Part shown: positions 1 through 64,000 of the stretch, in pieces
How the letters are laid out: each line of letters opens with the position of its first letter
How positions within the stretch are numbered: position 1 is the first letter of the stretch
NCBI GenBank assembly: GCA_049515915.1
Contig: JBEKTP010000005.1
Span: 15,307 to 79,306, forward strand
DNA length: 64,000 bases
Reading direction: 5' to 3'
Source: Patescibacteria group bacterium
GTDB taxonomy: Bacteria > Patescibacteriota > UBA1384 > UBA12157 > JAENIV01
The notes under the pieces: generated by a model
The model's input: the letters and a program-made list of their open reading frames with translations, nothing else
Databases searched by the model: none
Told to the model about the DNA's origin: nothing
Position numbers and translations under genes: made by a program

Positions 1-242
1 GATTAATCGAAAACCAAAGCTGGCCCAAAACCGACAAAAAATATTTAATTACGCCTAAAATTACAATTGCGGTGCAAATCAATGGTAAAACACGTGACAC
101 GGTGGAAATTTCGACCGAAGCCGCGCAAGCTGACGCTGAATCGGCCGCTAAAACCGAAAAAATTAAGAATTTAATCGGTAGTGGAAAAATCGCTAAAGTG
201 ATTTATGTATCTGGTAGAATCATTAATTTTGTGTTAGAATGA
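1..242 (+). CDS. leuS: Leucyl-tRNA synthetase, C-terminal fragment (5' end outside window; frame 3, stop TGA 240-242)
   Basis: Translation ...KITIAVQINGKTRDTVEISTEAAQADAESAAKTEKIKNLIGSGKIAKVIYVSGRIINFVLE* matches the characteristic LeuRS C-terminal anticodon-binding tail (VQVNGKVR...KVIYVPGKLLNLVV pattern). Not in ORF track because no start codon in window. Confidence 0.5.
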   Translation, partial: LIENQSWPKTDKKYLITPKITIAVQINGKTRDTVEISTEAAQADAESAAKTEKIKNLIGSGKIAKVIYVSGRIINFVLE

Positions 243-272
243 TTGAGTAGAAAAATAATCATGGAGTAATCA

Positions 273-521
273 ATGGCAGAACCTAAAAAGCGGTTAACTT
301 CCGCTCGTTCAGGCAATCGTCGCGCCCACCTTTTACCTAAAAAGATTAGCTTAGCTTTATGCCCGCAGTGTAAAAGTTCGATGCGGCCGCATCATATTTG
401 CAAAACATGCGGTTTTTACAAAGGTACCGATGTTTTAAAGCTTGAAGAAAAGGCGCGTCAAAAGGAAGAGCGTCGCAAAGCGCGCGAACAAGAAGAGAGC
501 AAATCGACGGAGAAAAAGTGA
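273..521 (+). CDS. rpmF: 50S ribosomal protein L32
   Basis: N-terminal AEPKKRLTSARSGNRRAH plus the CPxC...C..CG zinc-ribbon, typical L32. A Lys/Glu-rich C-terminal extension is present. Confidence 0.85.
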   Translation: MAEPKKRLTSARSGNRRAHLLPKKISLALCPQCKSSMRPHHICKTCGFYKGTDVLKLEEKARQKEERRKAREQEESKSTEKK

Positions 522-967
522 ATAGACATCTTTCACGGGTCATAATCATGCAAACGCTTTACGAGTATGATTTTCGACTTGGGACAGATATCAATGAGAT
601 TAAGCAAAGAAATATCGACAACTACGAAGAAGACGCCGATAACGAATTTATTGATAGTTCAATTACGGGTGTGATAAAAAATCAAAAAAAAATTGACGAT
701 CAAATCGTCAAAGCGGCACCTGAATGGCCACTCGATCAAATTTCATTGATTGATAAAACTATATTGCGCATCGCCATCCATGAAATTCTTTATTCAACAG
801 ATGTGCCACCAAAAGTTGCCATTAATGAAGCCGTCGAGCTAGGCAAGACGTTTGGTAGTCAAAATTCATCAAAATTTATTAATGGTGTTTTAGGAACAGT
901 TTATCGGAATTCTCCACGTTATGATCCCAAAGAAGACAAAAAACTATCTGGAAAGATGAATAAATGA
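518..967 (+). CDS. nusB: Transcription antitermination factor NusB
   Basis: Motifs RVIIMQTLYEYDF and AINEAVELGKTFGSQNSSKFINGVL match the NusB family. The GTG start overlaps the rpmF stop (GTGA), indicating translational coupling. Confidence 0.8.
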   Translation: MNRHLSRVIIMQTLYEYDFRLGTDINEIKQRNIDNYEEDADNEFIDSSITGVIKNQKKIDDQIVKAAPEWPLDQISLIDKTILRIAIHEILYSTDVPPKVAINEAVELGKTFGSQNSSKFINGVLGTVYRNSPRYDPKEDKKLSGKMNK

Positions 968-1656
968 TAAAAGATCTCTTACAATTTCAAAAAAAAATTG
1001 GGATCAACTTCCATGACGAGAAACTTCTTCGTCAAGTCTTCGTACATCGCTCTTATTTAAATGAAAACCCGGGATTTGAGCTAGATCATAACGAACGTTT
1101 GGAGTTTTTGGGTGACGCTGTTTTGGAATTAGTGGTGACCGAATACCTCTATAGAAATTATAAAAATCCCGAAGGTGAGTTAACTAATTTACGATCAGCT
1201 TTAGTCAAGGGCGTGATGCTTTCTCATATTGCTAGCGATATTAACATTCAAGACTATCTTTATCTTTCGCGCGGCGAAGCCAAGTCAGAAGGAAAATCTC
1301 GACAATTGATTTTAGCAAATGCTTTTGAAGCTTTAATTGGAGCAATCTATTTGGACGGCGGTTACGAAAAAACCCAAGTATTCGTTAAAAAATATCTCAT
1401 TATGCATCTAAAATCAATTATTGATAATAAACTATATCTTGATCCAAAAAGTCATTTGCAAGAATTAGCCCAGGAGCAACTCGGAATCACGCCGATTTAT
1501 AAAGTTATTTCAGAAGAAGGACCTGACCACGCCAAAAATTTTACTGTTGGTTGTTTTATTGGCGAAAAAATGTTTGGGTCAGGTGACGGTAGCTCAAAAC
1601 AAAACGCTGAAAGTGCCGCTGCCACTGCAGTTTTAGATGAGTGGCCTGTTAAATAA
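964..1656 (+). CDS. rnc: Ribonuclease III
   Basis: RNase III signature ERLEFLGDAVLELVVTEYLY and a C-terminal dsRBD. The ATG overlaps the nusB stop (ATGA). Confidence 0.9.
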   Translation: MIKDLLQFQKKIGINFHDEKLLRQVFVHRSYLNENPGFELDHNERLEFLGDAVLELVVTEYLYRNYKNPEGELTNLRSALVKGVMLSHIASDINIQDYLYLSRGEAKSEGKSRQLILANAFEALIGAIYLDGGYEKTQVFVKKYLIMHLKSIIDNKLYLDPKSHLQELAQEQLGITPIYKVISEEGPDHAKNFTVGCFIGEKMFGSGDGSSKQNAESAAATAVLDEWPVK

Positions 1657-2367
1657 TTATACGGCGTACACTCTTAACGCTTGATAGAATTCATAAGCTT
1701 GATAGCGCAACTCATCTTTATCCCTAAACTCCGTCGGTAAATAGGGATCTTTTTGCATAATAAGAGCTAATTCAAAAATAAGTTTTTTAGCGGTAAATCT
1801 TTGGTTTGGATCCCGGTCAATTGTCTTAAGTACCCGGGCCGCTTGAAAGTTGAATTTTTTATAAAGGTCAGAAATATCTGATGTATTCCAGGCTTTTTCG
1901 ATAATGGTTTTATCTAAATTTTGATTGCGGGTAACTTCAAAAAATTTTAACGCGCCGTGGAGATGATATTTTTCGGAAAGTTGTTCTATATCGTCCTGAA
2001 TATCGTTTGGGGTGATCCAAACACTCGCCTGCAAAAGTCCTAAACCTAACCGGCTAAGATCTCGGCGAAGCTTGTCTCGCAAACCACGATTTGACTCCGG
2101 AACATTAAGCATAACTAGTCGCCATCGTCCATCCCATTGACCACTTACCTTAAGAGGTTTTAAAAACCGATCAATCGCCTTTTCGCCTTTATCGTTAATT
2201 TTATAATATATTTCGCCAGAATTTATGGTGCGATTAACCCAACCGAATTTTTTGAGTTTTGCTAAGACACCCCGGGTTTGTTTGCCCCAGCGGTTGAGTC
2301 GATAAAGCGGAACTTCTTTTTCATCTTCAAGCAAAATAAAAACTTCCTGCATAGGCGATAATGACAT
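1657..2367 (-). CDS. PaaX-like winged-helix transcriptional regulator (family assignment tentative)
   Basis: The C-terminal WDGRWRLVMLNVPESNRGLRDKLRRDLSRLGLGLLQASVWITP resembles the PaaX C-domain commonly annotated in CPR genomes. The gene is convergent with rnc with a zero-nt gap. Confidence 0.4.
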   Translation of the reverse strand: MSLSPMQEVFILLEDEKEVPLYRLNRWGKQTRGVLAKLKKFGWVNRTINSGEIYYKINDKGEKAIDRFLKPLKVSGQWDGRWRLVMLNVPESNRGLRDKLRRDLSRLGLGLLQASVWITPNDIQDDIEQLSEKYHLHGALKFFEVTRNQNLDKTIIEKAWNTSDISDLYKKFNFQAARVLKTIDRDPNQRFTAKKLIFELALIMQKDPYLPTEFRDKDELRYQAYEFYQALRVYAV

Positions 2368-2386
2368 AGGATCCTTTCAAGACCAT

Positions 2387-2415
2387 AATATACCAATATC
2401 GATAAAGGAAGTCAA
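2387..2415 (-). promoter_or_regulatory. Sigma-70-like promoter (TTGACT-17-TATATT) for the PaaX-like gene
   Basis: On the minus strand, -35 TTGACT lies at 2410-2415 and -10 TATATT at 2387-2392, with a 17-nt spacer. A nearby palindrome AACGGATAACCGTT (2442-2455) is a possible operator. Confidence 0.4.
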
Positions 2416-2470
2416 GCCAAACGTAAGATCTAAACGGATAACCGTTATTTTAAACAGGACTCCCAAAAAA

Positions 2471-3013
2471 TTACTTTCGCAGAACTATTTTTTTGTTATT
2501 CACTAATTTAATTAAGGTTGACGGACGACCGTTCAGGGTTTTACCGTCAACATAAAAATCAACCTGATTACCGAAATAACTACGCGCATCAGCAATGGTT
2601 TTGGCTGGCGATTTACCTTCTATATTAGCACTCGGCGCTACCAAAGGGCCCGTGGCCACTAAAAATTTACGTAAATTATTTTTACGAGGAATTCTGATAG
2701 CAAGAGATTTTGTTCCTCGATGAAGATACTCGAACTGTCTACTCTCACATGGCAAAATGATACTAGTTGGCCCGGGCCAATATTTTTGAAGAATTGATTT
2801 CGTTTTTAAATCAAGATTAATGCCAAATATTTTTAAATCATTAATGGAACCAATTAAAATTATCATTGGCTTGCAAGAATCACGATCTTTAAGATGATAA
2901 ATTCGTTCGACTGTGGAAGGGTTTAAAGCCGAGCCAACAAGACCATAAATCGTATCTGTCGGTACAATGCCAACAAAACCATTTTTTAATTGTCTGATAA
3001 TCGAGTCGTCCAT
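2471..3013 (-). CDS. tsaC: L-threonylcarbamoyladenylate synthase (Sua5/YrdC/YwlC family)
   Basis: The N-terminal VGIVPTDTIYGLVGSALN motif matches YrdC-type PTDTxYGL. The ~180 aa size fits a YrdC-only form. Confidence 0.75.
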   Translation of the reverse strand: MDDSIIRQLKNGFVGIVPTDTIYGLVGSALNPSTVERIYHLKDRDSCKPMIILIGSINDLKIFGINLDLKTKSILQKYWPGPTSIILPCESRQFEYLHRGTKSLAIRIPRKNNLRKFLVATGPLVAPSANIEGKSPAKTIADARSYFGNQVDFYVDGKTLNGRPSTLIKLVNNKKIVLRK

Positions 3014-3045
3014 TTATATTTAGGGAGTTAAATGAACATTCCCAT

Positions 3046-4953
3046 TCATTTAGATCTTAGTTTGGCGCGATATTGAGAGTTCATCATGACGATAATTTTA
3101 GCAATAATATCAGTGACTTTATTTTCCGATAATACGTTTTTTAGATCCTGTAACCAAATATGAAAGGCAACATTTTTCTTGTTGGGACCGAATTTGTTCG
3201 AAGAGAATTCGTCAAATAATTCGACTAATAAAATATGCTCATCGGTTCGAGTAATTTTATCAATAAGTTCTACTGAAGAAACGTTGACATCAACCAAAAA
3301 GGCCAAATCGCGCACTGTCGGCGGGAATTTTGAAATGGGTTTGTATTTAGTGCGAGAAATTTTCAAACTATAATCGCCTGTCGGCAGTTCGATATTGTCA
3401 ATATCAACAATGATATGTTTGACAGGACGACGGATTTTAAAATAATCAAGGATTTTTTGGTCGACATTTTTAATCATTGAATTAATATTTAACTTTTTGA
3501 GCGCACTTTTTAGTAAATCATCGGACTTTCCGGTGGTGGCAATGCCAAGCTGCCATTTTTCTGTATCTTTTTCAAAGACCGCTTCCATTTCGAAAATCTT
3601 AACTTCTGGGGCCCATGGGTTTTTAGTAATTACGGAAAGCAGTGAGGATAATAAATTCGGGCGAAGATATTCGATTTCTGACAACAACGACTTTTCGATT
3701 TGCGGTTGCTTGGACGCTTTAAGATTCAGAATCTCAAGTTTATTTTTATCGATGAAAGAATAAGACAGTGTTTCAGTAAATCCCAGGACGGCTAGTTCAT
3801 CTTTAATTTTTTCGGTTCCACTGAATTCCTTGTTTCTCGGAGCCACTTGCTTATCTAAATTATTTTTATCAAGATTGTTATAACCATATATTCGAGCGAC
3901 TTCTTCAGCCAAATCCTGCCATATTTTTACATCGAAAAGGCGGTATGAGGGAACGCGGGCAGTCGAATCTTTAATCCTAAAATTAAGCCTTATTAAATTC
4001 GCGGCAATTTCTTCCGATGTTAATTTAGTACCAAGTAAGCGGTTAATTTTTACTGGGTCATAGCTGATATTTTGTTCTTTAAACGGCTGGTTTTTTTGAT
4101 CGATTAATTCGCTGGCCTTTGCATCAGGAATCAATTCTTTGATAAGTTGTGCGGCTAGGTTAAGACCATACAGATTTCCTTCGTAATCGACGCCTCGCTC
4201 GTAGCGGTATGAAGAATCGGTGGTATGATTAAGAAATTTTGAAGCCCGGCGAATTAAAATTGGATCAAAGATAGCGGCAGTCAAAACGATAGTCGATGTT
4301 TTTTCGTCAACTTCCGATTTAAAACCACCCATAATTCCTGCCAGGTCATAAATTTTCTCATCGTCCTCAATAATGATAATACCTTCGCATAATTTACGAT
4401 TAACACTGTCAAGGGTAATAACTTCCTCATCTTTTTTAGATAATCTAATCGTAAAATTACCGTCTTTAATTTTGTTGTAATCAAAAGCGTGTAAGGGCTG
4501 TCCGGTGGCAACCATTACGAAGTTTGTGACGTCGACGACATTGTTAATCGAACGAAAACCATAACTTTGTAAACGCTTTTTAAGCCAGTCGGGCGAAGGA
4601 TTGATTTTGATGTTATCAATAATTCTTGCTGAAAAACGCGGACAAATTTCCGGACCGGAAACTTTAACCTCAATTTTTTTATCGATTTTAGCTGATTCTT
4701 CTATACGTGACAGTTCGGAAAAACTTGATTGTTTTAGTGGGATGTTATAAAGCGCTGAAATCTCGCGAGCCATTCCTAAAATTGATAAACAGTCTCCTCT
4801 ATTCGGTGTGATTTCTAAATCAAGGATGGTATCGTCATCTAACTTTTTAATCGACTCAACTTCCTGCCCGAACAAACTCAAATCCTCCGCTAGTTGTGTC
4901 GGGGTCTTCTTAAAATCAACATAATCTTTAAGCCAATTATATGATATTTTCAT
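3046..4953 (-). CDS. pheT: Phenylalanyl-tRNA synthetase beta subunit (short form)
   Basis: The classic N-terminus MKISYNWLKDYV is present. At 635 aa it is shorter than the canonical ~800 aa. Confidence 0.9.
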   Translation of the reverse strand: MKISYNWLKDYVDFKKTPTQLAEDLSLFGQEVESIKKLDDDTILDLEITPNRGDCLSILGMAREISALYNIPLKQSSFSELSRIEESAKIDKKIEVKVSGPEICPRFSARIIDNIKINPSPDWLKKRLQSYGFRSINNVVDVTNFVMVATGQPLHAFDYNKIKDGNFTIRLSKKDEEVITLDSVNRKLCEGIIIIEDDEKIYDLAGIMGGFKSEVDEKTSTIVLTAAIFDPILIRRASKFLNHTTDSSYRYERGVDYEGNLYGLNLAAQLIKELIPDAKASELIDQKNQPFKEQNISYDPVKINRLLGTKLTSEEIAANLIRLNFRIKDSTARVPSYRLFDVKIWQDLAEEVARIYGYNNLDKNNLDKQVAPRNKEFSGTEKIKDELAVLGFTETLSYSFIDKNKLEILNLKASKQPQIEKSLLSEIEYLRPNLLSSLLSVITKNPWAPEVKIFEMEAVFEKDTEKWQLGIATTGKSDDLLKSALKKLNINSMIKNVDQKILDYFKIRRPVKHIIVDIDNIELPTGDYSLKISRTKYKPISKFPPTVRDLAFLVDVNVSSVELIDKITRTDEHILLVELFDEFSSNKFGPNKKNVAFHIWLQDLKNVLSENKVTDIIAKIIVMMNSQYRAKLRSK

Positions 4954-5002
4954 TTTGACAAAATTTTATATTTATTGTCGGTTCCACTTGAAACATATTT
5001 AT

Positions 5003-5689
5003 TTAAAATTGTTTTAAAAATCTTAAATCACCGCTATAAGTTAAGCGAATATCGTCAATTTTAAAATATTGCATCATATAACGATCAATACCCATGCCCC
5101 ACATAATCCCTTGCCATTTTCCCGGATCAATTCCCATATTTTTTAATACGATCGGATGGGCCATGCCCGAGCCAAGCATCTCGCGCCAAGAACCATCTGG
5201 CAGTTGAATATCTAAATCCATTCCCGGCTCGACAAAAGGATAAAGGTGTGGTCGAACGCGGGTCTTAACATTAGCGCCGAATAATTCTTTCATGTACCCG
5301 TCCAATAATCCGATCAAATTTGTCATATTTAAATCTTTGTCGATATCAATGCCGTCAATTTGGTAAAATGTATGCTCATGTGTTTGATCAGTCGCCTCAT
5401 TTCGAAAACATCGTCCAGGAACAACGAATTTAAATGGGGGCTTTAACTTATTTTCTTGAATGTGGCGAACGTCAGTCGCCGTTGTGTGAGTCCGTAAAAC
5501 CCGACCGTCTTTGAGCCAAAAAGTGTCTTGGATATCTCGGGATGGATGATCCGCCGGTACATTTAAAGCATCGAAATTAAACCATTCCGTTTCAATTTCT
5601 GGACCTTCGACAATTTCAAAACCTCGCTCGGAAAAATATTTTAGTGAAAGTCTTAGAAATTGGGTTAAGGGATTTAAATGTCCGTTCAT
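5003..5689 (-). CDS. pheS: Phenylalanyl-tRNA synthetase alpha subunit (N-terminally truncated form, 228 aa)
   Basis: Class II aaRS catalytic core motifs are present (HPSRDIQDTFW, FRNEATDQTHEHTFYQIDG, GMGIDR). The N-terminal coiled-coil is missing. Confidence 0.85.
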   Translation of the reverse strand: MNGHLNPLTQFLRLSLKYFSERGFEIVEGPEIETEWFNFDALNVPADHPSRDIQDTFWLKDGRVLRTHTTATDVRHIQENKLKPPFKFVVPGRCFRNEATDQTHEHTFYQIDGIDIDKDLNMTNLIGLLDGYMKELFGANVKTRVRPHLYPFVEPGMDLDIQLPDGSWREMLGSGMAHPIVLKNMGIDPGKWQGIMWGMGIDRYMMQYFKIDDIRLTYSGDLRFLKQF

Positions 5690-5693
5690 TTTT

Positions 5694-6077
5694 TTAATAT
5701 TTTATTTGTTTTCTACCCCGAAAAAATAATTCAATTAAAAAGACTGAAAGAATAAATAGAGCCGCTACCCACCAATTTAAAACGCGAATTTGCTGGAGAA
5801 ACAATATGCCAACGATTCCCAATGAAATAAATACCGATTGTCTAAGAGTTGGTAGAAGATGAGCAAAAATTACCTCACGGTTTGAAGCCCAAACTTTTAA
5901 ATAAAAGAAAACTAATCCGAAGATACTAGTAAAAAATAAAAAGAGCGCGGCGTAAAATATAGCGATAACCCAAAAAGGGCTTTGGTAGGGATTGATGTTT
6001 ATGACAATTTCAGCCGCCAGCCCAGCTGAAATCAAAGCGGTTAGATATAAAATAAATAAATAAAGTCGTAAAATCAT
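5694..6077 (-). CDS. Hypothetical polytopic membrane protein
   Basis: Four hydrophobic segments and no recognisable family. The gene overlaps rbfA by 4 nt, suggesting co-transcription. Confidence 0.45.
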   Translation of the reverse strand: MILRLYLFILYLTALISAGLAAEIVININPYQSPFWVIAIFYAALFLFFTSIFGLVFFYLKVWASNREVIFAHLLPTLRQSVFISLGIVGILFLQQIRVLNWWVAALFILSVFLIELFFRGRKQIKY

Positions 6078-6412
6078 TGTTTTTCTATCTCATCTAATAA
6101 CTCTTCAATTCGATTAACTTTTTGTAAACCTTTATCGATTTTAAAATGCAACTTCGGGGTAAATTTCATGCTCAAATTTTTACCAAGCATTTGCTGGAAT
6201 TTTTGGGTTTTTTTAAAAAGGATATTTAATACAGGTTTTTGAGAGGCTTCGTTAAGGCAAGATATATAAACATTTGCCTCCTTAAGGTCGTCGTTTACAT
6301 CAACAGCGGTCACCGTAATTATGCCAAGCTCTTCGGGTAAATTCAACCGAATCTGCTCGGAAAGTTGTTGTCTAAGAAGTTCAGAAACCTTTTCAACCCT
6401 GCGCGAGCTCAT
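6074..6412 (-). CDS. rbfA: Ribosome-binding factor A
   Basis: The N-terminal RRVEKVSELLRQQLSEQI matches RbfA-type R..RV.E.I...L. The ~110 aa size is also consistent. Confidence 0.7.
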   Translation of the reverse strand: MSSRRVEKVSELLRQQLSEQIRLNLPEELGIITVTAVDVNDDLKEANVYISCLNEASQKPVLNILFKKTQKFQQMLGKNLSMKFTPKLHFKIDKGLQKVNRIEELLDEIEKQ

Positions 6413-6562
6413 AATTTTCCTCTGAAATCTTCCGGTGTAATTACATTACTCTGGATAAAGCATACCATATTTATCGATATTTGAACAGAGAATCTGATTT
6501 TTACTCTTTACAGGTCGGCTAAAAGATGATAAAATAAACCAAATCACCAAAGGAGGAGCGCA

Positions 6563-6832
6563 ATGCACCTGGTTGGGTTGATCCAACTCCAAAATGGCGA
6601 ACCTCCAAAATTGCATATTTGGGGGAACGTCGAGGAGCGGTATGCTTATGTACAACTTGTACATCGTCACGGTGATTCAAGAACGGCACGCGAGATTGCT
6701 CTTGGGGAGATGATTCGACTGTTGAGAGGCGGCTGGCAACTTTGTCAGACATCGAGCAGCACGTTGTTGCTCAACTACTATTTCTGCGGCGCCAGTCAGG
6801 CGCTCGCAGCCGACCACGGGAGGCGTCAATGA
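6563..6832 (+). CDS. Hypothetical 89-aa protein in a GC-richer islet (may instead be part of a structured RNA)
   Basis: A perfect SD AAGGAGG sits 6 nt upstream of the ATG. A plus-strand intrinsic terminator follows at 6874-6910. The islet is visibly GC-richer than its flanks and overlapping ORFs occur on both strands. No family was recognised. Confidence 0.3.
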   Translation: MHLVGLIQLQNGEPPKLHIWGNVEERYAYVQLVHRHGDSRTAREIALGEMIRLLRGGWQLCQTSSSTLLLNYYFCGASQALAADHGRRQ

Positions 6833-6873
6833 CTCGAACGAGAGTTCGGCGCTTCCCTTTGTTAATTAGATCC

Positions 6874-6910
6874 GAAAAATCCGCCCCTAAAGACGGATTT
6901 TTCGTTTTTT
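6874..6910 (+). terminator. Rho-independent terminator (AAAAAUCCG / CGGAUUUUU stem, then U7)
   Basis: Hairpin aaaaatccg-cccctaaaga-cggattttt followed by cgttttttt. It is plus-oriented although both flanking genes are on the minus strand, implying a plus-strand transcript ends here. Confidence 0.55.
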
Positions 6911-6947
6911 TATTCTAAGGTGCAATGAACACTAAAGTTATATTAGG

Positions 6948-7370
6948 CTATCGTTTAGCCCATTGCGGTGCCCGCCGCGCCCCTTTAAGACCGGGCTTTT
7001 TACGTTCTTTCATCCGCGGATCACGCGTTAAAAAACCCTCAACTTTTAAAGTTTTATGAAGCTCTGGATTTAATTTATCCAACGCGCGCGCAATACCCAG
7101 CCGAATAGCGCCTTCTTGAGCAATAAGACCACCGCCGGAAATTTTAATAAAGCAGTCAATTTGTTTATCGTAGCCAGTTAGCCGCAATGGTTCAGTATAA
7201 ACGCGGCTGGGATTAGCAATTTCTTTATCATTAATGAGAATCTTGCCTTCGCCCCCGGATATTTTCACTTTGGCAATGGCGGTCTTGCGCCGGCCGATCG
7301 CCGTATATACATCCGTTTTTTTAATTTTTGTAAGAACACTCTTTATTTTTTCAGCCATTTTTTTCTCCAT
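6948..7370 (-). CDS. rpsI: 30S ribosomal protein S9
   Basis: C-terminal ...KKPGLKGARRAPQWAKR and overall S9 pattern. Confidence 0.9.
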   Translation of the reverse strand: MEKKMAEKIKSVLTKIKKTDVYTAIGRRKTAIAKVKISGGEGKILINDKEIANPSRVYTEPLRLTGYDKQIDCFIKISGGGLIAQEGAIRLGIARALDKLNPELHKTLKVEGFLTRDPRMKERKKPGLKGARRAPQWAKR

Positions 7371-7815
7371 TTAAGATCGTAAGATTTTTCAGCCATTCTT
7401 TTCTTAACTTATTTTTTGGCAGCATACCTGAAACAGCATGTAAAATTATTCTCGAAGGGTCAACCCGCATTAGGTCAGCCATCGTTTGACTTTTTAAATT
7501 ACCCAGATATCCGCTGTGTCGATAATATTTTTTTTGAATCATTTTATTAGTGCCCGTGACTTTAATTTTAGCTGCGTTCGTAATCAAAACTTTGTCTCCC
7601 ATTAAAATATTCGGGCGGAAGGTTGGTTTTCCTTTGCCGCGTAGCAGATCAGCTACTCTTGTTGAAAGTCGACCCAAGATTTGGTCCGAGGCATCGATTT
7701 TGTGAGTGATGACTTCAGGCTTAATTTTTTTGGGTTCAACAACTTTGTTAACTTTTTTTGATGACTTTAAGTTCTTTGGAAGAACTTTTGGCCGGCTTTT
7801 CGGTTTTTCGGGCAT
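7351..7815 (-). CDS. rplM: 50S ribosomal protein L13
   Basis: DASDQILGRLSTRVADLLRGKGKPTFRPN matches L13. An N-terminal Lys-rich extension is present. Confidence 0.9.
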   Translation of the reverse strand: MPEKPKSRPKVLPKNLKSSKKVNKVVEPKKIKPEVITHKIDASDQILGRLSTRVADLLRGKGKPTFRPNILMGDKVLITNAAKIKVTGTNKMIQKKYYRHSGYLGNLKSQTMADLMRVDPSRIILHAVSGMLPKNKLRKEWLKNLTILNGEKNG

Positions 7816-7816
7816 T

Positions 7817-8224
7817 TTATTTAACCTTTACTTTATTTTTTACTTCTTCTAATTTTTGTGGAGTAATTTTAGTCGCGACGGTTTCGCCTTCGATAAGTTC
7901 TAATATAATTATCTCGGCATTATCGCCGACTCGCGAACCGAATCGGTAAGATTTAATAAATCCGGAATTAATTTTTTTATATCGAGGTAAAAGCACCTCA
8001 AAGATTTTTTTTACGGCGTTCTCATCAAAAAAATATCTCATTAACGTTCGTTTGGCAGATAGATCATTTCTTTTAGCAATCGAAAATAAATGCTCGACAA
8101 TCGGTTTTACAGCTTTGGCCTTCGCCTTAGTCGTACGAACATGCTCATACAAAACTAAAGAAGTTGCTAAATTTCTTAAAAGATTGTTTCGATAATCTTT
8201 TTTCCTTGATAAAGCATTAGGCAC
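7817..8224 (-). CDS. rplQ: 50S ribosomal protein L17
   Basis: RNLATSLVLYEHVRTTKAKAKAVKP matches L17. Confidence 0.9.
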   Translation of the reverse strand: MPNALSRKKDYRNNLLRNLATSLVLYEHVRTTKAKAKAVKPIVEHLFSIAKRNDLSAKRTLMRYFFDENAVKKIFEVLLPRYKKINSGFIKSYRFGSRVGDNAEIIILELIEGETVATKITPQKLEEVKNKVKVK

Positions 8225-8237
8225 TTAGATTCTCCAT

Positions 8238-9020
8238 CTATTTACTCTTAGATTTGGCCGGCTTTTTTGACGCTATCTTTTTAGCTGCTTTCGTTTTCTT
8301 TGATGTTGGTTTTATCTCCGGAGTAATTTCACAGGCTTGTTCAATAAGATTAAAATGCTCAACCAAAATTTTCGAGGCAAGTTTTAGAGTTTCTTCAGGA
8401 TCAATCGAACCGTCTGTGGTAATTTCTAACGTTAACTTATCAAAATCGGTATTCGCACCGACGCGGGTGCTTTCAATTTCATAGTGGACTTTCTTAACAG
8501 GGGTATAAATTGAATCAACCGCAATTGTGCCGATCGGCATTTTTTCATCTTTGCGACGCTCAACCGGAACATAACCACGACCACGGTTGACGGTTATTTC
8601 CATATCAAGTTTTGCGCCTTTGCCCAAAGTGGCCAAAATAACGTCGGCGTTAACAATTTCACACGCCGGATTTTTATCAAAATCAGCAGCGGTAACAGTT
8701 TTGGGCCCTTTGGCTGTAAGATATAATATCACCGGCTCATCGGAATTAAGTTTAAAACGTAAAATTTTGAGATTTAAGATAATCGAAACGACATCTTCTT
8801 TAACACCAGAAATGGTCGAAAATTGATGAGTCACCCCTTCAATTTTGACTGATGAAATGGCAGCGCCTTCAAGCGAGGAAAGTAGCACGCGCCGAAGCGA
8901 ATTGCCTAAAGTCACCCCGTATCCGGGCGAAAGAGGCTCAACGATAAACACACCTTTGTTGTTAATTTTTTCGACAGTTTTAATTTGCACTAAACTGGTT
9001 TCTGGTAATGTAAAATCCAT
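8238..9020 (-). CDS. rpoA: DNA-directed RNA polymerase alpha subunit (N-terminal domain only; no alpha-CTD; Lys-rich tail)
   Basis: Alpha-NTD motifs are present (IVEPLSPGYGVTLGNSLRRVLLSSLEGAAI). The protein is only 260 aa and ends in KPTSKKTKAAKKIASKKPAKSKSK instead of the ~80-aa alpha-CTD. Confidence 0.85.
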   Translation of the reverse strand: MDFTLPETSLVQIKTVEKINNKGVFIVEPLSPGYGVTLGNSLRRVLLSSLEGAAISSVKIEGVTHQFSTISGVKEDVVSIILNLKILRFKLNSDEPVILYLTAKGPKTVTAADFDKNPACEIVNADVILATLGKGAKLDMEITVNRGRGYVPVERRKDEKMPIGTIAVDSIYTPVKKVHYEIESTRVGANTDFDKLTLEITTDGSIDPEETLKLASKILVEHFNLIEQACEITPEIKPTSKKTKAAKKIASKKPAKSKSK

Positions 9021-9041
9021 ATTACTCCTTCCCCTTATAAA

Positions 9042-9632
9042 TTATCTTGAGTAAAACTCAATGATTAATTGATCATTAATGTCGGTATCGAAATCTTCGC
9101 GTGTTGGTAAAGATTTAATTTCTGCTTTTAACGACTTTTCATCAACTTTTATCCAGTTGGGGATTTTAACTTTACTAGGTTTAACTAAATCTTTAGAAAC
9201 TGGACTGATAACATCACCGGATTTAACGGTTAAAGACGGAATATTTGATATTTTACCGTTAACTTGAATTTTGCGATGCAAAACAAGCTGTCGGGCTTGA
9301 GCCCGAGAAACACCCCAACCCAGCCGATAAACAATATTATCAAGACGGATTTCTAAAAGTCTAAAAAGTTGCTCGCCGGTATTTTTAGCCGATTTTGAAG
9401 CTCGTTTGAAAATATTAACAAATTGTTTTTCTCGCAGGCCGTATTCGGCTTTGGCTTTCTGTTTTTCAACAAGCTGCAAGCCATATTCAGATTTACGGGG
9501 ATTTGATTTTTTAGTGCCGTGGGCACCCGGTGGATAATTTCGGCGAGTTAAAGCACAATTCGGCGTATTACAACGATCTCCTTTTAAAAAAAGCTTAGCG
9601 CCAAATTTTCGGCATTTTGTACATTTGTCCAT
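9042..9632 (-). CDS. rpsD: 30S ribosomal protein S4 (zinc-finger type)
   Basis: N-terminal CTKCRKFG...CNTPNC Zn cluster and an S4 domain. Confidence 0.9.
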   Translation of the reverse strand: MDKCTKCRKFGAKLFLKGDRCNTPNCALTRRNYPPGAHGTKKSNPRKSEYGLQLVEKQKAKAEYGLREKQFVNIFKRASKSAKNTGEQLFRLLEIRLDNIVYRLGWGVSRAQARQLVLHRKIQVNGKISNIPSLTVKSGDVISPVSKDLVKPSKVKIPNWIKVDEKSLKAEIKSLPTREDFDTDINDQLIIEFYSR

Positions 9633-10021
9633 TAGACTCTCCGGATTTTTTTAGGTCGGGGGCCATTATGAGGAATAGGGGTGGTATCTTTTATGGAAAT
9701 GACTTTTACCCCTTGTCCACCGACCGCTCTGACCGCCGACTCACGACCCGAACCCACCCCGGCAACTTTGATAATTACCTCCGTAAGCTCATGAAAAGCT
9801 TTGGCTTTATCAAAAGCCTTTCGAACGGCAATCTGGGCCGCGAAAGGAGTTGATTTTTTGGTACCCGAAAAGCCGCTCGCCCCGGCGCTCGCCCAAGAAA
9901 TGGCATTACCATTTTCATCAGTAATGGTAACAATGGTATTATTAAAAGTTGACTGGATATAGACGATACCCTTACTGACAGGCTGAATAACCTTCTTCTT
10001 TTTTTTGATTTTTTTTGGCAT
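9632..10021 (-). CDS. rpsK: 30S ribosomal protein S11
   Basis: [30 protein letters not shown] matches S11. Confidence 0.9.
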
Positions 10022-10055
10022 TATGTTGTTATACTCTTTAAATTAAGCTCAAGGT

Positions 10056-10442
10056 TTACGTTTTTTCAGCGGCTTTCTTGCGACCCGAACCAACAGTCAC
10101 TTTTTTGCCACGCTTCGTTCGAGCGTTAGTTTTGGTTCTTTGACCACGAACAGGCAAATTTCGCCTGTGACGCATTCCGCGATAAGTTCCGATTTCTTGA
10201 AGACGTTTAATATTCTGCGACACTTCCATTCTTAAATCGCCTTCGACTTTATAATTCTTATCAATTATTTCTCGGATTCTCTCAAGCTCGCTGTCGGACA
10301 AATCGGAAACTTTCGTTCCAGGCTTAACACCGGCTTGAGAAGCAATTTTTCTTCCCAATTCAATACCGACCCCTTTGATATAGGCTAATGAATATTCAAC
10401 GTGCTTGTTGTCTGGAATATTTACACCAGCTACTCTAGCCAT
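10056..10442 (-). CDS. rpsM: 30S ribosomal protein S13
   Basis: [26 protein letters not shown] matches S13. Confidence 0.9.
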
Positions 10443-10452
10443 TTTAAATCCT

Positions 10453-10566
10453 TTATCCTTGACGCTGCTTGTGCTTGGGATTACTACAAATTACCCGCAA
10501 AACTCTTTTACGTCGAATTACTTTACACTTAAGACAAATTTTTTTAACAGAGGGTCTTACTTTCAT
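10453..10566 (-). CDS. rpmJ: 50S ribosomal protein L36 (not in ORF track; 37 aa)
   Basis: The minus-strand translation [37 protein letters not shown] is a textbook L36. It sits in its conserved position between infA and rpsM. Confidence 0.85.
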
Positions 10567-10586
10567 CGTATTTCATTAATTAATAG

Positions 10587-10808
10587 CTATAATCGTCGCG
10601 TAATCCGACCTTTGGTTAAATCATAAGGTGAAAGCTCAACCGTCACTTTATCTCCTGGCAAAATTTTAATATAATGCATTCTGATTTTGCCTGAGACATG
10701 AGCTAAGATTTCCTGACCGTTTTCAAGTGCAACATTAAAAGTAGCGTTTGGCAGAGCTTCGGACACAGTCCCCTCGAAAACAATTTTTTCTTTTTCCATA
10801 TCTTGCAC
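10587..10808 (-). CDS. infA: Translation initiation factor IF-1
   Basis: S1-like fold sequence [36 protein letters not shown] matches IF-1. GTG start. Confidence 0.9.
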
Positions 10809-10852
10809 AACTCAATCATTACTACAATTTATTTAGTAGTAAATCTGTAATT

Positions 10853-10881
10853 ATTGTAACATATTGGTCTATATTAGTCAA
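10853..10881 (-). promoter_or_regulatory. Sigma-70-like promoter TTGACT-17-TACAAT for infA
   Basis: Minus-strand -35 TTGACT (10876-10881), an exact 17-nt spacer and -10 TACAAT (10853-10858). The same consensus recurs upstream of tuf, fusA and the small ORF at 27690. Confidence 0.5.
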
Positions 10882-10894
10882 GATATGGATGTGT

Positions 10895-10920
10895 GAAGGG
10901 GCGCCGGAAGGCGCCCCTTC
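10895..10920. other. Perfect GC hairpin GAAGGGGCGCC-GGAA-GGCGCCCCTTC, with no U-run on either strand, downstream of the 10937-11278 ORF
   Basis: An 11-bp perfect inverted repeat with a GNRA-like loop, seen directly. It lies between the infA promoter and the stop of the upstream GC-rich ORF. Confidence 0.35.
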
Positions 10921-10936
10921 AGTGATTCAGAGATGG

Positions 10937-11278
10937 CTAGTTTCTTCTGACCATATCGGAGGGTATGGTGTCCAGGGGGTCGTAGGTTCGTAGGCACTGG
11001 TGGCAAAAGTACATCCCTTCGTACTTGGCGAAAAAGAACGCCAATCCACCGTCTTTGCCTTTCGCTTTCGCGCTACAGACTGTCCCCTCAGCCCGGATGG
11101 GACGATAGAGGTGGATTTTTCCACGTTCATCTTGAACACAAGGTATCCCGAGAGCTTTATATTGCGTCATAAGCTCAAGACAGCGTTTGTCGCGCCAGAC
11201 GCTACGGCGAAATACGACGTATGATGCGATACATCCTGTAACAACAATCACTCCAGTCAATAGCAGACCATTAATCAT
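10937..11278 (-). CDS. Hypothetical TM-anchored Cys-rich protein in a GC-richer islet (start moved to Met7, which has an SD)
   Basis: GAAGGAG lies 8 nt upstream of the second ATG. The N-terminal TM helix (LLLTGVIVVTGCIASYVVF) is followed by a Cys-containing domain (CHQC). Composition is visibly GC-richer than flanking map/infA. Confidence 0.4.
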   Translation of the reverse strand: MINGLLLTGVIVVTGCIASYVVFRRSVWRDKRCLELMTQYKALGIPCVQDERGKIHLYRPIRAEGTVCSAKAKGKDGGLAFFFAKYEGMYFCHQCLRTYDPLDTIPSDMVRRN

Positions 11279-11364
11279 ACTGTTGACTCCTTCCATTATG
11301 GTGATTGCATTTTAACACAAAAAAAGACAGATTTCAACGATAAAAGATTGTGATATCGATGAAT

Positions 11365-12111
11365 TTATTCTGTCGTTAGTATATCGTAACCGCTCTTGGT
11401 CACTACTACCGTATGTTCAAAATGGGCTGAAAGTGAGCCGTCAGCCGTGACAACCGTCCAATCATCTTTAAGGATTTTAACATGCCAATCTCCGTCGGAA
11501 ATCATGGGTTCAATCGCCAAGGTGTATCCTTCTTTTAAAATCAAACCAGTGCCCGCTTTTCCATAATTGAGAATAGGAGGGTATTCTTGAAGTTCTTGAC
11601 CGATGCCATGGCCGGAAAGATCTCGAATAACACTAAACCCAGCTCCTTCGACAATCGTTTGGATGCGATGTTGAATATCACCCAAGTGCAGACCCGGTTT
11701 GATAATCGAAAGACCTTCGTCAAGAGATTTTTTAGCGATATCTATTAGTTCTTTCTTTTGAAAATTGATTTTGCCCACGCCAAGGGTTAACGCAGTATCT
11801 GTATGAAACCCTTCATATTGAACACCTAAATCGATCCCGATAATGTCGCCTTCTCTGAGTATTCGGCCGCCAGGAATGCCGTGCACGACTTCCGAATTAA
11901 CCGATGTGCAAATCGAGGCCGGATAGCCCTGATAATGAAAAAATGAGGCTTTTGCCCGTGCTTTTTTTAATTCGGCTCGAGCTAAAATATCTAAATCACC
12001 GGTCGTTATGCCTGGTTTTACTGTTATTGCAAGCAAATTTAAAACATGGGCAGCGATTTGGCCACCCCTTCGCATTTTCTCGATTTCATCGGAATTTTTT
12101 TGATAAATCAT
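11365..12111 (-). CDS. map: Methionine aminopeptidase type I
   Basis: Pita-bread fold motifs are present (GIDLGVQYEGFHTD, HGIGQELQEYP). Confidence 0.9.
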   Translation of the reverse strand: MIYQKNSDEIEKMRRGGQIAAHVLNLLAITVKPGITTGDLDILARAELKKARAKASFFHYQGYPASICTSVNSEVVHGIPGGRILREGDIIGIDLGVQYEGFHTDTALTLGVGKINFQKKELIDIAKKSLDEGLSIIKPGLHLGDIQHRIQTIVEGAGFSVIRDLSGHGIGQELQEYPPILNYGKAGTGLILKEGYTLAIEPMISDGDWHVKILKDDWTVVTADGSLSAHFEHTVVVTKSGYDILTTE

Positions 12112-12126
12112 ACCACAACTATTTTA

Positions 12127-12783
12127 CTAAGGATCACTGAAGATTTTTTCCACCTTTAATTCAATCTCATCGGCAACCTCATCAATTGGTGGGTTGCCGT
12201 CAATCTCAATTAAGACCTTTAATTTTTTATAAAAATCAATCAAAGGTTTAGTTTGTTCATTATAAACTGCTAAACGTTCTTTGACAACATCAGGTTTATC
12301 GTCTTCGCGCAAAATTAAATCTCCGTGGCATTCGTCACACTTTTTAATTTTTAGCTGAGCGGGGTTCTGAAAGATTTTTTTACAATTTTGACAAACGCGG
12401 CGGGTTGAGATGCGCTCGATTAAATTTTTCGAATCAACCTTTAAATTTAAAACAAAGACTTTACTTTTCGTGGTATTAAAATAATTTTGGAGATGTTCAA
12501 CTTGATTTAAAGTGCGGGGATATCCATCAAAAATAACACTTGAACCAAACCGTAAATTTTTAAGAGCTTGATCAACCAACTCGTTAGCGGTTTGATTATC
12601 GACTAACCTACCCGATTCGATTATATTTTTAATTTTCTTCCCCAGGTCAGTTTTATCATTTAATTCGATCCTCATGAGATCACCTGTTCCAAGATAACTT
12701 AAGCCAAAATGTTTAACGAGCTTTTTTGCTTGGGTACCTTTACCCGAGCCGGGCGCTCCGAAAATAATAAAGTGTTTTGTCAT
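12127..12783 (-). CDS. adk: Adenylate kinase (Zn-lid type)
   Basis: P-loop GAPGSGKGTQA and lid CQNCKKIF...CDEC. The start is placed at MTKHF rather than the upstream Met. Confidence 0.9.
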   Translation of the reverse strand: MTKHFIIFGAPGSGKGTQAKKLVKHFGLSYLGTGDLMRIELNDKTDLGKKIKNIIESGRLVDNQTANELVDQALKNLRFGSSVIFDGYPRTLNQVEHLQNYFNTTKSKVFVLNLKVDSKNLIERISTRRVCQNCKKIFQNPAQLKIKKCDECHGDLILREDDKPDVVKERLAVYNEQTKPLIDFYKKLKVLIEIDGNPPIDEVADEIELKVEKIFSDP

Positions 12784-12784
12784 T

Positions 12785-13369
12785 TTAACTTCCCCAGTTA
12801 CGAACAGAGTCAATTAGATAAGAATCACCCACCGCTTTGGTCGTGAAAATTTTAGTGATTTGGGTTTGACCTTTAAAAACAACAGTTACCTCGACTGTTT
12901 GTTCGTCGATTTGAACAATATTGCTGATCACCGATTGGGTAGGTGGATTTGTTCCCACAAATGCCGTAAGCTCATCAGATAAATTAGTGATTAACTGACC
13001 ACTGGAATTTTGAAGATTAGCCAAAGCTAATTGAGCGGTCAGCGTTAGTAGATTCTTGGCATCTTGAGCGTTTTGATCATTCTGAGAACCGGACGATTTT
13101 GTCCATAAATTAATAAAGTTGGTGACGGTTTGCTCCGATTGGGTTTTCCATGCTGGCGCGGTCGGCGAAGGGCTGGGTACAGGTTTAACGAGAGCCGGGG
13201 CAATAAATCGTTGATAGACAAGCAGTCCGCCGAGAAGAATAACTAATATGATAATTAAAATAACGCTCCATTGGAGTAAAAAACTTTTCTTTTCGGGATT
13301 ATTTTTAGATGCGATTTGGCGAAGTTTAGTTTCGTCAATTACAGGTGGTGGGGTGGGTGTATGATCCAA
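12785..13369 (-). CDS. Hypothetical signal-anchored surface protein
   Basis: Charged N-terminus, a single TM (ILIIILVILLGGLLVY), a Pro/Ser linker and a C-terminal domain. It is co-oriented in the cassette between secY and adk. Confidence 0.45.
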   Translation of the reverse strand: MDHTPTPPPVIDETKLRQIASKNNPEKKSFLLQWSVILIIILVILLGGLLVYQRFIAPALVKPVPSPSPTAPAWKTQSEQTVTNFINLWTKSSGSQNDQNAQDAKNLLTLTAQLALANLQNSSGQLITNLSDELTAFVGTNPPTQSVISNIVQIDEQTVEVTVVFKGQTQITKIFTTKAVGDSYLIDSVRNWGS

Positions 13370-13383
13370 ATCAACTCCTTAAT

Positions 13384-14055
13384 TTATTTAGCTACAGCAA
13401 TTAAAGTAATTGCCCAGATGCCTTGACCGCCTTTGATGTCAGGTTGAATTAAAGTGATCAGGTATTTTTGGGAGTTTTTAGAAACAGTGACCGTTGCTGT
13501 ACCGGCTGTATTATCCTTAGCTTGAAGGGTGTATTGGTCGGTATTTTGAAGACCGTAAGCCGGGCTTGAGTCGGCTTGGGCTGTCTGAACCGGGTCTAGC
13601 CGAAATTGATATTTGCTGATGTTTTTTTCGATGGCAGTGACCTGGGTCGTATTAACCGTATAGGCAATTTGACCATTTTTGGGAATAATTAATGTTTGAC
13701 CTGCTTGAACTTTATTCGGATCAGTGATACCGTTAGCGGCGGTTAAATCGGCTAAGGTTAGACCGTTTTGATTAGCGATTCCATAAAGAGTTTCACCCTC
13801 TTTAACCACGTAAGTATCGGTCGGATTCGAAGGACGAGTCGATGATGAAGCGTTAGACTGTATGCTGGTGGTTGAACTTGGACTAGGTGAAAGCGGTTGA
13901 GTCGAAACAGCATCTTGAATGGCTGGCGAGGACGAACTACCTGTCGAATTTTTTTCAAGGGTCTTAGTTTTAAAAAAGAAAAAACTTGAAGCACCTGAAA
14001 GCGCAAGAATAATTACAACTAAAACGCAGAAAAGTACCCATGTTTTTTTGGTCAT
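13384..14055 (-). CDS. Signal-anchored LysM domain protein
   Basis: LysM motif YVVKEGETLYGIANQNGLTLADLTAANGITDPNKVQAGQTLIIP. An N-terminal TM and an S/T-rich linker precede it. Confidence 0.6.
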   Translation of the reverse strand: MTKKTWVLFCVLVVIILALSGASSFFFFKTKTLEKNSTGSSSSPAIQDAVSTQPLSPSPSSTTSIQSNASSSTRPSNPTDTYVVKEGETLYGIANQNGLTLADLTAANGITDPNKVQAGQTLIIPKNGQIAYTVNTTQVTAIEKNISKYQFRLDPVQTAQADSSPAYGLQNTDQYTLQAKDNTAGTATVTVSKNSQKYLITLIQPDIKGGQGIWAITLIAVAK

Positions 14056-14065
14056 TTTTATTCTT

Positions 14066-15064
14066 CTAATTTAGCCAGCCCAAAATCTGGCTGGCTTTTT
14101 CTAGGGTGGATTTTTGCTTACTATTTAAATCAACAATATATATCTGCCCAGCCGTAAGACTATTAACCTTAGTATTGTACTGGGCGACGATGAAAGCAAG
14201 TTTATTTTGCGAATCGAGCTCAACGAATCCTGCTCGCCCGCCGTTAAATTCGGCAATTTCGGTGACGGAACCAGTATTTGGGTTGACGGTATCGATTTCG
14301 CCCGCATTATTGTTGCTGGCTTTACGTTTAGAAATAATAATCGAGTCGCTTGTCGGCCAAGAAACCCAATCCAGAACGTTTCCATTAAGTGTGATAACTT
14401 TATCGGCTTTACCCGAAGCGATACTAAAAGTATTTAAATCCGTGTTTGTACCTGTTGTGATGGCATAGGCAATTTTTGAAGCGTCGGGAGAAAATGCCGG
14501 TGAAATAATTTCCACTTGCGAGCTAACGGCCGTTTTAGGGAGGTTATCGCTTAGATTTTCATAATAAAGCGTAAAACCGTAATTTGCCTCGACATTAGAA
14601 AAGCTGGTAAAAGTAAGTTTGCTGGCGTCAGCAGCGATAGCTAAATTTTCAGGAACTGAAAAATTATCAGAAATCTTTTTTTCTTTGGCTGTTGCCAGGT
14701 CAATGCTGATCAGTTGGCCAACTTTTTTCGAGTCGGCGGAAGTAATGGCCAATACTTCATTCGCTTCCGGGGCCAAGTTCGAAAGCATAATGATTTTATT
14801 TGTTTCGTCAGCATCAGTAAAAACTTTTTTGTCACTGCCATTTTCGTTTTTAAAAATTTGAGTGGCACTGCCGATCGTGACATATAAAAGATCTGAAGAT
14901 GGTTGGGCTGAAGAATTACTCGACGTTGGAGTAATAAGATGATTGGTCGTCACTTTAACAGAAGTTCCGGAACTTGTCGTGGTAATATAGTTTTTATTAA
15001 TATACCAAGCCAGGGCCGTCACGACCGCTATTCCCAAAATAATTGTAATGATCTTTTGAGGCAT
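14066..15064 (-). CDS. Signal-anchored beta-propeller (TolB/PD40-like) protein
   Basis: N-terminal TM followed by PD40-like repeats such as SPAFSPDASKIAYAI. Confidence 0.45.
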   Translation of the reverse strand: MPQKIITIILGIAVVTALAWYINKNYITTTSSGTSVKVTTNHLITPTSSNSSAQPSSDLLYVTIGSATQIFKNENGSDKKVFTDADETNKIIMLSNLAPEANEVLAITSADSKKVGQLISIDLATAKEKKISDNFSVPENLAIAADASKLTFTSFSNVEANYGFTLYYENLSDNLPKTAVSSQVEIISPAFSPDASKIAYAITTGTNTDLNTFSIASGKADKVITLNGNVLDWVSWPTSDSIIISKRKASNNNAGEIDTVNPNTGSVTEIAEFNGGRAGFVELDSQNKLAFIVAQYNTKVNSLTAGQIYIVDLNSKQKSTLEKASQILGWLN

Positions 15065-15136
15065 AATCTGGTTTAGTTTTCGATTTAAAAAATTGAAATG
15101 ATTGATTCCCGAGTATCAGACGGCTGGGCTTTCAAT

Positions 15137-15874
15137 CTAGCCCGTATAATTAAATGTCCCAAGAATTAAATTAAAATCAGTATTATAGGCCGAAGTCTGA
15201 TCGCTCGATATAAGATTTAGTCCGCCAATAAGAGTTACCCGTGAATAAAATGATGAGATGATATTGCCGGCCTGAAAGACGACCTCATCTATTTGCGAAT
15301 TATTAATATTAACCAATTTCATGGCACTGAAAGCGTTTCCCTGACCAATTTGAATATTGGTTTTACCTTCGGCTTGAATTGACTGGACGAAATTATTAAA
15401 GGTAGTCCCGTCTTGAACCTGATTCCAACTTAAGCTGAGTAAATCTACCGATTGAGAATTAACGGTAAAATTTTTGCCTGTTGGATCGATCGTAACGGTT
15501 AACCCAGCTTGACTAGTGACTTCCTTGACTGTAAAGTCGGTAGGATATTGAAAAGTAAAACCATATTGCTGGTTAGTATAAGTTTGCCAGCCGGTGGTTG
15601 GACTAACCGGCGAGGGTGAAAGAGTTAGTGAGGGTGACGGTTTGGGCGAAGTATTCGAAATCACTAACGGTGTCGCCACGGGCCGATAATAATATTTAAA
15701 CCAAAACCAGCCGCCAACGGCGATAAGTATTAATAAATATAATATCGGCAAAGACCACCGTAGAGTGCTTTTTCGCTTAGGAGGTGAGGGTGGTGTTACC
15801 GATGGCTGCGGCGGATAAGACGTTCCCTGCCCGGCGGGATTCAAGGTTGGGGCAGAGTTAGACGGTTGATTCAA
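15137..15874 (-). CDS. Hypothetical signal-anchored surface protein (Pro-rich N-terminus)
   Basis: Pro-rich cytoplasmic N-terminus, TM LPILYLLILIAVGGWFWF, an S/P linker and a beta-rich C-terminal domain. It lies immediately downstream of secY. Confidence 0.45.
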   Translation of the reverse strand: MNQPSNSAPTLNPAGQGTSYPPQPSVTPPSPPKRKSTLRWSLPILYLLILIAVGGWFWFKYYYRPVATPLVISNTSPKPSPSLTLSPSPVSPTTGWQTYTNQQYGFTFQYPTDFTVKEVTSQAGLTVTIDPTGKNFTVNSQSVDLLSLSWNQVQDGTTFNNFVQSIQAEGKTNIQIGQGNAFSAMKLVNINNSQIDEVVFQAGNIISSFYSRVTLIGGLNLISSDQTSAYNTDFNLILGTFNYTG

Positions 15875-15894
15875 TTTTCCTCCTTAAGATCAAC

Positions 15895-17169
15895 TTAATA
15901 AGCTTCGTATTGGCGCATTACAAGTTGGGCCTGTATCTGTCTCATTGTTTCAATTATAACAGAGACCATAATCAAAACGCCAGTCCCTCCGACGACAAGA
16001 GTATTGATATGGGTAACGGCTTGAACGATAAATGGCAAAACGGCGATCACGCCTAGAAACACCGCTCCAGTCAAATTGATGCGCGAAATAATGCCCGATA
16101 AATAATTAGAGGTCTCGGTGCCGGGCCTGACGCCGGGCACAAACCCCCCTTGTTTTTGCAAGTTTTCAGCGATTTGATCAGGTTTTAAAATAATCCCGGT
16201 ATAAAAAAACGTAAAGGCAATCACTAAAACAAAGTATAAAATGCCGTAAAACCAGTTGTTCGAAAATAAATTCGAAACATATGTCGCTGTACCGGCCAAC
16301 CAAGCTGCTTTAGCTTGAGTAAAATATTTAGCAATCACTCCTGGAAAAAGCATAATTGACATGGCAAAAATAATCGGAATAACCCCACCGGTGTTGACAC
16401 GAATAGGTAGATGAGTATCGACGCCACCATAAGCTTTAAGTCCGCGAATTCTTCTCGCATATGAAACCGGAATCTGGCGCTGGCCTTCGTTGACTAAAAC
16501 AATTAAAACAATAACGCCTAGAGCAATAATACCATAGATAATTAGACCAATGATTTTACTGGTGTCTAAAACGGCTAATGTATTACGAACTTGGGTCGGT
16601 AGCCCAGCAATAATGCCAAGGGTAATAATCAACGAGACGCCGTTACCAATGCCGTTTTCAGAAATAAGCTCACCTAACCACATTAGAAGAATTGTGCCGG
16701 CGGTAATCGAAATAATCATGGTTATTAATTGAAATGGCGTCCAAGAACTCACTATGCCCTGACTTTTTAAAAGGGAAAGCATGGCAAAGGATTGAACAAT
16801 CGCCAACGGCACGGTCAAAATTCTTGTCCAGTAGTTAATTTTTTCCTGGCCTGCCTCGCCTTCTTTTTGGAGTTCTTCCAACGAGGGAATAACCATGCCT
16901 AAAAGTTGAAAAATAATAGAAGAGGTAATATAAGGCCCCACCCCCATCATGATAACCGAAAAGTTTTGCATGGAGCCGCCCGAAAACATATTCAGAAGCC
17001 CGAAAATTTGATTTCGGCCGAAGAAATTGCGAAGTTCGTCAATGTTGACACCAGGCAAAGGAATATGAGCTAAAACCCTGACAATTACCAAAAGACTAAC
17101 CGCATATAAAATCCGTTTTCTTAAATCCGGCAGTGTAAATATTTGTTTGAAAGTCTCCCAGAACTTCAT
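15895..17169 (-). CDS. secY: Preprotein translocase subunit SecY
   Basis: Ten-TM protein with SecY N-terminus and plug region. Confidence 0.9.
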   Translation of the reverse strand: MKFWETFKQIFTLPDLRKRILYAVSLLVIVRVLAHIPLPGVNIDELRNFFGRNQIFGLLNMFSGGSMQNFSVIMMGVGPYITSSIIFQLLGMVIPSLEELQKEGEAGQEKINYWTRILTVPLAIVQSFAMLSLLKSQGIVSSWTPFQLITMIISITAGTILLMWLGELISENGIGNGVSLIITLGIIAGLPTQVRNTLAVLDTSKIIGLIIYGIIALGVIVLIVLVNEGQRQIPVSYARRIRGLKAYGGVDTHLPIRVNTGGVIPIIFAMSIMLFPGVIAKYFTQAKAAWLAGTATYVSNLFSNNWFYGILYFVLVIAFTFFYTGIILKPDQIAENLQKQGGFVPGVRPGTETSNYLSGIISRINLTGAVFLGVIAVLPFIVQAVTHINTLVVGGTGVLIMVSVIIETMRQIQAQLVMRQYEAY

Positions 17170-17199
17170 CTTGTTCCTTTGACTGGAACGAGAATTATA

Positions 17200-17685
17200 T
17201 TATTTTTGGGATTTTGACATGGCAGTCTTTTTAGCCACTGTTTTGATAGGCTTTTTTAGCACTGTAGTTTTAATAGCCAAATAGGTTTTTAATTTTTTTT
17301 GAGTAAGCCTTACATCGCGATATTTAAAATTGATTTCTGAATTTTTATCATTTAAAACTTTTACCGGCTTATTCATCGACTTGATAAGTTTTTTTTCAAA
17401 TAGTGTTTTTGGAGAAACTACCTCGCCTGCGCGAAAATTTTTTTCAAGTTGAGAAATTTGAACAATTTGAAACTTCAGGTTTAAGCTTCGAAACCCACGT
17501 GTTTTCGGCATCCGCTGAATCAACGGCATTTGACCACCTTCAAAACGCCGCGGAATATTGTGTCCTGATCGAGATTTCTGGCCCTTGGTACCCCGGCCTG
17601 ATGTTTTACCTCGGCCCGAGCCCAAACCACGACCCAATCTTTTCGAGACTTTTGTTGTCGTTTTTGACAACTTATCAAGTTTCAT
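17200..17685 (-). CDS. rplO: 50S ribosomal protein L15 (start moved to the internal Met)
   Basis: [27 protein letters not shown] is the L15 signature. The upstream Met at 17742 would overlap rpsE by 68 nt. Confidence 0.8.
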
Positions 17686-18211
17686 TTTTTTCCTTTGACT
17701 CAGTTGAAAACTTTTCAAGCGCTTCAATTGTCGCTTTAGCATTATTGACTTTATTGGCCGTCCCTAAAATTTTTGCTACTACATTTTTAATGCCGGCCAA
17801 CTCACAGATAACTCGAATAGCCCCACCCGCCACAATGGAAGTACCAGGTTTAGCTGGTCTTAAAATAATATGAGCCGCACCGCTCTTTAACTCAATCCGA
17901 TAAGGAATAGTATCATTTTTAATGACAACATTGATCATATTCTTTTGCGCGATTTTATTTGCCTTATTAACAGCGTCAACAACTTCGGCGGCTTTTCCAA
18001 CCCCGATACCAATTTTACCGGCTCGATTACCTAAAACAACTAAGGCCCGAAAGCGAACACGTTTTCCACCACGGACTGTTCGTGAGACACGATCAACCTG
18101 TAAAACCCGGCGCTCAAATTCATCTTGCCCTTGTTCAGGGTTTCTACCGTGCTCAAATGGTCTCACGGAAGAAGATTTTTTTGTGAATTTATTCATTTTT
18201 TCTTCTGCCAT
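17675..18211 (-). CDS. rpsE: 30S ribosomal protein S5
   Basis: S5 dsRBD and C-terminal domain motifs. L15 follows directly and no L30 gene is present. Confidence 0.9.
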
Positions 18212-18212
18212 T

Positions 18213-18512
18213 TTAAAACTCCAAACCAGCTTTACGTAAGTTTTCAGCCAATATTTTTACTTGACCGTGATATTTATAGCCACCGCGATCAAAAACAACA
18301 GATTTAATTTTTTTTGCCCGTAAAATTTTAACAAAGGTCAAGATCAAATCTTTATCTTTCAGAGTGGAGGCCGAAGCAAGCGTTTTACCCTTATCATCAT
18401 CGATCGCCTGCAAATATAAATTCTTATTTGAACGAAAAACGACGACTCGCGGGCGATCGCTGGTTCCAAAAACTTTTGCTCTAATTCTAATTTTACGACT
18501 CATCTTACTCAT
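18213..18512 (-). CDS. rplR: 50S ribosomal protein L18
   Basis: [20 protein letters not shown] matches L18. Confidence 0.9.
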
Positions 18513-18521
18513 CAGTTTTCC

Positions 18522-19076
18522 TTATTGGTTACTCCCAATGGCCGCTTTGGCGGCTTTACCAGCTTTACGACGTGGAATTTCGTTAATATATTTAATCCCT
18601 TTGCCTTTATACGGCTCAACTGGTTTAATAGCTCGTATTTCAGCGGCCGCTTGGCCGACTTTTTGCTTATCGGAGCCGGAAACAGTTATCACGTTCTTTT
18701 CAACTTTTATTTCAATTCCTTCAGGTACTTTAAAAATTACCGGATGGGAGAAACCGACATTGAGCGTTAAAACACCTCCCGACACTTCCGCCTTAAAACC
18801 GACACCTTTAAAATCAAGCTGTTTAATAAAACCTTTTGATAAGCCTATCACCATATTGTCGATTAGCTGTCGCGTTAAACCATGCAAGGATTTTGATTGC
18901 TTATCATCTTTTTTCCGGTTAACGGATACGGAATTTTCGAATACCTCAACGGAAATATTTTTTTGCAAATCAAAATTTTGCTCACCTTTGGGACTGGAAA
19001 CTTTAACGGTGTGATCAATAACTTCGACTTTGACACCTTCGGGGATAATTATTTTTTTACGACCTATTTTTGACAT
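18522..19076 (-). CDS. rplF: 50S ribosomal protein L6
   Basis: MSKIGRKKIIIPEGVKVEV and two L6 repeats. Confidence 0.9.
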   Translation of the reverse strand: MSKIGRKKIIIPEGVKVEVIDHTVKVSSPKGEQNFDLQKNISVEVFENSVSVNRKKDDKQSKSLHGLTRQLIDNMVIGLSKGFIKQLDFKGVGFKAEVSGGVLTLNVGFSHPVIFKVPEGIEIKVEKNVITVSGSDKQKVGQAAAEIRAIKPVEPYKGKGIKYINEIPRRKAGKAAKAAIGSNQ

Positions 19077-19093
19077 CGATTCTCTTACTAATT

Positions 19094-19465
19094 TTATATA
19101 ATTTCGGCTAAGATTTCACCGCCAATGCCTTTTTTGCGAGCCTCTTCACCGGACATTAATCCCTCAGAAGTTGAAAGAATAAATAAGCCTCTAGGGGTTC
19201 GCGTTTTTGGAATTTGAGAGGAAACAGTATAAACTCGGCGACCCGGTCGACTAACCCGCTGGATTTTCAGCATAATACTGCTCGGTTCAATTTCAATTTT
19301 TTTAAAATTCTTATCAGCCATTTCTTTAAAGTCGGCGATATAGCCATTGGTTTTTAATATTATCAAAATGGCTATCTTTAACTTTGAATACGGCACTTTT
19401 AAACTCTTCTTACGAGCAAGGGAAGCGTTTTTGATTTGGGTAAGCATTTCTGTAATTGGATCCAT
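19094..19465 (-). CDS. rpsH: 30S ribosomal protein S8 (start at internal Met MDPITEM)
   Basis: DPITEMLTQIKNA matches the S8 N-terminus (DPIADMLTRIRNG). The GTG at 19507 is an alternative start. Confidence 0.85.
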   Translation of the reverse strand: MDPITEMLTQIKNASLARKKSLKVPYSKLKIAILIILKTNGYIADFKEMADKNFKKIEIEPSSIMLKIQRVSRPGRRVYTVSSQIPKTRTPRGLFILSTSEGLMSGEEARKKGIGGEILAEII

Positions 19466-19516
19466 GATTCTCCTATATATTAGTAACGCGGTTTGGCCTT
19501 TGGCCACCTGCGTTAT

Positions 19517-19702
19517 TTACCATGACGATTTGGTAACTCCTGGGATCTGACCTTTACTGGCTAATTCGCGAAAGCAGATTCGACAAATACCAAACTTGCT
19601 TAAATATCCCCGGCGACGACCACAACGACTGCAACGATGAACCACCCGGGTTGAAAATTTGGGTTTGCGTTTTGCTCTTTCGATTTGCGAAACTTTAGCC
19701 AT
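19517..19702 (-). CDS. rpsZ: 30S ribosomal protein S14 type Z
   Basis: A 61-aa protein with a C..C...C..C zinc-binding motif, as in S14. Confidence 0.85.
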
Positions 19703-20260
19703 TTATTTCCTTTCACTTTCGGTTTTTTGAAACGGGAAGCCTAAAGCTTTAATTAACGCTTGGCCTTCTTTAAGATTGACGGCCGTCGTGACAAATGTAA
19801 TCGACATCCCATGAATGGTCTCAGCTTTTTCGTGAGTAATCTCCGGAAAAATAATCTGCTCGGCCAAGCCCAAAGTATAATTACCATTACGATCAAAACC
19901 TTTTGTGCTTAACCCCCGAAAATCTCGAAGCCGCGGTAAAACGATATTGGCCAGCTTATCGACGAAATCATACATTCTCGTGCCGCGCAGCGTGACAACC
20001 AATCCTACTTGATCGCCCTGCCGAATTTTAAAACCGGAAATAGCAGTTTTAGCCTTGCGGTTAACGGGCATTTGTCCAGTGATGGCTTGAAGAGTGGCTT
20101 TGGTCACATCCATAAATTTTGGATTAGTTTTAGCTTGACCCGTACCAACATTAATAACCACTTTTAACAATTTTGGAACATCTAAAATATTTTGAAGCTC
20201 TAATTCATTTCTCAAATCGTTTGCTAATTTTTTGTCAAAAACTTCTTTTAAATGCGACAT
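19703..20260 (-). CDS. rplE: 50S ribosomal protein L5
   Basis: L5 family pattern in its conserved position. Confidence 0.9.
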   Translation of the reverse strand: MSHLKEVFDKKLANDLRNELELQNILDVPKLLKVVINVGTGQAKTNPKFMDVTKATLQAITGQMPVNRKAKTAISGFKIRQGDQVGLVVTLRGTRMYDFVDKLANIVLPRLRDFRGLSTKGFDRNGNYTLGLAEQIIFPEITHEKAETIHGMSITFVTTAVNLKEGQALIKALGFPFQKTESERK

Positions 20261-20263
20261 ATT

Positions 20264-20593
20264 TTAACCTTGAGTATCTAAACTCTCTTTGCATTTCCGA
20301 CAAATTCTCATCTTTTTGCCTTCGGCTTGCTGATACCCGACGCGAGTAGGGTTGGTGCAACGCGGACAAACGATTGTCACATTAGAGGCATTAATCGGCG
20401 CTAATACATCAATGATCCCGCCGTGAGGCGACTTACGCGAAGGTTTTAGATGTTTTTTAATTACATTTATTCCGACAACTGTAACTTTATTTTTTTTAGG
20501 GAAAACCTTTTCAATCGGGCCGCGCTTGCCTCGATCTTTACCCGAATTGATAATGACAGTATCGCCTTTTTTAATCTTTAAATTACTCTCCAT
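20264..20593 (-). CDS. rplX: 50S ribosomal protein L24 with a C-terminal zinc-ribbon extension
   Basis: KOW motif KIKKGDTVIINSGKDRGKRG, then a tail CPRC...CRKC. Confidence 0.85.
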   Translation of the reverse strand: MESNLKIKKGDTVIINSGKDRGKRGPIEKVFPKKNKVTVVGINVIKKHLKPSRKSPHGGIIDVLAPINASNVTIVCPRCTNPTRVGYQQAEGKKMRICRKCKESLDTQG

Positions 20594-20961
20594 TACAAGA
20601 CCTCCATCGCCATTGAAATTATTTTTGTAAAGCCAAGATCTCTGAGTTCGCGAGCCACAGGGCCAAAAATCCGGCTGCCGCGAGGGGTGTTGTCGGGATT
20701 TAATATAACTATAGAATTATCGTCAAATCGAATACTTGTTCCATCAGAGCGTGGTAAAGGTTTAACTTGTCTGACGATAACACCACGGACAACTTCCTTT
20801 TTTTTGACCGTACTATGCGGTGTGGCCACTTTGACTGAGCCAATAATAATATTGCCGATTTTTGCCGCATTCGGCTTTCCGCCTCCGATTACACGAATAA
20901 CCATGACCTCTTTAGCACCTGAGTTATCCGCAACTTTTAATCTTGTATACGACTGAATCAT
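20593..20961 (-). CDS. rplN: 50S ribosomal protein L14
   Basis: [24 protein letters not shown] matches L14. Confidence 0.9.
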
Positions 20962-20962
20962 T

Positions 20963-21274
20963 TTACTTATTACCTTTAATACTTACGACTTTCCAAGCTT
21001 TATTTTTACTGATCCGGCGAGATTCCTCGATAATAACCGTCTGGCCACGTTTGACATCTTCTTCGGTGTGAGCGAGGATTTTTTTACTCAAGACAAATCT
21101 CTTTTTATACAGGGGATGGATATTAACCGAATTAATTAAAACTGGCACAGTTTTACTGAGACTATCTTTAGTCGCCACTCCACTTAATCGCTTGGATGTT
21201 TTTTTACTTACCGTTATTTTTGGTCGTTCTTTGACCTTCGGGCTTTTATCAATGAATTCTTTTTTATCGGACAT
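20963..21274 (-). CDS. rpsQ: 30S ribosomal protein S17
   Basis: OB-fold S17 pattern with an N-terminal Lys-rich extension. Confidence 0.8.
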
Positions 21275-21509
21275 TTTTCACCTCTTTAGCAGATGTTGAC
21301 ACTAAATCTGCCGAAACTTTTTCGCCTAACAACGTCCAGATCCGAGCGATTTTTTTTCTTTCTAAACTGATTTCTTTAAAATTTTTCAATTTTTTCAACT
21401 TAGCACCAAACCTCAATTCCACCAGTTTATGATTTGACGCCGCTAACTCTTTAATCAATGATTTGGAATCTAAGACTTTAAGTTGTTTTAGCGATTCTTT
21501 TTGCTTCAT
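21264..21509 (-). CDS. rpmC: 50S ribosomal protein L29
   Basis: Helical L29-like sequence in its conserved position between L16 and S17. Confidence 0.7.
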   Translation of the reverse strand: MKQKESLKQLKVLDSKSLIKELAASNHKLVELRFGAKLKKLKNFKEISLERKKIARIWTLLGEKVSADLVSTSAKEVKNVR

Positions 21510-21920
21510 CTATTCTTCTTTCTTAATAAAGCGTGATTCGATATTTAATTTATGAGCCGCTAGTCTCAGTGCTTCGCGAGCGATCTCTTCGCTTACGCCG
21601 CTCATTTCAAAAAGAATACGTCCAGGTGTCACAACGGCCACAAAATGATCAAGGCCGCCCTTACCGCCGCCCATACCCACTTCGGCTGGCGTGGCTGTCA
21701 CTGGTTTATCGGGAAATATTCGAATCCAAACTTTCCCGCCCCGCTTGATAAAGTGGGTAATGGCTCGCCGAGCCGCTTCAATTTGTCTGGCAGTAACCCA
21801 ATTGCAGCTAGTAGCTTTTAAGCCATATGTGCCAAAATTAATGTTCTGGCCCCGAAGTGACATGCCTCGGCGTTTACCGCGAGCGACTTTTCGATGTTTT
21901 AATTTCTTGGGAATTAACAT
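21510..21920 (-). CDS. rplP: 50S ribosomal protein L16
   Basis: [19 protein letters not shown] matches L16. Confidence 0.9.
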
Positions 21921-21928
21921 GATTTCCT

Positions 21929-22597
21929 TTATTCTTCGGCGATTTTATCACCTTTATAAATCCAAACTTTGACGCCAATTATTCCGTAAGTGGTTAAAGC
22001 GTCAACACGGGCAAAATCAATGTCGGCTCGAAAACGTCCCAGAGGAACTGACCCGGAACCATAATGCTCTTTTCTGGCAATTTCAGCGCCTCCTAAACGC
22101 CCCGCAACGGCAATTTTTACACCTCGGGCTTTAGCATCCATTACTTTACCCAATAATTGTTTGATCGCCCTTTTATAAGGCAGACGTTTTTCAATTTGAT
22201 AAGCGATATTTTGAGCGACAATTTCCGCTGATAAATCTGGCGATTTAACTTCAAGAATTTCGATTTCTACCTTTTTGGCTGCCAATCCCGTTTTAGGATT
22301 TCGAATCCTGGGACAATTTTTAACCAAAAAAACTTTAAGATCGTTAATTCCTTGGCCGCTCCGACCAATCAAAATACCTGGCTTTGAAGTATGAACAATT
22401 AATTTAATCGAATCTTGATCTCGGATAATTTCCGTTGACGCTACACCAGCCGTCTTACCGAATTTTTTTGACAGCGCCTTACGAATTTCAATGTCCCCAG
22501 CGAGCTTCTCGGCAAAGCCTTTATCGGCAAACCATTTCGATTGCCAATTTTTATTAATTTGGAGTCGCAAGCTGATTGGATTTACTTTATGACCCAT
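21929..22597 (-). CDS. rpsC: 30S ribosomal protein S3
   Basis: [24 protein letters not shown] and a KH domain. Confidence 0.9.
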
Positions 22598-22599
22598 AT

Positions 22600-22998
22600 T
22601 TACTTCCTGACTTTTGATTTTTTAGTTGGATTATCAACTGTTAAATAAATCGTAATGTGAGACATTCTCTTAAGAATCGAAGTGGCACGTCCTTGATGAA
22701 TAATGCGGCGACGCTTAAGTTTCGGGCCTTCGTCAACTGCCACCGCCTTGATATATAACGGCGCAGTAATATTTTTATCTTTGGCCTGCGAAATTCCTGC
22801 TTTTAAAACGGAAATTAAAGGTCGTCGGGCCGCTTGAGGAAAAAACGTCAAGACATTGATTGCCTCGTTGACTTCTTTCCCTAAGGCAATTTTTGAGACA
22901 AATCTTAACTTGTCTGGCGCCGTTTTGATAAAACGGCTTCGAACTTTCATTTCCGTGACGGTTTTTTTTTCAATCGTTTTTATTGGAGCGTTTGCCAT
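22600..22998 (-). CDS. rplV: 50S ribosomal protein L22
   Basis: L22 pattern in its conserved position. Confidence 0.85.
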   Translation of the reverse strand: MANAPIKTIEKKTVTEMKVRSRFIKTAPDKLRFVSKIALGKEVNEAINVLTFFPQAARRPLISVLKAGISQAKDKNITAPLYIKAVAVDEGPKLKRRRIIHQGRATSILKRMSHITIYLTVDNPTKKSKVRK

Positions 22999-23004
22999 TT
23001 TTCC

Positions 23005-23343
23005 TTATTTCTTCTCGGGCTCAGCGGAAGCTTGTTTAATCGCCGTCGTCTCTTTTCGAATGACTGCGGCTGCTTCCTCACGCGCCATCCTCCCGCCATG
23101 ACGAATAAATTTGCGCGTGGGCGAAAACTCTCCTAACTTATGACCAACCATGTCTTCAACAATCAACACAGCCGTATGGGTTCGACCATTATGAATACCG
23201 ATTCTAAAACCCACCATTTCCGGTGAAATAGTCGAATTCCTGGCCCAAGTTTTAATAACGGTTTGGTCGCCTTGACGCAGGTTGGAAATTTTTTTTAGAA
23301 TATTTTCGTCAACATAGGGACCTTTTTTTAATGATCGACTCAT
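23005..23343 (-). CDS. rpsS: 30S ribosomal protein S19
   Basis: [19 protein letters not shown] matches S19. Confidence 0.9.
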
Positions 23344-23344
23344 C

Positions 23345-24172
23345 TTATTTCTTTCTCCTATTGATAATCATCTTATCTGAATATTTATTTCTTTTTCGGG
23401 TTTTAACACCTAAAGCATGTTTACCCCAAGGGGTCTTAGGATATTTTAAACCGATAGGGTTGACCCCTTCGCCACCGCCATGCGGGTGCGCATCGGGATG
23501 CATCGCTTTACCACGAACTGAGGGGCGGATTCCCATGTGTCGAACGCGCCCGGCTTTACCAATTCGCTGAAGAAAGTTGGTGATATTTGAAGCCTGACCA
23601 ATACTGGCAAAACAATTTTTATTCAATTTACGAACCTCACCTGAAGGCAAACGAACGTTGACGTAACCACCTTCTTTAGCCGTAATCGACGCTTGGGCCC
23701 CGGCTGAGCGGACGATTTTGCCGCCTTGACCTGGCTGAATTTCAACATCGAAGATGGCCACCCCATTGGGGATATTACTTAGTCTCATCCGATTGCCCTC
23801 TTGAATTTCAGTTTTCTCGTCAGCAATAACTTCTAGACCGACCCTAATTTTATCCCAGGCTAAAACGTAAGCTAATTTTTTATCTTCAAATTTCATCAAA
23901 GCAATAAAGGCACTGCGATTAGGATCATATTCTAAAGACTGAACAGTGGCTTTTTTGCCGAAATGTTGATCTAAAGACGAAATAACACGAAATTTTCTTT
24001 TCTCTCCCCCACCTTTATGGCGGACGCTTATTTGTCCGAAGCTGTCTCGACCGAATGAACGTTTCATCGCCACTGTTAACGACCGTTTAGGTTTTTTCGC
24101 CGTCAATAAAGAATAGTCAGTCACTGACATTTTACGTCTACCTTTGTTGGTCGGTTTTAATTCTTTAATCAT
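23345..24172 (-). CDS. rplB: 50S ribosomal protein L2
   Basis: L2 motifs including GRNxxGxITxRHxGGGHK-like [11 protein letters not shown] and the C-terminal GGGEG. Confidence 0.9.
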
Positions 24173-24235
24173 TATCTAATCTTCTTTTTAATATAATTCT
24201 TATTCGTACTTTTTCCTGAAAAAAATTCGTCGTAT

Positions 24236-24511
24236 TTATTCTTCGTATCCTGGAATTTTTTGACCTTTTTTCAAAGTGATAATTGCTTTTTTCCAATCTT
24301 TTCTGGTGCTTTCGAATCGGCCTCGAACAAGCTTTTTTTTACCCTTGACACTTATGACTCTTACAGCGACCACGTTAACTTTATATAAATCCTCAACCGC
24401 TTTGGCGATACTTACTTTATTAGCTTTGGACGAAACCTCGAAAACATATCTGCCTTCGGCAACGTGAGCTAATGATTTCTCCGTAATAATAGGTGAAATT
24501 AATATCGGCAT
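24236..24511 (-). CDS. rplW: 50S ribosomal protein L23
   Basis: L23 family pattern in its conserved position. Confidence 0.85.
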   Translation of the reverse strand: MPILISPIITEKSLAHVAEGRYVFEVSSKANKVSIAKAVEDLYKVNVVAVRVISVKGKKKLVRGRFESTRKDWKKAIITLKKGQKIPGYEE

Positions 24512-25147
24512 TTATTGTTCCTTTTGGCCACCGTAACGCATTTCAATCGCTTTTAATCCTTCGGTGTCAGTAAGCAAAAAATCATATTTTAGAAGATCGA
24601 GTAGTTTCATACCCGAAAGCTGAACCGGCTTTATATATTTTAAATTGGCCGCTGATAATTCTAAATTGGCATTAGTCTTGGGTAAAACCACTAAAATCCG
24701 GCCTTCCTCAATGGGTAGCTTTTCAAGAAATGATTGCATTTTTGAGGTGCCGATAGCCGGAAATTCTAAAGATTTAGTGATAATCATTTTTTTATTCTTG
24801 ATTTTCTCGGCTAAAACAACGCGAATCGCTGCCGCTGACATTTTTTGGTTTAACCGGTTTTTATAATTTCTGATATTTCTCGGACCGAAAGTCACCCCGC
24901 CGCCAATCCAGAGAGGTGAGCGACTTGAGCCGGCTCGGGCTCGACCGGTCCCTTTTTGACGAAACGGTTTTTTACCCCCGCCCGAAACTTCACCCCGATT
25001 TTTGCTATGAGCGTTAGACTGTCTTAAATTATTAAGGTGTGCCCGCACGACTTGAACCATCAAAGCATCTTTAGACTTGGCCTCAGAAATGGCCGGCGAT
25101 ATTTCAATTTGTTCATTGGCTGCTCCGTTATATACTCTAAGCTTCAT
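24512..25147 (-). CDS. rplD: 50S ribosomal protein L4
   Basis: L4 family pattern in its conserved position. Confidence 0.9.
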   Translation of the reverse strand: MKLRVYNGAANEQIEISPAISEAKSKDALMVQVVRAHLNNLRQSNAHSKNRGEVSGGGKKPFRQKGTGRARAGSSRSPLWIGGGVTFGPRNIRNYKNRLNQKMSAAAIRVVLAEKIKNKKMIITKSLEFPAIGTSKMQSFLEKLPIEEGRILVVLPKTNANLELSAANLKYIKPVQLSGMKLLDLLKYDFLLTDTEGLKAIEMRYGGQKEQ

Positions 25148-25775
25148 TGATGGCCTCCTGAATTTCTGGCTTTTCGTTCGGACTCCAGATTAAAACTAAA
25201 GATTGATTGGCTCCCGGCACAGCCCCTTTAAGATAAATTCGTTTATTTGGCCGGTCAACTTTAAAAACTTCGATATTTTTTGAGGTAACGCGCTCGGCAC
25301 CCATATGTCCGCCCATCCGGCGGCCTTTAACCACTCGTTGTGGGAAAGTCGAACCGATCGAGCCTGGTTGGCGATAATTATTTGAACCGTGAGTTCGCGG
25401 GCCGGTATTAAAATGGTGACGTTTGACCGTCCCTTGAAATCCTTTTCCTTTAGAAATTCCAGTCACATTAACCAATTCGCCTTCATTAAGAATTTCAAGA
25501 CCAATTTTATCACCGACTTTTAAATCTTGATTAGTTTTAACTTCAAATAATTTAGCTGATTTGGTTTTGGCCGGCGCCAAGTGTCCGGCTTCAGCTTTAT
25601 TTAATCGGCGTTTTTCGCCCATCCCAAACTGATAAGCTTGATAGCCGTCTTTATCGACTTTTTTGATTTGAGTAACCGTGTTTTCGGGCATTTCTAAGAC
25701 AGTGACCGCAATATTCTTGCCGCTTTCATCGAAAAGCCGGGTCATCATCAATTTTTTGCCGTAAATTGCACGCAT
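25137..25775 (-). CDS. rplC: 50S ribosomal protein L3
   Basis: L3 family pattern (GKGFQGTVKRHHF). Confidence 0.9.
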   Translation of the reverse strand: MRAIYGKKLMMTRLFDESGKNIAVTVLEMPENTVTQIKKVDKDGYQAYQFGMGEKRRLNKAEAGHLAPAKTKSAKLFEVKTNQDLKVGDKIGLEILNEGELVNVTGISKGKGFQGTVKRHHFNTGPRTHGSNNYRQPGSIGSTFPQRVVKGRRMGGHMGAERVTSKNIEVFKVDRPNKRIYLKGAVPGANQSLVLIWSPNEKPEIQEAINEA

Positions 25776-25895
25776 TTCGTCATAAACTCCACAACCTAAA
25801 ATTATTTCTCCGGAAACATCCCATAAAAATATTCGAGATATTATCCTGAAATATTTTCTGTACTTTTTACTTATTAACTATTACTTATGCCTTTT

Positions 25896-26234
25896 TTAGG
25901 TTTTTATCTCAATATCCACGCCGGCCGGCAAATCAAGACTCATCAGTGAATCAATTGTTTTGGCCGAAGGTTCCATCACGTCAATTAATCGTTTATGGAT
26001 TCTGATTTCAAACTGTTCACGGGCATCTTTATGGATAAAAGGTGATTTCAAAACGGTAACTTTACTTTTTTCCGTTGGCAAAGGAATCGGCCCTGTTACC
26101 ACCGCACCCGTCCTTTCAGCCGTTTCAATAATTTTTCGGGCTGACTTGTCAATAATGCGATGATCGTATGCCTTTAGGCGAATCCTAATTTTTTGTTTTG
26201 GTGCTTCGCCTTTATGATGTTCAGTTTTATCCAT
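25896..26234 (-). CDS. rpsJ: 30S ribosomal protein S10
   Basis: [30 protein letters not shown] matches S10. Confidence 0.9.
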
Positions 26235-26271
26235 GATATTTTGCCAACGTGCCTTTACCTATAATGATATT

Positions 26272-27456
26272 TTACTTAACAATTTTAGTCACGACTCCTG
26301 CGCCAACAGTCTTGCCGCCTTCGCGGATAGCAAACTTCATCCCATCTTCCATCGCTACCGGCTGGAGAAGTTTAACTTTGAAAGTCACTGTGTCGCCCGG
26401 CATAACCATTTCGGTATCGGCCGGCAGTTCCACTTCACCGGTCACGTCAGTGGTTCGAATGTAAAATTGCGGTTTATAGCCTTTAAAGAACGGTGTATGT
26501 CGGCCACCTTCCTCTTTGCTTAAAATATAGACTTCAGATTCAAATTCGGTATGTGGCGTGATCGAACCAGGTTTAACAATAACTTGACCGCGCTCGACAT
26601 CTTCGCGTTCAACACCGCGCAAAAGCAGTCCAACATTATCGCCGGCAATTCCTTCATCAAGCTGTTTTTTAAACATTTCAACACCAGTCACCACAACTTT
26701 TTTAGTTGGTTTAAGACCGACAATCTCAACATTTTCATTAATTTTAACTTTACCGCGCTCTATTCGGCCGGTGGCCACCGTACCACGACCTTTAATAGAG
26801 AAAACGTCTTCGACAGCCATCAAAAATGGTTTCTCGACATCACGCTGCGGTTCAGGAATATAAGAGTCCAAAGCATTCAATAATTCTTCGATGGATTTTT
26901 CCGCCTCAGGGTCACCCTCAAGAGCTTTCAAGGCTGAACCTTTGATAATAGGAACTTCATCGCCTGGGTAATTATATTTTTTTAAAAGATCACGAACTTC
27001 CATTTCTACCAAATCCAAAAGTTCTGGATCGGTCACTTGGTCGATTTTGTTTAAGAAAACAATGACCGAAGGAACGCCAACTTGACCGGCCAAAAGAATG
27101 TGCTCGCGCGTTTGAGGCATCGGACCGTCAGCGGCCGAAACCACTAAAATCGCACCGTCCATCTGCGCCGCGCCAGTAATCATATTTTTAACATAGTCAG
27201 CGTGTCCCGGACAATCAACGTGAGCGTAATGGCGCTTTTCAGTTTCATATTCCTGATGTGAAGTGGCAATAGTAATACCGCGTTCTTTTTCTTCCGGTGC
27301 GTTGTCAATCTGATCAACCGATCGCGCTTGGGCCAAGCCTTTTTTGGCTTGTACTTTTAAAATTGCCGCGGTAAGAGTAGTTTTGCCGTGGTCAACGTGA
27401 CCAATGGTACCCACATTAACGTGTGGTTTCTTGCGCTCAAATTTTCCGTCTGCCAT
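26272..27456 (-). CDS. tuf: Elongation factor Tu
   Basis: [22 protein letters not shown] and NKID G-domain motifs across the full length. Confidence 0.95.
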
Positions 27457-27603
27457 TTTAAAACTCCTGTTTCTAAAATAAAATTAAATTTTGTTTTTTA
27501 TACTTAATTACCATACCATATCCGACAAAATTTTACAACATCCAACTATAGCGATAGATTAAAACTTACTAAAAATTGACCGATAAAAAATCCCCTCGTC
27601 TGA

Positions 27604-27632
27604 ATCTTATCATAGTGGCGAAAATTAGTCAA
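27604..27632 (-). promoter_or_regulatory. Promoter TTGACT-17-TAAGAT for tuf, followed by a ~150-nt leader
   Basis: Minus-strand -35 at 27627-27632 and -10 at 27604-27609, with a 17-nt spacer. Confidence 0.45.
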
Positions 27633-27650
27633 CATTTGATGGTTCGGCCC

Positions 27651-27679
27651 TTGACTTGAGACGAATTTTATGATACAAT
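27651..27679 (+). promoter_or_regulatory. Divergent promoter TTGACT-17-TACAAT driving the small ORF at 27690
   Basis: Plus-strand -35 TTGACT at 27651-27656, an exact 17-nt spacer and -10 TACAAT at 27674-27679. The first ATG (27678) overlaps the -10. Confidence 0.5.
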
Positions 27680-27689
27680 GCGTCGTCAA

Positions 27690-27863
27690 ATGAATCAAAT
27701 CATTATTTCAATAATTTTAATGTTTTACGGCGCTGCTTTGGGCGGTTTTCTAATCTCCTGCGCTTGTTTTTCGGCTGCTACGCGCCTCCGCGCCAACTTA
27801 TGGATTTTGGCGATGGTTTTAGGTATATTTGTTTTAAGTTGGATCGGCTTTGCGATTTCGTAA
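27690..27863 (+). CDS. Small hydrophobic protein (57 aa, two predicted TM helices), near-leaderless
   Basis: MNQIIISIILMFYGAALGGFLISCACFSAATRLRANLWILAMVLGIFVLSWIGFAIS. It has its own consensus promoter and a downstream hairpin plus T-run. It is the only plus-strand ORF within the tuf-fusA block. Confidence 0.4.
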   Translation: MNQIIISIILMFYGAALGGFLISCACFSAATRLRANLWILAMVLGIFVLSWIGFAIS

Positions 27864-27890
27864 GTTCTATCCTTAACATCGATCTATAAG

Positions 27891-27921
27891 AAAAGATCGC
27901 ACTTGGCGGTCTCTTCTTTTT
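27891..27921 (+). terminator. Putative intrinsic terminator (GAUCGC-ACUUG-GCGGUC hairpin followed by UCUUCUUUUUAU)
   Basis: Imperfect hairpin followed by a T-run on the plus strand. It may also serve fusA on the minus strand. Confidence 0.35.
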
Positions 27922-27940
27922 ATCTTGCGATTTTAATTTC

Positions 27941-30040
27941 CTATTTCTGCTTTCCTCCAATAATTTTTTGCGCAATATGTCCTGGCACTTCGGCGTAGTG
28001 GTCGAATTCCATCGTGTATGTCGCGCGGCCTTGAGTAGCGGAGCGCAATGTGGTCGAGTAACCGAACATTTCGGCGAGCGGCACCATCACGTCGATGACT
28101 TTCATTTTTGCCCGGTCGGACATATCCTGGATCTGGCAGCGCTTGGAATTTAGGTCACCCAAAACATCGCCCATAAAATCTTCGGGGGTGACGACTTCCA
28201 CTCTCATAATCGGCTCGAGCAAAATCGGATTGGCTTTTTTAACCCCGGCTTGCAAAGCCATTGAGCCAGCGATCTGAAAAGCCAGTTCTGACGAATCAAC
28301 TTCGTGAAACGAGCCGTCGTAAAGCATTACCGACATATCCACTAGTGGATAACTAGCAATGACTCCTCTGGCCATCGCTTCTATAATTCCCTTTTCAACG
28401 GCCGGAATAAATTCGCGCGGAATTTTACCGCCGACAATTTTATCGATAAACTCAAAACCCTCACCGCGTTCCTTGGGTGCCAACTCTAACCAAACGTGGC
28501 CATATTGACCGCGGCCGCCGGTTTGTCGGATATATTTACCTTCGGCTTTTATGCCCGTGGCTTTGATGGTTTCTTTATAAGCTACTTGCGGCGCGCCGAC
28601 ATTGGCTTCCACTTTAAATTCGCGCTTCATCCGCTCAACAATAATTTCCAAATGAAGTTCACCCATCCCCGCAATAATTGTTTGCATCGTTTCCGAATTG
28701 GAACTCACTTTAAAAGTCGGATCTTCTTGAGCAAGACGGGATAAAGCAATACCCATTTTTTCCTGATCTTGTTTGGTCTTCGGTTCAATGGCAACGGAAA
28801 TAACCGGATCCGGAAAAGAAATGGACTCCAAAATGATCGGATTTTTTTCATCACAAAGCGTATCGGAAGTGAATGTATCCTTGAGACCCACCGCGGCAGC
28901 AATTTCGCCAGCGAAAACTTCGGTCACTTCTTCACGGGTGTCGGCATGCATTCTGACAATCCGGCCCAATCGTTCCTTTTTATCTTTAGATGAGTTCAAA
29001 ACATAGGTGCCGGCCTTAGCTGTGCCCGAATAAACCCGAAAGAAAGTTAAAGTACCGACAAACGGATCGGCCGCGACTTTGAAAGCCAGCGCCGCAAAAG
29101 GCTCGTCGTCGGAAGCTTTACGCTCAAGCTCTTCTTCACTACGAGGCTTAATACCTTTGACCGGCGGGATATCGATAGGGGATGGTAGATACTCCACTAC
29201 GGCGTCAAGCATGGGCTGAACACCCTTGTTTTTCAGCGCCGAACCACAAAAAACCGGCACAATTTTATTGGCAATAACCGCTTTTCGTAAGACCGGTTTT
29301 AATTCTTCGTAAGTGAGTTTCGTGCCATCGAGATATTTTGAAAGCAAAGTGTCGTCTTGCTCGGCAATTTTTTCAATCAAAATTTGATGATATTTTTCCG
29401 CTTGTTCTTGATGTTCAGCTGGGATAACGTGTTCTTTAACATCTTGACCTTTGTCACCTTCGAAAGTGTAAGCTTTCATTTTAAGACAATCAATGACCAT
29501 TTCGAATTTTTCTTCGTGGCCGTTCGGGAATTGATAGATAACCGCGTGATCGGTTAGACGATCTTTAATGGAATCAAACGCTTTAAAGAAATCGGCTCCC
29601 ATCCGATCGAGTTTATTGACAAAACAGATTCGGGGAACTCCAAACTTGTCAGCTTGATGCCAAACTGTCTCCGACTGCGGCTCAACGCCGGCGACACCAT
29701 CGAAAACCACCGCCGCGCCATCGAGAACACGAAGTGATCGTTGAACTTCGGCCGTAAAATCAATATGACCAGGCGTATCGATAATATTGAAACGAATTTT
29801 TTCGGAAGGATTGTCACGGCTGGCCCAAAAACAGGTTGTTGCGGCTGAAGTGATGGTGATGCCGCGTTCTTGTTCTTGTTCCATCCAGTCCATCACCGCC
29901 TCGCCTTCGTGAACTTCGCCGATTTTATAAGTGCGTCCAGTGTAATATAAAATCCGTTCCGATACTGTTGTTTTACCGGCATCAATATGAGCGATAATGC
30001 CAAAGTTACGGGTTTTTTCGATTGGGTATTCGCGTGCCAT
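27941..30040 (-). CDS. fusA: Elongation factor G
   Basis: [17 protein letters not shown] and NKLD G-motifs plus EF-G domains II to V. Confidence 0.95.
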
Positions 30041-30089
30041 AACGCATCCTCTTTTAAAATTAAAAAAATTTCCCCTTCGTTCTTAATTA

Positions 30090-30118
30090 ATCTTACTGTA
30101 ATTTTCTTTATCCGTCAA
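30090..30118 (-). promoter_or_regulatory. Promoter TTGACG-17-TAAGAT upstream of fusA
   Basis: Minus-strand -35 at 30113-30118 and -10 at 30090-30095, with a 17-nt spacer. Confidence 0.4.
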
Positions 30119-30215
30119 CAAGAAGTATCAGCATTTTTTTCAGACGAGTGTATCTTTTCGCTTTCAATACCAAAAAAGACGATTTTTCATCTTTTTTGGA
30201 TTAAAACAATCAAAT

Positions 30216-30485
30216 TTACTGCTGCGATGCTGCTTTTGCTCCCGGCAAATGACCCTTCTTACGGCCAATGATTAAATAGAGCAATGGCCCAATCCAACCA
30301 ATTATAATGATCAAAATAATCCAAAGAATCTTGTCGTTTGGATTGGGAAATTGACGGCGAATAACGTCAACCAAAGCCCAAATAAAAAGGATCAGTCCCA
30401 AAATGCCGGCGATGAGCCAAAAAATAATCAAACCGGCACCAATTGCCACAGCTGTCCCCGCGGCCGCAGCTGAAGTAGTGTCCAT
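30216..30485 (-). CDS. Small membrane protein with a PLDc_N-like motif (cardiolipin synthase N-terminal-like domain)
   Basis: Two TM helices. KILWIILIIIIGWIGPLLYLIIGRKK matches the W..I.....P..G...Y...G.K pattern of PLDc_N small proteins. It is inserted between rpsG and fusA. Confidence 0.5.
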   Translation of the reverse strand: MDTTSAAAAGTAVAIGAGLIIFWLIAGILGLILFIWALVDVIRRQFPNPNDKILWIILIIIIGWIGPLLYLIIGRKKGHLPGAKAASQQ

Positions 30486-30631
30486 AAACCCTCCTTCAAG
30501 GTCTTTTGGCCCAAAAGGGCCGTAAAACCTCCTTATTTTTTTCTATAATAATATTATTTCACAAGAGTAAATAAGTGTCAAATAAACCAAAAAAACTCCA
30601 AGTGGGAGCTTTTTTGAAATCTATCTTATTT

Positions 30632-31102
30632 TTAAAAACGCGCGTAGTGAGCAAAAGCCTTGTTGGCTTCGGCCATTTTGTGCATGTTTTCTTTTTGTTT
30701 AATGGCTGTGCCGGTATTTGAATAGGTAGCTAAAAGCTCATCGGCTAATATTTTATCAAATGAACGGCCGGTGCCTTTACGAGCGGCCGTCAGAATCCAG
30801 CGCATCGCTAACGTTTCACGGCGAGCGGCCGAAACTTCTTGCGGCACTTGATAAGTTGCTCCGCCGATTCGGCGCGGTTTAACCTCAAGGAGCGGGGCAG
30901 AATTTTTCAAAGCGGTTTCAAATATTTCCAACGGTTCCTTGCCGGTTTTGTCTTTTAAAATATCAAAAGCCGAGTAGACGAGTTTGCGCGCGGTTTCTTT
31001 TTGACCGCGGGTCATCACTTTATTGATGAATTTTTCAACCGTCACTGAACGATATTTTAAATCCGGATTTAATTCTCTCTTTTTGGCAGTTTTCCCGCGC
31101 AT
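30632..31102 (-). CDS. rpsG: 30S ribosomal protein S7
   Basis: S7 family pattern (RRIGGATYQVPQEV). Confidence 0.9.
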   Translation of the reverse strand: MRGKTAKKRELNPDLKYRSVTVEKFINKVMTRGQKETARKLVYSAFDILKDKTGKEPLEIFETALKNSAPLLEVKPRRIGGATYQVPQEVSAARRETLAMRWILTAARKGTGRSFDKILADELLATYSNTGTAIKQKENMHKMAEANKAFAHYARF

Positions 31103-31518
31103 TACTTCCCTTTCTTGGCCCCGTATTTGGAACGGCCTTGTTTGCGATTTTCCACCCCGGCAGTATCAAATTTACCCCGAATAATATGATATCGAACGCC
31201 TGGTAGGTCTTTAACTCGGCCGCCGCGAACAATTACCACTGAGTGTTCCTGTAGATTGTGACCTTCACCAGGAATATAAGCAGTTACTTCTTGCCCGGAA
31301 GTCAAACGGACTCGAGCAATTTTTCTTAACGCCGAATTTGGTTTTTTCGGTGTGACGGTCGTTACTTTAATACATACACCTCGTAAAAACGGACGGCCTT
31401 TTTTAAATTCGACCGGCTTATTTTTTAAAAAATTAAAACCGCGGCGAAGGGCCGGCGTTTTAGTTTTCACCGATTTAGGTGTCCGACCGAATTTTACTAA
31501 TTGTGATATGGTAGGCAT
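31102..31518 (-). CDS. rpsL: 30S ribosomal protein S12
   Basis: [11 protein letters not shown]...[10 protein letters not shown] matches S12. Confidence 0.9.
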
Positions 31519-31557
31519 AATAAATTAAATCTTAAAATAAAAAGGTATACCTGTTTA

Positions 31558-34500
31558 TTACTTTTTAACTAAAGCAGTCCCCGCTGGAATCAGACGACCA
31601 ATAATAACATTTTCTTTAAGCCCTTGCAAGCGGTCGACGGCGCCACGGGTGGCCGCGTCGATTAAGACGCTGGTGGTTTCCTGAAATGAAGCGGCCGAGA
31701 GAAAACTTTCGGTTTTCAAGGCCACGCGGGTAATGCCCAAAACTTCTTCTTCAAAAACGGCTTCCTTTTTGTTCTTGGACTTAACTTCTGCGTTAACTTT
31801 GAATGCTTCGCCAAAGTCAACGATTTGACCAACAATAAACTCCGTATCACCTTGGTCTTTGATTTTCACTTTAGAAAACATCTCGCGAACAATAATTTCG
31901 ACGTGCTTATCGTTAATCGTTTGGCCCTGAGAAGCATAGATTTCCTGAATACCACGAATGATATATTTTTGAGTAGCCAGCTTACCGCGAAGTTTCAAGG
32001 ATCGGTCAAGTTCAAGATGTCCTTCGGTCAGTTCTTGACCTCGAGTCACTTTGTCGCCGTCTTCAACTTTCAAATTAGCTTTAAGACTAACCGGATAAGT
32101 AATCATCTCTTTTTGAGTCGAAATTACAACAACTTTACCTTTTTCAAGAGTGACCTTACCAATAAATCCGGCGCGGATGGCTTTTCGGTCCGTGGAGACC
32201 GCCAAAGCCTGGCGAGCTTTAACAATATCACCGCTCTTGACCGTCGATTTGTAAGTGCTTCCTAATTCGTGCTCTTCTTTTTGAACTTCAAAAGACTCTA
32301 AAACAATATTGCGCTGATCACGCTCTTCATAAATTTTGACTCTTCCGTCCATATCGGCTAAAATTCCCGGATTACGTGGGCTGCGCGCTTCGAAAAGTTC
32401 TTCAACACGAGGCAAACCTGACGTAATATCCTCACCGGTAATTCCACCTAAGTGAAAAGTTTTCATTGTCAGTTGCGTGCCCGGTTCGCCAATCGCTTGA
32501 GCGGCCATAATACCAGTCACCGTCCCAATTTCAACCAGCTTACCGGTGGCTAAATCTCGGCCATAACAAGCTTGACAAACGCCGCGGTCAGCCAAACAAT
32601 CTAAAACTGATCGAACAATAACGCTCGAAACACTACTTTTATCAATTGCCTCCGCTTTTTCCTCGTCAATTTCTTCACCCTTTTTAATAATTCCCTTGAT
32701 GTCAGTTAAAGAAACACGGCCAACCAAACGGCTGGTAAACTTTTCACCCATTTCTTCAGATTCCGCCCGGATAATTTCTAAACCTCGAGTGGTGCCACAA
32801 TCCTTTGTGGTTATAACAACGTCGTGAGCAACATCAACCAAACGGCGGGTTAAATAACCAGCATCAGAAGTTCGAAGTGACGTATCGGATTTTCCTTTAC
32901 GTGCCCCGTGGGTGGAAATAAAGTATTCAATCACCGAAAGACCTTCTTTGTAGTTAGCCCGAATCGGCAACTCAATAATTTCACCGGCCGGATTAACCAC
33001 TAAGCCTTTCATCCCGCCCATCTGCGTTAGCTGAGCAACCGATCCTCGAGCGCCGGAAACAATCATTAAATAAACTGGATTATTTTTATCGAACTGTTCA
33101 AGCATTTCACCTTCGAGCTTTGAACGAATGCCATTCCAAAGTTCAATCGTTTTAACTGAACGTTCCATGTCGGTAATCAAACCTCTTTGATATTGGTTAT
33201 CGATTTCTTCAAGCGACTTATCACCAATTTTTAAAGCTTCATCTTTAGCTTTAGGAATAATAATATCCGAAGCGGAGATAGTCATACCCGAAAGACCGGC
33301 GAAATCAAAGCCAATTTTTTTGATGCGATCAACCAATTCTGCCGTAGGCTGAGTGCCATATTGGTCGAAAACCCGGGCAATAATTTTTTTCAAGGTTTTA
33401 GAATCCATCGGAATATTGAGATATTCAATTTCGTCCGGCATAATATTGTTAAATAAAATTCGACCAACTGAAGTTTCTACTAGTTCTTCGAGTGACCCTT
33501 CTTTTTTCAAGAGGCGAATCCGCACCTGAATTTTGGCACGGAGATGGACAAAACCTTGTTGATAGGCTAAAATCGCCTCATTTTTTGAACCAAAAACTTT
33601 ACCTTCACCCGCCGCGCCATCTTGAAAAGTGGTTAAATAATAGCTCCCGAAAACAATATCCAAGCGAGGTGAAACAACCGGCTCGCCGGAAGCGGGTTTT
33701 AAAACATTGACTGACGATTTCATAATATTAACTGTTTCATCTTTAGCCTGAGCCGACAAAGGGACGTGGACAGCCATTTGGTCACCGTCAAAGTCAGCGT
33801 TGAAAGCATAACAAACCAATGGGTGGATCTGAATGGCTTTACCTTCAATGAGGACCGGCTGAAATCCTTGAATGCCTAAACGGTGCAAAGTCGGCGCGCG
33901 ATTTAAAAGAACGTAATAATTAGAAGTGATTTTTTCCAGGATATCCCAGACAATCGGTTCGCCTCGCTCAATCAATCGCGTGGCGTTCTTGACATTATGG
34001 ACTTCACCTTCTTGGATCAATCTCGAAATCACGAAGGGTTTAAAAAGCTCCAGAGCCATCACTTTGGGCAGACCGCACTGATGAAGTTTCAAATCCGGTC
34101 CGACAACAATAACGGATCGGCCCGAGTAGTCAACACGTTTTCCTAAAAGATTTTGGCGGAAACGGCCTTGTTTACCACGAAGCATGTCTGAAAGGGAACG
34201 TAATTTTCTGGCGGTGGCCCCGGTTGAAACAGCCCGGCCGCGGCGAGCGGAGTTATCAATCAAAGAATCAACGGCTTCTTGAAGCATCCGTTTTTCGTTG
34301 CGGCAAATAACTTCCGGCGCCCCTTGAGAAATTAATCGCTTTAAACGATTATTCCGGTTTATCACTCGGCGATAAAGATCATTTAAGTCTGAAGCAGCAA
34401 AGCGACCACCATCAAGTTGAACCATCGGTCGAAGGTCCGGTGGCAAAACTGGCAAACGGGTCATCACCAGCCATTCCGGTTTAATGCCGGCGTTATTCAT

Positions 34501-35358
34501 ATCAGTAATAAACTTGAGCTGGCGCATAATCTTGCGGCGATTGGCTCCATCGGCTTTTCTTAATTCTTGATTTAACTCTTCGTGGAGTCTACCAAGATCG
34601 GTTTGCTTTAAAATTTCATAAATGGCTTCAGCCCCAATGCCCACTTTAACAATCTGGCCGTAACGAAGCGAAAGATCCTGATATTTACTTTCTGAAAGAA
34701 TCATTTTCGGTGCCAGTGAAAGAATTTCTTGCTTAGTCGCACGATAGAGCAACTCGACTTTGGCCATTTCCATATTATTTTCAGAATATTTAGCTTTCAA
34801 ATCCGAATATTCTTTTTCAAGTTGTTCCAACGCCGTTTTGCGGACCCCCTCGTCAACTTCCAAAACAATGAAGCCGGCAAAATAAATAACCTGTTCAAGT
34901 TCGGTCGTTGATAAATTCAAAATCAGTCCTAGAATTGAAGGAATACCATGAACATACCAAATGTGAGTGACCGGCACGGCTAAATCAATATGCCCCATTC
35001 TTTCACGACGAACTGACGAGCGAGTCACTTCCACGCCACACTTATCACAAATAACACCTTTATAACGGATTTTTTTGTATTTACCGCAATAACACTCATA
35101 ATCTTTGGTCGGGCCAAAAATTCGTTCATCAAAAAGACCCTCGCGCTCCGGTTTCTGCGTTCGATAGTTAATAGTTTCCGGCTTGGTTACTTCGCCGTAA
35201 GACCAATCCAAAATCTCCTCAGGTGCGGCCACCGAAATACGCAGAGCGTCAAAATCAATGATTCTGGGAGTTTCTTTGGCAATTTTCGGAGTGACTTTTT
35301 TGAATTGATTTAATTTGGGCATTATTTTCCTCTTATATATGAATTTTTCAATTTTCAA
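31558..35358 (-). CDS. rpoC: DNA-directed RNA polymerase beta' subunit
   Basis: Zn-finger CGKYKKIRYKGVICDKCGVEV and the NADFDGDQM catalytic motif. Confidence 0.95.
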   Translation of the reverse strand: MKIEKFIYKRKIMPKLNQFKKVTPKIAKETPRIIDFDALRISVAAPEEILDWSYGEVTKPETINYRTQKPEREGLFDERIFGPTKDYECYCGKYKKIRYKGVICDKCGVEVTRSSVRRERMGHIDLAVPVTHIWYVHGIPSILGLILNLSTTELEQVIYFAGFIVLEVDEGVRKTALEQLEKEYSDLKAKYSENNMEMAKVELLYRATKQEILSLAPKMILSESKYQDLSLRYGQIVKVGIGAEAIYEILKQTDLGRLHEELNQELRKADGANRRKIMRQLKFITDMNNAGIKPEWLVMTRLPVLPPDLRPMVQLDGGRFAASDLNDLYRRVINRNNRLKRLISQGAPEVICRNEKRMLQEAVDSLIDNSARRGRAVSTGATARKLRSLSDMLRGKQGRFRQNLLGKRVDYSGRSVIVVGPDLKLHQCGLPKVMALELFKPFVISRLIQEGEVHNVKNATRLIERGEPIVWDILEKITSNYYVLLNRAPTLHRLGIQGFQPVLIEGKAIQIHPLVCYAFNADFDGDQMAVHVPLSAQAKDETVNIMKSSVNVLKPASGEPVVSPRLDIVFGSYYLTTFQDGAAGEGKVFGSKNEAILAYQQGFVHLRAKIQVRIRLLKKEGSLEELVETSVGRILFNNIMPDEIEYLNIPMDSKTLKKIIARVFDQYGTQPTAELVDRIKKIGFDFAGLSGMTISASDIIIPKAKDEALKIGDKSLEEIDNQYQRGLITDMERSVKTIELWNGIRSKLEGEMLEQFDKNNPVYLMIVSGARGSVAQLTQMGGMKGLVVNPAGEIIELPIRANYKEGLSVIEYFISTHGARKGKSDTSLRTSDAGYLTRRLVDVAHDVVITTKDCGTTRGLEIIRAESEEMGEKFTSRLVGRVSLTDIKGIIKKGEEIDEEKAEAIDKSSVSSVIVRSVLDCLADRGVCQACYGRDLATGKLVEIGTVTGIMAAQAIGEPGTQLTMKTFHLGGITGEDITSGLPRVEELFEARSPRNPGILADMDGRVKIYEERDQRNIVLESFEVQKEEHELGSTYKSTVKSGDIVKARQALAVSTDRKAIRAGFIGKVTLEKGKVVVISTQKEMITYPVSLKANLKVEDGDKVTRGQELTEGHLELDRSLKLRGKLATQKYIIRGIQEIYASQGQTINDKHVEIIVREMFSKVKIKDQGDTEFIVGQIVDFGEAFKVNAEVKSKNKKEAVFEEEVLGITRVALKTESFLSAASFQETTSVLIDAATRGAVDRLQGLKENVIIGRLIPAGTALVKK

Positions 35359-35380
35359 GTGAGATTTAAAAACTTAATGT

Positions 35381-38300
35381 TTACTCTTCATCCTTGTCCA
35401 CCGACTCCGAAACCATTTCCGGCTCAGGTACATTTAACTCGGTCACTTCGGCGTCAGTCTCTGAGTCAGAAGCCGTTTCATCAAGAGCATCAGCAGGCTT
35501 TTCCTCATCGACCGCTTTCATGGAAATTTTAGGTCTCTCGCGCGAAAGTTCTGATGAGGTCAGCATCTCAATATTTAAACCGAGTGATTGCAATTCTTTG
35601 ACTAAAACGTAAAATGAAGCAGGGATTTGAGGTTTCTGAATTTGTTCTCCTTTAATAATTGCCTCATAAGCTTTCGAGCGGCCGATGACGTCATCTGACT
35701 TAATCGTCAGCATTTCCTGCAAAGAATGCGCCGCGCCGTAAGCTTCCAGTGCCCAAACTTCCATTTCGCCAAATCGCTGACCGCCGAATTGAGCCTTTCC
35801 GCCGAGCGGCTGCTGCGTTACCATTGAATAAGGACCGGTCGAACGAGCGTGCATTTTATCATCCACTAAGTGACAAAGTTTCATCATATAAATAACCCCG
35901 ACAGTGGTTTTTTGATCAAACGGATCGCCGGTGCGGCCGTCGTAAAGTTGGACTTTGCCGTCTTCCGGCAAACCGGCTTTCTTTAATTCTTGTTGAATTT
36001 GCGTAAAGGCAACGCCCTCAAAAACCGGGGTCGCAACGTGATAGCCAAGCTTAGAGGCGGCCCAGCCAAGATGGGTTTCTAAAATCTGGCCCAAGTTCAT
36101 ACGCGAAACAACGCCGAGCGGATTTAAAACGATGTCAACCGGCGTGCCGTCGGAAAGAAACGGCATTTCCGCTTCGGGTAAAACAGTTGAAATAACACCT
36201 TTATTGCCATGTCGCCCGGCGAGCTTATCACCAACTTGAACTTTTCTTAGTTGAGCCACCGAAATTTCCACCATTTGATAAACTCCGGCCGGTAGTTCAT
36301 CACCAGCATCTTTGGAAAAAATCTTAATGCCCACCACCCGGCCATATTCACCATGAGGCAAACGCAAAGAAGTGTCTTTAACATCTTTGGCTTTTTCGCC
36401 AAAGATAGCTCGAAGAAGTTTTTCTTCGGCCGAAAGTTCGGTCTCACCTTTAGGCGAAATTTTACCGACTAAAATATCACCGGCATTCGTTTCGGCCCCA
36501 ATTCTAACAATGCCTTGCTCATCCAAATTAGCCAAAGCTTCTTCGCCAACATTCGGAATATCACGCGTGAGAAGTTCGGGACCGAGTTTGGTGTCACGAA
36601 CTTCGATCGCATATTTTTCAATGTGAATCGAACTATAGATATCGTCGCGAACTAACCGCTCAGAGATGATAATAGCGTCTTCATAGTTCGCACCTTTAAA
36701 TGACATAAACGCCACTAAAACGTTCTTACCCAAAGCAATTTCACCATTGTCAGTGGCAGAGGAGTCCGCTAAAATATCACCTCTTTTAACTTTATTACCA
36801 GCAAAAACCACCGGCGTTTGGTTAAGACAGGTGCCTTGATTTGAACGTTGGAATTTTTTCAGGGCGAATCGGTTTTTTTTACCATCTTTAGTGGTCATTA
36901 AAATTTCCGAGGCGGTGGCTTCGTTAATAGTGCCATCAGTTTCGGCAAAAAGACACTGACCCGAATCGCGGGCCGCGTCACGTTCCATATTGGTGCCTAC
37001 AATGGGCGCTTCGGGTCTAAGAAGTGGTACGGCTTGACGTTCCATATTCGAACCCATCGAAGCACGCGTCGCATCATCATGTTCAACAAATGGAATCAAC
37101 GCTGTCGAAATAGAAACCGTTTGTTTTGGCGAGACATCCATATATTGAATTTTTAGAACGCGTTCAATCGTCGGTTCGCCAAACTTTCGGACAACCGTTC
37201 GTGATTCCGTAAAGTATCCTTTTTCATCGGTTTGAGCCGAGGCCGGCGCAATAATTGCTTTTTCCTCGGCGTCCGCGTCAAGATAAACAATTCTATCTGT
37301 CACACGCGGTTTTTTACCTTTGACTTGCGTAACAATTAAATAGGGTGTTTCGATAAAGCCGAACTCGTTGATTTTGGCGTAGCTAGCCATATAACCAACT
37401 AAACCAATGTTCGGACCTTCCGGCGTTTCGATCGGGCAAACCCGTCCGTAGTGAGATGAGTGAACGTCACGAACTTCAAAACCTGCACGCTCACGCGATA
37501 GTCCGCCCGGGCCAGTCGCCGAAAGACATCTTTTGTGTTCTAGCTCTGAAAGCGGATTGGTCTGGTTCATAAACTGAGATAGTTGCGACGAGGCAAAAAA
37601 TTCCTGTAAAACAGCCGCGATCGGACGAGCATTAATAAGCTGATTGGCCGTAACAGTATCGGGATCCAAAACGGACATACGATCTTTGATAATACGTTCC
37701 ATTCGAAGTAGACCGACGCGAACTTTGCTTTGAACTAATTCGCCCACCGCACGAACACGACGATTTTTAAGATGATCAATATCATCGGCTTCGGCCATGG
37801 GATTATTATTTAAACGGATGATTTCTTTAATTGTTTCAACAACATCTTCAATGCGCAAAACACGATTTTTAAGGTCGTTTGAAACTTCTATCCCTAGACG
37901 GCGGTTGATTTTATAGCGACCGACTTTGCCTAAATCGTATCTTTTTGGATTAAAAAACATCGCTTCCAAGAAAGTCTTAGCTGTATCAGCGGTCGCCAAA
38001 TCACCAGGGCGAATACGTTTATAAACCTCCACCAACGAATCTTCATAGGTTTTAGTGCTGTCGCGAGCTAAAGTAGCTTTAATATAATTATGGTCTTTAT
38101 CATCGTTGGTATCGGAAAAAACTTTTTCAAATTCGTCGGTTGTAAGCCCTAAGGCACGCAGGAAAGTCGAAACCAAAATTTTTCGCTTGCGGTCGACTTT
38201 AACAGAAATGACATCACGGGGAGATGTCTCAAATTCGAGCCACGCGCCACGGGACGGAATAATTTTGGCTCCAAATAACTTACGCCCGCCAATTTCTTCT

Positions 38301-38716
38301 TTAACAAATAAAACACCAAATGAACGGACGATTTGAGAAACAACAACCCTTTCAATACCATTAATAATAAAAGTGCCACGGTCGGTCATTAAAGGAAAAT
38401 CGCCCAGAAAAACTTCAGACTCTTTAGATTTTCCAGTTAATAAATTAGTCAATCTAACTTGACACTTCAAAGGCGCTTGAAAAGTGAGATTTTTATCGCG
38501 GGTGGTATCTTCATCGTAACGAGGCTGGTCAAGCGATACGCCGATAAATTCGAGTTTGAGAACTTTGCCGGTGAAGTCATCAACGGGATTAATTTCGTCT
38601 AAGAGCTCCTGAAATCCTTCACGGAAGAACCAATCATAGGATTTAGTCTGGACCTCAATTAAATCAGGTAAAGGAATGGAAATTGTTTTTTTTGGGTTAA
38701 ATTGTGTTCTTGGCAC
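35381..38716 (-). CDS. rpoB: DNA-directed RNA polymerase beta subunit (start at GTG preceded by AGGAG)
   Basis: Beta-subunit motifs throughout (e.g. [15 protein letters not shown]). An acidic C-terminal tail is present. AGGAG lies 7 nt upstream of the GTG chosen as start. Confidence 0.95.
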
Positions 38717-38896
38717 GCAAAAACTCCTAAAAAACAGCACAGCAAGCTCTGCTGCTTGAGCGCAGATGGATTTTATTAATTAATCCCGTCCACCCTTATT
38801 CTTCCTTTTTTCACTCCCACTGGAGGAAAAAGTTAATTTCTATAATTAGTATAACGAACGATCATTTTTTTGTCAAGCCCTAGCGGCGACTTCGCA

Positions 38897-38929
38897 TAAA
38901 ACAACAAGGCGGGAGATAGCTCTCCCGCC
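38897..38929 (-). terminator. Rho-independent terminator (GGCGGGAGA-GCUA-UCUCCCGCC, then UUGUUGUUUUA)
   Basis: A 9-bp perfect GC stem at 38908-38929 with a minus-strand T-rich tract, 35 nt downstream of the 38967 stop. Confidence 0.5.
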
Positions 38930-38966
38930 CGTGATACCTCGACACCCGGCTTTCTGATCGATCTGA

Positions 38967-39356
38967 CTAATCCCAGGGGACCCCCATCACCCGAACCGCT
39001 GGTGCAAAAACAAGTATTATCACTGCGACGATAGCCCATGGTACAATACTTGTTCCGCTGTGTACCAGCCATCCGGCACCGAGAATGGCAATGCTGGAGA
39101 CGCAACCGCCAACTAAGGCGATGAGTGGCTTCGGCCGGTCCATGTTCTTTAGCCAGTCATTCCAGAAGCACGTGAGGATGCAAAAGCAGTACATGGCGAC
39201 GATGGACACGATAGCGAAAATCACAAGCGCGATCAGTACTCGCCAGACTGTCGCAACAGGCATCCATACGCTGATCTGCCATGCGACAAACAAAGGAAAA
39301 AGCAAGTTCACCGCGAGCATCTCCGGCAAAGTCTGGTCTTCCAAATACTGATCCAT
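38967..39356 (-). CDS. Hypothetical 4-TM membrane protein in a GC-richer islet (start at ATG with AGGAGG 8 nt upstream)
   Basis: Four hydrophobic helices, a strong SD and its own terminator. It is GC-richer than rpoB and obg on either side. No family was recognised. Confidence 0.45.
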   Translation of the reverse strand: MDQYLEDQTLPEMLAVNLLFPLFVAWQISVWMPVATVWRVLIALVIFAIVSIVAMYCFCILTCFWNDWLKNMDRPKPLIALVGGCVSSIAILGAGWLVHSGTSIVPWAIVAVIILVFAPAVRVMGVPWD

Positions 39357-39432
39357 CTCGTGCACCTCCTAGTGCATGTGATCTGAAAACATTTTAGATC
39401 GTCGGAGATGAAAAGTCAAGAAAATTCTCAAC

Positions 39433-40422
39433 TTATTTGGCGAGTTCTTTGAGAAGTTCTTTGATGCCTGCCCCGGAGACGGCCGAGATAATCTGCACCG
39501 GCTTAGCAAGTTTTTTCGATAATTTACGCGCGATTTTTTGAGCGTCTTTTTGCGGTATCGTATCAGCTTTATTTAATACGATAATTTCTTTTTTCACCGA
39601 TAGATTTTCGCTCCAAGCTTTGAGTTCTTCGCGAATGACACGGTAATCTTTTTCGATATTGATGCTATTTATATCGATAAGATGAATCAGAATCTTCGTT
39701 CGTTCAATGTGTTTTAAAAACTTCACGCCCAAACCTTTGCCTTGGGAAGCCCCTTCGATCAGGCCGGGGATATCAGCCACCACAAACTCTTTGTCATGAT
39801 AGCGCGCCACGCCCAAGTTCGGTTCCAAAGTGGTGAAAGGATAGTCAGCGATTTTGGGCCGCGCGTTTGAAATAACCGAAAGTAAAGTTGATTTTCCAGC
39901 GTTGGGCAAACCGATCAAGCCGACATCGGCAATAAGTTTAAGTTCCAAATACATTTCCTTTTCTTCGCCAGCAAGACCGCGCTTAGCAATGTAAGGCGTT
40001 TGATGAACGGCGGTGGCAAAATGCGTATTACCCCAACCCCCGCGGCCTCCCTTGGCGACCAATAATCTATCCCCCTCCTTTATGAAATCGTAAATAATTC
40101 CATCATTTTGAGATTTAAGATTTAAATTTTGAATTTTTACTATTGTTCCCGGTGGCACTGGTAATTCTAAATCCTCGGCGTTTTTGCCGGTTTGTTTTTT
40201 GGGACGGCCAGTTTCGCCATTTTCCGCCTGCCACTGCTTTTTCCGAGCATAATCAGTCAGAGTGTGCGTATTTCCTGAACAAATTAAATAAATATCGCCG
40301 CCTTTACCACCATCGCCGCCGTCCGGTCCGCCTTTGGGCACATATTTTTCATGTCGAAAAGAGATGGCGCCATCACCACCTTTACCCGCCACAATATGAA
40401 TTTTCGCTTCATCGGTAATCAT
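39433..40422 (-). CDS. obgE: GTPase Obg
   Basis: Gly-rich Obg fold N-terminus (GKGGDGAISFRHEKYVPKGGPDGGDGGKGGDIY) and a GTPase domain (GLPNAGKST, NKAD). Confidence 0.9.
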   Translation of the reverse strand: MITDEAKIHIVAGKGGDGAISFRHEKYVPKGGPDGGDGGKGGDIYLICSGNTHTLTDYARKKQWQAENGETGRPKKQTGKNAEDLELPVPPGTIVKIQNLNLKSQNDGIIYDFIKEGDRLLVAKGGRGGWGNTHFATAVHQTPYIAKRGLAGEEKEMYLELKLIADVGLIGLPNAGKSTLLSVISNARPKIADYPFTTLEPNLGVARYHDKEFVVADIPGLIEGASQGKGLGVKFLKHIERTKILIHLIDINSINIEKDYRVIREELKAWSENLSVKKEIIVLNKADTIPQKDAQKIARKLSKKLAKPVQIISAVSGAGIKELLKELAK

Positions 40423-40500
40423 CGGCCCATTCTATCATAAAATTTTTTTTAATTCAATATACCCTTCCTGTATTTTAATTTTAAATTTTAGCTTTAAGTT

Positions 40501-41319
40501 TTAATAAATATATCCCATCACGTCGCCTTCGTGGGCGGAGATCACTCGACGGTCAACGATCCCCCAGCCGGCATAATTCATTTCGGAGATGGTGACCGAA
40601 TTGCCGCTGACGGATTCAACATAGGCAACATGACCCATCCACGATTCATTGAGAACAACAATAGCACCCGCGGCCGGTTCGCTACCAGTCGGATAACCGG
40701 CGCCGCGCGCCGAGGAAAGCCAATTTCGAGCATTACCCCAGCCGCTCGGCACGTAACGACGAGTGGCCACATAATAAGTGCACCAACCGTATGGATAAGC
40801 ATTATTTTTTGATCCAGCTGGACGTTTAACCGCACTGACCCCAGCTACCAGCCTGGTTTGCAATTTTGCCAGTGTTTGAGGATCAAGATCTTGCGGCGGA
40901 AGCTTGAGCTGTTGACCCGGCCGAATATTATCGGATGAAAGACTATTAAGCGCTTTAATAGAAGCAATCTTTAAGCCGTAGCTCCAGCCGATGCTCGAAA
41001 GAGTATCGCCGTTTTGAACGGTATAGGTAATTGTAGAAGTCCTTGTGACGTTATTAATCGTTGGAGACACGGCTGGGGCGGCGGGAGCCGTAATTTGAGT
41101 TTCCGTTGTCAACGGTTTATCAAGATAATCAGTGCTACCAACAGCTAAAGCTATAGTGACCGGATCCACCTCCACCATCGGAGTATAATTAGAAATGCCA
41201 GAAGCCACACTAGCTACATCGGCCGGGGAAACGTCCATTACGTCAGCCGCCGGTGAATAACCAGCATAATTGGCCATTGTTTTACTGTAATCGGCAAAAA
41301 AACTAAAAGCTGCCAACAA
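40501..41319 (-). CDS. LysM + CHAP domain peptidoglycan hydrolase (ORF stays open upstream to 41511 and may start at ATT 41509-41511)
   Basis: LysM motif YTVQNGDTLSSIGWSYGL...QQLKLP. CHAP Cys-His pair: AYPYGWCTYYVA...GHVAYVESV. The upstream in-frame extension encodes a charged segment plus a TM (YSAIILLAAFSFFA), preceded by AAGGAGG. Confidence 0.65.
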   Translation of the reverse strand: MLAAFSFFADYSKTMANYAGYSPAADVMDVSPADVASVASGISNYTPMVEVDPVTIALAVGSTDYLDKPLTTETQITAPAAPAVSPTINNVTRTSTITYTVQNGDTLSSIGWSYGLKIASIKALNSLSSDNIRPGQQLKLPPQDLDPQTLAKLQTRLVAGVSAVKRPAGSKNNAYPYGWCTYYVATRRYVPSGWGNARNWLSSARGAGYPTGSEPAAGAIVVLNESWMGHVAYVESVSGNSVTISEMNYAGWGIVDRRVISAHEGDVMGYIY

Positions 41320-41575
41320 AATGATGGCTGAGTACGGCGCAATATTTTTTTTGCTAAAATCAATAGCCCTTTCGGGAATACGGTTACGAAGGCGTTTTTT
41401 AAAAAGTTGATAGTACCAAAAATATCCCTTAATTACCTTTTTAATCTTGTTAATCCTGCTGATTTTTTCTTCAAGTTCTACAGCTTTGTTTTCGTCTGTC
41501 GGCTCTAAAATTGGCGCCTCCTTAAAAAGATTGACAAGTTCAAATTTAACTAATCGCCAACTTTATGTCAAATCG

Positions 41576-43462
41576 CTAGTTTCCGATTTTTCTCGCCCTT
41601 ACCTCCTTTTTATAGCACTCTAAAATATCACCAACTAATATTTTAGTCTCGGTAATAACTTTTAGCCCACACTCAAAACCTTCTAAAACCTCATGAACAT
41701 CGTTTTTATTTTGCTGAAGGTTCTCAACTCTACCTTCACCAATAGTATCTTTATCACGGGTGATTTTGACTTCGGTCTTGTTTTCGATTTGGCCGGTTGT
41801 CACTTTGCCGCCAATAATTTTTTCGTTTCGGTGAACTTTAAAAACAGCTAAAACTTCCAAGCGGCCAATTTCGGTTTCGATTATTTCCGGTTCCAAGAGC
41901 CCCGACAAAGCCGCCGCCAGATCGTCGATAAGTTGGTAAATAATATCATAAATTGAAATTTTAATATTTTCGCGGCGAGCCAAATTCATCACGTCAGCAT
42001 CGACTTTGACCCGAAAACCAATCACTAAAGCGTTTGAAGCTAAAGCCATATTGATATCTGATTCTGAGACATCGCCTACGCCTTCATGGATAATATTGAT
42101 TTTAACTTCCTCGGTCGAAATGTTTTTTAAGGATGTCGTAATGGCTTTAAGCGAGCCGTTGACATCGGCTTTAAGAACAATATTTAATTCCTTGATTTTG
42201 CCTTCTTTAATATCGCTGGATAATTCGGTAATCGAAAGCACTTTTCGTTTGATTGTCTTGGCTTTGGTCATTTCGCGAGCATTTTTTTCATCGGCGACCA
42301 CCTCAAAGCGGTCGCCAAAATTAGGCAAATCCTGCAGTCCAGCGATTTGGACTGGCGTTGACGGACCAGCTGTTAAAATTTTTTTACTTAAATAATTTTC
42401 CATAATCCGAATTTTGCCATAGGTTCGACCAATAACGACCGGATCACCCAGTTTTAAAGTTCCTTCTTGGACTAAAACCGTGGCCAGCGGCCCCAAACCA
42501 GCTTGCATATGAGACTCAATCACCACGCCGGAGGCCGGCAAGTTCGGATCGGCTTTAAGCTCGGCTAAATCAGCTACTAATAGAATCATTTCTAAAAGGC
42601 TGTCGATATTTTGCCCAGTTTTAGCGGAAACTTCCACTATCGGTGTCTTGCCACCCCATTCCTCAGGCGAGAGTCCAATATCAGCTAATTGCCTTTTGGT
42701 TTTATCAATATCGGCGTCCGGCAAATCCACTTTATTGATCGCGATCACTATGGGTACGTTAGCCGCTTTAGCATGGTTAGCCGCTTCAACCGTTTGCGGT
42801 TTGACACCATCATTGGCGGCAACAACTAAAACGACTACGTCGGTGATATTAGCGCCATGAGCGCGCATCGCCGAAAATGCTTCATGGCCAGGAGTATCTA
42901 AAAAAGTAATCGCCCTTTCTTCATTTTTAATCTTAGATTTTTGATTTTTTATTTTTATCTGGTACGCCCCAATATGTTGAGTGATGCCGCCGGATTCAGT
43001 CGAGACAACATCGGTTTGACGAATGGCGTCGAGTAATTTAGTTTTACCATGATCAACATGACCCATGACGGTGACCACCGGCGCCCGCAGAATTAGATTT
43101 TTCTTTTTATTAATAGTTTTCGCTTTAAGAGCTTTAATATTTGCACTTTCGGTTTTAAGTTTGACTTCGAACCCCAATTCATCGCCAATGATCAACATTG
43201 TATCAAAATCAATGGACTCATTTATCGTGGCCATCACCCCATTTTTAACTAAACTACCAATCACATCCGTCACCGGAAAACCTAAAGCGGCCGCAAACTC
43301 GCGCACGGTCAAAACCGAAGATACCTCAACAGACGGCTTCGCCGCTGATTGCTCATCTTTGATCGCTGCTTGCTCCTTTTTCTGCGATATGCCAGAAGCG
43401 ATATATTTTAGCTCGGCTTTGGCCTCTTTTTTACTCAATTTTCTCTGACGTCTTTTTGCCAT
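41576..43462 (-). CDS. infB: Translation initiation factor IF-2
   Basis: G-domain [24 protein letters not shown] and NKVD motifs plus C-terminal IF-2 domains. Confidence 0.9.
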   Translation of the reverse strand: MAKRRQRKLSKKEAKAELKYIASGISQKKEQAAIKDEQSAAKPSVEVSSVLTVREFAAALGFPVTDVIGSLVKNGVMATINESIDFDTMLIIGDELGFEVKLKTESANIKALKAKTINKKKNLILRAPVVTVMGHVDHGKTKLLDAIRQTDVVSTESGGITQHIGAYQIKIKNQKSKIKNEERAITFLDTPGHEAFSAMRAHGANITDVVVLVVAANDGVKPQTVEAANHAKAANVPIVIAINKVDLPDADIDKTKRQLADIGLSPEEWGGKTPIVEVSAKTGQNIDSLLEMILLVADLAELKADPNLPASGVVIESHMQAGLGPLATVLVQEGTLKLGDPVVIGRTYGKIRIMENYLSKKILTAGPSTPVQIAGLQDLPNFGDRFEVVADEKNAREMTKAKTIKRKVLSITELSSDIKEGKIKELNIVLKADVNGSLKAITTSLKNISTEEVKINIIHEGVGDVSESDINMALASNALVIGFRVKVDADVMNLARRENIKISIYDIIYQLIDDLAAALSGLLEPEIIETEIGRLEVLAVFKVHRNEKIIGGKVTTGQIENKTEVKITRDKDTIGEGRVENLQQNKNDVHEVLEGFECGLKVITETKILVGDILECYKKEVRARKIGN

Positions 43463-43610
43463 GGTAAATTGATTTTATCACCTTCAGGAGTAGATAGCAA
43501 GCATATGAGAAACCCAGCAAACCTTAGACGGTCCACGGGGCTTTTGTTCTTCCCCTCGGTCATTTTAAGAATGTATCGTCAAACGTTCACTCACGATATA
43601 ATAATGTTAA

Positions 43611-43904
43611 ATGAAAAAAGTTATTTTAATTATTGCAATTCTTATTGTAGTTGGTCTGGCCGCCGGCGTAGTTTACTTTTGGCAAACACATAAAAATATG
43701 AAATACACCGATTGGACGACCATTCAAGAACAATTCCAAAGCTGCCGTATTGCGAGTGTTGACCAGACCCATGGCCGCTTAGTCAATCTAATTCTCAAAG
43801 ATGGTTCGCGTGAATATGTTTTGGAGCCAAAAAAAGACTATATAATTGACGAATTGGTCAATGCTCTCAATAAATGCGGTCAAATTGATCTAAAAACTAA
43901 ATAA
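43611..43904 (+). CDS. Hypothetical small signal-anchored protein
   Basis: N-terminal TM (VILIIAILIVVGLAAGVVYFW) and a ~70-aa C-terminal domain with two Cys. TATAAT lies ~14 nt upstream of the ATG. Confidence 0.4.
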   Translation: MKKVILIIAILIVVGLAAGVVYFWQTHKNMKYTDWTTIQEQFQSCRIASVDQTHGRLVNLILKDGSREYVLEPKKDYIIDELVNALNKCGQIDLKTK

Positions 43905-43956
43905 TGTTCTTTCGCGGTAAGGCTTGCAAAAAGTAAACGATTTTAGGAATATGGGT

Positions 43957-43965
43957 GGGGGGGGG
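43957..43965. repeat. G9 homopolymeric tract at the 5' end of the GC-rich islet ORF
   Basis: gtgggggggggag seen directly. It lies within codons 2-4 of the longer GTG-initiated ORF (43955), or 35 nt upstream of the ATG at 44000. Confidence 0.7.
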
Positions 43966-43999
43966 AGCACTTCTCACAATTTATGCAGGAAGGACCACT

Positions 44000-44401
44000 A
44001 TGGAAGTAATTCATCAGATCGTAACTCAGATTGTGATTATGGCGCGCGAGAATGATGGCGGGGAAAGCAGTTTCATCGCCAAGATTCTCGCAAGGAGTCT
44101 CCTGTGCTGCAACATCAAGGTGGTTGCGGCCGGTGAGCCCATCCCCGATCTCAAAGGCGAGGACGACATCCTGGTTCTCTCGACCGAACGGCTCCAAACG
44201 GTCAACCAGGCCGCCGAGATGGTTACCGCCACCGACGGCGAGATCCTGATACTGGAAGAGAACAACGCTTTTCCCGTTCCTGGCGAAGTTCGAACGGTCA
44301 TTACTAACATTCCCAAACTGCACTTCGGGAATGTTACCAGGTTGACAGGAACAGACTTGGCTGAAACCGTCCTCGAACAGATCGCCAAGATCAGACAATA
44401 A
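44000..44401 (+). CDS. Hypothetical 133-aa protein in a GC-rich islet (alternative GTG start at 43955)
   Basis: SD GGAAGGA lies 5 nt upstream of the ATG. A GC hairpin follows the stop. No family was recognised. The antisense ORF 43943-44440 is judged an artefact of high GC. Confidence 0.4.
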   Translation: MEVIHQIVTQIVIMARENDGGESSFIAKILARSLLCCNIKVVAAGEPIPDLKGEDDILVLSTERLQTVNQAAEMVTATDGEILILEENNAFPVPGEVRTVITNIPKLHFGNVTRLTGTDLAETVLEQIAKIRQ

Positions 44402-44422
44402 AATGAACCCGCAGTACCAAAA

Positions 44423-44460
44423 GGCGGGGTGCCCACGCACCCCGCCTAACTCATCTTTAA
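44423..44460 (+). terminator. GC hairpin GGCGGGGUGC-CCAC-GCACCCCGCC with a weak U-tract
   Basis: A 10-bp perfect inverted repeat immediately after the stop of the islet ORF. Confidence 0.35.
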
Positions 44461-44503
44461 TATTTAGTTAGATATTTAGCCGATTTTAATATATAATGAG
44501 GAT

Positions 44504-44923
44504 GTGATTAAGAAATATTTACCTTTTTTCCAACGGAATATGCCGCCGATTCTCAATGCTATGATTGTTATTGGTGTAGGAATTATTTTTAGTCCCTTTC
44601 AACCGTTGCCGCCAAAATTATTCATCATCCTTTTATTTCTCCTCTATAATCTTGGTTGTTTTTTTCTCAACAAAAATCGCGACATTGGTATGGCGATGGT
44701 TGGTGCTTATTGGAAACAACAATATCCTAAACCTCAGCAGATTCTCTATATCGCCCTTTACACATTGAGTTTTGCCTCAATTTTCTACCATATTTTTTTC
44801 CCCTTCGATTTGCTTTTATTCAATATTGTTCTCCTACAAGTCCCTACCCTTCTTTTCAGCGGAATGACTTTTCCGGCCTTCTTGGCCGGACGAATGCAAA
44901 TTGTTGCCGGTAAACCGTTCTAA
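44504..44923 (+). CDS. Hypothetical polytopic membrane protein
   Basis: Four or five hydrophobic helices and no recognisable family. Confidence 0.4.
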   Translation: MIKKYLPFFQRNMPPILNAMIVIGVGIIFSPFQPLPPKLFIILLFLLYNLGCFFLNKNRDIGMAMVGAYWKQQYPKPQQILYIALYTLSFASIFYHIFFPFDLLLFNIVLLQVPTLLFSGMTFPAFLAGRMQIVAGKPF

Positions 44924-44999
44924 TTTACTTCATATACCAAAAAGAGCCCAAACTACAGCCTCTTTCTAAATCGTTAATTAGCATGCTTAAAGATCATTT

Positions 45000-47900
45000 T
45001 CAATTGTCTCCACCTTCTCCACCCCAATAGTTTGGCTCACTTTTCTTTTTAAATAAATTAGGCAGGTTTTGGTCGATAGTTTTATTAGGATTGCCTTTGG
45101 GCGATTCGTCTTTTTTGGTATAATCGTTGACTTTGATATCTTTTCGGTTTTTAAAAATTTGCGGTTGGCGCCACGAGTCCGCGTGAACTTTCGCCCAATC
45201 GGGAATTTTCTTCTCTTTCTCCTCTGATTTGCTTTCGGCGTTTTGGACCACGGGCGATGGCTTCTTTGACCCTTTTTCTTCGGCCGGTTTTTCTTTAATT
45301 TGCTCTTCAACTTCTTCCTCGACCCTTGCTTCCTCACTTATCTTAATAGTTGGAACTTCGTCATCTTCATCACTTTTTACATCATCAAGATCACCCCCAG
45401 TATTCGGCTCGCTCGGCAAATCAAGTTTATCAGTCATATCCTTTTTGATTACGGTAACAGAAGTGACTTTATCGCCAGAATTTAATTTGATCAGTGTGAC
45501 GCCTTGCGTGTCACGCTGCAATTCTTTAATCGAGGAAAGGGACATTCTAATAACTTGGCCTTTGGATGAAGCCAAAATAACATCGTAGTCTTCGCCGTAG
45601 ACCAGCCGCATGCCGACAATCGGCCCGGTCCGTTCGGTCACATTAGCCGCTCGAATACCCATCCCACCGCGAATCTGAGTTTTAAATTGGGGCAGTGGCG
45701 TACGTTTACCAAAGCCTTTTTCTAAAACAATCAAAGCATCAGCATCTTTCTCGCGTTCAGGGCTGACAACGTCAGTTGAAACAACATAATCATTTGCGCG
45801 TAGGGCAATACCACGCACACCAGCCGCGGTGCGGCCCATTGGCCGGATATCGGTTTCCTCATAAAGAATCGATTGTCCGCGGGCTGAGACTTGGAATATT
45901 TTTGAATTGCCTTTTGTAAATTTAACCCAGCGTAAGCGGTCATCACCTTTGAGCTTCATTGCCAAAATACCGGTTTTTCGAACTTTACTGTACATCGAAA
46001 GAGTCGTTTTCTTAACTGACCCTTTAGTGGTAGCCATCATGATAAATTTGAATTTTTCTATGTCCTTGGTCGACAAACAAATCATCGACGTCACTTTTTC
46101 TTCGGGCGAAATTTGTAAAATATTGACAATCGCTTGGCCTTTGGCAAGGCGAGAAGCGGCGGGAATTTCATAGACTTTGGTGTGGAAAACGCGGCCTCGA
46201 TCGGTGAAAAAGTAAATATCATCGTGAGTATTAGCGATAATCAAATGCTCAATCATATCTTCTTCGCGCGTTTCCATTCCCATCACCCCTTTGCCGCCGC
46301 GGACTTGACTTTTATAAGCTGCCGCCGGCATTCTTTTGATGTAATTACCACGCGTTAAAATAATAATGACTTGTTCCGATGGGATCAAATCCTCGGCCGA
46401 GAATTTGCCGATTTCTTGTGCGTAGATTTTAGTACGGCGAGGCGAAGGGAATTTATTTTTTAAATCTGTTAATTCTTTTTTGATAATTTCTAAAATCTTT
46501 TGTCCGGATGCTAAAATAGCTTCGAGCGAAGTAATAAGTTTAATTTTTTCTTGATATTCCGTTTCAACTTTTTCGCGTTCAAGAGCAGCCAGTGCCGAAA
46601 GACGCATTTCTAAAATAGCATTGGCCTGGACTTCGTCAAGTTTAAATTTAGTAATAAGCTTTTTTTGAGCCTCATTACGGTTAGTTGATTTACGAATTGT
46701 CGCGACCACTTCGTCGATATTTTTTAGCGCAATGCGCAAGCCTTCCAAAATATGAGCGCGTTCCTTCGCGCGGTCAAGTTCAAATTGAGTGCGGCGACGG
46801 ACAACGACTTGGCGATGTTTGATATATTCTTCCAAAATATTTTTCAAAGTCAAAACGCGCGGTTGTATTCCATCTACTAAAGCGAGCATGTTGACATAAA
46901 ATATCGTCTGCATCGTCGTTAGTTCATAAAGACGGTTTAAGATTTTTTTCGGGTAGGCGTTAGCGCGCAGCTCAATGACAATTCTCACCCCGTCTTTTCG
47001 GTCAGACTCATCGCGCAGATCTGAAATGCCATCGAGTTTTTTTTCTTTAACTAAATCGGCGATCTTTAAAATCAATTCGGCTTTATTAACTTGATAAGGA
47101 ATTTCAGTAACAATAATTCGAAAACCGCGTTTGGTTTCTTCGATATTGGCGACTGCCCGCATTACAATCGCGCCTTTACCGGCCCCGTAGGCATTTTTGA
47201 TTTGCGCGAGTCCATAAATTTCAGCGCCAGTTGGAAAGTCCGGCCCTTTGACAAAAGTCATCAAATCATCAATTGTGCAGTCGAGATTATCGATGAGATA
47301 AATAGCAGCGTCGCAAACTTCACCTAAGTTGTGAGGCGGGATGTTGGTAGCCATACCGACAGCAATACCCATTGAGCCGTTGAGTAGAAGATTCGGCAAT
47401 TTAGCTGGTAAAACTTTTGGTTCTTCGCGGGTGCTATCGTAGTTCGGCACAAAATCAACAGTATCTTTTTCAATATCAGAGAGCAATTCTTCGGCGGGTG
47501 CGGTCAGTCGACATTCGGTATTATGGTTAATAAAACCATTACCTACATACGAATGACACTCACTCTCAACTTTCAAAGAATAAACTTGTGCTCGACCGCC
47601 ATCACTGATCTTTGTTATCGGATCAAAAAGATAATGATTTGACAAGAGTGTCTTAAAAATATTTTTTAAATATGGCTGAACGTTTACTTTTACAGCCGAA
47701 ACAACAGCTTGATAATTCTCTTGCATTTGGAGATAGCGATCAAAATTATGTTTGACAACAAATTGTCGAACATCATGATAACTTAAACTCTCATCAAGAT
47801 TAGACCGTGTATAATCACTTAGTAAAGGCACAAAATCCGTCTGCGATTGTACTTTTTTCAAACCCTGTATAACTACTTTTAATTTATCTTTTTTTATTTT

Positions 47901-49373
47901 GCCTAAGAAATTAATTTCATGATTAAAAATCCGATAATTATCCAAACCACGAACATATAGCTTATAAATGCTTCGATAATGATCCAAGCGCAGAGTACTC
48001 GCGACCCCAAATCTCAAAAGGAGAATTTGAATTTGACGGAGGATTTCATTATTCTTGGAGATACAACTTAACTCTATCATTTTACCACTGGAACTAATTG
48101 TTCCATCCCCTTCAAAATACGCGCTCAAAAAAATACTGACCACTGATTTTGGAGATTGAAAAATTGACCAAGGAACAAGCCGATCTGCGGACTTACACGG
48201 CTTAAGACCAATGCTTTGTAAAAAACGCAAAACGTAGCGGGAATGAATTTCTAAAGTGTAGTATGATTTCTTACCAAATCCAAATGATGATGGTCTTTTT
48301 TTGAATTCATGAAGACGGCAATCCGGAAAAACCCTAAACCATCTCTTTTTAAAATTATTTATCCATTGCTTGTCAGTATTGGAAAATTCCAGCTCATTCT
48401 GACACAATGTTCCTTCAGATAGAAGCGACCCTAAAATATAAGCCAAATCTTGATTAAGCATTTTTGGTAAAACTTTTTTTTGAGCACGAGAATTTTCATC
48501 TTTCGGCCAATAAGGTTTTAGTTGAACCTTTTTCTTGGGCCATAATAAATCCGGAGTCCGGTTAATTACCGCTACATCGCCAAATTTAACTTGACTAAGC
48601 AGCTTCCACTGCAACCCCGGTGCACCATTACTTCCGTCCCCATGCCAAACTAAAATCGGATGATTATAAGAACCCTGAAGAGTATAACCTCTTAGTGTTG
48701 AGATTTTAATTGTTGGATGAGTACCGCTATCAAACCATTTAATAGCCGAGTTGATTTTTTGATTTTTTGAAAGTATTTTGCATTTAATGTCTTCCCGGCT
48801 ATCACTTGAAATGTCTTTGATTGGCATTAAACCCTTATCGGTAATAATTAAAGTATCGCCAGTAACGCAGTAACGCATAGCGGCCGCTTGGTCACCGTCA
48901 ACTGAACCGAAATTTCCCTGACCATCAACAAGGCGAACACCCATCGAAAAATCCTGGGCCAAACGAACGAGCGTATCATAAACGGCAATGTCGCCGTGCG
49001 GATGGTATTTACCCAAAACGTCACCCACCACAGTAGCTGATTTGCGATATTTGGCTTGGTGAGTCAATCCAAGTTCGTTCATCGAAAATAAAACGCGACG
49101 ATGAACTGGCTTTAAACCATCACGAACGTCAGGCAAAGCACGCGAAATAATCACCGACATAGCGTAGTCAAGATAAGATTCGCGCATTTCATTTTCTAAA
49201 ACGCGCCCGCGGACTAGCCCATAATTAGTTTTTTCGTCTTTGCCTTCCTTTTCTTCGGTAAAATCACCTAAAATTTCGGCTTTAGCCACTTCTTCAGGAT
49301 TTAATTCAGCCAATTCTTCAGCTTTAATTTCAGCGATGTTTTTGTCAGGATTATTTTGTTTTTTATCAGCCAT
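45000..49373 (-). CDS. gyrA: DNA gyrase subunit A, interrupted in-frame by an intein; long acidic/Lys-rich C-terminal tail
   Basis: N-terminal GyrA motifs through GDQAAAMRY (active-site Tyr168). An intein follows, then extein resumes at [13 protein letters not shown]. The extein is ~1007 aa. Confidence 0.9.
47520..48869 (-). mobile_element. GyrA intein (450 aa) with LAGLIDADG homing-endonuclease domain, inserted after the catalytic Tyr
   Basis: It starts at Cys (CVTGDTLII) immediately after AAMRY and ends ...[22 protein letters not shown], followed by T. Two LAGLIDADG-like blocks ([22 protein letters not shown]). Same insertion site and terminal blocks as the Mxe GyrA intein. Confidence 0.85.
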
Positions 49374-49384
49374 TATACCCTTAA

Positions 49385-49558
49385 TTAATCATTTTTCAGT
49401 TTTTTAAAATCGCCCTTTTCCTTTTTAATATTGGAGGCATTCGCCCGTGGCTTGCCGCGCTGCTTACCCATACCCACTTCCGAATCAAACCAATCCTTGT
49501 GCGGTTGATTATTTTCTAAATAACGGCTACTTTTTTTACCTTTTCGTCGTTTTGGCAT
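49385..49558 (-). CDS. Hypothetical small basic protein (57 aa from Met8, AGAGGT SD)
   Basis: [29 protein letters not shown]... lies between gyrB and gyrA. There is no family match, only RBS support. Confidence 0.3.
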
Positions 49559-49688
49559 CTTTACCTCTTTCGTCGACAAGCTAATTGTTGCTCAAAGTAA
49601 CTTGTACAAGCCAAGTATGTAAGCTGCCAATTGACTCGCTGAGTTAATCGACAGCCGATACTTTATGCAATAATAGCGAGCCATATTA

Positions 49689-52088
49689 TCAAATATCTAA
49701 ATTCTTAACATTTTTTGCGTGGGTAAGAATAAAGCGTTTGCGCGGCGCTACTTCGTCGCCCATGAGCATCGAAAAAACTTGATCAGCTCTTTCCGTATCG
49801 TCAACGGAAACTTTGAGTAAAACGCGATTTTCCGGATTCATCGTCGTTTCCCAAAGTTGTGTCGGCTGCATTTCTCCCAAACCTTTGTACCGTTGAATAT
49901 AAACATCTTTGCCCAATTTTTTAATAATCTTATCTTTTTGATCATCGTTATAGGCGTATTCCTTGACCTTACCCTTGGAAATGGAATAGAGCGGCGGTTG
50001 GGCAATGTATAAATTATTATTTTTGATTAAGTCGGGAAAATGACGATAAAAGAAAGTCAATAAGAGTGTGCGGATATGCGCGCCGTCAACATCGGCATCA
50101 GTCATAATAATGACACGGCCGTAGCGGAGCTTGGCCATGTTAATACCCTCGCCAATACCCACCCCCATGGCGACAATTAGCGACTTAATTTCTTCAGATG
50201 AAAGCATCCGGTCAAGTCTAGCCCGCTCAACATTTAAAATTTTTCCACGTAAAGGCAGAATTGCCTGAAACATCCTGTCGCGTCCTTGCTTTGCACTATT
50301 ATGAACAAAGACGCCGCTCGTGAGAGCAAAGTTGTGCGTCTTCGGCACCTCACAATCATATACATCAATTTTTTTTGAAAGAAATTTTATTAACTTTATT
50401 TTGTGGTTATAGCTTTTTACCGTCTCTGAAAATTTTGTACGATCACTATTTAAAAACCGCTCGATCAAAGGCATCAAACTATTATTATTTTCTAAATCTT
50501 TTGCCATCCGATAATGGCCATCACGAAGCATAAACCGGTGATCGGGAGTGCAAATAATTTTTTCATTATTGTCTAATGTAATTTCAATAACTTGAGTATT
50601 TCTTTTTGTTATTCTTGGTGAAAGAATTTTTTCGATACCTATATTTCCATCTGATTTAATTGTATAACAATAATTTGTTTTGCCTCTTTGGTATTCTTTA
50701 ATAAGTTCTTTAAAACTCAAGTTTCTACCGTCAGCTAAAACGAGTTTAGTATCCCCAGAAAAACATCCGCCAGCAGAGTTGCCCTCAACAATATAGAGCT
50801 CGGCGTTTTTCGGATCGCGGGTTGAACAATCGGCAAGCTTGCCGGGCAAAGTCATCCCTTCCAGCGCGCCTTTACGAATAACCGTCTCACGCGCTGCTTT
50901 GGCGGCCAACCGGGCCCGCAAAGATAAAGAACATTTTTCAACAATTCTTTTGGCGTCCTGCGGATGCTCGTCAAGCCAATAACTTAATCCCTCTAAAGTG
51001 GCTTGTTCAACAATGGATTTAACTTCCGGATTGCCGAGCTTGGCTTTTGTCTGACCTTCGAATTGCGGATTCGGGAGTTTAACCGAAATTACGGCCGTCA
51101 ATCCCTCGCGTGTATCATCACCGGAAAGAACCGCTTCGACGCCTTTAACCATCTCATTTTTTTTAGCGTAATCATTAATCGCCCGCGTCAGCGCCGAACG
51201 AAAGCCCGTCAAATGCGAGCCGCCTTCGGTCGTATAAATATTATTGGCAAATGAAAAAACGTGTTCATTATAATCATCAGAATAAGCTAGTGCTACTTCA
51301 ACGCGGATGTCGTCTGACTGTTTTTCTAAATAGGCCGGCGGATCGTTAAAAACTTCTTTGTCTTTATTAATATGGCGAACGTATGATGAAATGCCGCCTT
51401 CAAAGTAGAAAGTGTAACATTTTTCGGGATCAACTGGCTTAGTAAAATCTTCATCTTTTCTTCGATCGCAAATAATAATTCGAATGCCGCGCGTTAAATA
51501 AGCTTGCTGACGCAGATGATTAATGATTGTTTCTAAAGAAAAATTTCGGCTCGAAAAAACCTCTGGGTCTGGCTCAAAAGTAATGGCCGTGCCTTTTTCT
51601 TTAGTTTCACCCACCGGTTTAACCGCCGCTTTAGGTTTACCGCGGACATACTCTTGAACGTAAATTTTGCCATCGCGAAAAACCTCGGCTTTGGTATAGA
51701 TTGAAAGGGCGTTAACCACCGAAACACCGACCCCATGAAGACCGCCGGAGACTTTATATCCGCCGCCTTCGCCGAACTTAGCGCCGGCATGCAGGGTCGT
51801 CAGAACCGTTTCTAAAGCTGATTTTTTAGTCTGAGTGTGAATATCCACCGGAATGCCGCGGCCATTGTCTTTGACCCGAACACGATCTTTCGGCAAAAGC
51901 TCTAAAATAATAGTGTCACAGTAGCCGGCCATTGCTTCATCGATAGCGTTATCCACCACTTCCCAAACAAGGTGATGAAGACCTTCGGCACCCGTTCCGC
52001 CAATATACATGCCTGGACGGCGGCGAACCGGCTCAAGGCCTTCCAAAACCGTAATATTTTGCGCGGTATAACCCGCTTCTTTAGGCAC
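49689..52088 (-). CDS. gyrB: DNA gyrase subunit B, interrupted by a mini-intein
   Basis: GHKL ATPase and TOPRIM motifs. ...LYIVEGNSAGG, then intein, then SAKQGRDRMFQAILPLRGK. The extein is 643 aa. Confidence 0.9.
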   Translation of the reverse strand: MPKEAGYTAQNITVLEGLEPVRRRPGMYIGGTGAEGLHHLVWEVVDNAIDEAMAGYCDTIILELLPKDRVRVKDNGRGIPVDIHTQTKKSALETVLTTLHAGAKFGEGGGYKVSGGLHGVGVSVVNALSIYTKAEVFRDGKIYVQEYVRGKPKAAVKPVGETKEKGTAITFEPDPEVFSSRNFSLETIINHLRQQAYLTRGIRIIICDRRKDEDFTKPVDPEKCYTFYFEGGISSYVRHINKDKEVFNDPPAYLEKQSDDIRVEVALAYSDDYNEHVFSFANNIYTTEGGSHLTGFRSALTRAINDYAKKNEMVKGVEAVLSGDDTREGLTAVISVKLPNPQFEGQTKAKLGNPEVKSIVEQATLEGLSYWLDEHPQDAKRIVEKCSLSLRARLAAKAARETVIRKGALEGMTLPGKLADCSTRDPKNAELYIVEGNSAGGCFSGDTKLVLADGRNLSFKELIKEYQRGKTNYCYTIKSDGNIGIEKILSPRITKRNTQVIEITLDNNEKIICTPDHRFMLRDGHYRMAKDLENNNSLMPLIERFLNSDRTKFSETVKSYNHKIKLIKFLSKKIDVYDCEVPKTHNFALTSGVFVHNSAKQGRDRMFQAILPLRGKILNVERARLDRMLSSEEIKSLIVAMGVGIGEGINMAKLRYGRVIIMTDADVDGAHIRTLLLTFFYRHFPDLIKNNNLYIAQPPLYSISKGKVKEYAYNDDQKDKIIKKLGKDVYIQRYKGLGEMQPTQLWETTMNPENRVLLKVSVDDTERADQVFSMLMGDEVAPRKRFILTHAKNVKNLDI
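50298..50765 (-). mobile_element. GyrB mini-intein (156 aa, no endonuclease domain) at the EGxSAGG|SAKQGRD site
   Basis: CFSGDTKLVLADGRNLSFKELIKEYQRGKTNYCYTIKSDGNIGIEKI...ICTPDHRFMLRDG...SGVFVHN, followed by S. It closely resembles the splicing domain of the Synechocystis GyrB intein (from memory). Confidence 0.85.
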
Positions 52089-52246
52089 TTATATCTCCTT
52101 TTTTTCAACACTTAAAACAAAGGTTTCTTCTCCACTTTAAGGCTTCTTAGTAAAAATTTCGGCCTCAAAATGACTTTCCCTTTTTACAATCCTATTTAAT
52201 ATTGTACCAAAAATTTACCACAAAAGAAACCCAGGAAAATCCTTTT

Positions 52247-53629
52247 TTATCTAATAATTAAATCGTTTTTGACTTCGCCATTAAACAAAACTTTGCCGGA
52301 ATGAATTACGTTTAAGGAATTTTCGGTCGCCCCGGATTGTTTTTGAAAAACTAAATTATAATTTTGAAAATTCTCTGGCAGTTCATATTGCAATTTTAAA
52401 ACCGCCGCTTGGCCCGGGCCGACATCTACCGTCGTCCCAAAAGTCGTTTTACCCGATTCTACATCGACATCAACCGATGTTAAAATATCACGGCCATTTA
52501 AAGTCGCTTCTTTGAGTATTGAATTCTGAGGCACTAACACGCGAATGTACGATGCGTTCACGCCGTCGGGCCAAACATCACTGCCATGATGAATCCGGGT
52601 AATAGAAAGATCAGCCTCTTTGCCTGCCGTCGAATATTCTATTTGTTGGCTGACCGAAAAAGAGCTTTTATTGCCGCCGAAATTGGCAACATTAATGTTT
52701 AAATAATCAGGGATGAGACCACCGGTGATGCTTTGGAGTTCGGCCAAGTCATCCACTTGTCCGCCCCAACCCGCCGCCAAGATTTTTTGTTCGGCCTGGG
52801 CATCTTTAAAATAAAACTGAACTTCTTTATTTTTAAGATCGCTCTTAGCAAGCTGTAAAAGACTCATTTTATTTTGGGCTAACGCTTTCGAGATAATTTT
52901 TGGATAGAGATCTTTGATAATGGTTTTGGGTTCATTTTGGACCCAATTTTGAGGATCATTAAAATAACCTTGCTCGACTTGATATTGCGTTTCACTGAAA
53001 AAATTCGCGGCGGTGATTGTCGTCTGATATTGGGGCATATCAATCGGACCGGTTAATTTGAGCAAATCAACTAATGTGGAGGCATCAATGGCTACCACCC
53101 CATCGACATGATCACCTGACTCAGCTTCGTAAAAACGGTCGATGTCGGCCGCCGCCTCCGGGAAAGACACCGCATAATTAGAATCACGGAGAGTCCACGA
53201 TTTTCCTTCAATAAATTTAGCCAATGGCGCGGGCGCTTTAATATAGTGCGTCGCCGTATAAGCAGAATCGAGTTTATAAATATTGGTATCAAAAGTGATA
53301 TTTTTAACCTCAAAATCTTGGGTTTGTAAAACGGCGAATGAACCAATAAAACCGCCTGATGGTCGCTGCTCGCTATCATTTTGAAAAACCAAAAGAAATT
53401 TTCCATTGCGGAAAAATGAAACTGGATCCAGGCGATTGATTAAAAATGATGCCGTGGCTTGGCCAGCAAAATTAAAATTCAAGACTAAAATAAAGAGGAC
53501 TAAAAAAACGATTAAAACCTTAAAAAGCCTCGTCGTCTTTTTTACTCCCGGCGTTAATCTAGAAGATTTAAAAGCTGATTTCTTAGAAGAGCTTTTGCCA
53601 CTTAAATACAGATCGCGGAGCTTCCGCAA
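52247..53629 (-). CDS. DUF4012-like signal-anchored protein
   Basis: N-terminal TM and the RPSGGFIGS motif characteristic of DUF4012 proteins common in CPR. The assignment is from memory. Confidence 0.45.
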   Translation of the reverse strand: MRKLRDLYLSGKSSSKKSAFKSSRLTPGVKKTTRLFKVLIVFLVLFILVLNFNFAGQATASFLINRLDPVSFFRNGKFLLVFQNDSEQRPSGGFIGSFAVLQTQDFEVKNITFDTNIYKLDSAYTATHYIKAPAPLAKFIEGKSWTLRDSNYAVSFPEAAADIDRFYEAESGDHVDGVVAIDASTLVDLLKLTGPIDMPQYQTTITAANFFSETQYQVEQGYFNDPQNWVQNEPKTIIKDLYPKIISKALAQNKMSLLQLAKSDLKNKEVQFYFKDAQAEQKILAAGWGGQVDDLAELQSITGGLIPDYLNINVANFGGNKSSFSVSQQIEYSTAGKEADLSITRIHHGSDVWPDGVNASYIRVLVPQNSILKEATLNGRDILTSVDVDVESGKTTFGTTVDVGPGQAAVLKLQYELPENFQNYNLVFQKQSGATENSLNVIHSGKVLFNGEVKNDLIIR

Positions 53630-53659
53630 ATGCCCTCCTTTGGCTGAGAATTTTTAAAA

Positions 53660-54277
53660 TTATCTCTGGCGAAAATATTCAACCGACAAAGCCAAAACCG
53701 CGCCGAGCAGGATACTGACAATCAAAGCAATGGCCGTATCAAGAGTGGTATTGGCCGGATTATCGGTAACAATGGAGTTAAATTTAACAAGTTGATAAAG
53801 ACTATCCTGATCAGTACTGGCCATATCATTAGTCTTTTCTTGCATCACAGCCGCGGCAGCATCGATTAACTTAGCAGCATCATCTCGATTAGCACTGACC
53901 AACGAAACATTAATCGTGGCAGGCTGTTGAAGTAATGCTTTGATCAACTTTGGCAACTTTCCTTGCGCAATATTCGGAATTGGAACCCCAGCTTTGTTAT
54001 AGATATCGTTAATGACCGAGGGCGAATTAAACCAAGAGTCTACAATTTGCGAAAAAAGCTGAGCCGATTGAACGTTATAATAGTTATCATACAAATAAAA
54101 ATCAACTTGAGACTGCTTAATCGTTGATTCTTTATCAACCGTTAAGGTCGTCGAAGCTAAATAGGTTTTGGGTTGATACTTAGCGTAGAAAAATGTCCCC
54201 AAGGTCAATATGATCACCGTTAATGCAAAGATAACCCAATGTTTACCAATGATTCGAATGTATTGTCTAAGCTCCAT
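53660..54277 (-). CDS. Wzz/YveK-like polysaccharide chain-length determinant
   Basis: N-terminal MELRQYIRIIGKHWVIFALTVIIL...TLTVD Wzz motif and a C-terminal second TM. Confidence 0.55.
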   Translation of the reverse strand: MELRQYIRIIGKHWVIFALTVIILTLGTFFYAKYQPKTYLASTTLTVDKESTIKQSQVDFYLYDNYYNVQSAQLFSQIVDSWFNSPSVINDIYNKAGVPIPNIAQGKLPKLIKALLQQPATINVSLVSANRDDAAKLIDAAAAVMQEKTNDMASTDQDSLYQLVKFNSIVTDNPANTTLDTAIALIVSILLGAVLALSVEYFRQR

Positions 54278-54299
54278 GCTTGTCCTTTCTTCCCTAATT

Positions 54300-55421
54300 T
54301 TAAGATTTAAGATTTGAATTTTGAACTTTAGCTATAATATACTCCAAAATTTTCTTTTTGAAAACCCCCTTATCAAATTTTTCAGCCTGTCGTCGAATGA
54401 CAGCGCGGTCAAACTTCATTTTTTGAAAACGCCGAACGGCTTTGATTAGACCTTCAACGCTTTGCTCATAAAAAAACAATCCGGTTTGGCCATCAATCAC
54501 CGACTCCAGCGCCCCACCTTGACCATAAGCAATCACCGGCCGGCCACAGGCCATTGCCTCAAGCGGGGTAATGCCGGCATCTTCTTCTTGGGGAAAAATA
54601 AAAGCCTGACAATCCTGGTAATATTTGACTAATTCGTTATCGGTCACCCACCCGATCAGTTTGATATTTTGAGTGATCACGCGGTGGTACTCAGAAAGAC
54701 GCGTCCCCCCACCCACAATTTTGAGTGGCAGTTTAAGTTTTTTAAATGCCTCGATGGCCATATCTACCTTTTTATACGGTTCAATTCGAGAAACAAGAAG
54801 ATAATATTCGCCTTTTTTATCAGACAATTGAAAATTTTTCGCGTCGACCGGTGGAAAAATCGGATCAGACTGACGATGATAATATTGCTTGATTCTAAAT
54901 TGTCCATTCTTGGAATTAGCAATATAAAAATCGGGGCGTTTTGAGGCTTTAAGATCCCAACTTTTAAGATATTTTAAGATTAAAGGCATCAGCGGTCGAA
55001 TGAAAAACGGGATGGGCGCACTTTTAATGTAGCTAGCCGAGTCAATCCAAAGATATCGAGTCGGAGTGTTGCAATAGCAAATATGCAATGTTCCCGGTTT
55101 GGTTTTAACACCTTTGGTTAAAGCCGAAGTGATAGACAGTACCACATCGAAATCATCCAGTTTAAAAGACTCGACTGCTTTAGGCATCAGCGGCAAGTAC
55201 CATTTATATTTTTTTGAAGCAAAGGGCAATTTTTGAATAAACGATGGCCGAATATCAAACTGATCATATTTATGCAATGTCTTCTTTTTGTTCCAAACCA
55301 AAGTAAAAACCGGCGCTTTCGGGAAAAGTTCCAAATAAGCATCAAGTAATCGTTCGGCCCCGCCAAGTTGAGTTAATTCCTCAACGACAATGGCAATTTT
55401 GAGATTTTGTAACTTATTCAT
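54300..55421 (-). CDS. Glycosyltransferase family 4 (GT-B); start at MNKLQNLKIAIV
   Basis: EDAGITPLEAMACGRPVIAYGQGGALESV is the GT4 EX7E motif. The start abuts the stop of the upstream gene. Confidence 0.75.
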   Translation of the reverse strand: MNKLQNLKIAIVVEELTQLGGAERLLDAYLELFPKAPVFTLVWNKKKTLHKYDQFDIRPSFIQKLPFASKKYKWYLPLMPKAVESFKLDDFDVVLSITSALTKGVKTKPGTLHICYCNTPTRYLWIDSASYIKSAPIPFFIRPLMPLILKYLKSWDLKASKRPDFYIANSKNGQFRIKQYYHRQSDPIFPPVDAKNFQLSDKKGEYYLLVSRIEPYKKVDMAIEAFKKLKLPLKIVGGGTRLSEYHRVITQNIKLIGWVTDNELVKYYQDCQAFIFPQEEDAGITPLEAMACGRPVIAYGQGGALESVIDGQTGLFFYEQSVEGLIKAVRRFQKMKFDRAVIRRQAEKFDKGVFKKKILEYIIAKVQNSNLKS

Positions 55422-55423
55422 TT

Positions 55424-56782
55424 CTAGTATGCGCCCCGGCCGCGGATAATTACCCATAAAGTTCTTAAAAATATCTGTAAATCGAGCCACAAAGACCAGT
55501 TTTCAATATAGTAGGCGTCGAGTCGCACCCATTCGTCAAACGATAATTCCGATCGTCCCGAAACCTGCCAAAGACCGGTAATGCCCGGCTTAACCCCTAA
55601 GCGTTTTCTTTGCCAGGTAGTGTAACGTTCAACTTCTGAAGGCAGGGGTGGTCGCGGGCCGATTAAACTCATATCGCCTTTTAAAACATTGAAAAACTGC
55701 GGTAGTTCATCTAAACTCGTTTTTCTTAAAATTCGCCCCAGCGGCGTCGCGCGCGGATCGTGCGAAAGTTTAAACATATTACCGTATTTTTGAATATATT
55801 TTTCATGTTCTTTCTCGGCCATGTTTTTCATACTACGAAACTTATAAAAAATAAATTTTTTCTCCAGGCCGACCCGTTCCTGCCGAAAAAGAATCGGTCC
55901 TCTGGAGGTGAGTTTGATTAGACCGGCGATAATCAGCATCAAGGGCGAAAAAATGATGATTAAAATTAATGAGCCGACTAAATCAACAATTCTTTTAATA
56001 ATTCTCCCCCAACCATCAAGCGATGTCCGTTTAAACTCCATAATCGGTACGCCGGCTAAAGTTTGAACATCAATATGGGAAGAGCGGACTAAAAATAAAT
56101 CCGGTGTGGTCTTAAGGCTAATTTGATGAAAGCGACAAAATTCCAAAATCTCTGAAATTTTCGATTGATTAAGATGAGTATTGGTAACAATAATTTCATC
56201 GGCCGGATTACGCTCAAGAATGGCCTCTAATTTTTCAACACCAGCCTCGTCAATGACTTTAACCAGTTTATATCCCAAGCCGCGGTTTCTTTTAATTTCA
56301 TCCACAATAAAACGTGTTGAGGAGTTGCCGCCAACCACAATGACTCGGTGGACACCAATATCATAGCGGTAGAGAAAACGTTCGATGAAATTAATTAAAA
56401 ATCGCCCGAGAGTAACTAAAATAATCGCCACCAGCCAAACATAGATAATAATCAATCGAGAAAAGAAAAATGTCCGGCTCAAGAAAATCCAAGCCAGGAC
56501 TATGCCGACCGCCGAGGAAACTGCCACGATTATTTTGCCAAGTTCTTCAAGTCGTCGATCTTTTTCACGCACTGAATAAAGTCCGGCCACAATAAAAGTC
56601 ACCAGCCAAATCGGAATAGTAGTCAATATGAAATGAAGATAACCTTGCAGCGGCTCAATATAAATAGTCGGTACAAATGTTAGAAAAGTTCGTAGCCAGT
56701 AGGCAATAACAAATGAAAAAACGACCATCAATAGGTCAACCGGAATTTTTAAGAAAGTAAATATTAGCTCGGAACGCTTCAA
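55424..56782 (-). CDS. Polyprenyl-phosphate sugar phosphotransferase (WbaP/EpsL-type bacterial sugar transferase)
   Basis: Five N-terminal TMs and the C-terminal PF02397-type motif PRPPLPSEVERYTTWQRKRLGVKPGITGLWQVSGR. Confidence 0.8.
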   Translation of the reverse strand: MKRSELIFTFLKIPVDLLMVVFSFVIAYWLRTFLTFVPTIYIEPLQGYLHFILTTIPIWLVTFIVAGLYSVREKDRRLEELGKIIVAVSSAVGIVLAWIFLSRTFFFSRLIIIYVWLVAIILVTLGRFLINFIERFLYRYDIGVHRVIVVGGNSSTRFIVDEIKRNRGLGYKLVKVIDEAGVEKLEAILERNPADEIIVTNTHLNQSKISEILEFCRFHQISLKTTPDLFLVRSSHIDVQTLAGVPIMEFKRTSLDGWGRIIKRIVDLVGSLILIIIFSPLMLIIAGLIKLTSRGPILFRQERVGLEKKFIFYKFRSMKNMAEKEHEKYIQKYGNMFKLSHDPRATPLGRILRKTSLDELPQFFNVLKGDMSLIGPRPPLPSEVERYTTWQRKRLGVKPGITGLWQVSGRSELSFDEWVRLDAYYIENWSLWLDLQIFLRTLWVIIRGRGAY

Positions 56783-56913
56783 ATGTTCTCCTCGATTTCT
56801 ATACTATAAACTATAATATCCTATAAATAACTCGGTAGCAACCGATTAAGGTTTTACAATAAAGTCTAACAGAAAAGCAATTAAAAATCAATCTCTTATA
56901 TCAGCCGCTTACA

Positions 56914-56966
56914 CAAGAAAACTCGCTATTCGTCATATAAACGAAACGAGTTTTCTTGTTTTTTAT
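56914..56966 (+). terminator. Strong plus-strand intrinsic terminator with no upstream plus-strand gene
   Basis: A 12-bp stem CAAGAAAACTCG/CGAGTTTTCTTG with an inner TTCGT/ACGAA pairing, followed by TTTTTTATTTG. Confidence 0.45.
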
Positions 56967-56985
56967 TTGTGCTTTTAATCCCTTG

Positions 56986-57189
56986 TTATTTAGCTTTCCT
57001 TAACATTGGAAGCCCAGTTCGTGAGTTTTCCATCACCTCATAACCAGCTGGTAAATCATCCAAAGCACCTTCTTTTTCGGTTCGAGCAAAGAAATAAATC
57101 GTTTGCTGTCGGCCGCCGCGCAAAGTTACATCTTTCGAGTGGAGAAAATAGGTTTCTCCAGTTTTCTTGGATTGAACTGAATATGCCAC
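56986..57189 (-). CDS. Small conserved-looking protein (67 aa), GTG start with extended SD AAGGAGGTGA
   Basis: AAGGAGGTGA lies 5 nt upstream of the GTG. The sequence YFLHSKDVTLRGGRQQTIYFFAR...LPAGYEVMENSRTGLPMLRK has no family I can name. Confidence 0.5.
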   Translation of the reverse strand: MAYSVQSKKTGETYFLHSKDVTLRGGRQQTIYFFARTEKEGALDDLPAGYEVMENSRTGLPMLRKAK

Positions 57190-57339
57190 TTAAATCACCT
57201 CCTTTTCAAACCGTAGTTGTTGGGTGATAGATTTTATCCCGATGTCGCCATCTGGACAATCTCTATTTTCCAAAAACATTCTGGTTATTTTTACCTGACT
57301 TTCAGGTACATACCTACTAATTCTCGTGATTACGCTTGA

Positions 57340-57359
57340 CTAATAGGTATACACCTATT
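57340..57359. promoter_or_regulatory. Palindromic operator-like site TAATAGGT-ATAC-ACCTATTA overlapping a TTGACT -35
   Basis: An 8-bp perfect inverted repeat with a 4-nt spacer, immediately 3' of TTGACT (57335-57340). A G6-TA-T7 tract follows (57365-57379). Confidence 0.4.
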
Positions 57360-57391
57360 ATCAGAGGGGGGTATTTTTTTGTCAAGAGGAG

Positions 57392-57415
57392 AGCAAATTT
57401 ACAGGTTTAAATTTG
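57392..57415. promoter_or_regulatory. Second palindrome GCAAATTT-N8-AAATTTGC
   Basis: An 8-bp perfect inverted repeat with an 8-nt spacer, in the AT-rich junction region. Confidence 0.3.
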
Positions 57416-57549
57416 CATTTTATCCTTAAAATTCAATTTCAACCTGATATTATAATGCCAAGATATCCACAGGGGAAAGACAGTAAAAAGTAAGAAGTTA
57501 TTAGTTATTGGTTATTAAGTATAGATACCAAACTAGAGCTTATTTCCAG

Positions 57550-57578
57550 TTGACAAACAGGTTCTCCTGTGATAAGAT
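57550..57578 (+). promoter_or_regulatory. Promoter TTGACA-17-TAAGAT driving the first high-GC gene
   Basis: Consensus -35 with a 17-nt spacer; the -10 matches the TAAGAT variant used by tuf and fusA here. SD AAGGAG at 57598-57603. Confidence 0.5.
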
Positions 57579-57610
57579 ACAATATTCGCCGTAATGAAAG
57601 GAGAACGGTC

Positions 57611-58027
57611 GTGCCGATTATCACAGGGAAAGGTGTCCCGGCGGGTCTCGAAAAAGGAAAGAAGGTATACGACCAGCTCAAGCATGACATCGCGGTGGCG
57701 GCCGCAACAACACGAGGCCTCGAAGATATCGGATTCGACGAGGTGGAAGTCTTCCTGATATCTGACCTCGGCACCGTCGGCAATGCTCTTGTCTTCGAGG
57801 TTACCGGGATCTTCGAGCGCCCCGACCGGACGCCAGAGGTCTACCGCCGACTCGAGGAGAACATCTGCAGGGTCCTCCGCTCCTTCGCGAGCAAGTGGAT
57901 CCCGGCGTGCACTACCGTCGAAGCGGAGGTGATCCACAAGATGAAGCCGAAAGACTTGACGCTCTACGTACGACCAGACATCCTGGGCCTGCGCATACGG
58001 AGATTCAAGAGAATCCGATTCAAGTGA
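57611..58027 (+). CDS. Hypothetical high-GC protein (~138 aa, GTG start, N-terminal MPIITGKG; possible tautomerase-like Pro1 protein, very tentative)
   Basis: AAGGAG lies 7 nt upstream of the GTG. High-GC codon usage. Overlapping antisense ORFs are ignored. Confidence 0.4.
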   Translation: MPIITGKGVPAGLEKGKKVYDQLKHDIAVAAATTRGLEDIGFDEVEVFLISDLGTVGNALVFEVTGIFERPDRTPEVYRRLEENICRVLRSFASKWIPACTTVEAEVIHKMKPKDLTLYVRPDILGLRIRRFKRIRFK

Positions 58028-58102
58028 TGCGCATTGCGCGCATCACAAGCAGTACAAAGGCGGCGCCTGGGACACCAGGCGCCGCTTCTTCATATCAATA
58101 CC

Positions 58103-58163
58103 AAAAAGAGCTTTCGTTCTCAAAAAACAGGAAGGGCGGAGCGGACACCAGTCCGCCCCGCCC
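58103..58163 (-). terminator. 62-bp repeated element, copy 1: AGAGC-UUUC-GCUCU mini-hairpin plus 13-bp GC hairpin with a minus-strand U-run (purB-like gene terminator)
   Basis: aaaaagagctttcgttctcaaaaaacaggaagggcggagcggacaccagtccgccccgccc. On the minus strand the GC hairpin is followed by CUGUUUUUUGAG. Confidence 0.5.
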
Positions 58164-58169
58164 GCTCAC

Positions 58170-59588
58170 TTAGGCCACCAGTTGTCTCCTGGCGAGCCTG
58201 GCCACCTGCTGGGCCTTCTCGAAGGCCAAGCCAGTGTATTCTTCAGGTCGGTGAAGCAGCTCCATGATTGAGGGCGGAATGCGGCCAATCGCATCCAGGA
58301 GCGCTTCGTTTGGCATGTCCTCAAGGATGTCGATGAGGAGTCGCCCCGTCCTCTTGGACTCCGGCACAGCCTGCTCGGCCACAATCTTGTAGCCGTCGCC
58401 TTCGAAGCCGGCGATCTGCAGAGCCAGTTGCGTCGGCTCGGCCAGAAGGAAGGGGGCAACCAAGCGGAAGTTCCGTTCACAAGCATCGGCATTGACGACC
58501 ACGCGCGCCAGGAAGGGCACCCCGTCATCGTTGCGTCGCCTAAGCGTGTTAAGTTGCTGCATAACGTTGACGACGATGACCGGGAAGAAGCGCGCGACGG
58601 GACTGCCGACCAGGTCACGCTGGAGATCGCTGATGAGAGTATCCATGACGTTCCCGAACATATTCTTGGTCAGGATCCATATTCCTACCATGTTCTCGAA
58701 GTTGATCGGGTTGGTCTTCTGTCCCAACGTCGAGGAGCCAACCTCTCCGAGACCTTTGACCTCCGCGAACTCGGCGATTTCCGTGCGCATCAGGTTGCGC
58801 GCGTCCTGCCCAAGCTGCGCCATCGAGGCAGAGAAAAGACAATTCACAAAGAGGTGCAACGCCAGAGGTTCGGGCGGCAGGATCTGGGTGCTAATGCGGG
58901 CAGGCTGAAGGCCAAGTTTGGCAAGAACCCGATATTCGAACGAACACCCACCACACTTGGCAAGGATGCCCAAACCCTTCTGGGCATTGAAGGCGCCAAC
59001 CGCACCGGAGATCTTGCCGACAATCTGCCCGCAGGCCCGATCCATCTCCTCGAGCGTATACAGATAACGGGAAAGGATGGTTGCGAGCCAGAAGCCGACG
59101 GTGATCGGCAAGGCGGCTTGGAGATGTGTCCGTCCAAGCTGGAGCTGGTCAGCAAACCGTTCCACTAAGTCAGATAGCAACAGCCCGACCTCGCTGGCGG
59201 CTGGGCGGACCGCTTCTCGGTGAGCCCGAACAAAGGACATCGCCCGAGCCGTGTCGAGAGGGTCGTAGCTCGTCAAGCCGGTGTGGATCCACCGGCCGAG
59301 ACGGCGATCGACCCGTTCCATTGCCAGTTGGACCCAGGCGCGAATATCGTGCTTGGTCACCTTCCGTTCGCGCTGATCTACCTCGGTCGTGGTTATCCCG
59401 AGAAGCTGTTCACGAACATCAGGCGTCAAGAGCGCGATATCATCAGCAGGAATGAAGCCGATCTCGCCAAGCACTTCCAGATTGGCGATCTCGACTCGGG
59501 CTACGCCCTCGTACGAATGGTCGTAGCCGAAGATAGGCACAAGTTCTTTTGGCTGATACCGAGAATGCCCCGGCAGCGTCTCGTTCAT
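58170..59588 (-). CDS. purB: Adenylosuccinate lyase-like (fumarate-lyase superfamily; divergent signature loop)
   Basis: ASL-like N-terminus (..KHDIRAWVQ..) and the lyase-1 signature region GSSTLGQKTNPINFENM in place of canonical GSSAMPHKRNPI..EN. GC is high. Confidence 0.65.
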   Translation of the reverse strand: MNETLPGHSRYQPKELVPIFGYDHSYEGVARVEIANLEVLGEIGFIPADDIALLTPDVREQLLGITTTEVDQRERKVTKHDIRAWVQLAMERVDRRLGRWIHTGLTSYDPLDTARAMSFVRAHREAVRPAASEVGLLLSDLVERFADQLQLGRTHLQAALPITVGFWLATILSRYLYTLEEMDRACGQIVGKISGAVGAFNAQKGLGILAKCGGCSFEYRVLAKLGLQPARISTQILPPEPLALHLFVNCLFSASMAQLGQDARNLMRTEIAEFAEVKGLGEVGSSTLGQKTNPINFENMVGIWILTKNMFGNVMDTLISDLQRDLVGSPVARFFPVIVVNVMQQLNTLRRRNDDGVPFLARVVVNADACERNFRLVAPFLLAEPTQLALQIAGFEGDGYKIVAEQAVPESKRTGRLLIDILEDMPNEALLDAIGRIPPSIMELLHRPEEYTGLAFEKAQQVARLARRQLVA

Positions 59589-59664
59589 GTCGCGCTATGT
59601 TCTCCTTCCGCAAGTGAGTTGCTGCTCTGATTTATTTATAACAAATATTTGCTTTTTGGCAAAC

Positions 59665-59726
59665 CAAAAAAGAGCTTTCGCTCTCAAAAAATGGGAAGGG
59701 CGGAGCGGACACCAGTCCGCCCCGCC
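59665..59726 (-). terminator. 62-bp repeated element, copy 2 (purL terminator)
   Basis: aaaaaagagctttcgctctcaaaaaatgggaagggcggagcggacaccagtccgccccgccc. The 3' 34 nt are identical to copy 1. Confidence 0.5.
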
Positions 59727-59749
59727 CGGGATAGTCGGATAAGACCGCG

Positions 59750-62700
59750 CTACTTATTCGCGCGGCACCAGTCGAGGCCGTTCAGGCCGATTTGAATCCA
59801 AGGTGACTCCGGAAGGGTTTCCCGCCACTCGGGAGGCATCCAGGCCCAGAGCCTCTTCAAGTAACCACGATCAAACATGTGTGGCATGACGTAGGTGTTC
59901 CGACCGGGTTCGTCGCAAACACCTGCGACATAGTGGCCGCTCGGACTGTACGGCAACGCGCGAGTGCGGCGACCATGGGCGTCAACGTAGACGACTGGAA
60001 TCAGCCGCTTCTCATTGGCCTGCTCGAGCACTTCGGGATAGGCGGTGCAATCGAAGAAACCCTCGCCATTGGCTACGTAGGTGCCGAGAACCGATCCCTC
60101 CATCCCCCGAAAGAGAATGGAAGTGCTCGGCTCCACCAACACGCGCACCCATTGGTGATTGAACGAACCCAACTTAATCTGGGTGAACTTAGGCTGCTGG
60201 TCCTCGGGCAGTTGCGGAAATGGCGCCCAGCCGCAGCGGAGACCGAGTTGGGCTCCGTTACAGACCCCGAAGCTAAAGGTATCATCCCGAGCGAAGAACT
60301 GCTCGAAGATTGCCTTAAGCTTGGGGTTCATCTTGATCTTGAGGGCCCACCCGACCGCTGCTCCAAGGACATCGCGGAAGGTGAATCCGCCGGGGAAGAT
60401 CACGCCCCGAAACATCTCGAGGTTGTCGAGTCGACCCAATAGGAAGTCATTGAGATGAACTTCCCACGGGTCGAAGCCGACGTACCGCCAGGCCGCCATC
60501 ATCTCCACATGGCCGTTTGTTCCCTGTTCGCGGATCACCGCGAGCTTTGGCTTGTCCGGATTTCGGAGAATTGACCGCGGCCGCGTGGGTATAAATGTCA
60601 AGCGGTAGAGCGGCTGTTCGCGCGTGGCTGTGTTGCGCCATTCCTTTCCGGCCTCCGCAGGGTTGACGCGAATCTTGCGGAATTCATAGCCAGTGCGCTC
60701 CCACTTTCGCCGTGCTTCAGCCGTTGTAGCATTGAGAATCTCCTCGCCGTTATGGTTGAGACTGATCGTCTGTTCAGTCGTTGTCCGACCAAGCACCTGA
60801 TAAGGCACACCATAGTCATCGAGAACCTCACGTACCTTATCTAGGTTTTCGTCAGAGACTTCGACAACGAATCCCAACTCCTCGGCGAGCCACTCGTTGA
60901 AGGCGGAGTGCGGTGTGTTGGTGGCAAGCTTGACCCCGCAACCGGTGGCAAAGCACATTTCCGCCACTGTTGCGGCCAAACCACCGGAACTGATGTCGTG
61001 CCCGGCCGTGATGAGCTTGCTGAACAGTAAGTCCTGAGCCGCTGCGAAAGTCTTCAGTAGTAGATCGGGCCGGTCGAGGTTGGGACAATCCGCGCCCAAC
61101 TGACCAAGAGTCTGTCCGAAGGACGAGCCGCCCAGACGGCGTTCACCGTTAGCGATGTCGATCCTAACAAGCATACTCCGGCCGGGGTACTTAATCTCCG
61201 GTGTAACGTAGACTGAGATGTCCTCCACCGTGACGGCCGTAGAGAAAACGACGGTCTCGATCGACTTGACCAGAAGCTTCTTGACCCAAGTGGCCATCGA
61301 ACTCGAGTCTTTACCACCAATGATGGCAGACCAGAGCTTGATGAGCGTGTCGCGAACAGCTCTGACCGCGGCATCGAGTCGAGCAATCTCTCCATCAGGT
61401 GGCTTGAGTGTCGCCGGCCACATCCAGTTACAAAGACACTTGATCTTCTTGATGTTATCGATGCCCATGCCCATGAGGTTAGTGTACATCTCCCCAATGG
61501 ACATGCGGGCACCCGCTTGCGGATCAAGAGCAGTTAAGTACGGCGCAACCCCGAGAGTGGCAGCCTGGCCCGACTTGGAGGCTGAACTGAAGGCAACAAG
61601 TGAACAGTCGGCGACAGGAGTCGCGAACGGGCCGCAATACTGGTTCTGCACGACGAGCCCGCCAATACTTCCATCAACGCCGCGGGTAACGAACTCCTTG
61701 CTTCCCACTTCGCTCCGGCGGAAGGTTTGGAAAGCAGCTCGTTCGAAGGTGAGATCATCAGGAATCTCGAGCGGAATTCTGATGTCTTCGGGGGTTGTGT
61801 CGTGAATGTCCGGGCTATCGATCTTAGCCAAGAGCTCCGCCATAACGAAATCGACGATTGGCTTGGCATGCTTGGCCTTGACCTCTGCCTTACTGGCTTC
61901 GGAAAAGACTTGAAGACGACCGTCGCCGGCAATCTCGCCGAGAACTTCGATCGGACAGTTCTCGCGGCGGCAAACGTAACGGAGCCACTTAAGGTCACGC
62001 TTCCAGATGAGGATGCCCTGCCGTTCCTGATACTCACAGACCCAGACTTTGGCATCGGACATGGTCGGATCGCCGCGGTTGACCTGGCCGAGATAGATAC
62101 GGCCGCCAGCCCGGCCAATCAGTTCCGAAAGGATATTGGCGACGCCGCCAGCACCCTGGTCGTGAATGGCGACGATAGGGTTCTTCCGTCCGCGGGCCAT
62201 GCAGGCCAGCAGCACCTGATAAAACCGCCGTTCCATCTCGGGATCACCACGCTGAACGGCGTTCTCATCGAAGGTTGCGGTGTTCGAGCCCGAAGTCGAG
62301 CTGGAGCCCGAGCCGCCACAGAACCCGATCGGATAGGCCGGTCCCCCGATCTGAACGACTAGCATCCCCTTGCGAGGCTTCCCCTTCCGAAGATGCTGAT
62401 GCTGAATCGCGCCGCCACCAAAGCCGAAACCAACCGGCTTAAGCGACTCGACACGTTCCATGATAATCTTGCCTCGCTTGTTACGCCGAGGCCGCCAGAT
62501 GGCACCCGTAAACCAGAAACCAGCAGTGCAGGGCTTACCAAATGCATCAGCGTAGTCGTGCCAGCCTTGAAGACTCTTGGCCGCGACTTCGACCGGGGTA
62601 GCCTTGTCAGTCGGGTAGTCATAGCGCCGCCCGCGGATGAATTCGCCGGGAATACGGTAGCCGCTCGGGAAGCGGATGCTCCCCAAAATCCGACCCTGTA

Positions 62701-63661
62701 GTGCGTACAGGATGTCGGATACACTGCCGGCGCCTAGCTGATCGCGGATCTCGCCCCCAATCTCTGTCGCCGAGCCCGGATAGGGCGCGACGTGATCAGG
62801 ATAGTTGTGCGTCTCCGCACTAAATAAGGCATGGAGTGTCACCCGGACCCACTTGTAGGGACCAGGTTCCCCGGGATAGGCCGCCACGAGCACGGGCACA
62901 GTGGAACCTTCGACGGCACTCGCGTTATCGGAGCCCGCGATCATGATGTTGTCGGCGTCGGTCCCCCGAAGCGCCTTGAGCGGCTCCCGAAGGAGTTCGA
63001 TCAAAGTGTAGGGCCGACGCTCGCCATCAATCACAAAGTGGGTCAGGAAGAAGAGGTCGTGCCAGCAGTGGTTAGACCACATCTGACTGAGCTGATAGAG
63101 CGCCACGTCAGTGGGGTTTCGCCCCATCCGTACGAATATCCGCTCTATCCGCTGGAGCTTCGCTTCATTGAAGCCGAGGTTCTCGGCTGTATTGAAGTGA
63201 TCGAGCGCCGCTCTTCCCTCCTCGAAAAGCGGGATGACGCGAACAGGCGGCACCGCAACGTCTACTTGGAAACTGCAAGGCAGCTCCTCGTAGATTTCTT
63301 CAGTCACCATATCGCGTCTTGTCTTGAGGAATTCGGTCGGGTCTCTGCCCGAAGGAACAGCGTACCGTCTGAAATGCTCGATTCGTCCGACTTCAGGGAA
63401 GCCAACAGCGTGAGTGATCTCAACAGCCATCGATGAAAACGGCGTCTCAATCGCCAGCCGAGGCCCAACGATAACAGCACCGTCAAGCTCCGGGATGTTC
63501 GTGACACGATGCGTCGGCAGATACTTGAAGAGTCCTCGTATGCTGGCGATGAGCCTCCTCGACTGCGCCAGAGTGAGAGAAACGTCAATCCCGACCAAGA
63601 AGCAGCTTTCCGAACCGTCCGGCTCGAGCCGGTAAAACGGCAACGTCATCTTCTTTGTCAT
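59750..63661 (-). CDS. purL: Phosphoribosylformylglycinamidine synthase, large single-chain form (1303 aa)
   Basis: N-domain, two PurM-like repeats (AIHDQGAGGVANILSELI; VQIGGPAYPIGFCGG) and a C-terminal class-I glutaminase with GVCNGAQLG. Very high GC. Confidence 0.85.
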   Translation of the reverse strand: MTKKMTLPFYRLEPDGSESCFLVGIDVSLTLAQSRRLIASIRGLFKYLPTHRVTNIPELDGAVIVGPRLAIETPFSSMAVEITHAVGFPEVGRIEHFRRYAVPSGRDPTEFLKTRRDMVTEEIYEELPCSFQVDVAVPPVRVIPLFEEGRAALDHFNTAENLGFNEAKLQRIERIFVRMGRNPTDVALYQLSQMWSNHCWHDLFFLTHFVIDGERRPYTLIELLREPLKALRGTDADNIMIAGSDNASAVEGSTVPVLVAAYPGEPGPYKWVRVTLHALFSAETHNYPDHVAPYPGSATEIGGEIRDQLGAGSVSDILYALQGRILGSIRFPSGYRIPGEFIRGRRYDYPTDKATPVEVAAKSLQGWHDYADAFGKPCTAGFWFTGAIWRPRRNKRGKIIMERVESLKPVGFGFGGGAIQHQHLRKGKPRKGMLVVQIGGPAYPIGFCGGSGSSSTSGSNTATFDENAVQRGDPEMERRFYQVLLACMARGRKNPIVAIHDQGAGGVANILSELIGRAGGRIYLGQVNRGDPTMSDAKVWVCEYQERQGILIWKRDLKWLRYVCRRENCPIEVLGEIAGDGRLQVFSEASKAEVKAKHAKPIVDFVMAELLAKIDSPDIHDTTPEDIRIPLEIPDDLTFERAAFQTFRRSEVGSKEFVTRGVDGSIGGLVVQNQYCGPFATPVADCSLVAFSSASKSGQAATLGVAPYLTALDPQAGARMSIGEMYTNLMGMGIDNIKKIKCLCNWMWPATLKPPDGEIARLDAAVRAVRDTLIKLWSAIIGGKDSSSMATWVKKLLVKSIETVVFSTAVTVEDISVYVTPEIKYPGRSMLVRIDIANGERRLGGSSFGQTLGQLGADCPNLDRPDLLLKTFAAAQDLLFSKLITAGHDISSGGLAATVAEMCFATGCGVKLATNTPHSAFNEWLAEELGFVVEVSDENLDKVREVLDDYGVPYQVLGRTTTEQTISLNHNGEEILNATTAEARRKWERTGYEFRKIRVNPAEAGKEWRNTATREQPLYRLTFIPTRPRSILRNPDKPKLAVIREQGTNGHVEMMAAWRYVGFDPWEVHLNDFLLGRLDNLEMFRGVIFPGGFTFRDVLGAAVGWALKIKMNPKLKAIFEQFFARDDTFSFGVCNGAQLGLRCGWAPFPQLPEDQQPKFTQIKLGSFNHQWVRVLVEPSTSILFRGMEGSVLGTYVANGEGFFDCTAYPEVLEQANEKRLIPVVYVDAHGRRTRALPYSPSGHYVAGVCDEPGRNTYVMPHMFDRGYLKRLWAWMPPEWRETLPESPWIQIGLNGLDWCRANK

Positions 63662-63875
63662 GGAACAAAACCTCGCTGCAAGGATTACAAGATACTAAGA
63701 CTCTCTGGTCATGCCGACGGCAGAGAACCAGTTAGTCTTCGACTTAATCTTACAAACCCAAATGACATAAAAAAAGTCTTAAGTCAAGACGTGCTCTTTT
63801 TTATTTGATAACTCAAAAAAGAGCTTTCGCTCTTTGAAATGCAACGGCCGAGACCCACGTCGGATCTCGGCCAGT

Positions 63876-64000
63876 CAGTTGTCCTCCTCGTCGGAAGCAG
63901 TATTAGTTTTTTTCGTGGCTCGCTCGCGTTTATCCAGTCCCTCGACACAGTGAGGACACATCTTCATCACTAGTGTGTCCGGAGCGGCTGCATAAAACTC
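63876..64000 (-). CDS. Partial CDS (C-terminus only) ending ...LVMKMCPHCVEGLDKRERATKKTNTASDEEDN*
   Basis: Open frame to the window edge with stop TGA at 63876-63878. The CPHC motif hints at a zinc ribbon. Identity unknown. Confidence 0.25.

Follow-up and report, generated by a model that had tools for sequence, protein, structure and literature searches.

Four GC-rich single-gene islets in an AT-rich genome

The window analysed here, a stretch of 64,000 nt, belongs to an uncultured, ultra-small, AT-rich (~40% GC) bacterium of the Patescibacteria (CPR). A first-pass annotation had placed four GC-richer single-gene islets at 6.5, 11, 39 and 44 kb, and all four were found there as real GC3 outliers: islet 1 (6563-6832, + strand, GC3 0.556), islet 2 (10937-11296, - strand, 0.525), islet 3 (38967-39365, - strand, 0.647) and islet 4 (43955-44401, + strand, 0.624). 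This range of 0.52-0.65 compares with 0.368 (sd 0.044, maximum 0.456) in 61 native genes and corresponds to z-scores of +3.6 to +6.4. After correction for amino-acid content the islets still stood +0.11 to +0.26 over expectation, while native small genes lay between -0.10 and -0.01. Synonymous codon choice in all four was beyond the range of any native gene; TTA, for instance, is used for 33% of leucines in core genes and for 2% in the islets. GC3, codon choice and amino-acid-corrected GC3 thus bore out the foreign-type composition attributed to the islets, which show the atypical GC3 and codon usage by which horizontally transferred genes are recognised.

Since the compositional boundaries are sharp and the genome is metagenome-assembled, one might suspect an assembly or binning chimera, in which GC-rich reads of another organism were joined into an AT-rich contig. 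However, independent assemblies from 15-30 samples (JGI, ENA, Logan, NCBI) gave this contig with identical junctions, and it is therefore not a chimera. Other samples are 99.99-100% identical to the window across the islets, the islet proteins recur in 15-30 separately produced assemblies, and the islets were also found on a related species' 542-kb contig. The chance of such an artefact is practically nil.

The islets had been described as occupying spacers of universally syntenic operons. This description stands for islet 2 (map | infA) only, and the other three slots are lineage-specific neighbourhoods: rbfA|rpsI for islet 1, obg|rpoB for islet 3 and infB...gyrA for islet 4. Four non-ribosomal genes that are AT-rich (12785-15874) break the ribosomal cluster of islet 2 as well, so that interruption is not peculiar to GC-rich genes.

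Each islet is a self-contained unit with a putative terminator

Every islet consists of an SD, an ORF and a putative terminator, and the consensus SD noted earlier was present as a GGAGG ribosome-binding site in 4/4. In islet 1, a promoter-like site with a TG extension (TTTACA-17-TAAAAT, 6507..6535, + strand) lies 28 nt upstream of an ORF of 89 aa (6563..6832, +; SD AAAGGAGGAG at 6549-6558), which is followed by a putative intrinsic terminator (6873..6911, +) made of an 11-bp AT-rich stem, CGAAAAATCCG/CGGATTTTTCG, and a T7 run. The protein belongs to no known family, had no match in Pfam, PHROG, PADLOC, NCBIfam, viral or plasmid searches, and has no known distant orthologs.

The ORF of islet 2 codes for 113 aa (10937..11278, - strand), or 119 aa from an alternative start at 11296, with a TM helix at the N terminus and a Cys-containing domain, and no homologs were found beyond its own 90% cluster. 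It is preceded by a TTGAAA-17-TAAAAT promoter-like site with TG (11309..11337, -) and followed by a hairpin (10894..10921, -) with a 12-bp perfect GC stem and a GGAA loop, lacking a T-tract, directly downstream of which lies the infA promoter-like site (10881-10853, -). In a relative whose genome is 96-97% identical, the stem base is occupied by an inserted IS30-like element; unlike the islets, this element has inverted-repeat ends and a TGAAGG duplication.

Islet 3 carries a TTGACT-17-TAAAAT promoter-like site (39391..39419, - strand), an ORF of 129 aa (38967..39356, -; SD TAGGAGGTG) with approximately four TM helices, and a putative intrinsic terminator (38907..38930, -) of the form GGGCGGGAGA-GCTA-TCTCCCGCC, then TTGTTGTTTTA, immediately after which comes the rpoB promoter-like site (38876-38848, -). 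Upstream of islet 4 (43924..43965, + strand) we read by eye a weak promoter-like TTGCAA-17-GAATAT and a poly-G run (43957-43965) that is G9 in the window and G10 in further samples of this species, and is interrupted in the 96-97% relative. The ORF codes for 133 aa (44000..44401, +), or for 148 aa if translation starts from a GTG at 43955, and is followed by a hairpin (44422..44447, +) with an 11-bp perfect GC stem, a CCAC loop and a weak T-tract.

The AlphaFold model of the islet 4 product (pLDDT 84, pTM 0.79) predicts a soluble alpha/beta protein that resembles flavodoxin- or SIS-like folds. The closest PDB structures were PHI/SIS proteins, with a TM of just 0.43-0.58 (Foldseek E 2e-4 at TM 0.43). 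A SIS-domain sugar isomerase was considered and rejected, as TIGR03127 scored 14 bits against a cutoff of 160 and the protein has 133 aa instead of ~180.

The promoter-like sites just upstream of islets 1-3 are good and among the top-scoring of the region; since such sites are overall no more frequent than in shuffled sequence, it is their position that carries the argument. The assignment of GC hairpins to islets 2-4, with an AT-stem putative terminator at islet 1, held up: within the AT-rich 57 kb, a scan for perfect GC-rich hairpins (>=9 bp) gave only 10894-10921, 38908-38929 and 44422-44447, one at the 3′ end of each of islets 2, 3 and 4. Intrinsic terminator features, that is, a stem-loop and U-tract at the 3′-end of the unit, are complete at islets 1 and 3; at islets 2 and 4 the hairpin is well placed but the T-tract poor or absent, which leaves a good one at only one of the three GC hairpins.

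The islets encode lineage-restricted proteins

In the 96-97% relative the ORFs of islets 1 and 4 are intact, with 5 synonymous and 9 non-synonymous changes in islet 1, whose protein is weakly constrained, and 12 and 19 in islet 4, whose copy (89% identity) occupies the same slot. Islet 2 showed 10 synonymous and 3 non-synonymous changes and is under purifying selection.

The relaxed dN/dS of islets 1 and 4, the long antisense ORFs, the inconsistent gene calls at islet 1 and the resemblance of islet 4 to a truncated SIS domain could also mean that the islets are not functional as protein genes, being instead structured ncRNAs or decaying fragments of once larger foreign genes whose ORFs persist by chance in GC-rich sequence. 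We consider this very improbable. A search with Rfam covariance models for known structured RNAs gave no meaningful match even at E<=1, nor was a tRNA or tmRNA found; ORF length, start and stop are kept in orthologs of 33-57% identity; the fold of islet 4 is predicted confidently, purifying selection acts on islet 2, and the relative no longer has an intact version of the 77-aa ORF antisense to islet 1. The islets are real genes for lineage-restricted proteins.

Slots, orthologs and the age of islets 3 and 4

An ortholog of islet 3 with 57% identity lies in the same slot, directly after obg, in a distant relative, where it too is GC-rich (GC3 0.685) and accompanied by a GC hairpin of its own; compared with L010, the spacer between obg and islet 3 shows 67% conservation (z 7.4). 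In the 96-97% relative, this slot holds a different GC-rich gene, YkuD. The breakpoints of the swap fall at the obg stop codon and, on the left, at the rpoB -35 hexamer (38877/38878). One slot has thus undergone replacement of a whole module between 96-97% identical genomes.

Only four homologs of islet 4 were present among 1.84 billion representatives, and 4/4 are GC-rich, from Patescibacteria and in the same slot. Homologs of 33-40% identity occur in three more diverged lineages, directly upstream of a conserved 139-aa TM gene beside gyrA.

Core genes show a 4-fold divergence of d ~1.6-1.9 from the lineages with islet 3 and 4 orthologs, near synonymous saturation. Because these orthologs are syntenic, islets 3 and 4 are most likely old residents, at least older than the split from those lineages. 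This goes against the repeated recent acquisition suggested by the first-pass annotation, and the patchy presence that marks recent transfer was not observed for these two islets. Islets 1, 2 and 4 are common to both 96-97% identical genomes.

The islets belong to a flexible GC-rich fraction

The purine genes purB (58170-59588, - strand) and purL (59750-63661, -), of 58-59% GC, served as comparison set. At the left edge of this segment we found a fifth unit of the same style (57611..58085, +), with a 138-aa ORF (GC3 0.73) and a GC hairpin at 58060-58085. Its protein is 37% identical (E 4e-18) to that of a 132-aa gene adjoining the islet 4 homolog in the lineage L016. After purB lies a two-hairpin terminator module (58096..58164, - strand; GC stem + GAGAACGAAAGCTCTTTTT), repeated at 59660-59728 (91%) and partly at 63797-63833, with hairpins at ~58134-58163 and ~59698-59727; a similar module follows the islet 4 homolog in L016.

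The GC-hairpin style said to be common to islets and purine segment would mean little if the hairpins were no more similar than random GC palindromes, and this is how the comparison turned out: no 6-mer was shared beyond chance, the best-shared one being present in 2/5 stems. Islets and purine genes do form one compositional class, as first proposed, and this class is the flexible part of the genome. The 96-97% relative lacks the 138-aa gene, its purL is truncated by an IS200-like element, purH is missing and replaced, and the two genomes also differ by a UbiA indel. Further GC-rich genes are interleaved beyond the window. Over the ~84 kb examined in all, the foreign-type fraction, including purB, purL, purH and further small ORFans, reaches ~14%. 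It had also been reasoned that the islets would be unexceptional if many ordinary genes were GC-rich; this is partly the case, as ~13/~85 genes in ~84 kb are. As judged from the two genomes, the GC-rich fraction, purine-synthesis genes included, is the part gained, swapped and lost between near-identical strains.

Mobile cassettes and a common donor are improbable

These results allowed us to weigh the proposal that one GC-rich donor supplied the islets in repeated, recent events, or that they form a family of tiny mobile cassettes with the hairpins as recombination or target sites. Their foreign composition, the co-occurrence of GC hairpins and GC-rich genes, the different cargo in the islet 3 slot of two near-identical genomes, the quick gain and loss of GC-rich genes and the two-hairpin module shared with L016 would all agree with it. 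However, no repeat family links the four islets, whose proteins are mutually unrelated; no terminal inverted repeats, target-site duplications, integrase or other recombinase were found, with only imperfect 10-15 nt matches at chance level at the islet flanks; and the hairpin stems have no 6-mer in common beyond chance. The search against phage and plasmid databases that had been recommended (PHROG and IMG/VR among them) gave no relatives of the islet proteins, and neither did those against defence genes and Pfam. The presence of islets 1, 2 and 4 in both close genomes likewise speaks against it, and the synteny over d ~1.6-1.9 largely refutes it for islets 3 and 4.

Regarding a common GC-rich source, the codon dialect of the four islets matches that of the purine genes only weakly (r 0.35-0.42), with strongly different AAA/AAG usage. 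No donor lineage was identified: homologs are within the same Patescibacteria clade or absent, and because the islet families occur only in this clade, a donor cannot be named. Recent acquisition or cassette mobility is hence improbable.

A probable reading: moron-like accessory units inherited in place

We favour, with moderate confidence, the reading that the islets are independent, self-contained, moron-like accessory units of foreign composition and mixed ages, which belong to one GC-rich flexible class, entered horizontally and were inherited in place. Each unit combines an ORF coding for a small protein confined to the clade with a GGAGG ribosome-binding site, a putative stem-loop terminator and a sigma-70-like promoter site (good for islets 1-3, weak for islet 4). 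It is placed where one housekeeping unit has ended, ahead of the promoter of the following one. Entry most likely occurred by horizontal transfer at differing times, for islets 3 and 4 at least before a deep split, and whole promoter-to-terminator modules would occasionally be replaced, probably via recombination through flanking core genes. The GC hairpins would then act as the units' terminators and insulate the neighbouring operons, with the infA and rpoB promoter-like sites directly after those of islets 2 and 3, rather than as recombination sites or related elements. Under this reading the islets mark spots where the rigid order of housekeeping genes tolerates extra cargo.

Phage morons, a concept of Hendrix and Juhala, are single extra genes with their own promoter and terminator, located between genes that are adjacent in relatives. 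The islets resemble them as autonomous promoter-ORF-terminator units of atypical composition, and the islet 3/YkuD slot varies in content between close relatives. Unlike morons, they reside in a cellular chromosome among housekeeping genes (rbfA/rpsI, map/infA, obg/rpoB, infB/gyrA) and have no phage relatives; at least two of them would be anciently fixed, while morons are sporadic. Integron cassettes share with the islets one small ORF plus a palindromic element and exchangeable cargo at a fixed position, but their ORF is promoterless, whereas the islets carry their own promoter-like sites, and the islet palindromes measure 22-28 nt with perfect 9-12 bp stems, in contrast to imperfect attC sites of 57-141 nt. 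Neither an intI/integrase-like ORF nor an array was found in the window, and no GTTRRRY core was seen by eye at islet 3.

Up to 13% of genome length in Patescibacteria is taken up by genomic islands and genes transferred singly (PMC12455944), close to the ~14% found here, and this fraction likewise comprises small, atypical and variable accessory genes. The four islets differ in having neither a donor nor an attached mobility gene, and in that orthologs stay GC-rich in their slot across lineages near synonymous saturation, which the standard model of amelioration (Lawrence and Ochman 1997, a reference given by PMC12455944) does not predict. For Rhizobium leguminosarum, too, accessory genes are described as a class of distinct composition beside the core (PMC1557990), as is the case here with a coherent class in both composition and codon usage; relative to that account, the class found here is GC-richer than the core and scattered singly in core neighbourhoods, not on plasmids or large islands.

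Persistence of GC-richness across deep splits

The unexpected element is that two small genes remain GC-rich in place across deep splits. Orthologs of islets 3 and 4 have a GC3 of 0.62-0.73, whereas flanking genes, including the fast-evolving 139-aa TM gene, stay at 0.32-0.50 across lineages. A rough calculation, assuming that each lineage has accumulated ~0.8-0.95 substitutions per 4-fold site after splitting, indicated that the GC3 excess of +0.17 to +0.32 implies an ancestral GC3 of ~0.9 to >1.0. A simple amelioration model is thus at odds with an old acquisition of the islets. Moreover, pooled 4-fold divergence was 56/107 = 0.52 in the GC-rich families and 0.65-0.68 in the core, at 20-40 sites per pair, which points to synonymous constraint or to a coalescence younger than the host lineages.

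An explanation that we regard as doubtful, yet clearly less so than recent acquisition, is that the composition is actively maintained: selection or a gene-specific biased process would keep these genes GC-rich, for example through mRNA stability or structure, or through expression throttled by rare G/C-ending codons, and GC-richness would be a functional property instead of a fading foreign mark. The GC3 contrast, seen in up to 5 lineages, and the lower 4-fold divergence agree with it, as do the coincidence of the GC boundary of each islet with the transcribed part of the unit, promoters being AT-rich, and the one codon dialect common to GC-rich genes across lineages (r 0.76-0.89). Compared with synonymous-codon shuffles, folding energy was lower in islet 4 (z -3.1), its L016 ortholog (-2.2) and islet 1 (-2.5), but these scores are modest and the controls, which reach -1.85, overlap them, and islets 2 and 3 showed no effect. 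Small 4-fold samples, the lack of a known mechanism or precedent and the composition of the class weigh on the other side: it holds ordinary enzymes (purB, purL, purH) that are being lost in the close relative, so that it looks like dispensable foreign DNA.

Tentatively, then, and with a good deal less confidence than in the moron-like reading, small clade-specific genes may be held GC-rich, with reduced synonymous divergence, at fixed slots despite near-complete neutral turnover around them. Should this be confirmed genome-wide, atypical composition would be no evidence of recent transfer in these organisms, and the data would point to an unrecognised force keeping particular genes GC-rich. 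Such a force could be gene-specific selection on composition, acting on RNA stability or structure or on rare-codon-limited expression; alternatively, a hidden GC-rich reservoir, that is, a host or episome, would repeatedly re-supply the same slots.

GC-rich single-gene islets in a housekeeping gene region

The window comes from a metagenome-assembled genome of the Patescibacteria (CPR) and covers its ribosomal-protein, rpoBC, infB and gyrAB region (proteins ABSE91_027xx at NCBI). Its GC content is ~40% over most of its length and rises to 55-61% in the final ~6 kb (57.6-63.7 kb), where purB and a large purL are encoded. The first-pass annotation had described four small GC-richer single-gene islets at 6.5, 11, 39 and 44 kb. 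They are located between rbfA and rpsI (islet 1), map and infA (islet 2), obg and rpoB (islet 3) and infB and gyrA (islet 4). This observation was confirmed, and its interpretation was partly supported. The single ORF in each islet stands out clearly in composition: the GC3 values of islets 1 to 4 (0.556, 0.525, 0.647 and 0.624) lie at z = +3.6 to +6.4 with respect to the 61 native genes (mean 0.368, sd 0.044, maximum 0.456). After correction for amino-acid composition, the GC3 excess of the islets was +0.11 to +0.26, compared to -0.10 to -0.01 in native small genes. Synonymous codon choice also placed the four islets beyond the range of every native gene, and TTA accounted for 33% of the Leu codons in core genes and for 2% in the islets. 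As regards the native genes of the whole window, their 4-fold degenerate sites are pyrimidine-rich and ~51% GC (T.34, C.30, G.21, A.16), so that the low GC3 of this genome comes mainly from Ile, Leu and the two-fold codons, the last of which strongly prefer A or T endings.

A chimeric assembly was excluded, because 15-30 independent assemblies (JGI, ENA, Logan, NCBI) recovered the same proteins and contigs, and the islet regions were 99.99-100% identical in contigs from other samples. The sole variable site among same-species contigs was a poly-G run in the 5′ region of islet 4 (43957-43965), which is G9 in the window, G10 elsewhere and interrupted in a related species that is 96-97% identical (hereafter, the close relative). 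This length difference could be due to slipped-strand variation or to a homopolymer sequencing error.

The islets resemble self-contained transcription units

As had been noted, a GGAGG-type Shine-Dalgarno sequence precedes the ORF in all four islets. The distinction drawn between the 3′ ends also held: in a scan of the AT-rich part of the window, the perfect GC-rich hairpins of at least 9 bp were limited to those at the 3′ side of islets 2, 3 and 4, while islet 1 ends in an AT-stem terminator and a T7 run. Promoter-like sites upstream of islets 1, 2 and 3 ranked among the best in the scanned regions, and those of infA and rpoB lie directly after the hairpins of islets 2 and 3. Taken together, the Shine-Dalgarno sequences, the promoter-like sites and the 3′ hairpins or terminator indicate that each islet is a putative self-contained transcription unit, apparently lying after one unit ends and ahead of the predicted promoter of the next; the islet hairpins would then act as ordinary terminators. 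The proposal that the islets occupy spacers of universally syntenic operons stood for islet 2, which interrupts the conserved map-infA arrangement, and did not extend to the other three. Elsewhere in the spc/alpha ribosomal cluster, the adk-secY interval (12785-15874) carries four AT-rich non-ribosomal genes that are conserved in the close relative and encode a 194-aa protein of no family, a LysM protein, a Tricorn_N-like protein and a 245-aa protein.

Coding status of the islets

Rfam searches of the whole window gave no match at gathering thresholds, and per islet only meaningless sub-threshold matches at E<=1; neither tRNA nor tmRNA genes were found. Thus, the possibility that the islets are RNA genes was rejected. 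Comparison with the close relative revealed 10 synonymous and 3 non-synonymous changes in islet 2, a pattern that indicates purifying selection. The corresponding ratios of 5:9 in islet 1 and 12:19 in islet 4 point to weak constraint, although both ORFs are intact. An antisense ORF called at islet 1 by one pipeline is broken in the close relative. RNA-folding z-scores against synonymous shuffles were suggestive for islet 1 (-2.5) and islet 4 (-3.1) and not for islets 2 and 3, and the scores overlap those of the controls.

Searches of Pfam, PHROGs, PADLOC and NCBIfam yielded nothing significant for any of the four islet proteins. Islet 3 encodes a membrane protein of about four helices, and the islet 2 product comprises an N-terminal helix and a Cys-containing domain (pLDDT 40 in a single-sequence structure prediction). 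The islet 4 model, built with its few homologs, showed a confident alpha/beta fold (pLDDT 84, pTM 0.79) that is loosely SIS- or flavodoxin-like; with TM scores of only 0.43-0.58, this likeness of the model is a resemblance and not membership.

The islets do not form a family of mobile cassettes

The hairpins shared by the islets and the GC-rich end of the window (the purine segment) had been taken as a sign of kinship, and the islets as possible tiny mobile cassettes. Neither proposal survived: across the four islets there were no shared repeats, flanking inverted repeats or target-site duplications, no recombinase gene was present, and the hairpin stems had no 6-mer in common beyond chance (the best-shared one occurred in 2 of 5 stems). 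Likewise, a phage or plasmid origin was rejected, since IMG/VR scans and tblastn against PLSDB found no relatives of any of the four.

A 69-nt terminator module with two hairpins is the sole true repeat; it lies in the purine segment and not at the islets. It consists of a GC stem (GGGCGGAGCGGAC/GTCCGCCCCGCCC) and an AGAGC-TTTC-GYTCT hairpin flanked by A-runs (T-runs on the gene strand), and its copies lie 3′ of purB, purL and the next gene (58096-58164 and 59660-59728, 91% identical, and a partial third copy at 63797-63833). In L016, a locus of a diverged relative, a similar GC hairpin together with GAGAACGAAAGTTCTTTTTTT follows the islet 4 homolog (~1850-1920).

Islets 3 and 4 have been retained in the same slots over long periods

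The first-pass annotation had also suggested repeated small-scale acquisition. Recent acquisition fails to account for islets 3 and 4, which have same-slot orthologs in distant lineages; islets 1, 2 and 4 occupy the same positions in the close relative. The islet 3 ortholog (57% identical) comes from L010, a far more distant lineage in which Obg is 72% and RpoB 85% identical, and occupies the exact slot, 75-76 nt after obg, with a conserved spacer of 67% identity (z 7.4). It combines a GC3 of 0.685 (0.33-0.43 in the adjacent genes) with a GC hairpin of its own. A metagenome search with the islet 3 alignment recovered the L010 lineage only, and a search of genome contigs with Obg as query returned only Bacillaceae, so that the comparison with deep relatives covers the slots of islets 3 and 4. 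For islet 4, a complete HMMER search of 1.84 billion representative proteins yielded no more than four relatives: the 89% identical copy in the close relative and, at 34-39% identity, three remote homologs. All four are encoded on Patescibacteria contigs in the same slot as in the window, directly upstream of a conserved AT-rich gene for a 139-aa membrane protein beside gyrA. All are GC-rich: GC3 is 0.63 for the copy of the close relative and 0.62-0.73 for the remote three, whose flanking genes have 0.32-0.50, and a GC hairpin ends each remote copy. In the core genes of these lineages, 65-68% of the 4-fold sites differ (d ~1.6-1.9, near saturation). Given such divergence, the same-slot GC-rich orthologs imply that islets 3 and 4 are old, syntenically inherited and still GC-rich.

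Plain decay of foreign DNA toward host composition does not account for such persistent GC-richness, because a rough amelioration estimate requires an ancestral GC3 of ~0.9 to above 1.0; a very GC-rich unsampled donor is one possible answer. Pooled GC-rich families differed at 56 of 107 4-fold sites (0.52), compared to 0.65-0.68 in core genes. Synonymous constraint, that is, active maintenance of GC, is possible, as is a spread of modules among lineages after these had split. Relaxed selection, under which genes would drift toward a GC-rich mutational equilibrium, was rejected, since intergenic DNA is AT-rich, and so are native small genes that evolve just as fast. Biased gene conversion at hot slots, or another effect of position, is unlikely, given that AT-rich genes of 97 and 139 aa flank islet 4 within ~100 nt.

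Overall, the evidence best supports a view of the islets as moron-like accessory transcription units, foreign in composition and mixed in age, which would stay in place by inheritance and be swapped from time to time as complete promoter-to-terminator modules. This agrees with published evidence (PMC12455944) that up to 13% of the length of Patescibacteria genomes consists of islands and singly transferred genes. Compositionally atypical accessory genes are already known in Patescibacteria, and the islets are an example of them; the long-term, slot-conserved GC-richness seen in islets 3 and 4 merits genome-wide attention.

The GC-rich fraction is the flexible genome

Past the window end, the same contig carries GC-rich genes (purH, a truncated ketoacyl synthase, a cupin and two small ORFans) interleaved with AT-rich ones. 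The GC-rich class comprises ~13 of ~85 genes, ~14% of 84 kb, and nearly all structural differences between the window species and the close relative fall in this class or in selfish elements; the GC-rich fraction is thus the flexible genome. In the close relative, the islet 3 module has given way to a GC-rich YkuD gene that carries a GC hairpin of its own, with breakpoints at the obg stop codon and the rpoB -35 hexamer. A UbiA-family gene (852 bp, GC3 0.49; L001 8716-9567) is cleanly present there and absent at window position 43566/43567; this indel lies between infB and the 97-aa gene, and its junction shares only 'TA'. A GC-rich 138-aa gene (57611-58027) is missing from the close relative; the breakpoints of this indel fall at copies of the two-hairpin terminator module. 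Since the 138-aa gene is homologous to the neighbour of the islet 4 homolog in L016, the small ORFans and the purine segment belong to one gene pool. A codon dialect is common to the GC-rich genes of separate lineages (RSCU r = 0.59-0.76, or 0.80-0.89 when G/C-ending codons are compared), and the four islets fit it only weakly (r = 0.35-0.42 on 460 codons).

At the purine locus, the close relative keeps purB, while the 5′ 3 kb of purL (window 59750-63661) are replaced by an IS200-like Y1 transposase gene, next to which an 850-bp 3′ remnant lies (L023 8456-9922); purH is missing, with another GC-rich gene instead. The purine genes are dispensable and decaying in that lineage. An IS30-family element (L006 14337-15384) encoding a 327-aa HTH_38 transposase has inserted there at the base of the islet 2 hairpin (window 10894-10899), with a TGAAGG duplication. 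The right end of this element is complementary to the sequence just past the hairpin, so that the hairpin palindrome is lengthened to ~22 bp per arm. In the same relative, rpoB is called as two ORFs of 465 and 640 aa (L001 323-3659), which may reflect a frameshift or an assembly error in this 542-kb record. A mini-intein interrupts the window gyrB (49689-52088) and is missing from that of the close relative (799 versus 643 aa), and gyrA (45000-49373) contains a LAGLIDADG intein, more distant relatives having intein-less proteins of 999-1014 aa.

Follow-up and report, generated by a model that had tools for sequence, protein, structure and literature searches.

A G9 homopolymer in the predicted leader of a GC-rich cargo gene between infB and gyrA in a Patescibacteria genome

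In a Patescibacteria genome, nine consecutive Gs are found 35 nt 5' of the start codon of a small GC-rich gene (orf133) located between infB and gyrA. We lean towards regarding this run as an incidentally hypermutable homopolymer in the leader of a gene cassette, where gain or loss of one G would have a small effect on expression or none, acting at most as a rheostat. The sequence analyzed, hereafter called the window, comprises 64,000 nt of contig JBEKTP010000005.1 (GCA_049515915.1; positions 15,307–79,306, forward strand). The original prediction was of a phase-variable gene with a classic contingency-locus arrangement. As a length criterion for contingency loci, we considered G/C homopolymers of about 8 or more, which slip at high frequency. 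G9 is long enough by this measure, but it lies outside both the conserved ORF and the predicted promoter spacer, and hence the classic arrangement is not supported. Features of the locus are collected in Table 1.

Table 1. Sequence features of the orf133 cassette and cargo genes between infB and orf139 in the window and in related loci
Feature	Position	Strand	Remarks
-35-like box CTTGCAA (TTGCAA at 43924–43929)	43923–43929	+	same heptamer upstream in L001, L004, L005 and L007
-10-like hexamer GAATAT, predicted, weak	43947–43952	+	17 nt after the -35 box; read from sequence
Upstream start candidates: ATG 43951–43953, GTG 43955–43957	43951–43957	+	frame depends on tract length
G9 homopolymer	43957–43965	+	G10 in L008; GGGGGAAG in the sister strain
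Predicted 5'-leader hairpin GGGGGG-AGCA-CUUCUC	43960–43975	+	from folding; weak, three G-U pairs
Shine-Dalgarno (SD) element AGGAAGGA	43987–43994	+	5 nt before ATG 44000; AGGAGGGA in L001
CDS (orf133), 133-aa alpha/beta protein of an uncharacterized five-member family	44000–44401	+	GC3 0.65; frame open in both strains
GC-rich 3' hairpin, terminator-like, no clear U-tract	44422–44447	+	11-bp stem
Cargo infB–orf139, window			orf97, orf133
Cargo infB–orf139, L001			UbiA, orf97, orf133
Cargo infB–orf139, L004			241-aa gene, homologue, 133-aa gene on opposite strand
Cargo infB–orf139, L005			RNase H, 171-aa gene, homologue
Cargo infB–orf139, L007			RNase H, homologue

The run occupies exactly the position originally given for it, within the sequence ...TAGGAATATGGGT-GGGGGGGGG-AGCACTTCTC..., and it is the sole G/C run of at least 7 in the window. 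Runs of length 5 occur 25 times and runs of length 6 three times, and there are none of length 7 or 8. Against this spectrum G9 is a clear outlier. However, the statement that it is very unlikely by chance goes too far: dinucleotide-preserving shuffles yielded 0.32 G9/C9 runs per window, with at least one such run in 25 of 100 shuffles, and hence the tract is not astronomically improbable. The background composition was also misjudged. Rather than ∼38%, GC content is 0.428 over the window and 0.412 when a block at 57.5–64 kb is left out.

This 6-kb block (57500–63700) has a GC content of 0.54–0.62 and a GC3 of ∼0.7, compared to a GC content of 0.41 in the rest of the window. It carries genes for a large-type FGAM synthase (purL-like, 59750–63661, minus strand) and a Lyase_1/purB-like protein (58170–59588, minus strand), along with a 152-aa ORF without a family, and shows no rRNA or other Rfam match. 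Horizontal acquisition of a purine-synthesis island is the probable origin of the block, the alternative being an assembly chimera. A GC-rich (∼0.49) intergenic stretch of ∼480 nt (6446–6930) separates an rbfA-like gene from rpsI and contains short overlapping ORFs only; it has no Rfam match (best E = 0.06) and may be an unrecognized structured RNA. Two small minus-strand ORFs also stand out. One (38967–39365; 132 aa, GC3 0.64) encodes a membrane-protein-like product and lies downstream of obg (39433–40422); the other (10937–11296; 119 aa, GC3 0.52) lies between map and infA in the ribosomal-protein cluster. Neither belongs to a Pfam family, and both may be further cargo insertions. Paralogy between these ORFs and orf133 was considered and rejected, as the sequences are visibly unrelated. 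A search of positions 1–64000 yielded no tRNA gene, and none of the Rfam families attained its gathering score.

Both starts proposed for the gene are present in the sequence: GTG 43955, in frame when the tract is G9, yields 148 aa (a form also called in Logan), and ATG 44000, with its SD element, yields 133 aa. Four lines of evidence support ATG 44000 as the true start. The SD element is strong, and strong SDs are likewise found upstream of the orf133 homologues. Distant homologues begin MDIVIV or MARIAV, which align to residues 9–10 of the ATG-44000 protein. In the AlphaFold model, strand β1 corresponds to residues 9–14, and residues 1–8 are disordered (pLDDT <50 for residues 1–5). Finally, the GTG frame is not conserved; in the sister strain the tract region measures 8 nt, and hence this frame is out of register there and runs into a stop. 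These data place the tract outside the conserved coding sequence. The GTG-initiated 148-aa form was rejected as the conserved product, since its frame is broken in the sister strain, the homologues start later and the ordered part of the model does so too. The idea of a frameshift switch, in which slippage toggles translation of the full-length form, loses its footing for the same reasons. Both the upstream ATG and the GTG also lie at or before the predicted start of transcription. The reading frames upstream do change with tract length: 8 nt (L001) brings the ATG into register with the ORF, G9 does so for the GTG, and G10 (L008) for neither. As L001 and L007 each have an upstream ATG in register with the ORF, a long isoform initiated from this codon is possible.

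orf133 is a real protein gene, belonging to a very small uncharacterized family. The plus-strand frame is open in both strains. A 165-aa ORF on the minus strand was rejected as a real gene, as it has acquired a stop in L001. A word-indexed search of 5.8 billion clusters returned the orf133 cluster itself and one relative at 89% identity, and an exhaustive phmmer search of 1.84 billion representatives added three more at 34–39% identity (E values of 8e-10 to 1e-6). A profile search found no relatives beyond this five-member set (homologues P0002–P0005). No significant match was seen in Pfam, NCBIfam, PADLOC, PHROG or the PDB sequences. Thus the homology search that had been suggested as a check bears out the description of the protein as one of unknown family. 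Given an alignment of the five sequences, AlphaFold confidently predicts a three-layer alpha/beta fold built from five beta-alpha units (pLDDT 84, pTM 0.79); the model from the single sequence was unusable (pLDDT 38).

The predicted fold, in which 5 strands and 4 helices form beta-alpha-beta repeats, resembles that of SIS/flavodoxin-like domains (YckF/HxlB 1m3s, the GlmS isomerase domain, flavodoxin), but the fold scores for orf133 are weak and non-specific, and there is no family match at the sequence level. Foldseek comparison to the PDB returned generic folds of the SIS, PurE, flavodoxin, TIR and CheY types, with query-normalized TM-scores of 0.33–0.58, and matches in BFVD were similarly non-specific. 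Membership in the SIS family is not supported: there is no Pfam match; the sole NCBIfam hit, HxlB (E = 0.034), scores 14 bits against a cut-off of 160; and the SIS phosphate-binding loop S-x-S-G-x-T after strand 3 is absent, the loop being LS-TERLQT or VPAERLQT, without S-G. A defence or phage origin was likewise rejected, given the absence of PADLOC and PHROG matches and the non-specific fold matches in BFVD.

Structured non-coding RNAs often account for GC-rich islets where the genome is otherwise AT-rich. The coding region (44000–44401) does fold unusually well (z –4.4), as does the whole transcript (z –5.98), and in the 3' hairpin, anticipated from the outset, arms 44422–44432 and 44437–44447 pair with a ΔG of –24.8 kcal/mol (z –5.97). 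However, no Rfam match reached the gathering score (best E = 0.5 in 43400–45000), no tRNA or tmRNA was found, and the coding regions of the homologues fold with z values of –2.7 to +0.2. As the ORF is conserved as a protein down to 32–39% identity and the folding signal is not shared by its homologues, a structured RNA was rejected. The stem of the 3' hairpin is conserved in L001, with a changed loop, and all distant homologues end in GC-rich hairpins at the same place but of different sequence.

The islet described in the original prediction is real. GC content is 0.527 for orf133, compared to 0.36–0.41 for its neighbors. The excess is concentrated in the third codon position (0.65 versus ∼0.38 genome-wide) and the first (0.59 versus ∼0.50), with GC2 unchanged. 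The same pattern is seen for every homologue, with GC3 values of 0.63–0.74 and gene GC contents of 0.53–0.62, versus 0.42–0.50 in the rest of each locus. All loci share a common backbone—infB, cargo, orf139 (a low-GC membrane-protein gene), gyrA—and the cargo differs from one locus to the next (Table 1). Between the window and L004, identity is 74% for the N-terminus of IF-2, 72% for orf139 and 83–91% for GyrA, but 37% for the orf133 homologue. For orf133, the two close strains give a dN/dS of 0.47, compared to 0.25 for orf97 and 0.08 for orf139. The islet corresponds to a self-contained cargo gene that is compositionally distinct, diverges fast and sits in a variable slot. Its GC excess may stem from horizontal exchange with a gene pool of higher GC content or from GC-biased conversion at a recombination hotspot.

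Several other features of this region deserve mention. In L001, a UbiA-family prenyltransferase gene (265 aa; L001 3611–4568, corresponding to window 43463–43567) lies between infB and orf97; its absence from the window accounts for a difference of ∼850 bp in the same variable slot. The gyrA gene of the window (45000–49373, minus strand, 1457 aa) encodes an intein with a LAGLIDADG homing-endonuclease domain, and gyrA of L004 (999 aa) does not; a 6-nt in-frame indel (48274–48279) distinguishes gyrA of the two close strains. We also asked whether the orf133 family forms a conserved two-gene system with the 241-aa gene of L004 or the 171-aa gene of L005, and rejected this idea, as those neighbors are dissimilar to each other.

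Upstream of orf133, the heptamer CTTGCAA is conserved. It occurs only about 9 times on both strands of the window (128 kb), and hence its recurrence at the same position upstream of the homologues and islands cannot be attributed to chance. We infer that it serves as a –35 box. The arrangement is CTTGCAA-N17-GAATAT in the window and L001, CTTGCAA-N17-TAGTTT in L005, and CTTGCAA-N16-TAAAAT in L004 and L007. GAATAT, which matches the consensus at 3 of 6 positions and falls below the threshold of a consensus scanner, is the putative –10 box. Transcription would then start at about 43958–43960, inside the tract; with the first G 4 nt after the predicted –10 box, the tract covers the predicted start site. 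By this geometry, it lies 3' of the –10 box and outside the –35/–10 spacer.

The L004 and L007 loci show some further peculiarities. The promoter-leader segments L004 667–715 and L007 310–360 (CTTGCAA...TAAAAT..GGCATGGGAGTTTCTCCC) hardly differ from each other, although the proteins encoded downstream are only 37% identical; in L004, an extra 241-aa gene is inserted 3' of the shared leader. The ATG is located 6 nt after the –10 box, a geometry like that of leaderless mRNA. Just upstream of the island promoter, the infB-island intergenic region of L004 contains two copies of a 22-nt direct tandem repeat, aattgtaatcaattagtatcgt (572–620).

Folding of the leader points to a short hairpin that includes part of the tract. 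Its 5' arm is offset from the –35 box by 36–37 nt in three lineages, and the predicted elements are GGGGGG-AGCA-CUUCUC in the window, GGGAAG-AGCA-CUUCUC in L001 and GGGAG-UUU-CUCCC in L004 and L007. The A/G differences between strains at 43963 and 43964 replace A-U pairs with G-U pairs, such that pairing with CUUCUC is kept. In L001, L004 and L007, the hairpin is predicted as a minimum-free-energy element. One caveat here is that the leader folds better than its shuffles in L001 (z –2.5) but not in the window, L004, L005 or L007, and therefore the hairpin can be called suggestive but not established. A known 5'-terminal stem-loop that stabilizes mRNA is that of the E. coli ompA leader. The predicted hairpin is similar in that it would form within 1–2 nt of the 5' end and is conserved in position with differing sequence; it is dissimilar in being short and weak, with three G-U pairs, and no better than shuffles. 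The hairpin may have a role in the leader.

The number of Gs has no predicted influence on the SD element. When the run was varied in silico from 3 to 12, pairing of the SD/AUG region stayed constant (0.54–0.56), which rules out, at the level of folding, control of SD accessibility by tract length. Together with the location of the tract 3' of the predicted –10 box, this argues against a switch based on promoter spacing. Folds of the 44–47-nt leader revealed no attenuator or terminator-like hairpin before the AUG. A separate helix of 7 bp is predicted between leader nucleotides CACAAUU (43975–43981) and GAUUGUG (44032–44038), enclosing the SD and AUG. Among the homologues, the tract is absent from all but the two close strains, which speaks against phase variation.

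How variable is the run? Three assemblies of the same strain carry G9: the window, L003 (Logan, SRR13021960; 100% identity over 6,447 nt) and L009 (JGI 3300018004; 100% identity over 1,937 nt). A fourth contig, L008 (ERZ27250043), matches the window with 0 mismatches over 2,669 nt and a single gap, which corresponds to G10 at the tract. The version found in the sister strain (L001/L002; nucleotide identity 95.4%) is interrupted and 8 nt long. When 44 homopolymers of the window were compared with their counterparts in that strain, the G9 tract alone differed in length. The predicted length polymorphism is borne out to this extent, although G10 is represented by one contig, compared at the contig level, and could be a sequencing error. 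Hence, the site is either length-unstable or prone to sequencing error; the L008 contig provides evidence for ±1 instability, and hypermutability of the tract is plausible. The protein cluster of orf133 contains calls of 133, 148 and 120 aa only, the first carried by 24 contigs; the comparison of tract length covers the contigs named above. No extension-bearing variants of 147, 149 or 150 aa, such as would be expected from G6, G8, G11 or G12, were present in a collection of 15 billion proteins. Pattern scans of metagenome_contigs, genome_contigs and viral_contigs found no further copies of the tract.

Could slippage nonetheless switch, or strongly modulate, expression of orf133? Transcriptionally, a change in length might alter promoter output near the start site or shift the balance between reiterative and productive initiation. 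Translationally, in transcripts that include 43951–43957, G8 or G11 would put the upstream ATG in frame and G9 or G12 the GTG, and G10 would create a short uORF ending at TAA 44006–44008 and overlapping the main AUG, with isoforms being toggled or coupling changed. We view a true phase-variable locus of either kind as doubtful. Nine Gs fall within the range of lengths that phase-vary in Campylobacter, Neisseria and Treponema, but organisms with contingency loci have many such tracts, and here there is one in 64 kb. The gene is of the type usually found at such loci, in that it evolves fast (37% identity versus 72–91% for the flanks) and occupies a variable slot, and the tract is the only one of the 44 homopolymers compared between the strains to vary in length, with G9 and G10 also seen among otherwise identical contigs. 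Yet the distant homologues manage without a tract. For the translational route, the in-frame upstream ATG of L001 and L007 is encouraging, but the tract lies outside the conserved CDS, the main ATG retains its strong SD at any tract length, and folding predicts no structural effect on the SD. The transcriptional route has in its favor that at least three identical bases at the start site are all that reiterative initiation requires. On the other hand, the tract is, by prediction, outside the –35/–10 spacer, an added G alters none of the 8 nt that follow the –10 box, and the leader lacks an attenuator hairpin.

At the other extreme, the tract may be stable in vivo, a functionless by-product of local G-richness, with G10 stemming from an error of sequencing or assembly. 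We consider this unlikely. A quarter of the dinucleotide shuffles contain a G9/C9 run, and the sister strain is locally G-rich already (GGGTGGGGGAAG), but no second G/C run in the window reaches a length of 7. G9 is the reading in at least five contigs, namely the window, L009, L003 and two further Logan contigs that share the 148-aa call with L003, and the one source of G10 is a short MEGAHIT contig (2.7 kb), probably of low coverage. However, the extra G is the sole difference in 2,669 nt, consensus errors at 9–10-nt homopolymers are uncommon in Illumina assemblies, and the two strains differ by an indel at exactly this site.

Comparison with known systems yields similarities of position but little beyond. 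Like the SSR contingency loci of Haemophilus, Neisseria, Campylobacter and Helicobacter, G9 lies near a gene start, appears to differ by ±1 among near-identical genomes and is associated with an accessory, fast-evolving gene. Unlike those loci, in which the repeat is inside the ORF or between the –35 and –10 boxes, it lies 35 nt 5' of the start codon and 3' of the predicted –10 box, and it is a single tract in 64 kb, known from sequence alone. In Treponema pallidum, G tracts near transcription starts modulate transcription of tpr subfamily I/II genes and TP0126 (Giacani et al., reviewed in PMC10118025). Those tracts, too, are promoter-proximal, variable in length, 5' of the coding sequence and found in a bacterium with a reduced genome, but they lie upstream of the transcription start and their effect was measured, whereas here the start is predicted and falls within the tract. 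A homopolymer of at least three identical bases at the start site gives rise to reiterative initiation and a reduced yield of full-length transcript (PMC8812562), examples being the promoters of B. subtilis pyrG and E. coli pyrBI, codBA and upp (PMC8812562, PMC7039003). In the orf133 cassette such a homopolymer is present at or just after the predicted start, and thus slippage of RNA polymerase with addition of extra Gs is mechanistically expected. In the known reiterative promoters, however, slippage is tied to an NTP-sensing attenuator or to a switch of start site, whereas the leader here, of 44–47 nt, is devoid of an attenuator and the gene is not one of nucleotide metabolism. The tract resembles the T. 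pallidum poly-G tracts and the reiterative promoters in position only. Even so, these two precedents make a real regulatory effect possible. The most far-reaching idea would be a first SSR contingency switch in Patescibacteria (CPR), tuning initiation or isoform choice of a rapidly diversifying cargo gene exchanged at a fixed infB–gyrA hotspot, perhaps in the context of episymbiont–host interaction or phage defence; we regard this as quite improbable. The papers searched contain no link between Patescibacteria and SSR phase variation, the one co-mention of the two being unrelated.

The reading that we prefer, an incidentally hypermutable homopolymer in a cassette leader, can be laid out as follows. 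The cassette would be self-contained, with promoter, leader, SD, 133-aa ORF and 3' hairpin all belonging to it. The tract would represent the region of transcription start together with the purine arm of a short 5'-terminal hairpin, paired with CUUCUC. In related genomes the arm reads GGGAAG or GGGAG. A pure G run may have arisen in this strain through one extra base and two A-to-G changes, the latter being tolerated because G can pair with U, and this run would then be subject to gain and loss of single Gs (G9/G10). A one-base change of this sort would merely give the mRNA a longer 5' end. Because the protein start is 35 nt downstream with an SD of its own, and because the run is outside the –35/–10 spacer, the effect on expression is expected to be small or nil, and tract length would be without phenotypic effect.

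A long homopolymer beside a start codon does not by itself make a contingency locus, and the true start codon, the promoter geometry and the homologues all need checking before one is proposed. If the tract truly switches, repeat-driven stochastic control would extend to the ultra-small, uncultured Patescibacteria, and an orphan family would be flagged as one in need of variation, for example for a function in host interaction or defence. The cargo slot, compositionally distinct, fast-diverging and fixed in its place on the chromosome in several related genomes, is perhaps the more useful lead, and this slot and the orphan alpha/beta family are the results more likely to last.

Follow-up and report, generated by a model that had tools for sequence, protein, structure and literature searches.

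In a 64-kb stretch of DNA from an uncultured, small-genome Patescibacteria (CPR) bacterium (the window, i.e., the whole sequence analyzed), gyrB and the adjoining gyrA are each interrupted by an intein. These are very probably two unrelated, canonical class 1 inteins standing at two different stages of the homing cycle, with splicing and endonuclease activity deduced from residue conservation, predicted folds, and purifying selection. Judged by sequence and position, both are members of large known families with identical insertion sites. Since these families are common and well known, the finding is unremarkable except for a difference between strains; the new detail is that L128, a conspecific strain, carries the GyrA intein but has an intein-free gyrB.

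Two interrupted gyrase genes

45000 to 49373, minus strand: gyrA precursor gene, an ORF matching NF004043, TIGR01063, Pfam DNA_topoisoIV, and six DNA_gyraseA_C blades
47520 to 48869, minus strand: GyrA intein, 450 aa, with Cys1, block B SYNH, block G INHN, and a +1 Thr
49385 to 49558, minus strand: very basic 57-aa ORF between gyrB and gyrA, its position conserved in relatives
49689 to 52088, minus strand: gyrB precursor gene, an ORF matching TIGR01059 gyrB and Pfam HATPase_c, DNA_gyraseB, Toprim, and DNA_gyraseB_C
50298 to 50765, minus strand: GyrB mini-intein, 156 aa, with Cys1, block B TPDH, block F DVYDCEV…THNFAL, block G VFVHN, and a +1 Ser

Class 1 inteins begin with a Cys or Ser nucleophile, carry TxxH in block B and a His plus a terminal Asn in block G, and are followed by Ser, Thr, or Cys as the first C-extein residue. 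The sequence-only reading, which had taken both insertions for inteins, proposed looking for the splicing blocks, for intein profiles, for extein continuity after splicing, and for intein-free alleles in relatives, and all of these were found. Both inteins have blocks A, B, F, and G; Pfam Intein_splicing and the NCBIfam models intein_Nterm and intein_Cterm were matched; and the spliced GyrA and GyrB exteins align without gaps across both junctions, both to solved gyrase chains and to the intein-free alleles of relatives L127 (empty in both genes) and L128 (empty in gyrB). An assembly artifact was ruled out, as 23 contigs from several samples, each assembled independently, code for exactly the same 799-aa GyrB. 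The GyrB precursor also has an exact match at NCBI, a Patescibacteria MAG protein. The 57-aa ORF lies outside both inteins and gave no Pfam match.

The GyrA intein retains a LAGLIDADG domain

The gyrA precursor is 1457 aa long, or 1007 aa once spliced, and the spliced protein ends in a Lys/Glu-rich tail of ~150 aa. Its intein (aa 169 to 618) sits directly behind the catalytic-Tyr motif, with the boundaries AAMRY/CVTGDT…GFINHN/TECRL, which confirms the start at the Cys after AAMRY and the HN/T end that had been read from the letters. Residues C1, H70, H449, and N450 do not vary among 26 sequences. In block B, Ser replaces the usual Thr; since this Ser is conserved in at least 90% of the family, it is probably tolerated, and His70 of the same block never varies. 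NF038098, the model for intein-containing GyrA, aligns to residues 59 to 1306 in one stretch with a score of 1098.4, below its curated cutoff of 1850. By this alignment the intein is homologous and inserted at the same site, yet falls outside a narrowly trained model. The AlphaFold model of the intein (pLDDT, 91.8; pTM, 0.91) shows a HINT plus LAGLIDADG intein fold.

A Pfam search of GyrA found LAGLIDADG_3 in addition to Intein_splicing, and the endonuclease domain maps as follows.

47634 to 48518, minus strand: LAGLIDADG homing-endonuclease domain, approximate limits (Pfam LAGLIDADG_3, E = 1.2e-14, above cutoff)
48408 to 48446, minus strand: LAGLIDADG motif 1, intein residues 142 to 154, with acidic E152
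48099 to 48131, minus strand: LAGLIDADG motif 2, intein residues 247 to 257, with acidic D255

The two LAGLIDADG blocks claimed for a full-length intein were thus both located. Neither E152 nor the run E253-G254-D255-G256 varies in the family alignment. In sequence the domain resembles the endonuclease regions of VMA inteins and PI-PkoII, and its model has an I-DmoI-like fold that also matches intein endonucleases, so that motifs, acidic residues, and fold all place it among the two-motif LAGLIDADG enzymes, a class with a pseudo-dimeric alpha/beta fold. Relative to L128, dN/dS is 0.16 for this domain; for the intein it is 0.12. The GyrA intein therefore appears, from its sequence, to encode an intact LAGLIDADG endonuclease, in keeping with the earlier statement that one of the two inteins in this enzyme still has its endonuclease domain.

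The GyrB intein has lost its central domain

The gyrB precursor comprises 799 aa (643 aa once spliced). Its intein occupies aa 442 to 597 and interrupts the Toprim motif, with the boundaries YIVEGNSAGG/CFSGDT…GVFVHN/SAKQGRD; the length of 156 aa and the EGxSAGG/SAKQGRD site had been called exactly. Pfam Intein_splicing matches with an E value of 3.7e-18, H155 and N156 are invariant, and dN/dS of the splicing domain is ~0.17 against the intein of relative P0035. The AlphaFold model (pLDDT, 89.5) has a complete HINT fold; in the PDB it comes closest to NpuDnaE and the Ssp DnaB mini-intein (TM, 0.75 to 0.84), and with the Mtu RecA intein included the range is 0.7 to 0.84.

Alignment with the 431- to 434-aa inteins of close relatives makes the loss of the endonuclease domain, already noticed from the sequence, directly visible. 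The mini-intein equals these inteins minus 275 in-frame codons, so that the entire central domain separating SLMPL from IERF is gone, which makes the window copy a mini-intein derivative of its family.

50463 to 50468, minus strand: endonuclease-deletion scar, Leu100/Ile101 of the mini-intein, TTG/ATC, placed by alignment with the inteins of P0035/L131 (431 aa) and P0037

TTG occurs at both edges of the deletion as a microhomology, and the only low-confidence loop of the model, residues ~101 to 120, lies at the scar. The full-length relatives carry the motif HKHHxDFNKxNNxPxN…H…H in the central domain and give sub-threshold Pfam HNH_3 matches (E = 0.009 and 0.12). By this motif and these weak matches, the domain missing from the window copy looks HNH-like rather than LAGLIDADG-like.

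Strain L128 differs at gyrB within a divergent tract

L128 shares ~95 to 97% nucleotide identity with the window strain, and alignment of the two gyrB alleles revealed clustered mismatches around the intein site.

50070 to 51444, minus strand: tract of high divergence from intein-free L128, surrounding the gyrB intein site

Within this ~1.4-kb tract, nucleotide divergence is 9 to 12% versus a regional median of 3.3%, and dS reaches 0.71 and 0.94 versus 0.05 to 0.07 at the gene ends, i.e., 10- to 15-fold higher. The +1 Ser codon is AGT in the window and TCG in empty alleles. Given that the intein difference lies inside a high-dS tract, these data indicate allelic recombination, which may have been either gain of the intein in the window strain or its loss in L128. 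Further patches of 10 to 20% divergence occur in the 24 kb compared (at ~39300, 42900, 55500 to 56000, and 57300), so the gyrB tract is not unique in itself. Synonymous divergence is also raised at the 5' junction of the GyrA intein (dS of 0.59 and 0.26 versus 0.06 to 0.15), which suggests recent gene conversion there.

Distribution among relatives

Among the 120 most closely related GyrA proteins, ~93 have an insert of ~445 aa at the GyrA site and ~26 are intein-free. Intein-bearing GyrAs are scattered over distant lineages, and the nearest extein relatives (82 to 83% identity) have no intein. At the GyrB site, ~77 of the 119 closest relatives have an insert: ~60 are full-size and 17 are mini or intermediate, leaving 42 intein-free. 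The mini-inteins among them have differing deletion endpoints and therefore arose independently. L127 lacks both inteins and L130 has both, its GyrB intein being full-size.

GyrA and GyrB are among the common bacterial intein hosts (Novikova et al., PMC4760082). The sequence-only reading had described the region as a hotspot of selfish-element activity, which overstates the case, since two of the commonest intein hosts merely adjoin here and the 64-kb window holds no further intein-like sequence.

Proposed mechanism and alternatives

We propose that both precursors would be translated whole. Splicing would start with an N-S acyl shift at Cys1, followed by transfer to the +1 Ser in GyrB or Thr in GyrA, and would end with cyclization of the terminal Asn and an O-N shift, giving GyrB of 643 aa and GyrA of 1007 aa. 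Since the GyrA intein directly follows the DNA-cleaving Tyr and the GyrB intein lies within the Mg-binding EGDSAGG Toprim motif, unspliced gyrase must be inactive, and selection is expected to keep both inteins splicing. The GyrA LAGLIDADG enzyme would cut intein-free gyrA at the conserved site, and repair would copy the intein in; the dN/dS of 0.16 and the patchy occurrence in relatives give indirect support to such cleavage. Mini-inteins are described as arising within this homing cycle by endonuclease loss (review, PMC7765530), and the GyrB mini-intein would have come from a ~433-aa intein with an HNH-like endonuclease when one deletion removed 275 codons in frame. Having lost that domain, it should be unable to home by itself; it would persist vertically and move or vanish only through ordinary homologous recombination, as the tract separating the window strain from its intein-free sister implies.

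It is conceivable, although we consider it rather unlikely, that the GyrA endonuclease is inactive and that the intein is vertical baggage, either fixed and tolerated or keeping a DNA-binding domain for some other role. Both strains of the species carry the intein, leaving no empty target within the species, and the low dN/dS of the domain would equally fit selection for nothing but a splicing-compatible fold. Against this, the domain is complete, with neither frameshift nor deletion, and confidently folded in the model; both catalytic acidic residues and their flanking glycines are invariant over 26 to 59 family members; the patchy spread of the intein is the pattern expected of ongoing horizontal homing; and the dS rise at its 5' junction hints at recent conversion. 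A far less credible proposal, to which we give almost no weight, is that splicing has been lost in at least one of the two insertions and that gyrB-gyrA is a decaying pseudo-operon. The visible part of the genome is 64 kb, so a second gyrase copy may lie elsewhere, and the inteins are poorer in GC than the exteins (31 to 35% versus 43 to 46%). Yet both frames are intact, purifying selection on the exteins is very strong (dN/dS, 0.02 to 0.06), every splicing-block residue is preserved in both inteins, the GyrB precursor recurs unchanged across contigs and samples, and synteny is preserved with relatives, in which gyrB-gyrA is a single locus.

The divergent gyrB tract could instead be a random import between strains, with the intein difference arising separately, for example, by precise deletion. 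The other divergent patches lend this some substance, but we judge it improbable: the tract flanks the insertion site on both sides (~680 nt upstream and ~230 nt downstream) and begins at the junction itself, the codon family of the +1 Ser switches exactly there, and an intein should very rarely be deleted precisely unless a recombination template is available (homing cycle, PMC7765530).

Comparison with known inteins

The top PDB matches to the GyrA intein model, TliVMA (7qss), PI-PfuI (1dq3), PI-PkoII (2cw7), and PI-SceI (1vde), share the HINT plus two-motif LAGLIDADG architecture predicted for it, whereas their hosts and insertion sites differ and identity is 9 to 19%. The mycobacterial GyrA inteins (Mxe and M. 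leprae) share the host protein, the site after the catalytic Tyr (…AAMRY/C…HN/TE.RL), Cys1, the +1 Thr, and a homologous splicing domain. The likeness to the Mxe GyrA intein that had been suggested from the letters holds up: Mxe is the best solved relative (1am2, E = 5e-17), the primers published for deleting the M. leprae intein encode PAAMRY/TEARLT (PMC6658535), and NF038098 aligns in a single stretch. The differences are that sequence similarity is modest, that the hosts are an actinobacterium and a member of the Patescibacteria, respectively, and that Mxe GyrA is a natural 198-aa mini-intein without an endonuclease, whereas the 450-aa window intein has a complete LAGLIDADG domain.

For GyrB, the Ssp intein of Synechocystis PCC 6803 interrupts the Toprim motif at the identical position. 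The six last residues and the +1 residue of the published Ssp GyrB S11 C-intein, GVFVHN/S (PMC2794532), are identical to those in the window, and the engineered S11 mini/split form (150 + 6 aa) equals the window intein in length. The resemblance to Synechocystis GyrB that was noted earlier stands for these terminal residues, and the rest was compared through Nostoc and Microcystis; the splicing domains of those two GyrB inteins are 55 to 59% identical to that of the window intein, and other members of the family reach up to 64.5%. The native cyanobacterial intein is 435 aa long with an HNH-like central domain, whereas the window copy is a natural deletion derivative. The full-length GyrB inteins of the close Patescibacteria relatives P0035 and P0037 (431 to 434 aa) occupy the same site and keep the central domain whose 275 codons the window copy lacks. 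Their N-terminal 100 residues are 81 to 84% identical to those in the window; since this tracks the extein identity of 78 to 81%, it points to common descent within the clade.

Both gyrase subunits are interrupted by inteins

The gyrB and gyrA precursor ORFs, identified with Pfam and NCBIfam, and the inteins within them lie at the following positions, with a slash marking each splice junction.

49689-52088, minus strand: gyrB precursor ORF, 799 aa
50298-50765, minus strand: GyrB intein, 156 aa (aa 442-597), YIVEGNSAGG/CFSGDT…SGVFVHN/SAKQGRD
45000-49373, minus strand: gyrA precursor ORF, 1457 aa
47520-48869, minus strand: GyrA intein, 450 aa (aa 169-618), with ends CVTGDT…GNGFINHN/TECRL

GyrB matched HATPase_c, DNA_gyraseB, Toprim, DNA_gyraseB_C, and TIGR01059, and GyrA matched DNA_topoisoIV, six DNA_gyraseA_C blades, NF004043, and TIGR01063. 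Each protein contains an extra internal segment that matches the Pfam and NCBIfam intein models, namely, Intein_splicing (E = 3.7e-18), intein_Nterm, and intein_Cterm in GyrB and Intein_splicing, intein_Nterm, and LAGLIDADG_3 (E = 1.2e-14) in GyrA. A sequence-only reading of this region had placed both ORFs exactly and had read their intein motifs correctly.

The exteins proved continuous. When the intein was removed, GyrA aligned without a gap at the junction to solved gyrases through …DGDNAAAMRYTEVRM…, and GyrB aligned in the same way to E. coli GyrB through …VEGDSAGGSAKQGRNR…, such that both spliced proteins run contiguously with solved gyrases across their junctions. Since 23 contigs from several samples, each assembled independently, encode the identical 799-aa GyrB precursor, which is also deposited in NCBI as a Patescibacteria metagenome-assembled genome (MAG) protein, an assembly error is excluded. 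Intein-free alleles were likewise found in relatives: the related contig L127 is empty at both sites (with GACGGCGACTCGGCGGCGGCGATGCGTTAT/ACCGAATGTCGCTTAACGGCCGCGGCCGAA at its type of empty gyrA site), and L128, from a strain of the same species, is empty at gyrB. The empty sites in both contigs are precise.

A very basic 57-aa ORF with no Pfam match lies between gyrB and gyrA (49385-49558, minus strand), and a 56-57-aa ORF occurs at this position in L127, L128, and other contigs. While GyrA is typically ~800-875 aa long, intein-free GyrA relatives measure 947-1032 aa. GyrA in the window's clade has an N-terminal extension of ~50 aa (gyrA end 49220-49373) and a Lys/Glu/Ser-rich C-terminal tail of ~150 aa past the last beta-propeller blade (45000-45440); with a dN/dS of 0.27, this tail evolves faster than the core.

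The GyrA intein retains a constrained endonuclease domain

The nearest solved relative of the GyrA intein by sequence is the Mycobacterium xenopi (Mxe) GyrA intein (1am2, E = 5e-17), which it matches in both terminal splicing regions, and in its center it is similar to the endonuclease regions of VMA inteins and PI-PkoII. An AlphaFold model built from an alignment of 26 family members (pLDDT 91.8, pTM 0.91) superposed on the endonuclease-bearing inteins TliVMA, PI-PfuI, PI-PkoII, and PI-SceI, with a central domain resembling I-DmoI and ends resembling the Mxe GyrA intein. Cys1, His70 of block B, and His449-Asn450 are invariant in the family alignment, as are the endonuclease residues Glu152 (LAGLIDADG motif 1) and Glu253-Gly-Asp255-Gly (motif 2). 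Both of the LAGLIDADG blocks previously noted are seen, with their key acidic residues invariant. Block B reads S-Y-N-H, in which a nearly invariant Ser (90% or more) replaces the usual Thr.

The insertion site had been described as that of the Mxe-type intein. The published primers for removing the gyrA intein of M. leprae encode PAAMRY/TEARLT (PMC6658535), so that the insertion point of mycobacterial GyrA inteins is identical to that in the window. The alignment to the NCBIfam "intein-containing GyrA" model, which covers the whole precursor in one stretch, agrees with this placement. Since its score of 1098 falls below the cutoff of 1850, the window protein is a distant allele of this family that lies outside the curated model.

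Relative to L128, dN/dS was 0.02-0.03 in the GyrA exteins, 0.12 in the intein, and 0.16 in the endonuclease domain, which is therefore constrained rather than in free decay.

The GyrB mini-intein has lost an HNH-like domain

All splicing blocks are present in the GyrB intein (Cys1, TPDH, DVYDCEV…THNFAL, VFVHN, and the +1 Ser), and its model (pLDDT 89.5) has a complete HINT fold that matches the NpuDnaE, Ssp DnaB, and Mtu RecA mini-inteins with TM scores of 0.7-0.84. The sole low-confidence part, a loop at residues ~101-120, is the deletion scar. In the close relatives P0035 and P0037, the intein at this gyrB site is 431-434 aa long (exteins 78-81% and intein N-terminal parts 81-84% identical to those of the window). 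By comparison, the window intein lacks exactly the central 275 codons, with its joint between Leu100 and Ile101 (nt 50465/50466); in P0035 DNA, TTG stands at each deletion edge. The end-points differ in other mini-inteins of the family (141-175 aa), indicating that such deletions occurred many times.

The loss of the endonuclease inferred earlier is thus upheld by the 275-codon deletion. The missing domain is not of the LAGLIDADG type: in full-length relatives, it bears the HNH-like motif HKHHVDFNKFNNKPENI…H…H, with weak matches to Pfam HNH_3 (E = 0.009-0.12). The retained splicing domain has a dN/dS of ~0.17 relative to P0035. The block F Cys (DVYDCEV) raised the idea of a class 3 intein, which we rejected on reading the sequence because this Cys follows the conserved Asp without taking its position and Cys1 is present. 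Given the intact catalytic residues, the predicted folds, and the purifying selection, we infer that both inteins use standard class 1 splicing.

Strains of one species differ in the gyrB intein

L128 is a 542-kb contig with 95-97% nucleotide identity to the window over the surrounding 24 kb. Its gyrA intein (448 aa) is 93.8% identical to that of the window, whereas its gyrB is intein free. Synonymous divergence (dS) between the two gyrB alleles was 0.05-0.07 at the gene ends and rose beside the insertion site to 0.71 (681 nt upstream) and 0.94 (228 nt downstream); nucleotide divergence flanking the site was 9-12%, compared with 3.3% for the regional median. The intein-bearing allele encodes the +1 Ser with AGT, and the two empty alleles use TCG. 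Chance does not easily explain why this divergent tract coincides with the intein junction. On these sequence comparisons, the simplest reading is that homologous recombination replaced a resident gyrB segment with one from a somewhat diverged lineage, and that the same exchange would have either brought the endonuclease-less intein in or taken it out. We attempted to polarize the event using per-segment protein identity to 45 relatives, with L127 as the outgroup; against L127, gyrB synonymous sites were saturated and protein differences too few. Across the 5' boundary of the gyrA intein, dS was also raised (0.26 and 0.59), a smaller rise than in gyrB that hints at gene conversion there too.

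Other patches of 10-20% divergence from L128 (median 3.3%) occur at ~39300-39600, ~42900-43200, ~55500-56100, and ~57300, implying that recombination is frequent in the population; the window and L128 strains are recombination mosaics. Collinearity breaks near 43566, where L128 has an extra UbiA-family gene. We judge the chances to be about even that the mini-intein polymorphism reflects live, endonuclease-independent intein traffic, in which a splicing-only intein is gained or purged by ordinary homologous recombination and ~0.9 kb of flanking extein moves with it. If so, natural CPR populations recombine frequently. More speculatively, two inteins might make gyrase maturation conditional, e.g., redox sensitive via extra cysteines, which would provide a post-translational brake on supercoiling in a small-genome organism.

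Gyrase inteins are widespread among relatives

Among the closest 119 relatives, the GyrB site held a full-size intein in ~60, a mini or intermediate form in 17, and none in 42, while ~93 of the closest 120 relatives had an insert of ~445 aa at the GyrA Tyr site and ~26 had none. Relatives of the GyrA intein numbered 2104 at E ≤ 1e-10 (representatives of 50%-identity clusters). The 156-aa GyrB intein alone as the query retrieved just 33 short fragments; full-length protein queries were far more informative. Both gyrase subunits are also interrupted in L130, another CPR contig that shares this gene order. Published surveys place GyrA and GyrB among the frequent intein hosts of bacteria (PMC4760082) and archaea (PMC9348778), and our literature search found no paper dedicated to inteins in CPR/Patescibacteria.

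The region had been called a hotspot of selfish-element activity. A six-frame translation of the window searched with both inteins revealed no further intein. A search for RNA genes detected no rRNA, tRNA, or group I intron in the window, and so no rRNA-intron endonucleases lie there; its remaining genes are ordinary housekeeping genes (rpoB, rpoC, fusA, infB, and pheT). The term is therefore too strong: gyrB and gyrA are two classic intein hosts that simply adjoin.

The GC content is 0.57-0.58 at 58001-64000 and ~0.40 elsewhere in the window. Two genes lie in this block.

59750-63661, minus strand: large-type PurL (FGAR amidotransferase), 1303 aa
58170-59588, minus strand: Lyase_1/PurB-like gene, 472 aa

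Because the part of the block up to 60375, the end of the compared stretch, is present in L128 at 96.8% identity, the block is not a chimeric assembly; this small CPR genome probably acquired it horizontally as a purine synthesis island. The stretch 43943-44440, without an obvious gene call, contains three overlapping ORFs (136-165 aa) on both strands; in relatives, a 127-133-aa gene is called at the matching place.

Relation to known inteins

Taken together, these results confirm the double-intein observation and support its interpretation, with the nature of the lost domain and the hotspot claim corrected. Both inteins are new members of well-known families, and knowledge of how inteins work is unchanged; the strain difference from L128 is the one new detail. 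CPR gyrase genes are often 150-450 codons too long, and their proteins should be spliced in silico ahead of phylogenetic or structural work. Three states occur among close relatives: the window has both inteins, L128 has that of GyrA alone, and L127 lacks both. Combined with the many independent GyrB intein deletion derivatives, this series compactly illustrates the homing cycle in nature, and it also records an endonuclease-free intein being gained or lost through recombination.

A genome scan with the motif PHTHNFALASGVFVHN, taken as the C-terminal motif of the Synechocystis GyrB intein, matched at least 120 genomes; Synechocystis was absent among the matches listed. GyrB inteins of this type occurred, among those matches, in cyanobacteria, Chloroflexi, Omnitrophota, CPR, and archaeal gyrases (Methanoperedens, Woesearchaeota, Nanoarchaeia, and Methanomassiliicoccales). 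A 434-435-aa form was common and strikingly uniform among the matches listed (L007-L126), alongside many shorter, independent deletion derivatives of 143-386 aa. The PDB search found no GyrB intein. Nostoc and Microcystis inteins and one published peptide therefore stood in for the Synechocystis sequence: the Nostoc calcicola and Microcystis aeruginosa GyrB inteins are 58% and 55% identical, respectively, to the window's splicing domain, and the peptide is the C-intein of the S11 Ssp GyrB intein, engineered from that of Synechocystis PCC 6803 as 150 + 6 aa (PMC2794532). The window intein matches this peptide exactly in its six C-terminal residues and the +1 Ser (GVFVHN/S). Judged through these stand-ins, the resemblance noted earlier is substantially borne out. 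The total size of S11 Ssp GyrB happens to equal that of the 156-aa window intein, which, as a natural relative of this widely used engineered mini-intein, may have minor practical interest.

Follow-up and report, generated by a model that had tools for sequence, protein, structure and literature searches.

The stretch of DNA analysed here (64,000 nucleotides, hereafter the window) carries near its end a GC-rich block with genes for large PurL (a single-chain FGAM synthetase), for an adenylosuccinate-lyase-like enzyme and for a small tautomerase-like protein (Table 1). The block lies in a variable zone that has on one side a conserved cell-envelope cluster (sugar transferase, GT1, Wzz and DUF4012, followed by gyrB/gyrA) and on the other small host genes, and a GC-rich purH follows 3.2 kb past the window end. 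Sequences used for comparison are denoted by L numbers; L001 is 100% identical to the window over 14,251 bp (window coordinate = 73662 - L001 coordinate) and L010 is a sister strain with 94-96% nucleotide identity. An earlier note on this DNA had listed PurL and a PurB-like lyase, both of which are present, and had left the third gene unnamed.

Table 1. Features of the GC-rich block and its borders, in window coordinates.
Feature	Coordinates	Strand	Basis and remarks
Strain-variable cassette (promoter, tautomerase-like gene, terminator), 563 bp	57541..58103		blastn, L010 vs L001
Promoter TTGACA-17-TAAGAT with TG, sigma-70-type	57550..57578	+	consensus scan, 10/12 matches
Putative tautomerase-superfamily protein, 138 aa	57611..58027	+	GC 0.58, GC3 0.73; fold prediction and homologue alignment
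Terminator-like hairpin, 13-bp GC-rich, weak U tract	58058..58087	+	after tautomerase-like gene; MFE -36.1 kcal/mol, z -5.9
69-nt terminator module, copy 1	58096..58164	-	after lyase gene; MFE -35.8, z -4.9
Adenylosuccinate-lyase-like enzyme, 472 aa	58170..59588	-	Pfam Lyase_1, E 2e-24; GC 0.59, GC3 0.71
Lyase 5' region, candidate promoter TTGCCA-16-TATAAA and GGAAGGAG	59589..59659	-	read from sequence; GC 0.39
69-nt terminator module, copy 2	59660..59728	-	after purL; 91% identical to copy 1; MFE -44.1, z -5.5
Single-chain FGAM synthetase (large PurL), 1303 aa	59750..63661	-	NF003672; GC 0.58, GC3 0.68
purL upstream region	63662..63796	-	-10-like TAAGAT (63747-63752); GC 0.42
Terminator of next gene, third partial repeat copy	63797..63874	-	different GC hairpin (63845-63873) and shared AGAGCGAAAGCUCU-U run; MFE -34.5, z -5.6
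3' end of 165-aa gene	63875..64000	-	L001 9290-9787; GC 0.49 (intermediate); runs past window end

The GC content of the block (57611-63661) is 56-59% compared with ~41% in host ORFs. Using 1-kb windows, values of 0.56-0.61 were obtained at 58-63 kb and 0.36-0.47 before 57 kb, and at 200-nt resolution the step is located at 57500-57700, with the 563-bp cassette forming its left boundary. The three island ORFs have GC values of 0.56-0.59 (z 3.5-4.2) and GC3 values of 0.68-0.71 (z 4.6-5.0) relative to the 56 host ORFs (mean GC 0.415 +/- 0.042, GC3 0.381 +/- 0.065). The abrupt jump in GC and GC3 near 57.6 kb that the earlier note had described was thus recovered by windows, by individual genes and by codon usage, and the two statistics it had proposed for comparison both set the island apart from the host: AAA makes up 0.07 of the Lys codons in the island and 0.81 in host genes, and in tetranucleotide usage the island lies 0.052 away from the host mean, compared with 0.016 for the most distant host chunk. 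The enrichment had been thought to run to the window end, but the solid block stops at the purL start (63661) and the remaining 63662-64000 consists of intergenic DNA and the 3' end of a gene of intermediate GC, the product of which had no Pfam match. Likewise, the description of the intergenic DNA as AT-rich is correct where promoters and 5'UTRs are concerned (0.39-0.42 GC) but not for the terminator modules (0.45-0.58 GC). Purine-sparing, i.e., A-poor mRNAs, was considered and rejected, as total purine gave no signal (0.49-0.55 in the island, 0.525 in the host); the lower A content of the island genes (0.20 vs 0.31 in the host) is accounted for by GC content alone.

The PurL sequence was matched by NF003672 (931 bits, cut-off 783) over positions 51-1289 of 1290 and scored 963.7 bits against TIGR01735, under the cut-off of 1123. 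All five Pfam domains (FGAR-AT_N, FGAR-AT_linker, FGAR-AT_PurM_N-like, AIRS_C in two copies and GATase_5 at residues 1037-1299) were detected, in agreement with the single-chain FGAM synthetase listed in the earlier note, and the enzyme is predicted from its sequence to convert FGAR, glutamine and ATP to FGAM. Across 16 clade members the glutaminase residues Cys1134 and His1261 do not vary, and the position of the acidic residue has moved, with the remnant in L010 reading MPHMFDR where the canonical motif is MPHPER. A comparison with L012 (dN 0.21, dS 2.3, dN/dS ~0.09) indicated purifying selection. The nearest relatives of this PurL share 73% and 60% identity and have the same gene neighbourhood, followed by two from Candidatus Berkelbacteria (54% and 49%), and the remaining relatives, which include Desulfobacterota, Actinomycetota and other CPR, share 37-40%. 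The premise of a donor with the Gram-negative/eukaryote type of PurL was not supported, the closest relatives being Patescibacteria. Relatives in GTDB were obtained by searching with the clade alignment, and the GTDB scan using the single PurL protein as query returned no matches.

For the lyase, the best NCBIfam match was purB TIGR00928 at 208 bits, under the cut-off of 326, and NF006764 was matched at 125 bits, under the cut-off of 446. The best PDB matches were adenylosuccinate lyases throughout (E 1e-26), and in the alignment to 8jbd and 2x75 the motifs hTGLTSyD, RTH and GSS..K.NP are retained with the loop Met-Pro replaced by Leu-Gly. A PurB-like lyase, as had been recognized before, thus stands as the best family assignment of a Lyase_1 protein that misses the TIGR00928 cut-off. 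Its putative roles, as judged from homology, would be the conversion of SAICAR to AICAR and of adenylosuccinate to AMP. More than 1256 homologues were found, and the best 120 share 52-65% identity with the named ones nearly all from Patescibacteria. Because the family is spread across the Patescibacteria, the lyase is a CPR-type rather than a foreign gene, contrary to what had been supposed. Relatives of the lyase adjoin purC in L175 and purD, purN and purL in L174.

The 138-aa protein had no hit to Pfam or NCBIfam, and an exhaustive HMMER search of 1.84 billion representatives yielded 40 clusters of small homologues. The 29 aligned homologues all start with (M/V/I)-Pro and show no variation at the N-terminal Pro (P2 of the ORF), at G66 or at R73, and hardly any at M1, T74, C100 and E104. 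AlphaFold2 predicted a repeated beta-alpha-beta fold (two units; pLDDT 92.3), for which the top Foldseek matches in the PDB were fused 4-OT, cis-CaaD, Cg10062 and MIF (probability 1.00, TM ~0.6), and two of the 29 aligned relatives weakly matched PF01361 (Tautomerase; E 0.018). On the basis of the modelled fold and the conserved Pro-1 the protein is assigned to the tautomerase superfamily with a fused 4-OT / cis-CaaD / MIF-like fold. No relative of it was found in IMG/VR, where relatives of PurL share only 28-32% identity, and a phage-borne gene pool was rejected on these grounds.

Transcription of the block is divided among three units; every unit ends in a terminator of its own, and a promoter can be read for two of them. 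The promoter and the Shine-Dalgarno sequence attributed to the first gene are both present, AAGGAG being located at 57598-57603, 7 nt 5' of the GTG start of the tautomerase-like gene; the consensus scan found 10 promoter-like sites in the region compared with 3.3 expected. The lyase and purL would probably be transcribed from the promoter sequences listed in Table 1, of which that of the lyase is given as a candidate since the consensus scan did not report it. The terminators are more stable than shuffled sequence (z -4.9 to -5.9), and compensatory changes were observed in the terminator hairpin of L010. In copy 1 of the 69-nt module a 13-bp GC hairpin with a U run is followed by a small hairpin with a GAAA loop and another U run, and we read the 69-nt repeats as ordinary tandem terminators. 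Two other readings, integron attC sites and REP elements mobilised by a RAYT-like Y1 transposase, were rejected: the copies number just three and each directly follows a stop codon, the repeats are found only in the species of L001 and L010, the IS elements have different end hairpins, and no integron integrase is present.

The upstream region of purL is conserved in L012, L006 and L174, and its leader forms a long imperfect hairpin with the apex CCGTCGG (63714-63720). RNAalifold placed 17 pairs, five of them with compensatory changes, in only four distinct sequences; MAFFT aligned L174 poorly, and the leader fold is no more stable than shuffles (z -1.5). A known riboswitch 5' of purL, the lyase or the tautomerase gene was rejected, as Rfam gave no match at gathering thresholds and chance hairpin-level matches at E up to 1. 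As part of the low-probability reading raised below, the leader hairpin (apex CCGUCGG in the RNA) might act as a new purine-responsive control element.

The abrupt step near the window end would by itself be compatible with an assembly or binning artefact in which a GC-rich contig from another organism was fused to a CPR contig, and nothing else favours this explanation. The same junction with identical PurL and lyase proteins is, however, present on 22-23 contigs in JGI and ENA assemblies, the identical proteins are recorded in NCBI and Logan as well, and entries under the NCBI label 'Patescibacteria group bacterium' contain the same PurL and lyase together with the EF-Tu, EF-G and DUF4012 protein of the window. 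Beyond purL the L001 sequence, which matches the window without a difference, continues for 10 kb and returns to low-GC CPR genes (DUF5652, desulfoferrodoxin, ABC transporters), and a 541,934-bp contig of the sister strain L010 carries the GC-rich lyase at the same junction. We regard the artefact as refuted for practical purposes, and the earlier preference for integrated, horizontally acquired genes over a chimeric join is supported by the recurrent junction and the different gene content of L010.

At this site L010 has the lyase, whereas of purL it retains just the GATase end, beside an IS200/IS605 transposase gene, and it carries neither the tautomerase cassette nor purH. Its sequence restarts at the purL-internal TTGACATTT, with 3.06 kb of purL gone. 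The cassette of the window strain (L001 15559-16121 by blastn) is flanked by imperfect direct repeats (GCTCT..TTTGGTAT..), of which L010 has a single copy. The lyase is intact in L010 and under purifying selection (dN 0.008, dS 0.118, dN/dS ~0.07) even though purL is destroyed there, as would be expected if the enzyme also serves the AMP branch.

Genes of the same pathway (purD, purN, purH, a purM-like gene and purC) adjoin PurL or the lyase in L012, L014, L015, L093, L174 and L175, a purC-purE fusion lies beside PurL on contig P0005, and a 109-aa ORF in L006 resembles the N-terminal part of PurM by eye. In relatives purD, purN, the purM-like gene and purC are GC-rich and occupy the same locus or comparable ones. 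These neighbours place the genes of the block in a de novo purine pathway whose occurrence in the lineage is patchy. The complete pathway was reported in 32% of 399 CPR MAGs (PMC11608272), and 93% of Patescibacteria genomes were reported to be without de novo nucleotide synthesis (preprint 10.64898/2026.06.21.733656), so that the view that CPR typically lack de novo purine synthesis is right in that the trait is a minority one but overlooks that it is a known one.

We consider the segment to be, probably though by no means assuredly, a compositionally foreign GC-rich accessory block in a variable chromosome zone that is laterally exchanged, most likely among Patescibacteria. L001, L006, L007, L012 and L174 have this locus in common and carry GC-rich pur genes at it. 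The host proteins of L174 share 71-91% identity with their L006 and L012 counterparts, but behind the conserved upstream region this genome has a different PurL lineage, which is 30% identical to the PurL clade of the window and 37-41% identical to general lgPurLs. PurH of L001 and L012 differs by a dS of 0.85 (4-fold sites 0.59 identical), whereas Dfx, a host gene common to the L001 and L012 loci, and the host genes of L001 and L006 are saturated (4-fold identity 0.26-0.33). The replaced PurL lineage and the PurH genes that are closer than host genes argue for lateral exchange and, with the variable content in L010, sustain the earlier proposal of horizontal acquisition. The PurL of L001 and L012 are 73% identical and those of L012 and its near relative L006 59%. 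The discordance between genes and hosts, that of L174 and PurH included, is based on pairwise identities and a neighbour-joining tree, and the part of it that involves L006 could reflect relaxed selection on a truncated PurL copy. Strict vertical inheritance of PurL at the locus fitted three genomes; the addition of L012 and L174 and the comparison of dS led to its rejection. The purine genes would thus be exchanged or replaced laterally, most likely between Patescibacteria, rather than passed on by strict vertical descent, and would be in the course of being lost in some strains, and the tautomerase unit would ride a cassette that comes and goes among strains. The direction and source of transfer are inferred.

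The same data bear on an unlikely alternative, namely that the genes are long-resident after a single entry into the ancestor of the CPR family and that a gene-specific force (codon/mRNA composition selection, or biased conversion among the genes of a common accessory pool) maintains a GC3 of ~0.7 in a 40% GC genome. The shared locus, the conserved purL promoter and leader, and PurL and host divergences of similar size among L001, L006 and L007 speak for long residence; the L174 lineage, the higher PurL identity of L001-L012 than of L012-L006 and a PurH dS below that of host genes speak against it. Approximately 10 of the 12 PurL-clade members with DNA are GC-rich islets in hosts of ~40% GC. 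Berkelbacteria Bin_65_7, also of the PurL clade, has in contrast host-like GC (GC3 0.41 vs 0.45), and the GC-rich set extends beyond purine genes to a KAS, an HTH protein and small ORFs; both findings count against long residence. We also know of no bacterial mechanism that keeps such genes GC-rich, which counts further against long residence. The 4-fold sites of PurL in L001 and L007 are fully randomised and both genes are still GC-rich, an observation which favours long residence and which recent, unameliorated import would not predict unless there is an unsampled GC-rich donor group. No uniformly GC-rich genome with this PurL clade was found among 5.8 billion proteins and in GTDB and metagenome scans, in line with long residence too. 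The donor search ended at 73% identity for PurL, 65% for the lyase (best 120 of >1256) and 80-84% for PurH without finding a donor lineage, and the close relatives with context examined (L012, L006, L174) are related genomes of ~40% GC. The missing donor, the islets in hosts of ~40% GC, the randomised 4-fold sites and the lack of an integrase or tRNA gene in the window and the flanks examined all weigh against the lateral exchange that we favour.

Recent transfer from a GC-rich donor outside the CPR, for example from Gram-negative bacteria or from the organism, itself GC-rich, on which the episymbiont lives, as the earlier note had implied, appears still less probable than long residence. The foreign GC and codon usage, the Desulfobacterota and Actinomycetota (55-62% GC) in the next tier of PurL relatives and the GC-rich nature of known Patescibacteria hosts (bioRxiv 10.64898/2026.06.21.733656) would be in keeping with it. 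The PurL of the Desulfobacterota and Actinomycetota are, however, no closer than those of other CPR, the lyase family is Patescibacteria-wide, the closest match of PurH is at 84% (over 83% of the query) and the best full-length match at 80% with the nearest named relatives again in Patescibacteria, and the promoter regions are host-like and conserved across CPR relatives.

Returning to exchange among Patescibacteria, we tentatively raise a bolder possibility to which we attach only a small chance: in one family-level group, the purine genes and a few other accessory genes may form a separate GC-rich compartment within ~40% GC genomes, one that stems from no GC-rich organism but circulates among the AT-rich lineages and in which GC3 is actively kept at ~0.7. 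This would be achieved by codon/mRNA selection (e.g., low translation in an AT-tuned cell) or by GC-biased conversion in a recombining pool.

In the usual description, Patescibacteria cannot make nucleotides and rely on their hosts for them. At strain resolution and within a single lineage, the locus shows purine genes being gained, swapped for those of another lineage and, through an IS element, destroyed, and hereby offers a direct view of shifting host dependence. GC-rich purine genes recur in many related AT-rich genomes although no source for them is visible; this puzzle, modest but real, concerns the pace at which foreign genes approach the composition of their host and the place where such gene pools reside. 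An 18-point GC step within a MAG contig can moreover be real, a point that matters for contamination filters by which regions of this kind are removed.

Compared with known systems, PurL has the same full-length domain architecture as the lgPurL of Salmonella and E. coli (NF003672 / TIGR01735) and keeps the nucleophile Cys and the His; it differs in that named members outside its clade are only 37-40% identical, in that it fails TIGR01735 and sits in a small Berkelbacteria-type clade, and in the motif after the His (MPH-M-F-D-R rather than MPHPER). The lyase resembles PurB (TIGR00928; fumarate-lyase superfamily) in its top family and structure matches, in the His motifs, Ser-Ser, Lys and Asn-Pro, and in having relatives that adjoin purC, purL, purD and purN. 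It departs from PurB in the loop (GSSTLGQKTNP vs GSSAMPHKxNP), in the few residues shared with solved ASLs in the alignments shown, in the ASL C-terminal Pfam domain, which was not called, and in a family that is almost restricted to Patescibacteria. With the two-repeat members of the tautomerase superfamily (fused 4-OT, cis-CaaD, Cg10062, MIF) the 138-aa protein shares the Pro after Met, an Arg near position 73 and the predicted fold, but solved members are only 9-18% identical to it and it belongs to a rare family of its own that Pfam does not recognise. The event in L010 resembles an IS200/IS605 insertion with an adjacent deletion, in which a Y1-transposase element with subterminal hairpins is abutted on its left by ..CTTGAC; it belongs to L010 and not to the window, and the element neither carries nor brackets the GC-rich genes, just as the IS200/IS605 Y1 transposase genes that lie nearby but outside the window do not bracket the block. 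[quoted passage not shown] It differs from them in that it is bordered by neither an integrase nor a tRNA gene (the window was free of tRNA genes, and the window and the flanks examined of integrases) and in that no source genome was found, in GC-rich purine genes that recur at a shared locus, and in its organization as a string of single-gene units, each with a terminator.

When calculated in 1-kb steps, the GC content of the window was 0.36-0.47 up to 57 kb and 0.56-0.61 from 58 to 63 kb, and in 200-nt windows it climbed from 0.31 to 0.56 between positions 57400 and 57800. The three ORFs of the segment had a GC of 0.56-0.59 and a GC3 of 0.68-0.71, i.e., a z of about 5 relative to the 56 non-overlapping host ORFs (mean GC 0.415, sd 0.042; mean GC3 0.381, sd 0.065). 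Synonymous preferences were inverted: the share of AAA among Lys codons fell from 0.81 in host genes to 0.07 in the island, that of TTT among Phe codons from 0.77 to 0.24, and that of TTA among Leu codons from 0.33 to 0.02. The encoded proteins contained 3.8% Lys and 7.5% Arg in the island, compared to 8.9% and 5.4% in the host. The tetranucleotide distance to the host mean was 0.052 for the island; no host chunk exceeded 0.016. The abrupt GC rise near 57.6 kb claimed by an earlier note on this DNA is therefore genuine and far beyond the host's own range, and the tetranucleotide and codon-usage comparison proposed there placed the island well off the host. The AT-rich intergenic DNA also claimed was found only in part: promoter and 5'UTR pieces had a GC of 0.39-0.42 but terminator modules 0.45-0.58, so that GC enrichment is a trait of coding sequences and terminator stems. 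Coordinates are compiled in the table.

Features of the GC-rich segment, its surroundings and related contigs (L001, same strain as the window; L010, sister strain; L006, L012 and L174, related low-GC genomes)
Feature	Sequence	Coordinates	Strand	Basis or remark
132-aa raised-GC ORF	window	38967-39365	-	
165-aa raised-GC ORF	window	43943-44440	-	
gyrA	window	45000-49373		
gyrB	window	49689-52088		
Tautomerase cassette	window	57541-58103		563 bp
Promoter TTGACA-17-TAAGAT with TG	window	57550-57578		ahead of tautomerase-like gene
Predicted tautomerase-superfamily protein, 138 aa	window	57611-58027	+	HMMER homologues, AlphaFold2, PDB neighbours
Tautomerase-like gene's own hairpin	window	58058-58087		
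Lyase terminator hairpin	window	58134-58163		
Lyase, 472 aa, fumarate-lyase fold	window	58170-59588	-	family and structure matches
purL, 1303 aa, large PurL	window	59750-63661	-	Pfam and NF003672
purL upstream element	window	63662-63796	-	
purL upstream element	L012	9880-10000		
purL upstream element	L006	9880-10000		
purL upstream element	L174	5190-5313		
purL, truncated, 1024 aa	L006	10001-13075		
109-aa ORF	L006	13119-13448	-	
148-aa GC-rich ORF	L006	1607-2053	-	
158-aa GC-rich ORF	L012	2312-2788	-	
IS200/IS605-type element	L010	8440-8990		about window 60601-63790
Second Y1 element	L001	6830-7440		
Beta-ketoacyl synthase, 443 aa	L010	3636-4967		
Beta-ketoacyl synthase, 221 aa	L001	4160-4825		

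Two small ORFs in the host part (132 and 165 aa) had a GC of 0.53 and a GC3 of 0.65 and 0.59, respectively, and the GC around them peaked at 0.52-0.535 (200-nt windows). Neither had a match in Pfam; they could be further GC-rich insertions of small size or might not be real genes.

Identical copies of PurL and the lyase were encoded on the 22-23 contigs inspected (34 index blocks; JGI and ENA assemblies), always with identical neighbours (67-aa gene, sugar transferase, GT1, Wzz, DUF4012, gyrB), and were also recorded in NCBI and Logan. L001, a contig of the same strain, was 100% identical to the window across 14,251 bp and ran 10 kb beyond purL, first into low-GC genes (cupin, desulfoferrodoxin, DUF5652), then into a second GC-rich islet (98-aa ORF, purH and a truncated ketoacyl synthase, the first two being separated by an IS200-type transposase gene whose GC is ordinary) and finally into low-GC ABC-transporter genes. 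PurL, the lyase and the window's EF-Tu, EF-G and DUF4012 protein all carried the NCBI label "Patescibacteria group bacterium". PurL is filed there as MGA2667001.1, in a genome whose locus tags begin with ABSE91_. The same neighbours on all these contigs and the low-GC Patescibacteria (CPR) genes past purL bear out the claim of integrated DNA; the segment is not chimeric and its host is a CPR bacterium. Both gyrase genes of this host contain inteins. The gyrB product with its intein has 799 aa, and the intein was absent from L010 and L006 (643 aa). The gyrA intein carries a LAGLIDADG endonuclease, and the gyrA product has 1457 aa here and 1452 aa in L010, compared to 1045 aa in L006.

By family models, PurL was confirmed as a large PurL of the single-chain FGAM synthetase type proposed, with all five Pfam domains and a full-length match to NF003672 (931, cut-off 783), and its score fell short of the stricter TIGR01735 cut-off. 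The lyase stayed under every curated cut-off (208 vs. 326), although its top family and solved-structure matches were all adenylosuccinate lyases, in agreement with the earlier assignment; it retains the catalytic His motifs and the signature-loop Ser-Ser..Lys..Asn-Pro, with the loop Met-Pro replaced. The 138-aa protein had no family match and 40 small homologues in an exhaustive HMMER search, in an alignment with which the N-terminal Pro and Arg at position 73 were invariant. AlphaFold2 predicted a double beta-alpha-beta fold (pLDDT 92.3) with fused 4-oxalocrotonate tautomerases, cis-CaaD, Cg10062 and MIF as best PDB neighbours, and the protein is assigned to the tautomerase superfamily.

No match above 60% to PurL was found in a search of 5.8 billion proteins, and the closest metagenome match was a single one at 73% (L012). 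PurL belongs to a small clade (47-60% identity) whose named members are Candidatus Berkelbacteria (54%, 49%) and "Patescibacteria"; the remaining large PurLs, from other CPR, Desulfobacterota and Actinomycetota, were 37-40% identical. Large PurL as a sign of a Gram-negative donor is thus a poor guide here. The lyase had more than 1256 relatives, and among the top 120 (52-65% identity) those named were nearly all Patescibacteria of several phyla-level groups. PurH matched at 80%, 84% (truncated) and 73%, with all others at or below 58%; few of the latter were named, those being Patescibacteria. The premise that CPR typically lack de novo purine synthesis also guides poorly. The pathway was complete in 32% of 399 CPR MAGs in one survey (PMC11608272); according to a preprint, 93% of Patescibacteria genomes are without de novo nucleotide synthesis (10.64898/2026.06.21.733656).

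The same pattern of GC-rich purine genes within low-GC surroundings was observed in related CPR genomes: a truncated purL in L006 (GC 0.61, neighbours about 0.40), purL in L007 (0.585, about 0.41), purD, purH and purL in L012 (0.59-0.63, 0.40-0.47) and purD, purN, purL and lyase in L174 (0.58-0.63, 0.41-0.47). The locus of the window, beside a 66-aa gene, recurs in L006, L007 and L174; L012 has host genes in common with L006, and its contig stops just past purL. GC-rich purine genes amid low-GC neighbours were also present in five further relatives' contigs (L014, L015, L021, L095, L097), and in another (L175) the lyase occurs together with purC. Two members of the PurL clade were exceptions, Berkelbacteria Bin_65_7 with host-like GC and L092, a mosaic contig. 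In Desulfobacterota, Actinomycetota and most other CPR the GC3 of purL was near that of its neighbours. The L006 purL is without the glutaminase domain and a 109-aa ORF there resembles, by eye, PurM in its N-terminal portion; decay of the purine locus seems to be under way in this lineage. L006 and L012 also have a GC-rich ORF (148 and 158 aa) at the same position with a mutual identity of only 40%, adjoining a Zip transporter that is 95% identical.

When only L001, L006 and L007 were compared, PurL and host proteins diverged in step, which was lost once L012 and L174 were included. Host proteins group L006, L012 and L174 (desulfoferrodoxin 83-89%, BNR-like 76-79%, Zip 95%, 66-aa protein 91%), with L001 more distant (desulfoferrodoxin 63-67%). 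PurL identity was 73% between L001 and L012, 59% between L006 and L012 and about 30% between L174 and all others. Relaxed selection acting on a truncated copy may account for part of the low identity of the L006 PurL. The L174 PurL was 37-41% identical to general large PurLs and so represents a separate lineage rather than a fast-evolving copy. For PurH of L001 and L012, dS was 0.85 and fourfold-site identity 0.59 (random expectation 0.29), while desulfoferrodoxin, a host gene in both loci, and the L001-L006 host genes were saturated (0.26-0.33). Overall, these sequence comparisons suggest that the island genes move laterally inside this Patescibacteria group.

The sister strain L010, whose 541,934-bp contig is contig_69030 of ERZ25039512 and shows 94-96% nucleotide identity, retained the lyase (98% amino-acid identity, dN 0.008, dS 0.118), and its purL is reduced to the last ~850 bp, the glutaminase end being an intact reading frame. 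Within the region upstream of purL, ...CTTGAC directly adjoins an IS200/IS605 element that has subterminal hairpins, and beyond this element the sequence picks up at the purL-internal TTGACATTT. The element encodes a 138-aa Y1 transposase, contains the hairpins CCCCAATGCTTGGCATTGGGG and CCCCACCGCTTGCGGTGGGG and has TTGAC, its apparent target, on both sides; 3.06 kb of purL has been lost. Another Y1 element, different from this one, adjoins purH in L001. The tautomerase cassette, bordered by an imperfect direct repeat in the window's strain, was absent from L010, so the left GC boundary is the edge of a strain-specific cassette. At the position of purH and the IS element L010 has a 218-aa gene, and its ketoacyl synthase is full-length, that of the window's strain being a fragment. 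This gene (GC 0.57) was shortened by a 1.17-kb deletion that also took part of a NUDIX gene; it is a further GC-rich accessory gene and belongs to fatty-acid synthesis, which is usually absent from CPR.

Ahead of the tautomerase-like gene, both the promoter and the AAGGAG Shine-Dalgarno sequence (7 nt 5' of the GTG) were located as previously described. Downstream of each of the three minus-strand genes (165-aa gene, purL, lyase) lies a terminator module in which first a GC hairpin of 13 bp and then a small GAAA-loop hairpin (AGAGCGAAAGCUCU) each precede a U run. Two of the three modules are 91% identical across 69 nt, and the third has only the small hairpin in common; folding energies were -34 to -44 kcal/mol (z -4.9 to -5.9). 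The module was confined to the window's species, with compensatory changes in one sister-strain hairpin. The convergent hairpins of the tautomerase-like gene and the lyase share a core (GGACACCAG and CTGGTGTCC), though they belong to different genes.

An upstream element of purL was common to L001, L012, L006 and L174, although L174 carries a foreign PurL. In it, a -10-like TAAGAT is followed by TCGGAAC and by a long, imperfectly paired hairpin with the apex CCGTCGG, whose flanking pairs co-vary (TGCCG/CGGCA vs. TTCCG/CGGAA). From only four sequences, RNAalifold predicted 17 pairs, of which five show compensatory changes; the fold was not unusually stable (z -1.5) and the leader had no match in Rfam. 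A different leader was common to L007, L092 and L095. The upstream element of purL might act in the control of this gene, possibly as a new cis-regulatory leader.

A simple recent import would entail a GC-rich donor with close homologues, but no such donor was found in any collection searched. Fourfold sites of purL were fully randomised between L001 and L007, and GC at these sites was still 0.65-0.72 in both. Either a diverse GC-rich donor group is unsampled (perhaps GC-rich Patescibacteria such as L152) or the composition is maintained in place. Because the GC-rich genes of these genomes extend beyond purine genes, a general foreign or accessory pool is favoured over purine-specific selection. 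We conclude that this GC-rich block of accessory DNA is genuine and integrated into a Patescibacteria chromosome. It contains purine genes of the CPR type together with the tautomerase-like gene, and is strain-variable and laterally exchanged. Genomic islands and CPR-to-CPR transfer have already been reported in Patescibacteria (PMC12455944), and as a laterally exchanged accessory block the segment resembles these islands.
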